Assembly: GCA_964650025.1 (NCBI GenBank)
Contig: CAZYSZ010000002.1
Coordinates: 1 to 31,544 of the forward strand
Direction: 5' to 3'
DNA from: an uncultured Candidatus Saccharibacteria bacterium
GTDB taxonomy: Bacteria > Patescibacteriota > Minisyncoccia > Minisyncoccales > Staskawiczbacteraceae
Length of the DNA: 31,544 bases
The translations under genes were made by a program, and so were the position numbers. The first letter of the stretch is position 1. Each line of letters starts with the position of its first letter. The notes under the pieces are model-generated. The model was not told where the DNA came from, did not search any database, and was given only the letters and a program-made list of their open reading frames with translations. Below are positions 1-31,544 of this stretch, piece after piece.

Positions 1-69
1 TCGCCCGCAAATTTGAAAAAAATCTTGCGAAAGCATTTCGTAATTCAAAGTATGTAAGTCTATTCTATC

Positions 70-103
70 AAAAAACCAGCGCCGATTCAACGCTGGTTTT
101 TTT
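70..103. terminator. Bidirectional intrinsic terminator
   Basis: aaaaaa-ccagcg / cgctgg-tttttt stem with A and T tracts, just downstream of the 112..660 stop. Confidence 0.75.
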
Positions 104-111
104 ATTCCATT

Positions 112-660
112 TTAACGAGAAGCTACATTTTTAATCGCCGTTTCGTACAGGGATAATATTTGCTTTCCACGCTCTGGGTCTAAAACAAAATCCGGTTCGT
201 AAACGATGGCATTGCGAACCACGTGCGCATCTATTACCTCTTCAACATTTGGCAGTACTCTGGTGCTGGCGGCTTGAGCGATTTGTTCAAACGTGTCGCC
301 TTCGTAATCCAAATCCTGCAGTTTTTGGTACAAAAAATCATCCATTTCTATGATTGCCAATTTTAGGTCAGGCACCGACCCAGACTCCGCGCGCTTTTTG
401 ATTTTCTTTAAATCGTTACTGATTTTTTTTAGCCCGTAACTTTCCTTAGAAAAAAATTCCATGGTATCTTGTAAAAATTTATACTGAATATAGCTACTAT
501 TTACATAAAACCAAATCACTGCGCAGAAAAAGAAGGCGGTAAAAAAGATGAATACCAATTTAACCGGAAACACCGCGTCCTGAATGGCCGGCGAAGAAAT
601 GAAGTAAATAAAGTCGCGGATACCCACGTAGTTGTAAATTTGATCCCAGTTGATAAGCAT
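112..660 (-). CDS. Hypothetical protein with one N-terminal transmembrane helix
   Basis: 182 aa ORF with hydrophobic segment LVFIFFTAFFFCAVIWFYV; co-oriented downstream of gatA; no family recognised. Confidence 0.8.
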   Translation of the reverse strand: MLINWDQIYNYVGIRDFIYFISSPAIQDAVFPVKLVFIFFTAFFFCAVIWFYVNSSYIQYKFLQDTMEFFSKESYGLKKISNDLKKIKKRAESGSVPDLKLAIIEMDDFLYQKLQDLDYEGDTFEQIAQAASTRVLPNVEEVIDAHVVRNAIVYEPDFVLDPERGKQILSLYETAIKNVASR

Positions 661-673
661 AAAAGTAAATCAC

Positions 674-798
674 AAATTCAAAATTATAAATCCCAAATAA
701 ATTACAACTACCAAAATCTAAATACAAAAATGTGTTTTAGATTTAAGTTTTGGGATTTGAGTATTATTTGGAGCTTGTAATTTTGAATTTGGAGCTTT
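674..798. repeat. Periodic hairpin element, family A (AT-rich, about 7-nt units)
   Basis: Left arm aaattcaaaattataaatcccaaataa and right arm ttatttggagcttgtaattttgaattt are reverse complements at 23/27; centre aaaatgtgtttt; related to 2251-2382. Confidence 0.85.
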
Positions 799-804
799 AT
801 TTAA

Positions 805-2250
805 TTATAACATCTTTTCAAGCTCCGATGCTACGGCGAGTATTTTATTATCCTCAAACCGGTTCCCGATAATCTGCAAACCCACCGGCAGTTTTCCTAT
901 TTTCCCAACCGGTAATGACAGTGCCGGAATGCTCGCCAACTTTACGGCTACGGTATAAACGTCAACCAAATACATAGAAAGCGGGTCGCTGGCTTTTTCA
1001 CCAACTTTAAAAGCTGGAAACGGAGCCACGGGTGAAAAAATAACATCTACCTTTTTAAAAGCCTCTGCAAAATCCTCTTTTAGTAACTCGCGGACTTCCT
1101 GGGCTTTTTTGTAATACGCATCGTAGTAGCCACTCGAAAGTGCGTAGGTTCCGATGATAATTCTGCGTTTAGGTTCGGCGCCAAAACCGACTCCCCTGCT
1201 TTGCAAATAAACATCCAGTAAATTATGCGCCTCTTGTTTGCTTAATCCGTATCTTATGCCATCAAACCGCGCTAAATTTGCTGATGCTTCACAGGGAGCA
1301 ATAATATAATAACAAGCCACCGCCAAATCAGTGTTGGGCAAACTAATCGGTACGATTTTAGCACCGGCACCTTCAGCTTTTTTAATAACGTTTTTGATTA
1401 TTTTTTCAACCTCCGGGTCAATACCTTTAGCAAAATACTCCTTTGGCACTCCAATTTTTAATCCTTTTAGGTTTGTGATTTGTGATTTGTGATTTGTGAT
1501 TTCCACACTCGTGGCATCCATCGGATCCTTGCCACAAATGGCCTCGAAGACAATTTTTGCGTCTTCCACGTTTTTGGTAATCGGCCCGATTTGGTCAAGC
1601 GAAGAAGCAAAAGCAATGGCTCCATACCGCGAAACCGCGCCGTAGGTAGGGTTTAACCCCACAACCCCGCAAAATGATGCGGGCAATCTAATTGACCCTC
1701 CGGTATCAGACCCCAATGAAAAAACGGCCTGGCGACCTGCCACGGATGCCGCCGGCCCGCCAGAACTTCCGCCCGCCACGCGCGTTACATCGTGGGGATT
1801 GCGAGTCACCTTAAATGCCGAGTTTTCCGTAGAAGCGCCCATGGCAAATTCGTCCAAATTAGTTTTTCCCAAAATCACCGCACCTTGCTTTTTTAGTCGC
1901 ACAATAACCGTCGCATCATATGGCGCCACATAGTTTTCCAAAATTTTGCTTCCAGCCGTCGCCTGCTGGCCCTCCACCAAAATATTATCTTTAATTGCAC
2001 AGGGAATTCCACAAAGTAAAGGAAAATCTTTTCCAGACCCTTCGGCTCCGCTCAGGACAAGAGAAATAATTTTGTCGGCTTCAATTGCCTGCTCCAACGC
2101 CAACTTTTCAGTAACTGCCAAATACGCCCCGATCTTGTCATCGGTTTTCTTAATTTGCTCCAAATAAGCTTTCGTAACCTCAACCGAAGTAAACTGCTTT
2201 TTTTTGAAGCCGTCGTGAAGCTGGGTGATTGTGAGATCTAATAGATTCAT
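805..2250 (-). CDS. gatA: Asp-tRNA(Asn)/Glu-tRNA(Gln) amidotransferase subunit A
   Basis: Amidase signature GKTNLDEFAMG, GGSSGG, GSDTGGSIRLPAS and RYDG-like RFDG; adjacent to gatC. Confidence 0.97.
   Translation of the reverse strand: MNLLDLTITQLHDGFKKKQFTSVEVTKAYLEQIKKTDDKIGAYLAVTEKLALEQAIEADKIISLVLSGAEGSGKDFPLLCGIPCAIKDNILVEGQQATAGSKILENYVAPYDATVIVRLKKQGAVILGKTNLDEFAMGASTENSAFKVTRNPHDVTRVAGGSSGGPAASVAGRQAVFSLGSDTGGSIRLPASFCGVVGLNPTYGAVSRYGAIAFASSLDQIGPITKNVEDAKIVFEAICGKDPMDATSVEITNHKSQITNLKGLKIGVPKEYFAKGIDPEVEKIIKNVIKKAEGAGAKIVPISLPNTDLAVACYYIIAPCEASANLARFDGIRYGLSKQEAHNLLDVYLQSRGVGFGAEPKRRIIIGTYALSSGYYDAYYKKAQEVRELLKEDFAEAFKKVDVIFSPVAPFPAFKVGEKASDPLSMYLVDVYTVAVKLASIPALSLPVGKIGKLPVGLQIIGNRFEDNKILAVASELEKML
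1472..1502. repeat. Four perfect tandem TTTGTGA heptamers inside gatA
   Basis: tttgtga x4 + ttt; read in frame as ITNHKSQITN. Confidence 0.9.
2038..2061. repeat. REP-like short element in frame inside gatA
   Basis: cccttcggctccgctcaggacaag; minus strand cttgtcctgagcggagccgaaggg encodes LVLSGAEG; resembles, from recall, the dispersed CCTGAGC...CGAAGG repeat type. Confidence 0.55.
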
Positions 2251-2382
2251 AAATTACAAATTCAAAATTACAAGCTCCAAATAAATTACAATAGTTAAAA
2301 TTTAAATTCAAAACGTGTTTTAGATTTTGAGTTTTGAAAATTGAGATTTATTTGGGATTTGTAATTTTTAATTTGGTGCTTT
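2251..2382. repeat. Periodic hairpin element, family A
   Basis: Left arm aaattcaaaattacaagctccaaataa is the exact reverse complement of the right arm at 764-790; centre aaaacgtgtttt; fills the gatC-gatA spacer. Confidence 0.85.
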
Positions 2383-2384
2383 CG

Positions 2385-2669
2385 TTAAAGTATCGCCTTA
2401 ACCTTAAAATATCCGTCCTTTTTATCCGGCGCCTGCGCCACCAAATTATTCGCCAAACTCGCTGGCCTTTCCATAACTTCATCTTTTCGCAATCCGTACG
2501 ACGTCGGACGTCGTACAACTTTTTCTTTTTTCAATTTCGGTGCTTTTTTAAGCACCATAAAATAATCCAAAATCGCCGACAAATCCTTTTGCATTTTTTC
2601 CGTTTCTTTCTCCGTCAACTCGAGCCTCGCCAACTTAGCAATATGTTTTACGTCGTCTTTTGAAATCAT
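2385..2669 (-). CDS. gatC: Amidotransferase subunit C
   Basis: MISKDDVKHIAKLARL N-terminus, ...DGYFKVKAIL C-terminus, 94 aa, upstream of gatA. Confidence 0.95.
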   Translation of the reverse strand: MISKDDVKHIAKLARLELTEKETEKMQKDLSAILDYFMVLKKAPKLKKEKVVRRPTSYGLRKDEVMERPASLANNLVAQAPDKKDGYFKVKAIL

Positions 2670-2675
2670 TTTGAA

Positions 2676-2714
2676 AGCGACACTAATTTACTAATTACAT
2701 TCGAATCTACTAAT
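2676..2714. repeat. Family D single arm (39 nt)
   Basis: agcgacactaatttactaattacattcgaatctactaat is similar to 12758-12796. Confidence 0.8.
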
Positions 2715-2747
2715 TACTGTAACAAAATTGTCAGCCCAATAAAAGAC

Positions 2748-2813
2748 TTGACGAATAGATTTAGGATATGTATACTTGAAATAAGAATCCGCTCATAACC
2801 CTGCAAAAGGAGG
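2748..2813 (+). promoter_or_regulatory. Sigma70 promoter and SD of an accessory cassette
   Basis: TTGACG (2748)-17 nt-TATACT (2771); AAGGAGG at 2807-2813 before ATG 2818. Confidence 0.75.
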
Positions 2814-2817
2814 CCTT

Positions 2818-3303
2818 ATGCCTAATGCTAGTGAACTTCAGCGGGAACAAGAATCCTTGTCTAATGGAAAAAACTTGATTGGCATCTTGATCTGGTTTGA
2901 GTTTCGTTTTACTGGTCGCCAGATTGTCATTCAACGACAACTGGGTAATCCAAACGATCCGTGGTGGATGTTGGGTGGCGAAATAGACATTCTGCCCAAT
3001 GAGCCAGCGCCTCGTGCTATCAAGCGGAAACTAAAACAAGATTTTGGTTTGGAAATTGACATTTGGTCCATTTCTCAAGATCCAATCCACCAATGCTTGC
3101 ACTCTTGGTGTGAAGGCAGCCTGCCAGCCACAACCGATATATTTTTGGTCAACGTCAATGACAAGGAGTTGGCCATAATATATCGAGTGCTGACTAATCG
3201 TCGGTGCGAGGTCGTAGCTCCTCACGCAGTTAACGTACCTCGAGATGAGCAATATCAACCCGCTCTAAGAGATTGCGCCAGTAAACTTTTTTGGCGCCAC
3301 TAA
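2818..3303 (+). CDS. Nudix-fold-like protein with a degenerate Nudix box
   Basis: WWMLGGEIDILPNEPAPRAIKRKLKQDFGLEI follows the Nudix-box spacing but lacks the REUxEE glutamates; has its own promoter, SD and terminator. Confidence 0.6.
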   Translation: MPNASELQREQESLSNGKNLIGILIWFEFRFTGRQIVIQRQLGNPNDPWWMLGGEIDILPNEPAPRAIKRKLKQDFGLEIDIWSISQDPIHQCLHSWCEGSLPATTDIFLVNVNDKELAIIYRVLTNRRCEVVAPHAVNVPRDEQYQPALRDCASKLFWRH

Positions 3304-3307
3304 TAAC

Positions 3308-3345
3308 AAAAAGCCCACGACGCAACCGCGACGTGGGCATTTTTT
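3308..3345. terminator. Intrinsic terminator of the Nudix-like cassette
   Basis: aaaaa-gcccacg...cgtgggc-atttttt. Confidence 0.75.
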
Positions 3346-3421
3346 ATTCAGAAAAAAATCTATAACGAGTTCTAGGAAAACAAATCTTGATGCAATAACC
3401 CCACAAGTTCGCGCCAGGCGA

Positions 3422-3563
3422 GCCGGTGATGGGAAAAGTAACTCACGCAGGAGAAAAAGCATGGTTTTTCTTGAGTCGCGACTCAAGAAAATTTTTCACC
3501 GAGGTAGTAGGGTGCAAAATCCGGCTGGGGATTTTGACACCCGGTACTTTTCCCATCACTGGC
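3422..3563. other. Multi-stem structured element of unknown class
   Basis: 19-bp closing stem 3422-3440/3545-3563 enclosing a 26-bp perfect palindrome (3466-3491) and a hairpin (3510-3542). Confidence 0.6.
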
Positions 3564-3571
3564 GAAGTACC

Positions 3572-4645
3572 CTACAGGGGCGCGCCCCATTCCTCATCCT
3601 TCTCCATCAAATTTTGCAGGCCTTCGATATTTTCCAGCGCCAATCCGCAACCCCGTACGACTGATGTCAACGGATCATCAATAATTCTACAGGGCATTTT
3701 TGTTTCGTGGGAAATTAAGACATCCAAACCGCACAACAAACTACCTCCGCCGGCCAGATAAATTCCGTTGGTCATTACATCAGCCAAAAGTTCCGGTGGA
3801 GTTTCCTCAATAGTGGTTTTAATGGCAAAAATAATTTGTTTTACGGATCTGTCCAAAGCCCGCTGAATATCATCATTAAACACTACCACCTCTTCGGGCA
3901 AACCCGTCACCAAGTTACGTCCGCGCATGGCAATTTCTTTTCTATCTTTTAATGGCATAGCACTGCCAATATTTATTTTAATCCATTCAGCCGTACGCTC
4001 GCCAATCAATAATTTATATTCTTTTTGCGCAAATTCCACAATATCATTGTTTAATTTGTCTCCCGCTACCCGCAAACTTCGGTAAGCCACAATTCCGCCC
4101 AAAGAAATCACCGCCACCTCCGTTGTTCCTCCGCCGATATCAACAATAAAGTTGCCTCCGGCGTCTTGAATGGGAAGCTTGGCACCAATAGCTGAAGCCA
4201 GCGGTTCTTCAATTAAAAAAACCTGTCTGGCGCCCGCATTTTTTGCCGCGTCGCGCACCGCTTTCCTTTCCACTTCGGTCACTCCGCAAGGAATACCAAT
4301 AATTACCCGCGGCGAATAACCAAAAATCCCGAACTTTCTTTTAGAACCGGCCACCGCTTTTTCAATAAAATATTTGAGCATTTGCTCGGTCACTTCAAAA
4401 TCAGAAATCACGCCATTTACCAAAGGCCGAGTTGCCGTAATATATGAAGGCGTGCGCCCCACCATTTTTTTGGCTTCTTCCCCAATGGCTAAAATTTGGC
4501 CGGTTTTATTATTGACCGCCACCACCGACGGCTCATTGATGATGATTCCCCGGTCTTTGACGTAAACTAAAGAATTGGCCGTCCCCAAGTCAATGGCCAT
4601 ATCCAAGGATAGAAAAGAAAATATTTTTTTGAAAGGATTGTACAT
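3572..4645 (-). CDS. mreB: Rod shape-determining actin-like ATPase MreB (copy 1)
   Basis: AIDLGTAN, EPSVVA, IEEPLASAIGA, VDIGGGTTEVA and LAGGGSLL motifs. Confidence 0.96.
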   Translation of the reverse strand: MYNPFKKIFSFLSLDMAIDLGTANSLVYVKDRGIIINEPSVVAVNNKTGQILAIGEEAKKMVGRTPSYITATRPLVNGVISDFEVTEQMLKYFIEKAVAGSKRKFGIFGYSPRVIIGIPCGVTEVERKAVRDAAKNAGARQVFLIEEPLASAIGAKLPIQDAGGNFIVDIGGGTTEVAVISLGGIVAYRSLRVAGDKLNNDIVEFAQKEYKLLIGERTAEWIKINIGSAMPLKDRKEIAMRGRNLVTGLPEEVVVFNDDIQRALDRSVKQIIFAIKTTIEETPPELLADVMTNGIYLAGGGSLLCGLDVLISHETKMPCRIIDDPLTSVVRGCGLALENIEGLQNLMEKDEEWGAPL

Positions 4646-4782
4646 AAATCAAATTCTAAATTCTAATCTCTAAATTCTAAACAAACTCCAATGCTAAAAA
4701 ATCCAAATTATAAATGTGTTGGTGATTTGAAAATTTGGTATTTGTAATTTGTTTAGAGTTTAGGATTTCGGATTTAGAGTTT
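4646..4782. repeat. Periodic hairpin element, family A-like; overlaps the proS 3' end
   Basis: aaattct/aatctct heptamers; tctaaacaaa pairs with tttgtttaga; centre aaatgtgtt; encodes ProRS C-terminal TLNPKS*. Confidence 0.8.
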
Positions 4783-6010
4783 TCACAATCTGGCTTATCT
4801 TCACCATCTTCACCTTGTCTTTACTTCTTTCCTTAACCTCCACTGAATTTGTGGCCAACGTTCTTTCTGAAATTACCACACGGCAAGGAATTCCCAACAA
4901 ATCACTTTCCGCGAATTTCTCGCCCGGATTTTTATTCTGCCTGTCATCGTATAATACTTCAATGTTTTCTTTTTTCAAGTCCTGATACAATTTTTGCGCC
5001 ACTTTGGCAACCTTGGGATTATTTTCCACTTGGATTACATGCACCGAAAACGGCGCCACGCTTTTTGGCCAAATGATTCCCTTGTCGTCGTGACTGGCTT
5101 CCACAATCGCCCCCAACAATCTGCCAAGTCCAATACCATAACACCCCATAATCACCGGTTTTTCGGTGGCGTCTTTATCGGTGAATTTCAAATTAAATGG
5201 CGTTGAAAATTTTGTTCCGAGTTTGAAAATATTTCCTACTTCAACTGCTTTTTTTTCTTCAAACGCCACGCCTTTGCATTTTGGACATGCTGGGTTTTCT
5301 TCTTTTATTTCTTTATTAATTGCAACACCACACTTTTTGCAAATATAAATAATATCTTCGCCGGCCTGGGTCAGCATTTGGAACTCGTCAGAATACTTTG
5401 AAAAACTTCCGCCTGATGCCAAGGTTTGGTAGGTTATTTTACCAATACCACATTCCTTAAAAATCTTCCCGTAGGCTTTCGCTAATTTTTCGTAATACAC
5501 ATCCAAGTCAGCTTGATTGGCATGGAAAGAATATAAATCTTTCATAAAAAATTCCCGTGTTCTTAAAATTCCGGATTTTGCCCGCAACTCATCCCTGAAT
5601 TTATTTTGGATTTGGAATACATACAACGGCAAGTCTCGGTAGGAAAAAACCATTTTCTTTGCAAGCGGAGCCACTACTTCTTCATGGCTCAAAGCTAACG
5701 CGTAATCTTTATCACCCGATCCCTTTAACTTAAAAAGCACGTCTACCGTATCCCACCGATTGGTTTTTTGCCAATTTTCTTTTGGATTGAGCGAAGGCAT
5801 CAACACTTCCTGCCCACCAACAGCTTCCATATTTTTTCTGATAATAGTTTCAATATTTTTAAGCACCCGATACCCCAGCGGCAAAAATGAATACACTCCC
5901 GACATGAGTTGATCCACATACCCCGCGCGCGTCAGCAAATCATGCGAAACCGAATCTGCCTCCGCTGATTTATTTTTGTTGGTTTTGTAAAAAAGTTTTG
6001 ACTGTAACAT
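4760..6010 (-). CDS. proS: Proline--tRNA ligase, short form without the INS editing domain
   Basis: QIQNKFRDELR motif 2, REFFMKDLYSF, MGCYGIGLGR motif 3 and an anticodon-binding domain; 416 aa. Confidence 0.95.
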   Translation of the reverse strand: MLQSKLFYKTNKNKSAEADSVSHDLLTRAGYVDQLMSGVYSFLPLGYRVLKNIETIIRKNMEAVGGQEVLMPSLNPKENWQKTNRWDTVDVLFKLKGSGDKDYALALSHEEVVAPLAKKMVFSYRDLPLYVFQIQNKFRDELRAKSGILRTREFFMKDLYSFHANQADLDVYYEKLAKAYGKIFKECGIGKITYQTLASGGSFSKYSDEFQMLTQAGEDIIYICKKCGVAINKEIKEENPACPKCKGVAFEEKKAVEVGNIFKLGTKFSTPFNLKFTDKDATEKPVIMGCYGIGLGRLLGAIVEASHDDKGIIWPKSVAPFSVHVIQVENNPKVAKVAQKLYQDLKKENIEVLYDDRQNKNPGEKFAESDLLGIPCRVVISERTLATNSVEVKERSKDKVKMVKISQIVKTLNPKS

Positions 6011-6023
6011 TTTTTATTAGGTT

Positions 6024-6108
6024 CTAGGGACTAGGTACTAGCGTCTAGGGAAACGACGTTGCCGTCCAATCCCTGGACCCTAGTCCCTAGAAGCTAGTCC
6101 CTCGTTTT
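6024..6108. repeat. Periodic hairpin element, family B (CTAG heptamers)
   Basis: 12 units in strict 7-nt register; 77/85 identical to 21131-21215. Confidence 0.93.
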
Positions 6109-7219
6109 AAAGCCCTGCTTTCCAAAAGTCTACCACCCTTGGAATATCAAACCTTATGGTAATGAAAAGCGATAGTAAAATCAAGATGACAAAGCAAATT
6201 ACCGTTAAGGTTTGCTCCCATGTTACCGGCACAGCTTTACCTCGCAGTTTTTCAATGAGTAAAAATACTAATTTTCCGCCATCTAGCGCCGGAATGGGAA
6301 ATAAGTTAAAAATGGCGACTAGAACAGAAATGGAACCGATAAAATATAAAAAGAATCCCGCGCCGTAGCTGGCGGCGTTAGCCAAAAAGATGGTAATTCC
6401 CACTGGGCCGGCGAGCTCCGCTCCACTTGGCACACCTTTACCAGAAAATAAATTAGCAAACACGCCGTAAATTCCTTGCAAGGATTTTACGGTCACCTCC
6501 CAAGTAAACGCCACGCCTTTAAAGGGCGCCATATAAAAAGGAACTTTTTGAATAATGGTGGCTAGACGCTGAAGCTGGACTCCTATGGCGCCCTGGTTGG
6601 CAGAAACACTGGTTCTGGGGCTTAACACCACCTCAATAGTTTTTCCCTGGCGTTGCAGATTTAGGGTTACGGGCTGACCATTATCATTTTTTACAAAATT
6701 CTGAAAATCCGCAACTTTGTCAACGCTAAGGCTTGAATTTTGATTTTTAATATAAACAATAATATCCCCAGCTTTTACGCCGGCAACATCGGCCGGAGAA
6801 TTTTTTTGAACCAACATAACCTGTACGCTAACATCCCCCACACCACCAACTAAATCGTCCACTGGAACTTTTGCTCCAATAGTAAATAATACCGAAAAAA
6901 TAATTATAGCCGCAATCCAAAACGCAATCACTCCACCAAGCACAATTAAAATTCTTTTCCAAATCGCCAAACCCGTAAAGCTTTTGGCGTCGTGCACATC
7001 GCCTTCTTCGCCGTAAATTTTTACAAACGCGCCAAGCCAAATCCAATTGACCGAATAAAACGTATCGCCAAACTGCTTTCCGAACATGCGCGGCGGGTAC
7101 CCAATACCAAATTCTTCCACGCGCACCCCAAAAAATTTCGCAATCACAAAATGCCCAAATTCATGGATGATCATCAGTAAAATCAGAGAGAAAAAGGCAA
7201 TCAATAATGTCAGAAGCAT
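6107..7219 (-). CDS. rseP: RseP-like site-2 (M50) zinc metalloprotease with a PDZ domain
   Basis: HEFGH, VEEFGIG, PDZ SPADVAGVKAGD and NLFPIPALDGG. Confidence 0.93.
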   Translation of the reverse strand: MLLTLLIAFFSLILLMIIHEFGHFVIAKFFGVRVEEFGIGYPPRMFGKQFGDTFYSVNWIWLGAFVKIYGEEGDVHDAKSFTGLAIWKRILIVLGGVIAFWIAAIIIFSVLFTIGAKVPVDDLVGGVGDVSVQVMLVQKNSPADVAGVKAGDIIVYIKNQNSSLSVDKVADFQNFVKNDNGQPVTLNLQRQGKTIEVVLSPRTSVSANQGAIGVQLQRLATIIQKVPFYMAPFKGVAFTWEVTVKSLQGIYGVFANLFSGKGVPSGAELAGPVGITIFLANAASYGAGFFLYFIGSISVLVAIFNLFPIPALDGGKLVFLLIEKLRGKAVPVTWEQTLTVICFVILILLSLFITIRFDIPRVVDFWKAGL

Positions 7220-7229
7220 TTAACAAATG

Positions 7230-7296
7230 AACTCAGGAACATATGAACGAAAGAACGGCGTTGTTCTTAGGTTTTTTAGTTTTTTAGTTCTTTAGT
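7230..7296. repeat. Periodic hairpin element, family E (8-nt units)
   Basis: 58/67 identical to 21622-21688; centre gaacggcgttgttc. Confidence 0.9.
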
Positions 7297-7298
7297 CA

Positions 7299-7853
7299 TT
7301 ACATCAAATCCTTTTCTTTACGTTCCACCAACTCCTTAATCTTTTTTTGATACTCGTCAATCAGTTTTTGCAGTTCATCCTTACCGCGAAATTTGTCGTC
7401 TTCGGAAAGCGCGCCTTCTTTTTCGGCTTTTTGAATTTTATTCCAGCAATCTTCGCGCCAGTGCCGTAGAGTTTGGCGACCTTCTTCAGCTTTGGCATTT
7501 AGCACTTTAACCAAACTTTTTCGGTATTCTTCGGTTAACATCGGCAAGCTTAATCTAATCACATTTTTGTCGACGACCGCAGACATTCCCAAGCCCGACC
7601 CGGCGATTGCCTGTTCAATGGGCTGAATATATGAAGCGTCCCAGGGCGCAATCACAATTTGGTTAGGTTCCGGGCAAGAAATGCTGGCCAGTTGGTTTAA
7701 CGTAAAAACGCTGTCAAAGGCTTTGACCTGGACGTCTTCTACCATGGAAGGCGTCGCCCGCGAGGTACGGACTTTATCCAACTCTTTAAGCAAAAATGAA
7801 TATGATTTTTCGAACTCGGGCTTGACTTTATCGATGAATTCTTTGAGACTCAT
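7299..7853 (-). CDS. frr: Ribosome recycling factor (start revised to MSLKEF)
   Basis: RTSRATPS, IAPWD, LTEEYRK and EDDKFR motifs; the upstream 7 codons of the ORF call lie in repeat family C. Confidence 0.95.
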   Translation of the reverse strand: MSLKEFIDKVKPEFEKSYSFLLKELDKVRTSRATPSMVEDVQVKAFDSVFTLNQLASISCPEPNQIVIAPWDASYIQPIEQAIAGSGLGMSAVVDKNVIRLSLPMLTEEYRKSLVKVLNAKAEEGRQTLRHWREDCWNKIQKAEKEGALSEDDKFRGKDELQKLIDEYQKKIKELVERKEKDLM

Positions 7854-7934
7854 GAAGCATGGATCATGAAACATGAAACACGAAACAACGACGTCGGCGT
7901 TTGCTTCATGCTCTATGCTTCATGCTTTATGATT
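7851..7934. repeat. Periodic hairpin element, family C (CATG heptamers)
   Basis: catgaag catggat catgaaa catgaaa cacgaaa ... catgctc tatgctt catgctt; related to 19917-19992. Confidence 0.88.
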
Positions 7935-8839
7935 TATATTTCTAATAACAACACCTCCAACGCCAACTTGGCGCTGGCGTTGGTTTGTGAAATTTGCGCG
8001 TGCAAGGTTTCGATTAACCGAATAATATTTTTTAATTTTTCCAGCGTATACGCATTAGTAGATTCGGATGTCATTTGTAGATTGGTGTCGCTATTTATTC
8101 CTAATTTTATTAAAAGCAAATTCCTAAAATATCTCTGTAACACTTTTAAAATCACATCGGCGTTATCCCCCTCCAAGTTAACTTTTTTGGTATAGCCGAA
8201 TTTTTGCGCCAGCTCGCCCTGGATAATCGGCAACAATTCCTGCAACATTTTTTTATCCTGCACAGAAGCCTGATATTTTTCTTTAGGCAAAAACGTCAAA
8301 TATTGGCATCGGGAAAAAATCGTGGGCAGTAAATAATCTGGTTTTGAGGATAATAAGATAATCAACGTGTCGCCTTTGGGTTCTTCCAGGGTTTTTAAAA
8401 AACTGTTTTGGGCTTCCGTATTCATGCGCTCCGCGTTTTCAATCATCACCGCTTTATACTTTCCATAATAAGATTTAAAACTTAAAAAATAATTCACTTG
8501 CCGAATCTGCGCCACATCAATTTCCATCATATCCTTTTCATTTTTCACTGATGAATCGCTATTGATAGACTTTACCACCAACAAATCCGGAAAGGTTTCT
8601 TGGTTAATAAATTTACAACTTTGACACTCATTACAACCATTTTTAAAAGTACCATAAATCTGACGGCCGTCACTTTTATGGGACGCTTGGCAATTGATAA
8701 ATTTTACAAACTCTTTCGTAAACTCCTTTTTCCCCACCCCGTCCTGCCCCGAAAATAAATAAGCATGAGAAAGTTGCCCCGCCAAAAATTTCCCCCGCAA
8801 AAATTCCCAGTTTTTTTCGTGATTAATTTTTTCACTCAT
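7934..8839 (-). CDS. holB: DNA polymerase III delta-prime subunit (clamp loader)
   Basis: HAYLFSGQDGVGK, Cys cluster CQ...CNECQSC, AERMNTEAQNSFLKTLEEP and LLPTIFSRC. Confidence 0.9.
   Translation of the reverse strand: MSEKINHEKNWEFLRGKFLAGQLSHAYLFSGQDGVGKKEFTKEFVKFINCQASHKSDGRQIYGTFKNGCNECQSCKFINQETFPDLLVVKSINSDSSVKNEKDMMEIDVAQIRQVNYFLSFKSYYGKYKAVMIENAERMNTEAQNSFLKTLEEPKGDTLIILLSSKPDYLLPTIFSRCQYLTFLPKEKYQASVQDKKMLQELLPIIQGELAQKFGYTKKVNLEGDNADVILKVLQRYFRNLLLIKLGINSDTNLQMTSESTNAYTLEKLKNIIRLIETLHAQISQTNASAKLALEVLLLEI
8054..8092. repeat. Family D arm in frame inside holB
   Basis: attagtagattcggatgtcatttgtagattggtgtcgct is 34/39 identical to 10321-10359; encodes SDTNLQMTSESTN. Confidence 0.9.
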
Positions 8840-9731
8840 CTTCTTTTAAAAGTTTTCTGCCAACCCATGTATCAAATGTGCCAACCTTAGATAAGTTATA
8901 GAAAACATACGAAGACCCGCCTTTCATCTCTTTACTCTCTCCGCCTTCATTATAGATTAAACCGTCAAATCCTTTTTCCATGAGAAAATATGAAAAGAGA
9001 TCTGGGAACGGCCCCCCAGAAGGAAATTTATTCTCATCTTCAATATACGGGAAAAAATCATTATGGCCCCCGTCCTGTAATAATTGTCTTAAATCTACTT
9101 TTTGGGCATCCAAACATCTATCAAGATGCTGTATATAATCCGGCATCCAATCGCGGTCAAACTCGCCTGAATTTTTCATCTCTTCGTTTACTAACGACCC
9201 TTCTGTTTCAAGCCACTTAATAAATTTCTTTTTCCATTCCAGAATCAACTCTCTTGGCACGGGTGCGTTGGCATTTTGTTCACTTTTATCCCGAAAGTCA
9301 AACATTCTTGCCTGATAGGGATGTATTTTCTCCACTATGGCAGGAGTATTGTCGCCTGGATTTTGCTTTTGCCCATTAGCATAATATGTTCTAACTTTAC
9401 TATAAAGCCTTGCTTCAGATTCTTTATCAGTCACATAAAAACCCGACCCTAAATTTTGGGGCGTATCACCATAGTGATCATAATTTCCTTTTTCATCCAT
9501 CTTGCGTCGGTGGCGCCGGTAATAGTCCATGTTATCCTGAAAATCTATTTTTCTGTGAGTGCCATGAAAAAGCAGATCCGGCGAATTTTCAAAATCCTCC
9601 AAAGTCATTTCCGACGGATCTTTTTCGCCAAGAACCCTAAGCCCCACCGCCTCTCTAATTTCAGACTGCTCCTTTTCTAGTTGAGACTCTTCCGGCAAAT
9701 CCCGACTATTTTGTATTTCACCTTCCGCCAT
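8832..9731 (-). CDS. Putative ADP-ribosyltransferase-fold protein (ART-PolyVal-like)
   Basis: LFHGT ... GSGFYVT...ARLYS ... GFDGLIY ... YVFYN pattern recognised by eye; stop overlaps the holB start (ATGAGTGA). Confidence 0.55.
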   Translation of the reverse strand: MAEGEIQNSRDLPEESQLEKEQSEIREAVGLRVLGEKDPSEMTLEDFENSPDLLFHGTHRKIDFQDNMDYYRRHRRKMDEKGNYDHYGDTPQNLGSGFYVTDKESEARLYSKVRTYYANGQKQNPGDNTPAIVEKIHPYQARMFDFRDKSEQNANAPVPRELILEWKKKFIKWLETEGSLVNEEMKNSGEFDRDWMPDYIQHLDRCLDAQKVDLRQLLQDGGHNDFFPYIEDENKFPSGGPFPDLFSYFLMEKGFDGLIYNEGGESKEMKGGSSYVFYNLSKVGTFDTWVGRKLLKEDE

Positions 9732-9823
9732 AACAATTTAGTTGATTAGTAATTTAAAACTGCCAAGTTTTTTTTCGTGGTCCATGTAAACATCTTAACA
9801 AAGTTAAGGGAGCAATAAAAGAG

Positions 9824-9889
9824 TTGACAAGTAACATAAATGGGGTTATACTTAAGACTAATATCGAAACCCACCCTAACCCTAAGGAG
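9824..9889 (+). promoter_or_regulatory. Sigma70 promoter and SD of an accessory cassette
   Basis: TTGACA (9824)-17 nt-TATACT (9847); TAAGGAG at 9883-9889. Confidence 0.8.
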
Positions 9890-9895
9890 TTTGCT

Positions 9896-10189
9896 ATGAA
9901 CACAATGACGATGGCAATGCTCTTGATTCCTGGCGATGGAATCATGAACGGATTCTGCTACAACTACTCCAAGGCACTTCTTGAAAAACTCAAAGAGCTA
10001 CGTGAGAAAAAGCGCCTTTTCAAACCAGGCCCAGGAGGTTGCACGACAACAATCGCCGAAGCAGTGATTCGCCAACTTGGAAATCAGGGAGGATTCTCCA
10101 TTGCGCCACGCACCAACGATGACAAGGACGTGGTTGAACTAATCCAGGCCACTGAAGAGTTCCTTAGTATATTCAAAAAGGAAGATTAG
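9896..10189 (+). CDS. Hypothetical 97 aa protein (start revised to the ATG after the SD)
   Basis: In frame with ORF 9824..10189; bounded by promoter, SD and terminator. Confidence 0.7.
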   Translation: MNTMTMAMLLIPGDGIMNGFCYNYSKALLEKLKELREKKRLFKPGPGGCTTTIAEAVIRQLGNQGGFSIAPRTNDDKDVVELIQATEEFLSIFKKED

Positions 10190-10200
10190 TGGCAGAGAAT

Positions 10201-10236
10201 AAAAAAGCCCGCGGACATCAGTTCGCGGGCTATTTT
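10201..10236. terminator. Intrinsic terminator of the cassette
   Basis: aaaaaa-gcccgcg...cgcgggc-tatttt. Confidence 0.75.
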
Positions 10237-10253
10237 CTTACACACCATTACTT

Positions 10254-10287
10254 AGATTGCCGCGTCGCTTCGGCTCCTCGCAATGAC
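10254..10287. repeat. Half copy of a widespread palindromic repeat type (GAGATTGC...CTCGCAATGAC; RPE/REP-like)
   Basis: agattgccgcgtcgcttcggctcctcgcaatgac; family assignment from recall, single copy in the window. Confidence 0.55.
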
Positions 10288-10288
10288 G

Positions 10289-10320
10289 AAAAAAGGCGCG
10301 CCCGCGGGCGCGCCTTTTTT
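10289..10320. terminator. 32-bp perfect palindrome, likely the mreB2 terminator
   Basis: aaaaaaggcgcgcccg|cgggcgcgcctttttt. Confidence 0.75.
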
Positions 10321-10359
10321 ATTCGTAGATTCGAATGTGATTAGTAGATTGGTGTCGCC
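10321..10359. repeat. Family D single arm
   Basis: 37/39 identical to the reverse complement of 12758-12796; abuts the mreB2 stop. Confidence 0.9.
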
Positions 10360-11367
10360 TTATTTTTTCGACATAACAACTTTTTTATACTCCTCCAAAT
10401 GCTCTAAAACAATCCCCGTTCCTCGGATTACACAAAACAATGGCTCATCGGCGATAAAACAGGGCACGCCGGTTGATTGCGCCACCAGTTCGTTGATTTT
10501 TGGAAGCAGTGCTCCTCCGCCGGCCATAATGATGCCTTTGTTCATGATGTCGGCGGAAAGTTCCGGCGGAGTTTCGGATAATACGTGTTTGGCGGCTTGG
10601 ATAATTTCGGCCAAGACATCGGAAATGGCTTCGCAGACTTCGTTGTTGGAAATTTTAATATTTCTTGGCAAACCCAAAATCATGTCCCTGCCCTGAATTT
10701 CCATAAATCGCAGTTCTTTTTGTGGCAGAGCCGTGCCCACTTTTATCTTTATTTCTTCAGCACTTTGCGTACCAATTGCCAAATTATATTTTTTCTTAAT
10801 GTACTCGGCAATCGCGGTATCAATTTTATCGCCCGCCACCCTTACAGAATGGGCCGTCACAATTCCGCCCAAAGAAATAACTGCCACTTCCGACGTGCCA
10901 CCGCCAATATCAATAATCATATGACCGCTGGATGAGTTTATAGGAATACCCGCGCCAATGGCGGCTAAAATCGGCTCTTTGGCCACAAAGGCTTGGCGCG
11001 CTCCGGCCGACATGGCGGCTTCAATTACCGCCCGCCTTTCGGTGGAAGTAATTCCCGCCGGTACCGAAATCACTAATTCTGGTTTTAAAAATTTAAAATT
11101 GCTGGAAGTTTTTTTGATAAAATGGCGCATCATCGCCTGGGTGACCTTGTAATCAGCAATCACGCCGTCTTTTAACGGCCGATACACCTTAATATCCGCA
11201 GGTGTGCGCCCGATCATTTCCTTGGCCTGCTCCCCCACCGCCAAAATTTTATTGTCAGACAAAGACACCGCCACCACAGACGGTTCGTTTAAAACGATCC
11301 CCTTACCCCTAACATAGACCAGGGAGTTACAAGTTCCAAGGTCAATGGCGATACGATTGTTGAACAT
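10360..11367 (-). CDS. mreB: MreB/Mbl paralog (copy 2; start revised to MFNNRIAIDLG)
   Basis: AIDLGTCN, EPSVVA, KEPILAAIGA, IDIGGGTSEVA and MAGGGALL. Confidence 0.95.
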   Translation of the reverse strand: MFNNRIAIDLGTCNSLVYVRGKGIVLNEPSVVAVSLSDNKILAVGEQAKEMIGRTPADIKVYRPLKDGVIADYKVTQAMMRHFIKKTSSNFKFLKPELVISVPAGITSTERRAVIEAAMSAGARQAFVAKEPILAAIGAGIPINSSSGHMIIDIGGGTSEVAVISLGGIVTAHSVRVAGDKIDTAIAEYIKKKYNLAIGTQSAEEIKIKVGTALPQKELRFMEIQGRDMILGLPRNIKISNNEVCEAISDVLAEIIQAAKHVLSETPPELSADIMNKGIIMAGGGALLPKINELVAQSTGVPCFIADEPLFCVIRGTGIVLEHLEEYKKVVMSKK

Positions 11368-11375
11368 GCTAACGA

Positions 11376-11488
11376 AATTTTTAATTTCCAATTTTTAATT
11401 TTTAAATAATTTCTAAATTTTCAAATGTTTAAAAATTAGCACATTAAAAAATTATTTAAAAATTACAAAATTAAAAATTGGAAAAATT
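11376..11488. repeat. AT-only periodic hairpin between murA and mreB2
   Basis: ttccaatttttaatttt...aaataatt pairs with aattattt...aaaattaaaaattggaa. Confidence 0.7.
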
Positions 11489-12749
11489 AAGCACTAACTC
11501 TCTTAATGTCGGCTCCCAGTTTCTGCAACCTCTCTTCTATTTTTTCGTATCCCCTGTCAATATGATGTACGTCATTTATAACTGTTTTTCCTTCGGCCAT
11601 CAAGCCGGCCAAAATCAAAACGGCGCCGGCGCGAACGTCTAAAGAATTTACGCCAACACCTTGCATCTGTTGCGGGCCGAAAACAAACGCCCGGTGCGGA
11701 TCTACCACTTCAATGTCGGCTCCCATTTTTTTTAATTCGTGCATATAGCCAAACCGGCCTTCATACAACGGGTCATGGATTAAACTTTTGCCTTCTGCCC
11801 GCGTTAAAATCGTCACCATCATGGGCAACAAATCCGTCGGAAAACCCGGATGCGGCAACGCCTGGACTTTGGCGGCAGTTAATTTTGGGGAATAAAACAC
11901 CGTCACACAATTTTCCCCTTTTTCAAAAATCACGCCAATTTCTTTTATTTTTTCCAAAAATAAATCCAGGTATTCAAAATCAATATTCTTTACCGTAACT
12001 TTTCCCGGAGTCAGCGCACCAATAACAATAAACGTTCCGGCCTCCAAGTGATCAGAAACAACTTGGTGCTCACAGCCATGTAAAGATTCCGCGCCTTCAA
12101 TTTCCAATACATGCGTTCCATTGCCTTTTATGTTGGCGCCCATGGAAATTAACATGCGCCCCAAGTCCTGCACCGAAGATTCCGACGCTGCGCCCTTGAT
12201 AACCGTTTTACCTTTGGCAAGCACTGCCGCCAACATTAAAGCTTCCGTGGCAGTTGGTGAAAACTCGCTTAATACGATATGAGCCCCTTTTAATTCTTCC
12301 CGATACACATTATACACATCGCCATCCTTTTTTATTTTAGCCCCCAACTTTTCCAAAGCTGAAAGCTGGATGTTAATCGGTCGGATGCCAATTTTATCCC
12401 CCCCAGGCGCAGAAAATTGAAAGTAGTGAAACCGCGTTAACAACGCCCCAACAAATACCACCGACATACGGGTTTTAGAAAACTTTTCAAAATCCATTTT
12501 TTCCACATCAATATTATCAGCTTTAAATTTTACTTTTCTTTCCGTCAGATACTCAACGCTAACCCCCAGGCTTTTTAAAATATCAATTTGATTTTTAACG
12601 TCGGAAATTAACGGTAAATTATCCAACACGCATTCTTGGCGCGTAAGCAAAACCGCCGCCAGGCAAGGCCCCGCCGCATTTTTGGATCCGCGTACTTCAA
12701 TTTCCCCCTCTAAATCCCGTCCGCCATGGATAACGAATTTATCTGACAC
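11487..12749 (-). CDS. murA: UDP-N-acetylglucosamine 1-carboxyvinyltransferase
   Basis: GSKNAA, PGGD-IG-RP loop, PHPGFPTD, LYEGRF, DVRAG and HIDRGYE; GTG start. Confidence 0.96.
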   Translation of the reverse strand: MSDKFVIHGGRDLEGEIEVRGSKNAAGPCLAAVLLTRQECVLDNLPLISDVKNQIDILKSLGVSVEYLTERKVKFKADNIDVEKMDFEKFSKTRMSVVFVGALLTRFHYFQFSAPGGDKIGIRPINIQLSALEKLGAKIKKDGDVYNVYREELKGAHIVLSEFSPTATEALMLAAVLAKGKTVIKGAASESSVQDLGRMLISMGANIKGNGTHVLEIEGAESLHGCEHQVVSDHLEAGTFIVIGALTPGKVTVKNIDFEYLDLFLEKIKEIGVIFEKGENCVTVFYSPKLTAAKVQALPHPGFPTDLLPMMVTILTRAEGKSLIHDPLYEGRFGYMHELKKMGADIEVVDPHRAFVFGPQQMQGVGVNSLDVRAGAVLILAGLMAEGKTVINDVHHIDRGYEKIEERLQKLGADIKRVSA

Positions 12750-12757
12750 TTCGTTTA

Positions 12758-12849
12758 AGCGACACCAATCTACTAATCACATCCGAATCTACGAATTTCA
12801 CATCGTTTTTATTAGCAGATTCGCATGTTATTCGTATATTAGGGTCGCT
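12758..12849. repeat. Family D full two-arm hairpin in the predicted murA 5' leader
   Basis: AGCGAC...GTCGCT termini; 39-nt arms at 12758-12796 and 12811-12849. Confidence 0.9.
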
Positions 12850-12864
12850 ATTGATTACTCAATA

Positions 12865-12926
12865 ATACTATTCGCTTTCCCCGTTTATGTCAAATATTTG
12901 ACATAAGATATTTTTTATGATAGGGT
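12865..12926. promoter_or_regulatory. Back-to-back divergent sigma70 promoters (murA and Nudix operon)
   Basis: Minus: TTGACA (12893-12888)-17-TAGTAT (12870-12865). Plus: TTGACA (12898)-17-TAGGGT (12921) with extended TG. Central 22-bp perfect palindrome at 12885-12906. Confidence 0.75.
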
Positions 12927-12992
12927 TTGACCAGGAAGTCTTGAGTGTTTCAGGACTGATTGTTGACAATTCGCCCAATTGGAGATTGTTTC

Positions 12993-13520
12993 ATGGGTAA
13001 AGCATTGGCGACGACTGGTGTTTTTGGCATTCCGGCCAAAATTGTCGATGGAAAGGTGCGCATCAAGGTGAATGTGCGTACCGATCAAGAGAAACAAAAA
13101 GATACCGCAAAACTACCGAAAGACTCCACGGTCTTACTCGTTGACTGCCCGGGCGGAGGACGTCAAAACAAAGAAACCAAGGGAGATGCGCTCCGACGCG
13201 AAATCTTCGAAGAAACCGGCGGATGCACCATCACACTGACGGGCAATTTTTCGCCCGATCCCGATCTGGACCTGATCAAAGACGGCACTACGGAAAGTCC
13301 CGATGATTACGCCTTCTGGGCGCCTATCGTTTTGCATGGCGACCCAAAACCATCCAATGAAGCACTGGATCACCCCTGGGTTTCCCGAGAAGAATTGGAA
13401 ACCGCCACCAAGTACCGCGCTGTTTCCGGCCTGGGACTGAAAGGCCGGACCGGTCGCATGATGGTTGCCGCCCTGGACTTCTACGAGGCCAACAAAGACA
13501 AACCTGAACTGTTTTCGTAA
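12993..13520 (+). CDS. Nudix hydrolase (start revised to the ATG after GGAG)
   Basis: Intact box PGGGRQNKETKGDALRREIFEETGG. Confidence 0.85.
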   Translation: MGKALATTGVFGIPAKIVDGKVRIKVNVRTDQEKQKDTAKLPKDSTVLLVDCPGGGRQNKETKGDALRREIFEETGGCTITLTGNFSPDPDLDLIKDGTTESPDDYAFWAPIVLHGDPKPSNEALDHPWVSREELETATKYRAVSGLGLKGRTGRMMVAALDFYEANKDKPELFS

Positions 13521-13528
13521 CCCAATCC

Positions 13529-13562
13529 GGCCACGTGAAGTTTTGCAAAACTTCACGTGGCC
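13529..13562. other. 34-bp perfect palindrome between the Nudix and DUF218 genes
   Basis: ggccacgtgaagttttg|caaaacttcacgtggcc followed by attttttt. Confidence 0.85.
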
Positions 13563-13586
13563 ATTTTTTTCAAAAAGGAGACTCTC

Positions 13587-14339
13587 GTGCAAAAGCTGAA
13601 TTGCCTTATTGTGGTGGGCTCGCGCATTGGTTTAAACGAGCAAAACCAAATGGTTTGCGCAAAGCACACCGAAATGAAAGCCCATGCTGCCGGTATCGCC
13701 TGGCAGGAAAAGCTGACAGAAAAATTCCTGTTCACAGGTGGGCATTGCATTGGCGTACGTTATGCTCGCGATCTTTCCGTGCCTACGTTCGGTTCACCCG
13801 AATCGACCCTCCAGGCTAATTATTCCGAGACCGCGAAAATGCTGGCACACTGGCACCGCTCCGAAGCCAGCGTGATGGCCGAACTGGTGCGTAAGGACTA
13901 CGCCGTTCCGCCATACGCCATCGTACTGGAAGAAGATTCCGAAACCACCGCCCAAAACGCCGAATTTTGCAGAGACATTATCTGTGGAATGTTTGGTGAA
14001 AAACCCGATGGCATTAGCGTTGGCATCCTCTCCCTGCTCTACCATATGCAACGGGCAATGCAAGAATTCTGCACTGCTTTCGCCAGCATCGCCAACCTGG
14101 AAAATATCCAGCCGGTCTTTGCCGAAGAAATTCTGGCGATGTCGGACTTTAAGCAGTACGAACGTGTGCCGATGCACACCATGGACGATTTTCCTGTTCT
14201 TTCTAACATTGACCATATCTGCAAGTACTACTCAACGCCCAAAGGCGGCAACCAGTACGACACAGATCGCATTCGGAAGCTTCTGGTCGATGGCAAGTCT
14301 CTCGAAGAACTGATGCAACCCGACAAACCTACTCATTAA
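13587..14339 (+). CDS. DUF218 (YdcF/ElyC/SanA-like) protein (GTG start after AAAGGAG)
   Basis: LIVVGS, LFTGG, EASVMAE, LEEDSETTAQNAEF and YHMQRA motifs. Confidence 0.8.
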   Translation: MQKLNCLIVVGSRIGLNEQNQMVCAKHTEMKAHAAGIAWQEKLTEKFLFTGGHCIGVRYARDLSVPTFGSPESTLQANYSETAKMLAHWHRSEASVMAELVRKDYAVPPYAIVLEEDSETTAQNAEFCRDIICGMFGEKPDGISVGILSLLYHMQRAMQEFCTAFASIANLENIQPVFAEEILAMSDFKQYERVPMHTMDDFPVLSNIDHICKYYSTPKGGNQYDTDRIRKLLVDGKSLEELMQPDKPTH

Positions 14340-14393
14340 AAAGTAGTACAAAAAGTAAACGTTTGCAATTTGTTCTACTTTTTACCAACAATG

Positions 14394-14433
14394 AAAAAGC
14401 CCCGCGATCGTAAAAGATCGGGGGCTTGTTTTT
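14394..14433. terminator. Bidirectional terminator between convergent accessory genes
   Basis: aaaaagccccgcgatc...gatcgggggcttgttttt. Confidence 0.75.
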
Positions 14434-15156
14434 TTACTTGGCAAAGTCATGTTTTGGAACCCAGCCAAACGGATTTGACCAAGCGTGGACTCTGCCGGTG
14501 TTATTTGAAACACCGTTAACGATGCAAAAATTTTCCGGAACCGACGGCGCGTCGATGCAGGCATTAATCAAGCTGGCGCAATCTTGGGTATGCAACCAGA
14601 TTTTTTCGGCCAGCGGTTCTTCGCGGAGCTGATTGTCAAGTGTCACTCCGCCAAAGCGGATACAGATGACTTCCAGTCCATACTTGGTAGCGCAATAATA
14701 TCTACCGAGAGCTTCGACGTATAGTTTGCTGACACCATACAAACTGTCGGGAACGGGATTCCCCTGATTGGGCGAAAGACCAAATGGAGTTTGCGGTTTG
14801 TAAAACCGCGCATCCGCGTGAATTGAGCTGGCCATGATCAACCGCGGAACCTTAGCTTCAACTGCCGCCCGATAAACGTTTTCGGCCATCAACTTATTTT
14901 CGGGCGCAACCCTGTCGGATTTCCAGTTTTCCACGCGAGTGTTCCAGCCAAGGTGAATGACCGCATCCTTGTTTTGCAGATGCTGTTTTAATCCATCGTA
15001 ATCATTGGCAACGTCAAGGTTAAACACCTTCTTGCCAATTTGGTTTGGCATGACACAATCCAAAAAAGTGAAGGAAAACACTTCCCTCAATTCCATAAAA
15101 ATAACACTCGCAATACTGCCACTACCGCCAGTAACTACCACAAACTTTCTTTTCAT
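14434..15156 (-). CDS. NAD-dependent epimerase/dehydratase (extended SDR)
   Basis: VVTGGSG glycine motif, ASS, YGVSK (YxxxK) and IRFG; SD AAGGAG upstream. Confidence 0.88.
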   Translation of the reverse strand: MKRKFVVVTGGSGSIASVIFMELREVFSFTFLDCVMPNQIGKKVFNLDVANDYDGLKQHLQNKDAVIHLGWNTRVENWKSDRVAPENKLMAENVYRAAVEAKVPRLIMASSIHADARFYKPQTPFGLSPNQGNPVPDSLYGVSKLYVEALGRYYCATKYGLEVICIRFGGVTLDNQLREEPLAEKIWLHTQDCASLINACIDAPSVPENFCIVNGVSNNTGRVHAWSNPFGWVPKHDFAK

Positions 15157-15207
15157 GACTTCTCCTTGTTTTGAAAGTAATAACCGCTTATAATACTAGT
15201 ATAAAAT

Positions 15208-15885
15208 ATGAGAAAATTCAACCTATTAGTCAGCATCACCGGGCGGACTCCGCAGGAGTGGCAGGATAAATTACAGGAAATTGTAAATCTTAACATAAAG
15301 GAGGTAGCTTTGTTTTTGGAGTTTTATAAACCTGCTGAAAAGCAGAAAATTTATGATGCGCTATTGCACTCCCCCATCAAAAAAATTCCATTGGTGCATT
15401 TGCGACATGACATGAAAAAGGACGAACTGGCATTTTTACAAAAAAACTTTGGAACCAAATACTTTACCTGCCATGAAGAAAATTTTGCGCGCCATGATGT
15501 CCAGCACTGGAAAGGGTTTTATAAAGACATTTATTTGGAAATGAATTTTGATAACTTTGTTTCTAAAACTGTAAAAGTGGAAAACATCGGCGGATTCTGT
15601 GTTGATCTGGCGCATTTTAAGGTGGGGTTGGAAAAGTTATCCAAAGATTTTAAATATGTTTTTGACCGCAAGGGTAAAAAGCTGTTCACCTGCAACCACC
15701 TTAATGGCTGGAATTCAGAAAAAAATGTTGACATGCATACCATAAAAAATCCGGCCGATTTTGACTACCTAAAAACCCTCCCTGATTTTGTTTTTGGAAA
15801 ATATATTGCACTGGAAACATTTAATTCTATTAAGGAACAATTGGAGTTTAAAAGGTATCTTGCAATGATGTTAAAGGAAAAATAA
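15208..15885 (+). CDS. Hypothetical protein, possible xylose-isomerase-like TIM barrel
   Basis: 225 aa; candidate metal ligands in YLEM, VDLAHF, NHLNG and IALE. Confidence 0.5.
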   Translation: MRKFNLLVSITGRTPQEWQDKLQEIVNLNIKEVALFLEFYKPAEKQKIYDALLHSPIKKIPLVHLRHDMKKDELAFLQKNFGTKYFTCHEENFARHDVQHWKGFYKDIYLEMNFDNFVSKTVKVENIGGFCVDLAHFKVGLEKLSKDFKYVFDRKGKKLFTCNHLNGWNSEKNVDMHTIKNPADFDYLKTLPDFVFGKYIALETFNSIKEQLEFKRYLAMMLKEK

Positions 15886-15923
15886 TTCGTAAAATTACGC
15901 GTTACGGATTATGTTTTAGCCCA

Positions 15924-15952
15924 TTGAAATATGGCTGTTTTTTTGCTAGGAT
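15924..15952 (+). promoter_or_regulatory. Leaderless-type promoter
   Basis: TTGAAA-17-TAGGAT with extended TG; ATG at 15959, 6 nt downstream. Confidence 0.6.
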
Positions 15953-15958
15953 GTGGGC

Positions 15959-17065
15959 ATGACTATTAAGACCCGCCTTATCATTCTTGGCATTTTTGCC
16001 GTCGTATTTTTGGTGGCGGCGCCGTATTTGGTACTGTATTCCCTGGGTTACCGGGTGGATTTTAGGCACGCCAGCATTGTCGCTACCGGGGGAATTTATA
16101 TTAAAGCCTACCCGCCGGAGGCAACCGTGGCCGTTGACGGTAAAATAAAAGACACCACGGGTATATTTTCTAGTTCGTTTTTTGTGCAAAATCTTCTGCC
16201 TCAAACCCATGCAATTTTAATTTCCAAAGACGGCTACTATGATTACCAAAAAAATCTTTTAGTGGCGCAAAACCAAGTAACCAAATTAGAGCATGTGATT
16301 TTATTTAAAAAAGATATCGGTTTTAGCCTGGTTAAGGCAACAGCAAAACTTCCAGCGGCACCAAAAACGGCTGCTGATGCTTATGTGCTAAAAAACAATA
16401 ATATATACTTGGCGCCCGCCGATAACTTAGCGCAACCGCAAGTAAAGATGCCACTTATTGAAAATGTGATTACCTACACCGCACTTAATGGCAACATATT
16501 TTATCTGGGAACCAACGGATTTTTCTACCAACACAACCTTGCCGCCAACCAAGCCACCGCCCTGACAACCAAAGCTTTTATCGTAAATAAAAAAAATGCC
16601 TACAGCATTATTGCCACGCCGCAAACCATTTTTCTACAGGAAAACACCAACGTACTTTCACTCAATAAAACCACCGGTACTTTTGAAACATTTTTTAACC
16701 CGGTAACCAAAATAATCGTTTCACCCGACCAACAAAACATCCTTTTTTATAACGACCACCAAATTTTTATTGCCGCCGCCAACACTTTAAAGCCAATAGC
16801 CTTAAACGAATTAGAACAAAAAATAAGTGACTTATACTGGCTCAACAACGATTACATTATCTACAACGCCGGTGGCAATATGAGTATTTCTGAAATTGAT
16901 ACCCGGGGAAATATAAACACCATTGCCTTGCCCGCCACCGTTTCATTAACCGACGGCACCAGCCTGATTATAAAAAGTCCGCAAATCTATTTTAATCAGC
17001 AAGACAAAAAATTATATGTTTTGATGACTAACACCCTTTTAGTTTCTGAAAGATTAGTACCATAA
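15959..17065 (+). CDS. Membrane-anchored PEGA-domain-like protein with a beta-rich C-terminus
   Basis: N-terminal TM helix, GGIYIKAYPPEATVAVDG, NLLPQTHAILISKDGYYDYQK; start moved to ATG 15959. Confidence 0.75.
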   Translation: MTIKTRLIILGIFAVVFLVAAPYLVLYSLGYRVDFRHASIVATGGIYIKAYPPEATVAVDGKIKDTTGIFSSSFFVQNLLPQTHAILISKDGYYDYQKNLLVAQNQVTKLEHVILFKKDIGFSLVKATAKLPAAPKTAADAYVLKNNNIYLAPADNLAQPQVKMPLIENVITYTALNGNIFYLGTNGFFYQHNLAANQATALTTKAFIVNKKNAYSIIATPQTIFLQENTNVLSLNKTTGTFETFFNPVTKIIVSPDQQNILFYNDHQIFIAAANTLKPIALNELEQKISDLYWLNNDYIIYNAGGNMSISEIDTRGNINTIALPATVSLTDGTSLIIKSPQIYFNQQDKKLYVLMTNTLLVSERLVP

Positions 17066-17113
17066 AAATCGTTTGTTTTTTACCATTACCTGTTCTTTTT
17101 TAGGAGGTGCATT

Positions 17114-17596
17114 ATGCACACACTCAGCAAAAAAACCTGCGAAGTTGTGGACTTTGCCAATGACGAGGCCGCAAACTTCGGCCATGATTTTGTTGACACC
17201 AGCCACATCTTGGCCGGCATACTAAGGCAAAGCCAAAGTGCCACGTACGCGGCACTCACAGAACTTGGCATATTACTGCCTGCTGTTCGAGCAAAGATTG
17301 CCCTGGTTTGGGAGCGAGGCCAAAACTTCTCAAAAGAAGTCTCTCGAAAGCCAACCGCGTGGCTTACCCAGGTTTTTGATCGCGCTGGCATAGAAGCCCA
17401 AAACCTGGATGACCCCACCATCTGCCCTGTTCACCTGGTGCTTGCCATGCTACGCTTGGAAAAATACCGTGGATACGGCAATGTCTTAGTGCACCTTGGC
17501 TCCCATGCTCACCAGATCAAAGAAAAAATCACAACAAGGTGGTTAGAAAAAAAGGAAAAGAAAACCAAACTGCCAATCCTTAATTTTTCTATATAA
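17114..17596 (+). CDS. Stand-alone Clp N-terminal (Clp_N repeat) domain protein
   Basis: EAANFGHDFVDTSHILAGI and EAQNLDDPTICPVHLVLAML repeats; SD AGGAGG; no AAA+ domain. Confidence 0.75.
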   Translation: MHTLSKKTCEVVDFANDEAANFGHDFVDTSHILAGILRQSQSATYAALTELGILLPAVRAKIALVWERGQNFSKEVSRKPTAWLTQVFDRAGIEAQNLDDPTICPVHLVLAMLRLEKYRGYGNVLVHLGSHAHQIKEKITTRWLEKKEKKTKLPILNFSI

Positions 17597-17601
17597 CCAC
17601 C

Positions 17602-17640
17602 AAAGGCCGCTTTGCTTTAAGAATTCAAGGCGGCCTTTTT
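17602..17640. terminator. Intrinsic terminator after the Clp_N gene
   Basis: aaaggccgc...gcggccttttt. Confidence 0.7.
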
Positions 17641-17648
17641 ATGTATAA

Positions 17649-17676
17649 AAAAATACACCCCAACGGGTGTATTTTT
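17649..17676. terminator. Intrinsic terminator after rpsI
   Basis: aaaaatacaccc caac gggtgtattttt. Confidence 0.75.
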
Positions 17677-17680
17677 CTTG

Positions 17681-18238
17681 TTATCGTTTCGCCCACTGCG
17701 GGGATTTTCGGGCTCTTTTTAATCCAAACTTCTTTCGTTCTCGCATTCTTGGGTCTCTGGTTAAATATCCGGCTTTGCGTAATCGTTTTCTGAAATTATT
17801 GTTAAAGTCCACTAACACTCGGGCGGTTCCGTGTCGCACGGCTTCGGCTTGGGCGTTTCGGCCTCCGCCTTTGACAATCACGGTAACCTTAAACTTATCC
17901 AAGCATTTCATTTTTCGCATGGATGCCACAGATGTTTCCTGGTCACCCTTTAAAGAAAAATATTGCTGATAATCCTTTCCGTTAATTAAGAATTGTTTGT
18001 CGCCACGGGTAAATAGACGCACTCGGGCAGTGGCGGTTTTACGCCTGCCAACCGCCTCAAAATAACGGTCAGGTTTTGATGCCAGTTCTTTTTCGGTTGG
18101 GAAGTCTTCGGGTAAAATATCATCCAGCTCTTCCACCTTAACTACTATGGACGGTTTTACCACTGGTTCTATTTTTTTTACTGACGGCTTTTCCTTTACC
18201 GCCGGAACTACTTTTTTTATTTTTTCAACAGCCATCAT
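17681..18238 (-). CDS. rpsI: 30S ribosomal protein S9 with an N-terminal extension
   Basis: AVGRRKTATARV, GGG-AQAEAVRHG and TRDPRMRERKKFGLKRARKSPQWAKR. Confidence 0.97.
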   Translation of the reverse strand: MMAVEKIKKVVPAVKEKPSVKKIEPVVKPSIVVKVEELDDILPEDFPTEKELASKPDRYFEAVGRRKTATARVRLFTRGDKQFLINGKDYQQYFSLKGDQETSVASMRKMKCLDKFKVTVIVKGGGRNAQAEAVRHGTARVLVDFNNNFRKRLRKAGYLTRDPRMRERKKFGLKRARKSPQWAKR

Positions 18239-18600
18239 TATTTGGTAAACTTTAATCTTTTAATTTGTTTTGCCCGTAATTTATTTTTAGTTAACATGCC
18301 CATCACCGCTTTTCTAAAAATTTCCTGCGGGCCTTTTTTTAGATACACTTCTTTCATCGTGGCCTTTTTCAATCCCCCAAGATACAAGGTGTGATGGTAG
18401 TAAATTTTATCTTGGAATTTTTTTCCGGTATATTTTATCCCTTCCACATTTTTTACGGTCACAAAGTCACCGATATCTTTGTAGGGCGCAAACCCCACCT
18501 TACTTTTCCCACGCAACAAAACCGCCACTTCGGTAGCTAATCTACCCAATACTTTTCCAGTTGCGTCCACGATAATGTTTTCTCGCTTGATAACTTCCAT
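18238..18600 (-). CDS. rplM: 50S ribosomal protein L13
   Basis: VDATGKVLGRLAT, GDFV, KIYYHHT and GML; overlaps the rpsI start. Confidence 0.96.
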   Translation of the reverse strand: MEVIKRENIIVDATGKVLGRLATEVAVLLRGKSKVGFAPYKDIGDFVTVKNVEGIKYTGKKFQDKIYYHHTLYLGGLKKATMKEVYLKKGPQEIFRKAVMGMLTKNKLRAKQIKRLKFTK

Positions 18601-18618
18601 AGCTTTTACTTCGTAAAA

Positions 18619-18710
18619 GAAATTCGAATATCGAAATACGAAACATGTTTTGAATTTTAGATTTTGGAAATTTGAATTTGTTTCGGATTTCGGATTTCGT
18701 GCTTCGGATT
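18619..18710. repeat. Periodic hairpin element, family A-like (TTCGGAT units)
   Basis: ttcgaat atcgaaa tacgaaa ... ttcggat ttcggat ttcgtgc ttcggat; contains aaacatgttt. Confidence 0.8.
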
Positions 18711-19060
18711 TACTTTACCAACTCAATTATCGTCATACTTGCCCCATCCGATTTTCGTGGTCCCATTTTAATCATTCTAGTATATCCACCTTGTCTTGCA
18801 GTATATTCGGGCGCAATAGTATTAAATAAATTTTTTACGGTTTTAGGGGACAATTCTTTGGCTAAAATCCTCCGGTTAGCGACGGTATTATTTTTAGCTC
18901 GAGTAATCATTTTTTCAGCGACGGATCGTAGTTCTTTAGCTTTAGCCTCGGTGGTCTGAATTTTACCATGTAAAAAAAGGCTAGTTGCTAATGTTCTTAG
19001 CAATGCTACTCTTTGGCTTTTTGGCCTGGATAATATTCTGCCTTTATTTCTTTTTCGCAT
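18710..19060 (-). CDS. rplQ: 50S ribosomal protein L17
   Basis: LSR...RVALLR, HGKIQTTEAKAKELR and RQGGYTR. Confidence 0.97.
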   Translation of the reverse strand: MRKRNKGRILSRPKSQRVALLRTLATSLFLHGKIQTTEAKAKELRSVAEKMITRAKNNTVANRRILAKELSPKTVKNLFNTIAPEYTARQGGYTRMIKMGPRKSDGASMTIIELVK

Positions 19061-19070
19061 CGCTTCGCTA

Positions 19071-19153
19071 GGCGACCCTAATCTACAAATCTCACACTAA
19101 TCTACGAATACGTTATTGGTAGATTAGAATGTCATTAGTAAATTGGTGTCGCT
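19071..19153. repeat. Family D full hairpin; its terminus supplies the rpoA stop codon
   Basis: ggcgaccctaatctac...gtaaattggtgtcgct; arms at 19071-19109 and 19115-19153. Confidence 0.88.
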
Positions 19154-19919
19154 ATTTTTTCTTATTTTTTTTTGGTTTTTTATCAGCTTTTTTTTCTTTA
19201 GCTACACCTTCAATTGCATCCATTTCTTTTACTTCAGGTACATTGCCTTCAAAAATCAGGGTAAAATGTTTGATTAAAATTTCACAAGCTCCATAAAAAG
19301 CTTCTTGTGGAGTTAACGTGCCATCGGTTTCTATTTCAATATGCAACTTATCAAAGTCAGTTCTGTCGCCGACTCTCATATTTTCAACCTGAAAATTCAC
19401 ATTTTTAATCGGCGTAAAAATAGCATCAAGTAAAATAGATCCGATTTCCGGTTTTTTTACATTCCTTCTATCCCTTGGCTCATACCCAATCCCCTTTTCA
19501 ATGGTAATTTCTATATCAAGTTCGGCTTTTTTATCGGTAATGGTGGCAATGTGCAACTCGGGATTAGCCAACTCTATCTGTGCAAAATTCTTAAAATCAG
19601 CGCCAGTTACTTCTTTTTCACCTTTGATCAGTAGGTTGACTTTTTGCATTTGTCCTTCATGGATTTTAAACCGCAAATTTTTCAAGTTTAAAATAATCAT
19701 CACGACATCTTCCAAGACTCCGGGAATGGTGGAAAATTCATGCGGAGCACCTTTGATTTTAACTTCGGTAACAGCCACGCCTTCCAGCGAAGACAACAAA
19801 ACTCTTCGCAGTGAATTTCCCATGGTAACTCCATAGCCCGGGTATAAGCCCTCAACTTCAAAAACCGCTTGGTTTTTACCTTTTTTAATTACCTTTGGCG
19901 GTAATGGTAGTGAAATCAT
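19152..19919 (-). CDS. rpoA: RNA polymerase alpha subunit, N-terminal domain only (255 aa; start revised to MISLPLP)
   Basis: PGYGVTMGNSLRRVLLSSLEG, HEFSTIPGVLED, DAIFTPI and RVGDRTDFDKL; ends in a Lys-rich tail with no alpha-CTD. Confidence 0.95.
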   Translation of the reverse strand: MISLPLPPKVIKKGKNQAVFEVEGLYPGYGVTMGNSLRRVLLSSLEGVAVTEVKIKGAPHEFSTIPGVLEDVVMIILNLKNLRFKIHEGQMQKVNLLIKGEKEVTGADFKNFAQIELANPELHIATITDKKAELDIEITIEKGIGYEPRDRRNVKKPEIGSILLDAIFTPIKNVNFQVENMRVGDRTDFDKLHIEIETDGTLTPQEAFYGACEILIKHFTLIFEGNVPEVKEMDAIEGVAKEKKADKKPKKNKKK

Positions 19920-19992
19920 AAACTTGGAACATGAAGCATGAAACATGAAACATAACCGTAGTTAATTGTTCCATGTCACTTGCTCCATGCAG
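19917..19992. repeat. Periodic hairpin element, family C
   Basis: catgaag catgaaa catgaaa cataacc ... catgtca cttgctc catgcag. Confidence 0.82.
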
Positions 19993-20006
19993 TTAATTAC
20001 TTTAAA

Positions 20007-20576
20007 TTACCTAGAATAAAACTCAAACACTAATGAAATCTCTACGGGTGGGGCAACTTCCAAAATGTTTGGCTCGCCAATCACCATGCCTTCCAGTTTT
20101 TCTTTCTTTAAATTCAGCCACTGATGTGGTTCAAATTTCTTTAAGGTATCTTGCAAATCTTTAAAAATTGGCTTTTTCTTTTTAGTTTCCTTAATGGCAA
20201 CTACATCATCTTTTCTAACCTGATATGAAGGAATATTTACTGGCTTACCATTAACCAAAAAGTAAGCATGACTTACCAGCTGGCGAGCATGACTTCGGGA
20301 TTTTGAAACTCCAAGCCTATACACTACGTTATCCAAGCGCTTTTCTAGCACTTTTACCAGCTCATCTGAAACATTTTCCACTCGACCCATTTTTTCCAGG
20401 GTTTTCAACACATAGCGCTTAAATTGTTTTTCCGACAAACCATACAATCGTTTTAAGGTCTGTTTTTCAGTTAACGATTTTTTGTATTCAGAAACTGCGC
20501 CCCTGCGTTTTTTCTTTACTTCCGGAGCCTGACCGACCGGTTTTATATTTTTAAACTGTGTGTTTTCTGTTGCCAT
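20007..20576 (-). CDS. rpsD: 30S ribosomal protein S4 (start revised to MATENT)
   Basis: SEY...EKQ, YGLSEKQF, LEKRLDNVVYRLG, ARQLVSH and VNIPSY. Confidence 0.95.
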   Translation of the reverse strand: MATENTQFKNIKPVGQAPEVKKKRRGAVSEYKKSLTEKQTLKRLYGLSEKQFKRYVLKTLEKMGRVENVSDELVKVLEKRLDNVVYRLGVSKSRSHARQLVSHAYFLVNGKPVNIPSYQVRKDDVVAIKETKKKKPIFKDLQDTLKKFEPHQWLNLKKEKLEGMVIGEPNILEVAPPVEISLVFEFYSR

Positions 20577-20577
20577 T

Positions 20578-20665
20578 TTTCTAGTTTGTAGTTGGTAGCA
20601 AGTTGCGAGTAGGCTATAGAACTTTTTCAATTCTACAAACTACTCACTACCAACTACTCACTCGC
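20578..20665. repeat. Periodic hairpin element (TTGGTAG/CTACCAA heptamers)
   Basis: tttgtag ttggtag ... gagtag versus ctacaaa ctactca ctaccaa ctactca. Confidence 0.78.
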
Positions 20666-20666
20666 G

Positions 20667-21119
20667 TTATACTCTCCTAATTTTCTTTGGTCTTACTCCG
20701 TTATGCGGAATCGGTGTTACATCTTTAATTGAAATTACGTTTAAACCCTGGTTTACCAAGGTTCTTACGGCCGATTCCCTGCCGGCTCCCACTCCTTTAA
20801 TAAATACTTCCACCTTTTCAACGACTAATTTTTTACAAATATTAACAATGGATTCGGCTACGCGTGAAGCGGCAAACGACGTGGCTTTTTTGGCACCCTT
20901 AAACCCCACGGCTCCGGCCGATTTTGATGCCAGCACCTGCCCGCGCGCATCGGTCAACGTTACAATGGTGTTATTATAAGAAGAAGAAACATATACCCGT
21001 GCTTGCGAAACCCGCTCGGTTAATTTAACCTTGCTCTCTTTTTTAACCGCCGCCTCAACCGCATCGCTTTCCTTAATTGAGTCTTGGCTATTTTGCTCTG
21101 CAACTTGTTTCTTTCCCAT
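20667..21119 (-). CDS. rpsK: 30S ribosomal protein S11
   Basis: SYNNTIVT, GFKGAKK, KGVGAGRESA and DVTPIPHNGVRP. Confidence 0.97.
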   Translation of the reverse strand: MGKKQVAEQNSQDSIKESDAVEAAVKKESKVKLTERVSQARVYVSSSYNNTIVTLTDARGQVLASKSAGAVGFKGAKKATSFAASRVAESIVNICKKLVVEKVEVFIKGVGAGRESAVRTLVNQGLNVISIKDVTPIPHNGVRPKKIRRV

Positions 21120-21130
21120 TTGGTTAGGGG

Positions 21131-21215
21131 CTAGGGGCTAGGGGCTAGCGTCTAGGGGAACGACGTTGCCGTCAACTCCCTAGACTCTAGTCCCTAGAAG
21201 CTAGTCCCTCGTTTT
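21131..21215. repeat. Periodic hairpin element, family B
   Basis: 77/85 identical to 6024-6108, same orientation. Confidence 0.93.
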
Positions 21216-21218
21216 TAA

Positions 21219-21608
21219 CTAAGTTGGTGAAGCACTCTTTGCCCGTCCCGATCCCATCGTCTTTCTGACATTACCCCGCACGGTCCTGGTATTAGTTTTA
21301 GTTCTTTGTCCACGTACCGGTAATTTTTTGGTATGTCGCATTCCCCGCCAGGTGCCAATGTCTTTTAATCGTTTAACATTGACCATAACCTGCCTTCGTA
21401 AATCTCCTTCAATTTTAGTAGTTTTATCTATAGATTCTTTTAAAAGGTTTACTTCTTCAGTCGTTAAATCTTTAGCCTTTTTATTCGGGTCAATCTTAGT
21501 ATCCGCCAATATTTTTTTACTTAAAGAATTCCCTATTCCGTAAATGTAGGTAATGGCAACAGCGATTCTTTTGTTGTCTGGGATACTGACTCCCGCAATT
21601 CGTGGCAT
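21219..21608 (-). CDS. rpsM: 30S ribosomal protein S13
   Basis: MPRIAGV, YIYGIG, EGDLRR and LPVRGQRTKTN. Confidence 0.97.
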   Translation of the reverse strand: MPRIAGVSIPDNKRIAVAITYIYGIGNSLSKKILADTKIDPNKKAKDLTTEEVNLLKESIDKTTKIEGDLRRQVMVNVKRLKDIGTWRGMRHTKKLPVRGQRTKTNTRTVRGNVRKTMGSGRAKSASPT

Positions 21609-21621
21609 TGTTATACTTATA

Positions 21622-21688
21622 AACTTAAGAACTTATGAACGAAAGAACAACGCTGTTCTTAGGTTTTTTAGTTTTTCAGTTCCTTGGT
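21622..21688. repeat. Periodic hairpin element, family E
   Basis: 58/67 identical to 7230-7296. Confidence 0.9.
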
Positions 21689-21804
21689 TAACCCTGTCTC
21701 TGTTTATGTTTTGGATTTTTTTTGCAAATTACGTAAAGACACCCCTGTCGTTTGACAATCTTACAATCATTACACATTTTTTTTACTGAAGGCCGAACTT
21801 TCAT
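21688..21804 (-). CDS. rpmJ: 50S ribosomal protein L36 (Zn-binding form), not in the ORF track
   Basis: Hand translation [38 protein letters not shown]; lies between infA and rpsM. Confidence 0.97.
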
Positions 21805-21811
21805 CTTCGTG

Positions 21812-21866
21812 GAGCGTGTAGCGCGCAACGTTAAACGTTCTGCGCTGCGCGTTATACGTTATACTT
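21812..21866. repeat. Periodic element (GCGTGTA/ACGTTAT heptamers)
   Basis: gcgtgta gcgcgca acgttaa acgttct gcgctgc gcgttat acgttat. Confidence 0.72.
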
Positions 21867-22142
21867 TTATTTCAACCGATAAACAATCCTCCCCTTTCCC
21901 ATATCATACGGGCTCATTTCTAGCGTAACTTTGTCTCCGGCCAAAATCTTGATTCTATTTAATCGCATCTTACCTGACAAAAAACCTCGTATTTCTTTGC
22001 CGTCTTCCAATACTACCTTAAAAAAGGCGTTTGGTAAAGCCTCTATTACTCTGCCTTCCGTCTTAATGATTTGGTTTGAATTCCCGCCTTGTGGCGCCGG
22101 ATTTTGCCCGTTATTCTGAACCTGATGTGACTCCATTTGCAT
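21867..22142 (-). CDS. infA: Translation initiation factor IF-1 with a short N-terminal extension
   Basis: [32 protein letters not shown] and SPYD...GRIVYR. Confidence 0.96.
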
Positions 22143-22149
22143 AGAATTA

Positions 22150-22178
22150 ATACTAGCAAATTAACTGGCAGCGGTCAA
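22150..22178 (-). promoter_or_regulatory. infA operon promoter, leaderless-type
   Basis: TTGACC (22178-22173)-17-TAGTAT (22155-22150); ATG 7 nt downstream. Confidence 0.65.
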
Positions 22179-22204
22179 GACTTAAGCATACAGACTTAAG
22201 CATA
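22178..22204. repeat. 13-bp direct repeat
   Basis: agacttaagcata-c-agacttaagcata. Confidence 0.85.
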
Positions 22205-22214
22205 AAAAAAAGCT

Positions 22215-24584
22215 TTATTTTTGCAGGTCTGCCATATTAACCGACCGCTGGCTTGATTGAATTAATTTTTCATCATGAGAAACGCAAATAATTGTTATAT
22301 CATATTCCTTATTTTTGCTGATTTCAGTTATAATTTCCCTGACTTCTTTTGCAGTTTTTGAATCCAGTCGAGATGTTGGCTCATCGAGCAACATAATCTT
22401 CGCCCCCTTAATCAAAATCCTCGCTAATCCTATTCTGACTTTTTCACCACCCGACAAGTTTTTTAATTCTGTCGTATCAAGTTTATTGATAAATTCATCT
22501 AAATGTAAATCTTTCAATACTGCCCTTATTTTTTCATCGTCAACTTCCGTCTTTGACCAAAGTAGAAGATTTTCTCGTAGAGTCATGTCATCAAAAATTT
22601 GAGGCTCTTGGTTACAGTAAGACATGATCGAGTACAAAGATTCCTCGCCATATTTTTTAATGTCATCATTTTTAACCCCGCCTATTTTTATCTCTCCATC
22701 ATCTGATTTATACAATCCGGCTAAATTACGTAAAAGGGTCGACTTCCCAGCGCCAGTCTCTCCAGCGACAGTTAAAAACTCTCCTTGCTTAACATCGAGG
22801 TTAATACCCTTAAGAATATTTTTATACCGCAAACCTTTAATAGAAATATCAAGGTTTTCTAATTCTGAAACAGGTACTCTGTTTTGCTCTCTTTCGCCTT
22901 CCGGCAAATCTAATTTTTCGTACTTACCTAAAACCTTTTCCATTCGCTCTATATCTTGGACATAGACCGGGAATTTACTAAAATACATTTCTACTAAGTT
23001 ATTAATAGGCCTGTAAAGACGATTAGAATATTGGATGGTGGATAGTACCTCCCCTCCTGATATTTCTCCTGCCTCCATCATCGCACCCCCGACAATAGCA
23101 GCTCCAGCGTTTGTAACATCAAAGGTAATCATATTTTTAATATGCATACCCACTCTTTCTTTATACTTTTCTAAAGAAAGATTATCTTTTGCATCCGCCA
23201 TTTCTTTAGTTTGCCTGGCAATTTCCGGTACTACAGGTGACGTCCGCAGTTCTTCAAGCCCCTTATGTATTGAACCTAATCTTGTCCCTATCTGTTCTTC
23301 TTTTTCTGCCTCCTCCGTTCTGATTGATGCGATTTTTTCACTATGTTTTTTAGAGTTCATATACATTAAAGGCAAGCCGCCCAAACCAATTGCGCCAAGC
23401 GCCGGACTGATTGATGTTAAAAAACCGAGAGACATGACGATTCCCGATAATGTCGGAGTAAATTCTGAAATAACATCTTGCAAAATTTGTCTCGTTGAAT
23501 TTTTGCCTTTCTCTAGTACGGCGTAAATTTCTCCCAAGGACTTTTCGTGCATAAATTCAAATTCCTGAAAAAATAAGGAATCAGTAATTCTTTGATTGAT
23601 TTGGTGGTCAATTTCATTCAAGATTTTTACCATTTCTACGTTAGTTTTTTCTCTTATCACTTCTGCTACTCCATTAACGCCAAGAAAGGTTAAAAATACC
23701 TTTACGTTAAACTCGCCATCTTTGCCAAACATGCCACCAAACAACATCGGCGCATAACTTTGAGCGCCTTCAGCCGTAAGGTATGAAAGCATAATTTTTC
23801 CTAGTTTCCCCTTTTTGTCACCTAATTTATATTGTTTTACAAGCCGATCTATCGTTTCAAGAAGAGTTTTGAGTGAGTAATTTTCCAGTCCGCTTGTATC
23901 GGGTCTTATTAAATCTATCAGAATCTCCGCTTCTGCATCATCTAAGTCATAATGACCTTGCAGGTCTTCAATGAGTTCGGCTTTTTGTTTCAACAATTCC
24001 TTCTTGCCTCCTTTTTCAGTCTTATCTTTATAGAAATCATCAATATCATGTTTCAGCGATTTTGTATTCACCACATCGCCCATAGCATCAAAAAAGAGCC
24101 AACATTGTTGGCGCAGTTCTTCAACATCATTTTCGTCAAATCCAACCTCTTTTTTATTTTTAATTTCAGTTATTAGGCCTTCAATCCAGCTATCAATTTC
24201 TACAGAGAGCCCTACCTTTTCTTCCTCTCCATTTTCATTTGTAATAAAAAACTCTTCATTTACATCAACAAATCCTCTCTGTGGATGATTTTTATCTTTG
24301 CGTTTTTTACCTGTAATATTTTTAAATATTTTTCTATAACCAGTCATCAATTCTGGAGTAATAAGCTCACTCAATAACTTTATTTTTTCCTGCTGTTCAC
24401 CTGTTGGTTTTTCAAAACTTAATTTATTTCCAATTGCATACCGCAAAGACAACCAATGATCTTTTAACATCATTGGCGTTTCTTGTAATTCTTCATGCTC
24501 GGAGGCAGTCAGGGGCTCTGTTTTAGCTTCTTCTTCCTTTTCAAGTTCGTGTTTAATTGGGCTAAAAAATTCGCCTTCTCTCAT
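22215..24584 (-). CDS. ABC exporter-type fused TMD-NBD protein with a long N-terminal extension
   Basis: Walker A GETGAGKS, Q-loop CNQEP, LSGGE, LLDEPTS and H-loop SHD; TMD-like region about aa 260-540; about 250 aa charged N-terminus. Confidence 0.88.
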   Translation of the reverse strand: MREGEFFSPIKHELEKEEEAKTEPLTASEHEELQETPMMLKDHWLSLRYAIGNKLSFEKPTGEQQEKIKLLSELITPELMTGYRKIFKNITGKKRKDKNHPQRGFVDVNEEFFITNENGEEEKVGLSVEIDSWIEGLITEIKNKKEVGFDENDVEELRQQCWLFFDAMGDVVNTKSLKHDIDDFYKDKTEKGGKKELLKQKAELIEDLQGHYDLDDAEAEILIDLIRPDTSGLENYSLKTLLETIDRLVKQYKLGDKKGKLGKIMLSYLTAEGAQSYAPMLFGGMFGKDGEFNVKVFLTFLGVNGVAEVIREKTNVEMVKILNEIDHQINQRITDSLFFQEFEFMHEKSLGEIYAVLEKGKNSTRQILQDVISEFTPTLSGIVMSLGFLTSISPALGAIGLGGLPLMYMNSKKHSEKIASIRTEEAEKEEQIGTRLGSIHKGLEELRTSPVVPEIARQTKEMADAKDNLSLEKYKERVGMHIKNMITFDVTNAGAAIVGGAMMEAGEISGGEVLSTIQYSNRLYRPINNLVEMYFSKFPVYVQDIERMEKVLGKYEKLDLPEGEREQNRVPVSELENLDISIKGLRYKNILKGINLDVKQGEFLTVAGETGAGKSTLLRNLAGLYKSDDGEIKIGGVKNDDIKKYGEESLYSIMSYCNQEPQIFDDMTLRENLLLWSKTEVDDEKIRAVLKDLHLDEFINKLDTTELKNLSGGEKVRIGLARILIKGAKIMLLDEPTSRLDSKTAKEVREIITEISKNKEYDITIICVSHDEKLIQSSQRSVNMADLQK

Positions 24585-24593
24585 GGGATTATT

Positions 24594-25919
24594 TTAAAAA
24601 TTCAAATTTACCTTAATTCTGCTTCTGTCGCTTGGTGCTTTGGCTACCCAAAACGGCCAGAAGTTTATTTTTAATTGAGCAATAGCGCCGGCGTACATTT
24701 TATCCATAACCTGCTTGATTTGGTCGGCGGATTTGGTAGCAAATAAACTCACCAGGCTATCGGTGTTTATGGTCTGATAAGTTTTAGCTGATGCCTGCAA
24801 TTGCAATGCCATTTTACCACCCTGCAGGTCAAAAGATTTTACATTATGGGTAATAGTAATACTATCTTCTAAAAAGGTTTTATCGTCAGTTAGTTGAGAG
24901 TTGATATTGCTTTTTACAAAATCAATAATATCTTGTTTTTTAAATACCAGAGCAGAAGCTTTTACCTGTGCAGTTTGAGTAAACGTATCGGCTACGGCAC
25001 CGGGTTTTAGCGAGGCTGATGCACTGACAACGTTTTGGATAGAAGCTCCGTCAACTAAAACCTGGTCGTTGGCAATCTGACCCTGCAAAGATTTTTTTGC
25101 CTGGTCAAGCAACTGCTTGGTTAACACTTCTTTGGCGCTTTGAATATCACTATCGGTCACTTTTTTTACTTTGCCAGTATACCCCCCTGCCATAACTGCC
25201 GTTGAAGCACCGTAAATACTATAATAATATGCCGTGCCATTTAATTTTGGTAAAGAAAATTTGGAAGCCTTTATATTATAATCCGCACCAGCCTGCGCGG
25301 CCTGCACTGACACATCAATAAATCCTGGAGTTCCATTTTTGGAAGCCGGAACTGTCACCGCTTGCGTTGTTAAAAATAATTTATTTGAATCAGACAATAA
25401 CTGCGTACCTTTTTTCATAGGACCATAAGACTGCGCCGGAGTAATTTTATTATATAGCCTTACGGTTCCTTCGGCCAAGCCGCTATTTGATGACAAGCCA
25501 GTGGCCGGAAAATCCTGCTGACCGTTTTTTACAACCTCCACATATTGCGCAGGAATCTTTTTTAGGGTTGCATCCACCGCATTAATCGACGTGTCAGCCA
25601 CTACCGTTTCACTCAGTGTTAACGTATCTGTTTTTGGCCAAATTTGAACATCGGCTTTAGGCAGTTTAAAAAACGCAAAAACACACAACAAAACTACTAC
25701 CACTCCACTGCCAATAAATACCTCTTTTAAAGGAAATGTGCGCGCTTTCTTTAAACGCCTTACCGGAGCTTGCAAATTTGGCTTTGGCTGGATTTTTTCT
25801 TGCACCACTTCTTTCACCGAAGCCGTTTTTCTTTTCCTTGGTTTTTTTACCAATTCTTTGGTGGCGACCAATTGTTTTTTTGCCCCCGGAGGCAAAATAT
25901 CGTGCATCTTTTTGGACAT
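24594..25919 (-). CDS. Membrane-anchored baseplate-J-like domain protein (start revised to MSKKMHDILPP)
   Basis: Lys-rich N-terminus, TM VVVVLLCVFAFF, AEGTVRLYN, DVSVQAAQAGADYNI and AGG; the upstream 17 codons of the ORF call are repeat-derived. Confidence 0.65.
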   Translation of the reverse strand: MSKKMHDILPPGAKKQLVATKELVKKPRKRKTASVKEVVQEKIQPKPNLQAPVRRLKKARTFPLKEVFIGSGVVVVLLCVFAFFKLPKADVQIWPKTDTLTLSETVVADTSINAVDATLKKIPAQYVEVVKNGQQDFPATGLSSNSGLAEGTVRLYNKITPAQSYGPMKKGTQLLSDSNKLFLTTQAVTVPASKNGTPGFIDVSVQAAQAGADYNIKASKFSLPKLNGTAYYYSIYGASTAVMAGGYTGKVKKVTDSDIQSAKEVLTKQLLDQAKKSLQGQIANDQVLVDGASIQNVVSASASLKPGAVADTFTQTAQVKASALVFKKQDIIDFVKSNINSQLTDDKTFLEDSITITHNVKSFDLQGGKMALQLQASAKTYQTINTDSLVSLFATKSADQIKQVMDKMYAGAIAQLKINFWPFWVAKAPSDRSRIKVNLNF

Positions 25920-25920
25920 A

Positions 25921-26075
25921 GTAATTGAAATTATTCTAATTATACTAATTGACCTAATTATTCTAATCAAATCCTAAAAAGTGAATGACTAATCTCTAAA
26001 ACGATTTGGAATTTAGACATTTTCGTCTTGGGATTTGATTAGGTTAATTAAAGTAATTAGTATAATTAGTTTAAT
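25921..26075. repeat. Nested hairpin: 9-nt-period outer arms around a heptamer-type core
   Basis: ctaattata ctaattgac ctaattatt ctaatcaaa pairs with tttgattag gttaattaa agtaattag tataattag. Confidence 0.82.
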
Positions 26076-27710
26076 TCATTCAAGAATCGCTTTTATCCTC
26101 CGCACTCCCTGTGAAGAGGCTTCTTCTTTTACAATTTTAAAATCCCCTAATTCAGAAGTATTTTTCACATGCGGGCCGCCACAAAATTCTTTGCTGACAG
26201 CGTTTCCATTTTTATCTTCAATAAAATAAACTGACACCGTATTACCGTATTTTACACCAAATTCCATTTCGGCGCCAATGATCTTTGCTTGGTCAAGAGG
26301 CATTTCGCGCTTAACTACATTAAGCCCCTGCCTGATTTTCTCATTAACCATATTTTCAATTTTTTTCTTTTCTTCGTCCGTCAATTTCCTGTCAAACGAA
26401 AAATCAATTCGCAGTCTTTCTGAATTTATATTGCTTCCTTTCTGTTTTACTTCTTTGCCAAATATTTCCTGCAGTGCCGCCAAAAGTAGGTGGTGAGCCG
26501 TGTGCAACTTTATAGTTTCTGGTTTATCGTCCGCTAATCCCCCTTTAAACATTCCGGCCGACGCCGTGCGCGAAAGTTCCTGGTGTTTTTTTAGTAATGC
26601 ATCAAAATCTGCCTGGTGGAAATTTTTTATTTTGTCGCGTAAAACATCGACAGGCAAACCATAAGTTTCATACAATGAAAAAATTTCTTTAGCGTTCATC
26701 ATATTTTTTACATGTTTAAAGCCCTTCCGCATACTTACAGAAAAGATGTCGGCCTCTTTATTAAATACCTCAATAATAGTTTCAAAATGTAGCTTAGGAT
26801 AAAAGGTCTGATATTTTTTTACCACGATTTCAAACAATTTACGCAAATCGGCATCCCAAACTAAAATTCTTCGCATTAACCTTCTCAAAATATACCCCTG
26901 ATTTTTATTTGACGGGATCACGCCATCGGAAATTAAAAATGAAATAGCGCGAACATGATCGGCCACAATACGCTCCTGCTTAGTTTTAACACTGTCAAAT
27001 AGATCTGTTTCAAAAACCGTTGGTACTTTTTGCACTACCATCGCTAAGCGCTCCAAACCCATGCCAGTGTCAACACCTGGCATTTTTAATTTTTCTAAAG
27101 TTTTTCCGGGCGTACCAGATAATAATTCATCCCTACTGCCATCAAAATAAAATTCATTAAAAACAATATTCCAAATTTCTATGCCGTTAACATATATTTC
27201 CGTGGTGGCGCCGCACGGTCCTCCGTTGCCGGTCGGCCCCCAAAAATTATCTTCGATTCCCGATTTTTTAATTTTCGATTCCGACACACCCAAACTTTTC
27301 CAAATCTCAAAAGATTCCTGATCAAACGGAACGCCATCTGATCCCTCAAACACCGTTACATAATCAATTTTCAGCCCCAGTTCTTTGGCAATAAATTCAT
27401 GCGCCAACGTTATGGCTTCTTTTTTAAAATATCCACCAAATGAAAAATTTCCCAGCATTTCAAAAAACGTCAGATGGCGCTCATCACCCACCTCTTCAAT
27501 ATCAGAAGTTCTAATGCATTTTTGGCAAGAAACCACGTTTTGGCCATAGGGCGATTCTTCACCCAAATAATACGGCTTAAACTGCTGCATGCCCGCGGTC
27601 GTAAAAAGCACCGAGGGGTCGGTTGGCAACAATGAAGAACTCGGCACTACCTTGTGTCCATGTTTCTCAAAAAAATCCAGGAATTTTTTACGCAAATCAG
27701 CAGAATTCAT
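26076..27710 (-). CDS. alaS: Alanine--tRNA ligase, compact form (544 aa)
   Basis: DPSVLFTTAGMQQFK, QKCIRT, RHLTFFEMLGNFSFG, DTGMGLER, editing HTAHH and CGGPH; no C-Ala domain. Confidence 0.95.
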   Translation of the reverse strand: MNSADLRKKFLDFFEKHGHKVVPSSSLLPTDPSVLFTTAGMQQFKPYYLGEESPYGQNVVSCQKCIRTSDIEEVGDERHLTFFEMLGNFSFGGYFKKEAITLAHEFIAKELGLKIDYVTVFEGSDGVPFDQESFEIWKSLGVSESKIKKSGIEDNFWGPTGNGGPCGATTEIYVNGIEIWNIVFNEFYFDGSRDELLSGTPGKTLEKLKMPGVDTGMGLERLAMVVQKVPTVFETDLFDSVKTKQERIVADHVRAISFLISDGVIPSNKNQGYILRRLMRRILVWDADLRKLFEIVVKKYQTFYPKLHFETIIEVFNKEADIFSVSMRKGFKHVKNMMNAKEIFSLYETYGLPVDVLRDKIKNFHQADFDALLKKHQELSRTASAGMFKGGLADDKPETIKLHTAHHLLLAALQEIFGKEVKQKGSNINSERLRIDFSFDRKLTDEEKKKIENMVNEKIRQGLNVVKREMPLDQAKIIGAEMEFGVKYGNTVSVYFIEDKNGNAVSKEFCGGPHVKNTSELGDFKIVKEEASSQGVRRIKAILE

Positions 27711-27716
27711 ACGTTT

Positions 27717-27725
27717 ATGTTATCA
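27717..27725 (-). promoter_or_regulatory. Extended -10 promoter of alaS, leaderless-type
   Basis: TG-A-TAACAT followed by 6 nt and ATG. Confidence 0.5.
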
Positions 27726-27745
27726 TATTTTTTTCAGAACACAAA

Positions 27746-27767
27746 AGCGGCGCCCGCGGGCGCCGCT
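27746..27767. terminator. 22-bp perfect GC palindrome, likely terminator of the upstream operon
   Basis: agcggcgcccg|cgggcgccgct followed by tttt on the minus strand; shares a 14-bp core with 10289-10320. Confidence 0.65.
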
Positions 27768-27780
27768 CTACATATATCAA

Positions 27781-28086
27781 CTATTTTGCTAAAAATAATA
27801 ATCCTTTTACTTCCTTGGCATGCGATTCAAGATTTTCCAATCTTTCTTCGTGGTTTTTAAGGGTTACTTTTTCTATCTTATCAAATCTTTCATCTATTTT
27901 ATCAAACTTTTTATCCATATAATCTTGATTAACCTGAAAACTACGTTCAATTAAAATAGCCAACCCATCTATTTTATTATCTATTTTTTCGTCAATCTTT
28001 TTCTCAACGGCATGTAAAATAGCCTTAGTTTGGCCGGCTAACAGTTGTTGAATATCTTTTTTTGTAACCTGTTTTTCTTTTGACAT
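27781..28086 (-). CDS. Hypothetical coiled-coil protein
   Basis: 101 aa with repeated KIDE/KFDK motifs; own promoter directly upstream. Confidence 0.8.
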   Translation of the reverse strand: MSKEKQVTKKDIQQLLAGQTKAILHAVEKKIDEKIDNKIDGLAILIERSFQVNQDYMDKKFDKIDERFDKIEKVTLKNHEERLENLESHAKEVKGLLFLAK

Positions 28087-28092
28087 ACGCTA

Positions 28093-28120
28093 ATTGTACT
28101 CTTGCCAAAATCAATGTCAA
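28093..28120 (-). promoter_or_regulatory. Leaderless-type sigma70 promoter
   Basis: TTGACA-16-TACAAT, ATG 6 nt downstream. Confidence 0.65.
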
Positions 28121-28123
28121 ATT

Positions 28124-28651
28124 TTACGTGTACCTATCTGCCACCACCGAGGCGGCAAATGAATTGGGTTTTATTCTGGGCTCAAAACCGTTGGCTTTAA
28201 TAAGCCCCGTAACTTCTTTGACCATTTCTTTGGTTTTACCGTGCTCTCCAACGTCAGCATGAATGTAGGCGAATTGGTAGTTAAAACCGGCACGAGAGGC
28301 GCCAAATTCTTTTTCCAGCGTTTCGCGCAAGGTCAACGCCAGCTCACAGCTTAAATATACTTCCTGCAAAATCCTCTGCTTCCAGTTAATGTGCATAAAC
28401 TTTTTTAAATACACATCGGGATAGTGCATTTTTTTAAGAAAAAATCTTCCACCCGCGCCGGTTCGCAACACCACAATAGCAATGGGGAAAAACGGCTTGT
28501 CACTTGACGGCGAATCACATCCCACCACAATATCATAAAAAAAATTCGGTTGGTCCGAAATATAACCAAAAATTTCTTTAATAACCTGGCTAAAATCCAA
28601 ATTACCCTTGCTGGGACTGAAAAATTGTCCTTCTTTTATTTCGTTTTCCAT
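28124..28651 (-). CDS. RNase H-like YkuK (DUF458) family protein
   Basis: IVVGCDS, AIVVLR...GGRFF, RILQEV, IHADVG..GKT and IKPNSFAAS.VADRY. Confidence 0.85.
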   Translation of the reverse strand: MENEIKEGQFFSPSKGNLDFSQVIKEIFGYISDQPNFFYDIVVGCDSPSSDKPFFPIAIVVLRTGAGGRFFLKKMHYPDVYLKKFMHINWKQRILQEVYLSCELALTLRETLEKEFGASRAGFNYQFAYIHADVGEHGKTKEMVKEVTGLIKANGFEPRIKPNSFAASVVADRYT

Positions 28652-28652
28652 G

Positions 28653-29390
28653 TTAAATTACCGATTTTACAATGGCAACAAATTCCTCGGCGTTCAGTGA
28701 TGCGCCGCCAACTAAGAGTCCATTGGCTCCGGCGTTTTTTATGTAATCTGAAGAATTTTTACTGTTGGCGCTACCGCCGTATAAAATCCGGGTAACGTCA
28801 GCAAGTTCTCGATTATACAAATTTGAAATGATTTTTCTGATTAACAAAATAGAGCTTAGTGTCTGGTCAACCGAGCAGTTGCTTCCCGTACCAATGGCCC
28901 AGACCGGTTCGTAGGCAATCGCCACGTGCTTGAAGTGTTCACGCGAGATATTTTTTAGGCCTTCAGTAACTTGTTGTTCTAAAACCGCTGACTTGTCGTC
29001 ACCCATATTTTCACCTACACAAAAAATAACTTTCACATTGGCATCTAGCGCCTTTTTGATTTTTTTATTGACAATTTCATTGGTTTCACCAAAGTATTTT
29101 CGGCGCTCAGAGTGCCCGACAATGACATAATCCACCTTAGAGCTTTTTAGCATTTGGGGAGAAATTTCTCCGGTATACGCTCCCTTCTCTTCATAAAAAA
29201 CATTTTGAGCGCCCAACACTAAACTTGAAGCCTGAAACTTGAAACTTGAAACATATAAAAACGGTGGACAAATAACCACCTCCATATTTTTTACCACACG
29301 CACTCCCTTTTTTACCCCATCAAATAGTTTCTTGGCGTCTTTTAAGGTTACTGGGTTCATTTTCCAATTACCTACTATTAGTGTCTTCAT
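28653..29390 (-). CDS. tpiA: Triosephosphate isomerase
   Basis: GNWKMN, GAQN, GAYTGEIS, GHSERR, AYEPVWAIGTG, LYGGS and LVGGASL. Confidence 0.97.
   Translation of the reverse strand: MKTLIVGNWKMNPVTLKDAKKLFDGVKKGVRVVKNMEVVICPPFLYVSSFKFQASSLVLGAQNVFYEEKGAYTGEISPQMLKSSKVDYVIVGHSERRKYFGETNEIVNKKIKKALDANVKVIFCVGENMGDDKSAVLEQQVTEGLKNISREHFKHVAIAYEPVWAIGTGSNCSVDQTLSSILLIRKIISNLYNRELADVTRILYGGSANSKNSSDYIKNAGANGLLVGGASLNAEEFVAIVKSVI
29221..29252. repeat. AAACTTG heptamer array in frame inside tpiA
   Basis: aaacttg aagcctg aaacttg aaacttg aaac encodes VSSFKFQASS; same unit as 30921-30983. Confidence 0.8.
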
Positions 29391-29396
29391 GTTTAC

Positions 29397-29426
29397 ATAC
29401 TACCACTTTCCTTTAAAAATTTACAA
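29397..29426 (-). promoter_or_regulatory. tpiA promoter, leaderless-type
   Basis: TTGTAA-18-TAGTAT with extended TG; ATG 6 nt downstream. Confidence 0.6.
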
Positions 29427-29427
29427 C

Positions 29428-29454
29428 AAAAAAAGCCCCGCTATACGCAAGACT
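29428..29454 (-). terminator. Intrinsic terminator after map
   Basis: Minus strand agtcttgc-gtata-gcggggct-tttttt with G-U pairs. Confidence 0.65.
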
Positions 29455-29455
29455 A

Positions 29456-30202
29456 TTACTTTTGAGTTAATACTCGGCACCCGTCGCGGGTTATCGCCAC
29501 CGTGTGTTCAAAGTGAGCTGAAAGCGATCCGTCGCGAGTGGTAAAACCGTAACCATCAGTTGATCTTTTTAAGTCATAAGCCCCCATTGTCACCATCGGC
29601 TCAATGCAAATTACCATCCCCTCTTTTAATTCGGTACCCGTGTCGCGCTTGCCAAAATTGGGTACATACGGCCCTTCATGAACCTGCCTGCCAATGCCAT
29701 GGCCATATAAATCGCGCACTATGCCAAATCCTTGGTCTTCAATAAAACGCTGAATGGTGTTACCAATATCACCGGTTTTAACTCCCGCACGCGCCTTTTT
29801 AATACCCAGTCGCAAACCTTTTTCGGTCACTTTTAATAATCGCCTTGCTTCAAAAGAAATTTCGCCAACAGCCACGGTCATGGCCATATCAGTATTAAAA
29901 CCTTTATACAAAACCCCCAAATCCAGCCCAACAATATCGCCATTTTTTAATTTGTAATCCGACGGATACCCATGCACCACATTTTCGTTGACGGAAGCGC
30001 ACAAAGAATAGGGGAAGCCTTGATACCCCTTAAACGCTGGCTTGGCGCCCATAGCCAAAATCAAGGTCTCAGCGGTCATGTCTAATGCTAAGGTGGTAAT
30101 TCCGGGCTTGGCCATATCTGCAATTTGATGCAATACGGTTGCCAGAATTTTCCCACCCTCGACCATGATTTTTATTTCCTCTTCGGTTTTTATAGAAATC
30201 AT
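29456..30202 (-). CDS. map: Methionine aminopeptidase, type I
   Basis: SVNENVVHG, DLG, GHGIG..VHEGP, IEPM and AHFEHT. Confidence 0.97.
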   Translation of the reverse strand: MISIKTEEEIKIMVEGGKILATVLHQIADMAKPGITTLALDMTAETLILAMGAKPAFKGYQGFPYSLCASVNENVVHGYPSDYKLKNGDIVGLDLGVLYKGFNTDMAMTVAVGEISFEARRLLKVTEKGLRLGIKKARAGVKTGDIGNTIQRFIEDQGFGIVRDLYGHGIGRQVHEGPYVPNFGKRDTGTELKEGMVICIEPMVTMGAYDLKRSTDGYGFTTRDGSLSAHFEHTVAITRDGCRVLTQK

Positions 30203-30912
30203 GTTTCCAAGATCTTTAAAATCTGCTCATGCACCTCGGCCACACTTCCTTCCCCATTAATTTTATTGATATTAAACTTGTTGTCTTTAAAGTAATCAAA
30301 GAGTGGCAAAGTTCTTTCTTTATATTGCACCAAGCGGGTTTTAATGGTTTTTGGGTCATCCAATCCTTGACGTTTTACCAACCTTGATCCATCTATCGGA
30401 CACAAAGTCAATATTTCCGTTTCTTTATTATGCAAGATAGAGTGACGCATCAATTCGCAGATTTTGCGTTTGGAATTTCGCAACGCCGTGGTCTCACCTG
30501 AAATTTCAAGCAACATAATTTTGATATTTTTTTTGCCAAACAGTTTTTCCAACAACGGCATTTCTTTTTTGGCTTCATACACAGTACGCGGGGAACCCGA
30601 CATCATGAGGCTCTCCCCATCATCAAAGATACGCTGGATTTCACGCATAATTAACATGGTGGCAAACGGCGGGCTGGTTAGAATTCCCTTTTTCCAATTA
30701 TCCATTTCCACCAGCACATCAAAGCGCTCGCCAAAACATTCAATGAATCTTTCCGGGGAATCTGCCGAAAGTTTTTCAAACTTTTTAAATTCCCGTTCAA
30801 TAATTTTACTGCTCTCAAGCGAAAACAACCCGAATTTTTCGGTTAACAGCTCCGACTGCGTCCCTTTCCCCGCCCCCGGCGGCCCAAATAAAATAATAAC
30901 TTGCTTTGCCAT
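30199..30912 (-). CDS. adk: Adenylate kinase family protein (start revised to MAKQ)
   Basis: P-loop GPPGAGKGTQ, GSPRT, LID region, DD...RL..Y; overlaps the map start (ATGA) as in the canonical adk-map order. Confidence 0.9.
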   Translation of the reverse strand: MAKQVIILFGPPGAGKGTQSELLTEKFGLFSLESSKIIEREFKKFEKLSADSPERFIECFGERFDVLVEMDNWKKGILTSPPFATMLIMREIQRIFDDGESLMMSGSPRTVYEAKKEMPLLEKLFGKKNIKIMLLEISGETTALRNSKRKICELMRHSILHNKETEILTLCPIDGSRLVKRQGLDDPKTIKTRLVQYKERTLPLFDYFKDNKFNINKINGEGSVAEVHEQILKILET

Positions 30913-30920
30913 ATGTCTCA

Positions 30921-31544: not shown

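What the first reader, a model, noticed from the sequence alone, without database searches (positions are those of the whole stretch)
2676..19153. Family D: a 39-nt arm with AGCGAC terminus, present as solo arms and full hairpins (MITE-like)
Seen: seven arms at five loci, consensus near AGCGACACCAATCTACTAATCACATCCGAATCTACGAAT. Full two-arm forms are at 12758-12849 and 19071-19153; solo arms are at 2676, 8054 and 10321. The fixed length and sharp terminus differ from the looser heptamer families. No target-site duplication was evident. Inference: a non-autonomous mobile element whose mobiliser lies outside the window.
Basis: partly seen in the sequence, partly recalled or inferred. Interest (0 to 1): 0.68.

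Follow-up and report, generated by a model that had tools for sequence, protein, structure and literature searches.

The report
Orphan hairpin copies of nuclease cassette
A 39-base repeat that forms hairpins between the genes of this ultra-small (Parcubacteria) bacterium is the gene-less form of a small DNA cassette that in sister species carries a nuclease gene of unknown function, which gives that widespread gene family a testable role.

Summary
In detail: seven arms at five loci, at the stated coordinates, with none expected by chance. The whole 720 kb genome holds 40 arms at 26 loci.

Full copies are 80-125 nt hairpins with sharp RGCGAC...GTCGCY ends and no target-site duplication. They fill the spacer between a stop codon (0-8 nt before one end) and the next start codon (1-15 nt after the other).

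In seven sister species the same two arms bracket a ~130-aa GxxExxY / PDDEXK_3 nuclease gene, whose ATG lies inside one arm. The hairpins keep both arm types, in the same polarity. They are therefore gene-less, MITE-like derivatives of that cassette.

Comparative evidence for mobility:
- The cassette sits at four or more different junctions.
- The holA|rpsT site is filled in five species and empty in three.
- The rpoA|rplQ site is empty in 11 of 25 species.

This genome has the most arms found but no GxxExxY gene, so its copies are orphans. No movement was seen within the population, and the enzyme's role is inferred.

RAYT, DDE-transposase, terminator and selected-RNA-structure readings were tested and not supported. 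This scan has noted GxxExxY cassettes before on other DNA. I found no published description.

The parts
2676..2714 (+). Solo arm without the ATG box (T at arm position 21). It lies in the divergent spacer, with its head 6 nt from the gatC start codon on the other strand.
8054..8092 (-). Solo arm of the ATG-bearing type, translated in frame (SDTNLQMTSESTN) inside holB, in a loop whose length varies across the genus. G016 holB carries a related in-frame arm at the same place.
10321..10359 (-). Solo arm without the ATG box, directly after the mreB stop codon (TAA). Together with the adjacent terminator it has the layout of the 3' end of a full cassette.
10289..10320 (-). Canonical intrinsic terminator (G+C stem plus T run) abutting the inner end of the arm at 10321-10359. 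The same arm-plus-terminator layout occurs at C11:14401 and C55 and at the 3' end of full cassettes.
12758..12849 (-). Full two-arm hairpin (92 nt, -33 kcal/mol), ending 8 nt upstream of the GTG start of the EPSP-synthase-family (murA-like) gene.
19071..19153 (-). Full two-arm hairpin (83 nt, -32.5 kcal/mol) filling the rpoA|rplQ junction. The rpoA stop codon TAG overlaps the AG of the head.
19058..19070 (-). Recurrent 13-nt tail (TAGCGAAGCG + ATG on the minus strand) that contains the rplQ start codon. The same tail follows D copies at C46 and, with small changes, at C24 and in four other species.

Best explanation
Family D is the gene-less foldback form of a small palindromic DNA cassette.

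The full form occurs in sister species. It consists of an ATG-bearing arm, a ~130-aa GxxExxY (PDDEXK_3, PD-(D/E)XK-fold) nuclease gene, a small terminator hairpin, and a second arm without the ATG.

Each 39-nt arm is a terminal box (RGCGAC) followed by AAT-containing boxes at positions 10, 18, 29 and 37. I infer, but have not shown, that these phased boxes are protein-binding sites, as in transposon ends with several subterminal sites, and that the cassette's nuclease acts on them.

Copies with or without the gene were spread by a copy-and-paste or homing-like process. They landed in the few bases between a stop codon and the next start codon, usually in the sense orientation. The cassette gene therefore rides on host operon transcription and starts 20 nt after the host stop.

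The two arms fold on each other. A hairpin copy thus brings the upstream stop and the downstream start back together, which I infer is why such insertions are tolerated in ribosomal and replication operons.

This genome holds 26 loci but no nuclease gene, so its copies are most likely orphans that no longer move.

Shown: shared arms, arm polarity, positions relative to genes, empty and filled orthologous sites, and co-clustering of nuclease clades with arm families.
Inferred: that the nuclease is the mobilising enzyme, the way of moving, and the effect on translation.
For: - Arms in seven species. D-type arms bracket a PF13366/TIGR04256 gene in G002, G003, G010, G011, G020, G021 and G041. The D hairpins were the only large G000 family whose matches lay next to these genes in many species (7 loci); family A matched beside one locus and a single-copy family beside three.
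- Start codon in the arm. The gene starts at the ATG in the arm (M-T-x-E-S/F-T-N...).
- Two arm types. In 22 hairpins the two arms of one element are less alike than randomly paired arms (653 identities against 692 +/- 7.6). This shows two conserved arm types, which match the 5' and 3' arms of the cassette.
- Orientation. The ATG-type arm is on the stop-codon side in 17 of 20 informative hairpins.
- Position. 24 of 36 full elements from many species have a stop codon at most 14 nt before one end and a start at most 17 nt after the other.
- holA|rpsT junction. It holds the cassette in G002, G011, G013, G020 and G021. In G003, G010 and G041 it holds only a terminator, and those three carry the cassette elsewhere.
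- rpoA|rplQ junction. It is empty in 11 of 25 species.
- Copy number. Exact-pattern hits range from 0 to 28 per genome within the genus.
- Nuclease tree. Arm-family labels need only the minimum of 10 changes, against a shuffled mean of 18.6. D-type nucleases with their cousins form a clade with 100/99 support.
- Active site and fold. D76, (D/E)86 and K88 are conserved (D76 and K88 invariant) in 22 genus members. The model has pLDDT 86 and a PD-(D/E)XK fold.
- Flanking repeats. 27 of 30 GxxExxY loci have flanking inverted repeats above the maximum seen in 22 control loci.
Against: - G000 has the most D arms (28 exact-pattern hits) but no GxxExxY gene. Either spread did not need the gene, the gene was lost later, or it lies in the unassembled ~6%.
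- There is no target-site duplication and no shared target motif.
- Three metagenomes hold the same strain with identical D loci and no empty allele.
- 27 of 38 arm positions are at least 95% conserved across species, even in orphan copies. This could mean host-level selection rather than recent copying.
- A small PD-(D/E)XK nuclease alone is not a known transposase. The fold search is unspecific: Cas4 / lambda-exonuclease-like at TM about 0.5, with Hjc and T7 endonuclease I only weak.
- It is open whether the gene was lost from cassettes or gained by hairpins.
- Arm-family labels in the tree were assigned by eye, and related genomes share labels.
Confidence: 0.6

Rival explanations
1. Nuclease-target repeats rather than a mobile element. 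As with Ssn nucleases and their NTS repeats in Neisseria, the GxxExxY nuclease would be a host or domesticated enzyme, and the D arms its dispersed recognition sites (for example acting on incoming or single-stranded DNA). The gene being flanked by its own sites would be a regulatory or historical feature.
For: Ssn genes are flanked on both sides by their repeats in 42% of homologues, and those repeats occur in hundreds of copies (PMC11893778). The motif boxes of D arms are conserved across species. No movement was seen within the population.
Against: - G000 keeps 26 loci without any nuclease gene.
- The whole gene-plus-arms unit changes junction between species, leaving sites with only a terminator.
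- Hairpins keep both arm types as one unit, which fits copying of a unit better than scattered sites.
Confidence: 0.15
2. REPIN-RAYT system. The D doublets and singlets would be mobilised by one of the four IS200-like Y1 (RAYT-like) transposases of this genome.
For: There are four PF01797 genes with HUH and Y motifs in a 720 kb genome. The pattern of doublets and singlets resembles REPINs and REPs. GTAG occurs in the arms.
Against: - None of the four genes is flanked by D arms. Each has its own G+C-rich inverted repeats.
- Only 2 of 30 transposase loci checked (29 Y1 loci across the genus plus the rve locus) have a D head within 1.5 kb, both at the margin.
- G011 and G022 have D copies but no Y1 gene.
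- The arms are not self-palindromic REPs.
Confidence: 0.07
3. Host RNA elements. The hairpins would be selected intercistronic RNA structures (RNase III processing sites, 3'-end stabilisers or attenuators, as in phage T7 early mRNA), and their spread would be secondary.
For: They lie exactly between cistrons, are necessarily co-transcribed, fold at -26 to -57 kcal/mol, and show an orientation bias relative to the genes.
Against: - Sense and antisense strands fold equally well (-37.4 against -37.9 kcal/mol) and have equal G-U counts.
- At variable positions the arms are anti-correlated, not compensatory.
- At position 9 the sense strand mostly has C-A rather than G-U.
- No T run follows the 3' arm, and canonical terminators sit beside some copies.
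- There is no Rfam match.
- Many species lack any insert at the same junction.
Confidence: 0.1

Closest known systems
REPIN / REP elements with their RAYT gene (PMC3116915, PMC3337134, PMC3733652)
   Same: - Hairpin doublets occur alongside decayed singlets.
- A low-copy gene is flanked by the same repeats and is inherited at a fixed locus in several species.
- There is no target-site duplication.
- Copies lie after coding regions, and a few lie inside replication or repair genes. PMC3733652 notes the same for REPs.
   Different: - The partner gene is a PD-(D/E)XK nuclease, not an HUH Y1 transposase.
- Each arm is an array of phased direct boxes, not a short G+C-rich palindrome with a GTAG or CGTC tag.
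- The Y1 genes of this genome are not associated with D arms.
MITEs derived from insertion sequences (e.g. Correia elements of Neisseria)
   Same: - Small and non-coding, with sharp inverted ends.
- Many copies that are co-transcribed with neighbouring genes.
- A longer gene-bearing relative has the same ends.
   Different: No target-site duplication, no transposase of any known family with these ends, and the whole element is one long foldback.
Ssn GIY-YIG nucleases and their NTS/SRM repeats (PMC11893778)
   Same: A small nuclease gene is framed by hairpin-forming repeats that are also dispersed in many copies around other genes.
   Different: A different nuclease fold (PD-(D/E)XK). The arms are 39 nt with phased boxes. 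The gene's start codon lies inside an arm. Activity is untested.
Rickettsia palindromic elements
   Same: Repeat-derived segments are translated in frame inside essential genes (holB and dnaG here; recG with the full cassette in five relatives).
   Different: Unrelated sequence. Here only one arm, or the whole nuclease cassette, is in frame, and most copies are intergenic.
Transposon ends with several subterminal binding sites (Mu, Tn7; my own knowledge)
   Same: A terminal box is followed by repeated short boxes at roughly helical spacing, mirrored at both ends, and the two ends differ slightly.
   Different: No transposase, no duplication of the target, and total length under 130 nt.

Membership tests
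IS-derived MITE | Terminal inverted repeats and small non-coding body | tested here: met
   Arms of 39 nt, elements of 80-125 nt, no ORF
IS-derived MITE | Target-site duplication of fixed length | tested here: not met
   The flanks of 14 full copies share no direct repeat. The occasional TAA or TAAG matches are explained by stop codons.
IS-derived MITE | Parent element with a transposase and the same ends | tested here: not met
   No hits for DDE_3, DDE_Tnp_1, IS110 or TnpB. The one rve gene has unrelated 15-nt inverted repeats. The gene-bearing relative carries a nuclease, not a known transposase.
REP/REPIN-RAYT | RAYT (Y1 HUH transposase) gene flanked by the repeat | tested here: not met
   0 of 4 in G000. 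2 of 30 transposase loci checked (29 Y1 loci in the genus plus the rve locus) have a head within 1.5 kb, at the locus margin.
REP/REPIN-RAYT | Each REP is a short imperfect palindrome with an unpaired GTAG or CGTC tag | tested here: not met
   The arms consist of direct phased boxes and are not self-complementary. The terminal box is GCGAC.
REP/REPIN-RAYT | Inverted doublets that form a hairpin, plus singlets | tested here: met
   About 15 full hairpins and about 11 single or truncated arms in G000
GxxExxY repeat-armed cassette (class noted earlier by this scan, not found in print) | PF13366/TIGR04256 gene between inverted arms of the same repeat | tested here: met
   Seven species have D arms on one or both sides. 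This is not met in G000 itself, which has no such gene.
GxxExxY repeat-armed cassette (class noted earlier by this scan, not found in print) | Arms built of phased short units; gene-less foldback copies outnumber the gene | tested here: met
   AAT boxes at positions 10, 18, 29 and 37. G000 has 26 gene-less loci and the relatives have 1-8 pattern hits.
GxxExxY repeat-armed cassette (class noted earlier by this scan, not found in print) | The nuclease acts on its own arms | not testable with these tools
   Needs biochemistry. Only the fold and the conserved D...(D/E)xK residues were checked.
Ssn / NTS system | GIY-YIG nuclease | tested here: not met
   Pfam and NCBIfam give PDDEXK_3 / GxxExxY only.
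Intrinsic terminator | G+C-rich stem followed by a T run | tested here: not met
   The stems are A+T-rich with fixed internal loops, and no T run follows the 3' arm. Separate canonical terminators lie beside or inside some copies.

The most novel reading that the evidence does not exclude
GxxExxY (PDDEXK_3) genes with their phased-repeat arms are a distinct, undescribed class of small mobile element. Its nuclease recognises the arm boxes and drives copying of both gene-bearing and gene-less foldbacks into stop/start junctions, and in frame into replication and repair genes. Family D would be a MITE-like population of one lineage, left orphaned in this genome after loss of the nuclease.
Probability: 0.3. 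Interest if true: 0.8.

Novelty: new variant of a known kind. Interest (0 to 1): 0.6.

Why it matters
GxxExxY / PDDEXK_3 is a very common small nuclease family listed as 'unknown' (PMC3424549). I found no paper linking it to repeats.

This case offers several things together:
- A gene-less repeat family.
- Its gene-bearing form in sister species.
- Filled and empty orthologous sites.
- A start codon built into one arm.
- A nuclease tree that follows the arm families.

That combination gives a concrete, testable substrate for the enzyme.

The case also shows that a 720 kb streamlined CPR genome tolerates dozens of 80-125 nt inserts inside ribosomal-protein and replication operons, and even in frame inside holB and dnaG. 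This bears on how such reduced genomes are shaped and on why their assemblies fragment.

Tried and rejected
- Target-site duplication: flanks of all copies were aligned and nothing consistent was found.
- Transposases: no DDE_3, DDE_Tnp_1, IS110 or TnpB. The one rve gene has unrelated ends.
- RAYT link: four Y1 genes are present, but each has its own G+C-rich repeats and none is next to D arms.
- Selected RNA structure: there is no sense/antisense difference in energy or G-U pairs, and the arms are anti-correlated rather than compensatory. There is no Rfam or tRNA match.
- Shine-Dalgarno idea: the GGTG/GGGG near the 3' end lies 11-15 nt from the start codon, which is too far. Dropped on reading the sequences.
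- GCGAAGC tail as a general start-codon signal: the motif is common and not tied to start codons genome-wide. The 16S 3' end was not found in the assembly.
- Population polymorphism: contigs of three metagenomes span three D loci with no differences. There was no empty allele and no RNA run.
- Extending the nuclease link to all hairpin families of G000: only D, and weakly two others, match arms next to GxxExxY genes in the genus.
- Finer assignment of the nuclease: Foldseek gives Cas4 / lambda-exonuclease-like hits at TM about 0.5. The profile hits to T7 endonuclease I are weak (E 0.002-0.1). Neither is specific.
- Global pattern scan: about 70 chance hits were expected by my own estimate. Hits in non-CPR genomes lack the rest of the arm and are chance.
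Full report
**Observation**

It matches 8054-8092 and 10321-10359 (minus strand) within three mismatches, against 0.00 expected in shuffles. The repeat finder recovers all seven arms at the five stated loci (sequences).

The window is contig C2 of a 720 kb, 87-contig assembly that is 93.6% complete. In the whole assembly I count 40 arms (up to 10 mismatches) at 26 loci, and none in five shuffled genomes. Mean pairwise identity is 82%. Record titles of relatives that hold the same repeat name the group as Candidatus Staskawiczbacteria / Patescibacteria.

**Anatomy**

- Full copies are 80-125 nt. They consist of two 39-nt arms around a 4-47 nt loop and fold at -26 to -57 kcal/mol.
- The ends are sharp: RGCGAC on one side and GTCGCY on the other. 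The flanks share no direct repeat.
- Of 38 arm positions, 27 are at least 95% conserved in 44 arms from nine or more species. Seven positions (7, 9, 17, 21, 26, 28, 36) vary freely.
- The conserved blocks place an AAT box at positions 10, 18, 29 and 37.

**Position relative to genes**

In G000, 11 of 14 full copies lie between co-directional genes. The upstream stop codon starts 1-10 nt before the head, sometimes as TAG overlapping the AG of AGCGAC. The next start codon lies 6-12 nt after the other end.

Over 36 full elements from G000 and other species, 24 have both a stop at most 14 nt upstream and a start at most 17 nt downstream.

In the window:
- The 19071-19153 copy fills rpoA|rplQ.
- The 12758-12849 copy ends 8 nt before the murA-like start.
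- The 10321 arm abuts the mreB stop and is followed by a canonical terminator.
- The 2676 arm lies 6 nt from the gatC start.

Some copies share a 3' tail that includes the start codon. TAGCGAAGCG-ATG occurs at rpoA|rplQ and at C46, with variants at C24 and in four other species. TAAGAAA-ATG occurs at C11 and C26.

**Distribution and empty sites**

The 19-nt head pattern occurs in 12 of 24 other species of the genus (1-8 hits each, against 28 in G000). It occurs in none of 16 genomes from other families of the order.

A scan of 185,579 species found the head, followed by related CGAAT-periodic arms, in other Parcubacteria lineages too (Taylorbacteria, Harrisonbacteria and others). Hits in unrelated phyla lack the rest of the arm and are at the number expected by chance.

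At the orthologous rpoA|rplQ junction of 25 species:
- 11 have a spacer of -17 to 23 nt.
- 14 have inserts of 69-228 nt, mostly hairpins of unrelated sequence.
- Two of those (G014, G007) have a D-like cousin with the same tail.

**Search for a mobiliser**

- G000 has no DDE_3, DDE_Tnp_1, IS110 or TnpB gene. Its one rve gene has 15-nt inverted repeats unrelated to D.
- It has four IS200-like Y1 genes with HUH and Y motifs. Each is framed by its own G+C-rich repeats, and none by D arms.
- Of 30 transposase loci checked (29 Y1 loci across the genus plus the rve locus), only 2 have a D head within 1.5 kb.

The REPIN-RAYT reading fails its defining test.

**The link to a nuclease gene**

Three genomes had two D heads in inverted orientation about 450-500 bp apart. 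In the two that I read, they bracket homologous ORFs of 129-132 aa. These match PF13366 PDDEXK_3 (E 1e-20 to 1e-21) and TIGR04256 GxxExxY.

The genus holds 33 such matches in 17 of 25 other genomes. Reading their flanks shows the following:
- 27 of 30 have flanking inverted repeats longer than the maximum seen in 22 control loci.
- The arm families differ from locus to locus.
- Seven loci in seven species carry D-type arms.

In these the ORF starts at the ATG inside one arm (M-T-x-E-S/F-T-N...). A small terminator hairpin precedes the other arm. I reached this before consulting earlier notes of the scan.

**Polarity of the hairpins**

In 22 hairpins the two arms of one element are less alike than randomly paired arms: 653 identities against 692 +/- 7.6, and no shuffle was as low. 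Each hairpin therefore keeps two distinct arm types.

The types differ at position 21. A G gives the ATG, or there is another purine, in one type, and C/T in the other. This is the difference between the 5' and 3' arms of the gene-bearing cassette.

The ATG-type arm is on the stop-codon side in 12 of 13 informative G000 copies and 5 of 7 from other species (my reading). The hairpins thus have the orientation that a co-transcribed cassette gene would have.

**Comparative evidence for movement**

- The convergent holA|rpsT junction holds the D-armed cassette, flush with both stop codons, in G002, G011, G013, G020 and G021.
- In G003, G010 and G041 the same junction holds only a terminator of about 45 nt. 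Those three species carry a D-armed cassette at three other junctions.
- In G000 that junction holds a HEPN/nucleotidyltransferase pair instead.

In a tree of 27 genus nucleases, the arm-family labels need the minimum of 10 changes, against a shuffled mean of 18.6. The D-type proteins with two cousins form a clade with 100/99 support. The G003 copy, at a different junction, nests among the holA|rpsT copies. Two caveats apply: I assigned the labels by eye, and related genomes share labels.

**The nuclease**

Across 22 genus members, D76, (D/E)86 and K88 of the PD-(D/E)XK motif are conserved (D76 and K88 invariant), and so is the G...E..Y motif. The model (pLDDT 86, pTM 0.80) matches Cas4 and lambda-exonuclease-type structures at TM about 0.5, with Hjc-type resolvases lower. 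Profile hits to T7 endonuclease I are weak (E 0.002-0.1). The fold is confirmed. The activity is not assigned.

**This genome is an orphan case**

No PF13366 match and no tblastn match to a D-type nuclease exist in G000, although it has the most D arms found. Contigs of three metagenomes carry the same strain with identical D loci and no empty allele. No RNA run was available. Movement within the population is therefore not shown, and dependence on the nuclease is an inference.

**RNA-level tests**

- Sense and antisense strands fold equally well (-37.4 against -37.9 kcal/mol) and have equal G-U counts.
- Variable positions show no compensation.
- No T run follows the 3' arm.
- There is no Rfam match.

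The hairpins are certainly co-transcribed. I infer that folding brings stop and start together and makes the insert tolerable. I see no evidence that the structure itself is under selection.

**In-frame arms**

The 8054 arm encodes SDTNLQMTSESTN in a loop of HolB that varies from 0 to about 27 residues in the genus. G016 has a related arm there (SDPNLRIHPNNPN).

A second arm is in frame inside dnaG (C18:9392-9430, GDTNLRMTRESTN). In five relatives the whole cassette, with arms of another family, is in frame inside an open reading frame of about 880 aa that contains a DEQHRFG motif (RecG-like by my knowledge; not scanned against Pfam). PMC3733652 reports REPs inside replication and repair genes.

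**Comparison and novelty**

The closest described systems are:
- REPIN-RAYT (same population structure, different enzyme and repeat design).
- IS-derived MITEs (no duplication or transposase here).
- Ssn nucleases framed by their NTS repeats (different fold; PMC11893778).

PDDEXK_3 is listed as of unknown function (PMC3424549). A full-text search for the family names found no paper on repeats.

Earlier notes of this scan describe GxxExxY cassettes with repeat-array ends, gene-less foldbacks and in-frame copies on other genomes. Later checks there priced the 'new selfish element' reading at 8-28%. My data add filled and empty orthologous sites, the arm polarity and an orphan population. They do not add proof of movement or of the enzyme's action.

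**Limits**

- Gene calls are ORF-based.
- The orientation counts and arm-family labels are my own readings.
- Species in one genus are not independent.
- The assembly is fragmented at repeats.

Noticed in passing
G000 contigs C11:10390-11079, C4:6499-7293, C6:12-713, C26:4043-4759 (L036-L039): Four IS200-like Y1 (RAYT-like) genes of 225-265 aa with HUH and Y motifs in a 720 kb genome. Each is framed by its own short G+C-rich inverted repeats, and some of these repeats also lie inside the ORFs. None is associated with D arms.
   Followed up: partly
L156, L158-L161 (G011, G014, G013, G015, G021): A GxxExxY domain with CGCAGA-type periodic arms is inserted in frame inside an open reading frame of about 880 aa carrying a DEQHRFG motif (RecG-like by my knowledge). 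The five inserts form one clade with 100/98 support.
   Followed up: partly
G000 C18:9392-9430 (minus strand): A D arm is translated in frame (GDTNLRMTRESTN) inside a 638-aa open reading frame whose sequence reads as DnaG primase (CPFHSEKRPSF zinc-finger motif). I did not scan it against Pfam. This is a second intragenic arm besides the one in holB.
   Followed up: partly
window 19152-19946 and L012-L035: RpoA comes in two length classes in the genus: about 265-275 aa, as here (264 aa), and about 313-321 aa. The short class has no room for a full C-terminal domain. All six empty junctions with a 6-23 nt or -1 spacer go with the long class, while the five with overlapping (-17) genes have the short class.
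   Followed up: no
G000 C4:8294-9288: The holA|rpsT junction holds the D-armed nuclease cassette in five relatives. In G000 it holds a HEPN-like ORF (136 aa) and a nucleotidyltransferase-like ORF (110 aa), followed by another long hairpin and a terminator.
   Followed up: no
whole G000 assembly: My inverted-repeat scan found 126 hairpins of at least 24 paired bases, in ten or more families. The largest has 49 copies and contains a TATAAT-like box. Family D is third with 14. Several other dispersed repeats of about 50 nt occur in 10-20 copies, and one lies at window 10250-10290.
   Followed up: partly
window 19058-19070; G000 C46, C24; L018, L020, L083, L090: A recurrent tail ...AGCGAAGCG-ATG follows D copies at unrelated junctions and in other species. 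It contains GCGAAGC, which by my knowledge forms an unusually stable DNA mini-hairpin. The motif is not otherwise tied to start codons in this genome.
   Followed up: partly
G000 C6:2022-2060 and C18:1563-1601: Hybrid arms: a D-type head (GCGATCCCAATCTAC) is joined to inner units of another family (ATCCGAAT repeats). This suggests recombination between families.
   Followed up: no
G000 C43:2540-3841 (L129:1054-2355, minus strand): A single rve-domain gene (433 aa) with perfect 15-nt inverted repeats (AAAGGACCCTGAAAT) is the only DDE-type element found.
   Followed up: partly

Follow-up and report, generated by a model that had tools for sequence, protein, structure and literature searches.

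A probable H-Y-D-type ADP-ribosyltransferase gene inserted at the start of holB in a patescibacterial genome

The window, a stretch of 31,544 nucleotides from an uncultured Candidatus Saccharibacteria bacterium, contains an open reading frame directly upstream of holB whose product, P0001, carries short motifs resembling those of ADP-ribosyltransferases (ARTs). The locus raises the question of what kind of enzyme this might be, how its gene came to lie within a housekeeping operon and whether any neighbouring gene belongs with it. On the basis of sequence comparison and a structural model, P0001 is probably a divergent H-Y-D ART of an ART-PolyVal/Tox-ART-HYD2-like clade, whose gene would have been inserted in holB as a single-ORF piece.

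Insertion into the holB gene

Five congeners share the gene order murA-mreB-holB-frr-rseP-aaRS-mreB, without a gene between mreB and holB. In this genome, unlike those five, a piece of DNA with the ART gene is spliced in after about codon 10 of holB, which is a new result. The initial annotation had described the gene as embedded in an essential operon, and this description is supported: it is an accessory gene in the holB operon, which the congeners do not have there. The features of the locus are as follows.

7934..8839, minus strand: holB, encoding DNA polymerase III delta' (PF13177)
8799..8821, minus strand: right direct-repeat copy, CACGAAAAAAACTGGGAATTTTT, corresponding to holB codons 7-14
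8822-8839, minus strand: first six holB codons (MSEKIN), supplied by the inserted piece
8832..8839, minus strand: ATGAGTGA, the 8-nt overlap of the holB ATG (8839-8837) with the ART TGA (8834-8832)
8832..9731, minus strand: ART-PolyVal-like open reading frame encoding P0001, 299 aa, frame open
8822..9755, minus strand: inserted piece of 934 bp, in which a leader of 24 nt precedes the ART ORF and the new holB start follows it
9738..9785, minus strand: remnant open reading frame of 15 codons, MDHEKKLGSFKLLIN followed by its stop, beginning at the ancestral holB ATG and ending 6 nt before the ART ATG
9756..9779, minus strand: left direct-repeat copy, decayed, which is what is left of the 5' end of ancestral holB
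9786..9830, minus strand: ancestral holB promoter block
9792-9800, minus strand: extended -10, TGTTAAGAT, 6 nt before the ancestral holB ATG
9812-9830, minus strand: conserved box, TTGTCAACTCTTTTATTGC, within the ancestral holB promoter block

The inserted piece sits between the conserved holB promoter with a decayed copy of the first holB codons (9756-9830) and the rebuilt holB start, and the promoter and old ATG align with those of four congeners. An imperfect direct repeat of 23 nt, a match reached by 5 of 2000 shuffles, flanks the insert. An assembly chimera was ruled out by Logan contigs from three runs in two studies, which read through both junctions without differences and offer no other joint; as the window's DNA may come from these very samples, the contigs are not independent of it. 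The events may be pictured as the entry of a 934-bp piece, with the ART ORF alone, after about codon 10 of holB, which would have left upstream the native promoter, the former ATG and a degenerate stub of 15 codons, together with the rebuilding of a holB start that overlaps the ART stop. With the insertion in the first codons of holB, the ART gene would be read from holB's own promoter. Spliced behind that promoter, it would now be the first full cistron of holB-frr-rseP, through which holB expression must pass. The overlap of the ART stop with the holB ATG, noted in the initial annotation, is confirmed in that TGA and ATG both lie inside ATGAGTGA, and the two genes may well be translationally coupled. 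No Shine-Dalgarno sequence precedes the ART ORF, the translation of which is a prediction.

Fold and family of P0001

The AF2 model of P0001 (pLDDT 80.8, pTM 0.81) has six core strands plus one N-terminal strand, in keeping with the ADP-ribosyltransferase fold (Pfam clan ADP-ribosyl), which is defined by a split six-stranded beta-sheet core with flanking helices. A VIA-align comparison with 48,161 PDB chains returned ART-fold proteins for all of the top 13 matches (Z 5.2-9.4), headed by gp27 of cyanophage A4 (9.4) and MbcT (6.6), with diphtheria toxin (6.4), AcrIF11 (6.0), NatT, ParT, exotoxin A and tankyrase also among them. Foldseek, the check proposed in the initial annotation, was weak against the PDB (best E 0.2, TM at most 0.44), where the first 33 matches were all tankyrase or MbcT; against AFDB it gave 'ART-PolyVal-like' proteins (E 4.7e-7) along with RES clusters. 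Giant phage proteins of ART-PolyVal-like type were found in BFVD (E 1.8e-5 and weaker), and the ESM Atlas structure search yielded ART-PolyVal+LPD22, DUF3990 and RES clusters. A language-model search placed ART-PolyVal in 37 of the 100 nearest clusters, with AcrIF11 also present. The weak Foldseek result with the PDB tells against the assignment; the other searches support the earlier proposal of an ART fold, and the closest likeness is to ART-PolyVal-like domains.

The Pfam matches of 33 homologues agree with this placement, all at scores below threshold. ART-PolyVal (PF18760) is matched by 18 and DUF3990 (PF13151) by 17 of the homologues, and every family matched by more than one of them belongs to the ART clan, including PARP (E 0.018 or weaker) and RES with three each. 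Against the assignment, no family member reaches the gathering score of any ART Pfam family: that of PF18760 is 31.2 bits, compared with 9.6 for P0001 and about 25 for the best member, and that of PF13151 is 32.2 bits, the best score being 29.6 (P0084, E 6.5e-7) and P0001 itself giving no match. Canonical PF18760 members, sought for a profile-profile test, were absent at 1e-5 from the 301 Patescibacteria genomes searched. By sequence, the PDB yielded no ART match to P0001, to either of its halves or to the family profile. No usable result came from NCBIfam, PHROGs or PADLOC, where the one match that recurred was phrog_4700 (no assigned function) over the HG..GFY half. Within a known group of enzymes, ART-PolyVal/Tox-ART-HYD2-like, P0001 is a divergent representative and a probable ADP-ribosyltransferase.

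Four known systems stand close to the family. ART-PolyVal/Tox-ART-HYD2, a clade from the polyvalent proteins of phages and conjugative elements, shares the ART fold and the H-Y-D layout, provides the best AFDB, BFVD and Atlas matches and likewise occurs embedded in giant multidomain proteins. The P0001 family scores below its threshold, carries a helical insert of about 90 residues that lies between strands 4 and 5 (residues ~160-252 of P0001), has a conserved NEGGE loop following strand 5 and occurs as a standalone chromosomal Patescibacteria protein of about 250 aa. The best match among solved structures is residues ~1390-1650 of gp27 from cyanophage A4 (A-4L; PDB 9K3A chain B), with the Z score of 9.4 extending over 160 residues. 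This domain, which was not annotated as an ART by its authors and is not detected by Pfam, has the shared motifs in the form LYHGT, GSGTYFS, LP..R..D and GVDAL, and a helical insert in the same place. It differs in lacking the NEGGE loop and in belonging to a virion protein of 1717 aa that is packed inside the capsid. A comparison by hhalign of the family profile with the single gp27 sequence, which has only one homologue, gave a weak alignment (E 0.018) with the HG motif out of place.

AcrIF11 (PDB 6KYF, PF26151) is a small standalone H-Y-D-type ART with a catalytic Asp, as is proposed here for P0001, and has a variable helical region proposed for target recognition. It is non-toxic and needs no immunity gene because it is target-specific. 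It aligns structurally over 128 of 137 residues, with no HMM match of the family to PF26151, and differs in being about half the size and in lying on phages and plasmids beside aca genes, whereas the P0001 gene is chromosomal and in a housekeeping operon. DUF3990 is a structural neighbour, its weak matches to the homologues covering the HG...GFY half, and differs from P0001 in context, the latter having no DUF3791, immunity partner, Rhs or secretion association. DUF3990, AcrIF11 and the ART domains of phage polyvalent and ejection proteins can all be regarded as relatives of P0001.

Predicted active site and reaction

The residues that would form the active site, and a further conserved acid, are encoded as follows.

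9564-9566, minus strand: codon of H56, predicted triad
9435-9437, minus strand: codon of Y99, predicted triad
8964-8966, minus strand: codon of D256, predicted triad
8946-8948, minus strand: codon of E262, a family-specific residue

In P0001 the motifs lie at residues 55-58 (FHGT), 95-101 (GSGFYVT), 107-110 (ARLY), 254-260 (GFDGLIY) and 274-278 (SYVFY). That these motifs, listed in the initial annotation, are not chance resemblances is apparent from the 33 homologues, in which H56, G57, G95, G97, Y99, A107, D256, G257, E262, F277 and N279 are invariant. Over 123 domain rows conservation stands at 98% for H56, D256 and E262, 99% for Y99 and 100% for G257. The ART-PolyVal/Tox-ART-HYD2 clade is defined by a strand-1 His, a strand-2 Tyr and a strand-5 Asp (Iyer et al. 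2017, PMC5512222). The same arrangement is found in P0001: in the model H56 belongs to strand 54-58 and Y99 to strand 98-101, and D256 immediately precedes strand 257-261; the strand order suggests that the three are close in space. The triad also aligns with LYHGT, GSGTYFS and GVDAL of A4 gp27 and with GYEGL of the congeners' paralogues.

The initial annotation correctly observed that the strand GGSSYVFY holds no Glu, position 277 being hydrophobic (F, I, V or L) in the family. This absence is irrelevant because the clade uses H-Y-D, with D256 of GFDGLIY in that place. Just upstream of GGSSYVFY lie two near-invariant acids, D256 and E262 (FDGLIYNEGGE), that had not previously been weighed. 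Both E262, whose YNE resembles that of PARP1, and F277, aligned with SVEYI of diphtheria toxin, were dropped as the third catalytic position. Three points favour D256: the number of strands counted in the model, the H-Y-D definition as published and the motif pattern of gp27, which is without the NEGGE loop yet keeps the Asp. E262, conserved like D256 in the family, might be the true catalytic acid.

By this assignment H56 and Y99 would bind NAD+ and D256, at the start of strand 5, would transfer one ADP-ribose to a specific macromolecule, with the helical insert likely to be involved in target recognition. The modification would be NAD-dependent, mono rather than poly, and directed at a specific rather than a general target. 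In PARP and diphtheria-toxin ARTs a catalytic Glu stands at the head of strand 5, whereas the present family has Asp there in 121 of 123 rows.

A hydrolytic or phosphorolytic role, in which P0001 would degrade NAD+ as a glycohydrolase or as a phosphorylase like RES/MbcT, for instance in abortive infection, is unlikely. MbcT is the second-best PDB match, and RES is represented by clusters in the Atlas and AFDB and by the weak matches of 3 of the 33 members. RES enzymes, however, use an R-E-S catalytic set in which the Arg belongs to strand 1; in the present family His and Tyr are invariant, with the His at the strand-1 position in 121 of 123 rows. A NAD-depleting toxin normally needs an antitoxin-like partner, none of which is conserved in 20 loci, and a cell could hardly tolerate such a toxin being made constitutively together with holB.

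Somewhat less likely again is an inactive passenger, either an ART-fold pseudoenzyme or a decaying insert that is kept by the need of holB for read-through. P0001 is the most divergent copy of the family (identity at most 44%) and has private inserts at residues 72-83 and 116-123, both poorly modelled, and the homologue L018 carries a frameshift. Against this, all the invariant family residues are kept, the 299 codons are open, and dependence of holB requires transcription, not an intact ORF of 900 nt. The least probable of the alternatives is modification of a small molecule, as by the H-Y-D rifampin transferase Arr, in a resistance role. Such a role would suit an H-Y-D ART that stands alone and has no immunity gene, and Arr is among the matches (Z 4.1), but it ranks far below protein- and nucleic-acid-modifying ARTs, and the presence of the domain inside multidomain proteins of 3,600-7,300 aa is a misfit for resistance.

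Neighbouring genes, distribution and meaning

The divergent gene next to the ART gene is described by a single line.

9896..10189, plus strand: orphan 97-aa open reading frame P0002 (promoter 9824-9852, terminator 10206-10231)

Its promoter (TTGACA-17-TATACT, 11/12 matches), Shine-Dalgarno sequence (AAGGAG) and terminator are its own, and it is divergently oriented, as reported. P0002 is not part of the ART insertion: it lies in the spacer between mreB and holB, which is variable, and native holB promoter DNA separates it from the insert. Lying beyond that DNA, it arrived separately from the ART gene. It has no homologue among 5.8 billion proteins and is absent from all other loci with an ART homologue. 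The suggested pairing with nearby Nudix enzymes fares no better, since the same Nudix gene adjoins murA in an ART-less congener (G006) and does not recur near homologues. On these grounds both P0002 and the Nudix proteins were rejected as partners. The gene-neighbourhood analysis recommended at the outset, run on 20 loci carrying homologues, revealed no shared neighbour gene and no conserved partner. The conserved antitoxin neighbour of type II toxin-antitoxin ARTs (DarTG, ParST, MbcTA, NatRT) is missing, and no recognisable macrodomain or ARH eraser is encoded in the genome, which also tells against the transferase reading.

That P0001 is a toxin with P0002 as its antidote is therefore decidedly improbable, since P0002 has no homologue, arrived separately and has no related or consistently placed small counterpart in any of the 19 other loci. 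What speaks for it is that the two genes are adjacent and divergent, with a back-to-back promoter region common to both, and that related DUF3990 ARTs occur with DUF3791 and are found in Rhs toxin tips beside immunity genes (PMC4524185). The wider term used at first, a conflict or effector enzyme, is a plausible one for P0001.

In the sampled Patescibacteria the ART gene is rare, and it is an accessory gene gained by lateral transfer. Two weak paralogue matches were found in 24 congeners, none in other families of the order (n=16) and one weak match in 400 other Patescibacteria species. The family comprises about 140 sequence clusters and was found in 16 species genomes, almost all labelled Patescibacteria. 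The domain is also embedded in proteins of 1,333-7,292 aa with FHA, GGDEF-like, VanY or DUF294 domains. Embedding of this sort is a mark of ART-PolyVal in phages or conjugative elements, whereas the one context examined here looks chromosomal. No viral contig was found: a scan of IMG/VR gave nothing, and tblastn against a cultured-phage collection of 50,697 records gave no match for P0001 and only marginal ones for two relatives.

A speculative and quite improbable possibility is that the insertion acts as a retention device and was no neutral accident. A single-ORF mobile cassette that landed in the first codons of holB would have taken over its leaderless-type promoter and given it a new start codon, making this essential replication gene depend on read-through, and the ART may even act on the replisome of its own or a partner cell; the domain within Patescibacteria proteins of 3,600-7,300 aa would then represent, on the cellular side, what polyvalent effectors are in phages, and episymbionts would use it on their hosts.

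Neither the family link nor the insertion history overturns present understanding. The analysis assigns a fold and a predicted triad, H56, Y99 and D256, to an unannotated family, and links this family to ART domains packed in phage virions, including the unannotated one in the solved A4 ejection protein. It also records, at base resolution, how a single foreign ORF came to lie within the start of an essential gene, holB, that nonetheless survived, a clear instance in nature of operon capture within a genome of 0.72 Mb.

Gene order and integrity of the ART–holB junction

The window resembles a chromosome of the Patescibacteria (CPR), from an assembly of 0.72 Mb with a completeness of 93.6%. Its gene order runs mreB, class II aaRS, rseP, frr, holB, the ADP-ribosyltransferase (ART)-like ORF, a small divergent ORF, a second mreB, murA, Nudix and DUF218. 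The two ORFs under discussion are:

8832-9731, (-) strand: ART ORF encoding P0001, 299 aa
9896-10189, (+) strand: divergent ORF encoding P0002, with a TTGACA-17-TATACT promoter, an AAGGAG SD and a clean terminator

All of the motifs listed in the initial annotation are present in P0001. The reported overlap of the ART stop with the holB start is real, in that the TGA lies within ATGAGTGA and this same sequence contains the holB ATG, and the 97-aa gene with its own promoter, SD and terminator is indeed divergent from the ART ORF.

The interval 8516-10318 is covered with zero differences by independently assembled contigs from three sequencing runs belonging to two studies, which contain no alternative joint across it, although these three samples may themselves be the source of the window DNA. 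A 166-bp piece spanning the ART start and promoter is also present, without differences, in a fourth run that comes from a separate hot-spring study. Even so, the ART–holB arrangement is no artefact of assembly.

At 10254-10358, between the P0002 terminator and the mreB end, summed contig depth rises from ~10-22x to 170-1200x in the three runs with many loose ends, the mark of a highly dispersed short repeat. The two mreB paralogues (3572-4645 and 10360-11391), which are ~48% identical, flank the holB-frr-rseP-aaRS block, a layout kept in all five genomes of the same genus (congeners) examined.

Insertion into the start of holB

The genomic setting of the ART gene at holB is the main new result. 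The order murA-mreB-holB-frr-rseP-aaRS-mreB is found in 5/5 congeneric genomes, where holB directly follows mreB and no homologue of the ART gene or of P0002 lies between the two. Upstream of holB, four congeners carry a conserved box, TTGTCAAC(T/C)CTTTTATTGC, followed by an extended -10 (TGnTA..AT), with the holB ATG 6-8 nt downstream of the latter. The corresponding feature in the window is:

9786-9830, (-) strand: holB promoter block, upstream of the ART gene, matching the four congeners

Downstream of this block come an ATG and codons alignable to the congeners' holB starts, with homology ending at ~9756, and the stub downstream of the old promoter, MDHEKKLGSFKLLIN*, ends just before the ART ATG. 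The current holB N-terminus reads MSEKIN-HEKNWEFL. A 23-nt stretch, CACGAAAAAAACTGGGAATTTTT (8799-8821), is repeated in decayed form 957 nt away at 9756-9779, with an alignment score attained by just 5 of 2000 shuffles. On the (+) strand, the P0002 promoter has a -35 TTGACA (9824-9830) that is reverse-complementary to a portion of the (-) strand TTGTCAAC box, which places the P0002 and holB promoters back to back.

On the simplest reading, a 934-bp piece (8822-9755) would have been inserted after about codon 10 of an ancestral holB, duplicating ~23 nt. Its parts would be a leader of 24 nt, then the ART ORF, then 18 nt now coding for MSEKIN; the upstream copy of the duplicated holB start would have decayed later, and the native holB promoter would now transcribe the stub, ART and holB in turn. 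Our verdict is that the ART gene arrived by lateral transfer and was spliced into holB at its 5' end. Because the stub and ART are separated by 6 nt, ART and holB overlap by 8 nt and an SD is absent before the ART gene, translational coupling is predicted; of the coupling to holB proposed initially, the stop/start overlap stands.

Distribution and candidate partners

The ART gene is single-copy in this genome. Weak matches occur in 2/24 congeners, both to a paralogue at another locus, homologues were found in 0/16 other families of the order, and among 400 further Patescibacteria species a single weak match was obtained. A search of 185,579 species genomes returned 16 loci with a family member, labelled as Patescibacteria lineages (10), 'uncultured Gammaproteobacteria' (5) and 'bacterium' only (1). 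The gene is a rare, patchy accessory gene. A frameshift near 5333-5336 interrupts the family member of one MAG (L018:4992-5728); either the gene is a pseudogene, or the sequence is in error.

The suggested pairing with the 97-aa protein finds no backing. P0002 has no relatives among 5.8 billion proteins, the fetched loci or the Atlas, and native promoter DNA separates it from the ART insert. It sits in the mreB-holB spacer, whose length in five congeners ranges from about 120 to 1,100 bp, suggesting a site prone to small insertions; P0002 is a real-looking, separate, strain-specific gene. The spacer of congener G006 (L032:5328-5852) holds an unrelated 174-aa ORF. Pairing with Nudix fares no better, as the Nudix gene lies 3.2 kb from the ART ORF beyond two core genes and is also kept in a congener lacking the ART gene. 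The gene-neighbourhood comparison of 20 loci with a family member revealed no recurrent neighbour family, bar the synteny of two Daviesbacteria, and the small adjoining ORFs are mutually unrelated. Neither a macrodomain nor an ARH was found in this genome.

Fold, active site and phage relatives of P0001

Alone against Pfam, P0001 reaches no more than E=2, for ART-PolyVal. Its homologues, 33 in the 90% clusters and 141 as representatives of clusters at 50% identity, are all unnamed, the closest being merely ~44% identical. Scanned singly, the 33 matched ART-PolyVal (18/33), DUF3990 (17/33), PARP (3/33) and RES (3/33), all four in the ADP-ribosyl clan, and no family outside this clan was matched by more than one of them. 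Given the family alignment, AF2 yields a confident model (pLDDT 80.8, pTM 0.81). In a Foldseek-independent search of 48,161 PDB chains, ART folds take places 1-13, comprising chain B of the cyanophage A4 pre-ejectosome (Z 9.4), MbcT (6.6), diphtheria toxin (6.4) and AcrIF11 (6.0) along with SAIP, three diphtheria-toxin homologues, NatT, ParT, exotoxin A and tankyrase. Foldseek scores against the PDB are weak, yet ART folds are 33/33 of the top matches. Against AFDB clusters it finds an 'ART-PolyVal-like domain-containing protein' (E 4.7e-7), and against BFVD a series of ~1,000-aa phage proteins (E from 1.8e-5) named ART-PolyVal-like, PolyVal ADP-ribosyltransferase, LT_GEWL or large-polyvalent-protein-associated. 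The Atlas structure search gives ART-PolyVal+LPD22, DUF3990 and RES clusters, and in a language-model search ART-PolyVal accounts for 37/100 nearest clusters, AcrIF11 clusters being among them too. As these partly independent lines agree, the ART fold and ART-PolyVal affinity are well supported, and the initial annotation named the fold correctly.

In the model, one N-terminal strand precedes six core strands (54-58, 98-101, 132-138, 141-148, 257-261 and 273-277), an order that makes GLIYN, headed by D256, strand 5. Polyvalent-protein ARTs, grouped with Tox-ART-HYD2, carry His on strand 1, Tyr on strand 2 and Asp on strand 5 (Iyer et al., PMC5512222). Over 123 domain rows H56 (98%), Y99 (99%), D256 (98%) and G257 (100%) are conserved, whereas position 277 is merely hydrophobic. 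GGSSYVFY does lack a Glu, as first noted, but the concern addressed the wrong strand, the predicted acid being D256. Strand order suggests that H56, Y99 and D256 cluster spatially. In two congeners a paralogous family reads GYEGL at the strand-5 position, so an acid, D or E, is retained there. These ~250-aa ART-like paralogues (L021:985-1743, L022:1051-1791), directly upstream of enolase in one case, carry YHGS, GSGIYFTS and GYEGLITFEGGEG, with Glu rather than Asp as the strand-5 acid. E262 (NEGGE), conserved as strongly as D256 in the family and absent from the phage protein gp27, is read here as a family-specific loop residue. P0001 belongs to the H-Y-D ART-PolyVal-like clade as a divergent representative, and it is probably a catalytically active mono-ADP-ribosyltransferase with a specific target.

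Of the enzymes characterised biochemically, AcrIF11 is the nearest, and it too is Asp-dependent (D115; D146/E147 in a second homologue), as predicted for P0001 with D256. The ~90-residue helical insert of P0001 (about 160-252) occupies the same place as the AcrIF11 variable helical region, for which its authors proposed target recognition.

The closest solved structure is PDB 9K3A chain B, which covers residues 944-1600 of gp27 from Anabaena phage A-4L; the full protein has 1717 aa and belongs to the outer layer of the pre-ejectosome (PMC12002296). The structure paper describes no ART domain in it and a Pfam scan gives zero matches, but its LYHGT, GSGTYFS and GVDAL align with the H56, Y99 and D256 positions. 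In gp27 (L035:20116-25269; P0169 residues ~1300-1650) a ParB-like stretch appears to precede an ART-PolyVal-like domain, neither being annotated in PMC12002296 or by Pfam.

The P0001-family domain is also embedded in proteins of 1,333 to 7,292 aa with FHA, GGDEF-like, VanY or DUF294 domains, chromosomal in appearance in the one context examined. The giant proteins with an ART-like domain are:

P0088, P0100, P0121, P0126, P0136 and P0151: 3,599-7,292 aa

Beside P0100 is a protein of 6,610 aa that matches HD weakly. Giant proteins of this kind may represent a cellular counterpart to the polyvalent proteins of phages. Since 9K3A chain B is gp27, the best structural relative of P0001 is a capsid-packed phage domain, which fits the polyvalent-protein idea.
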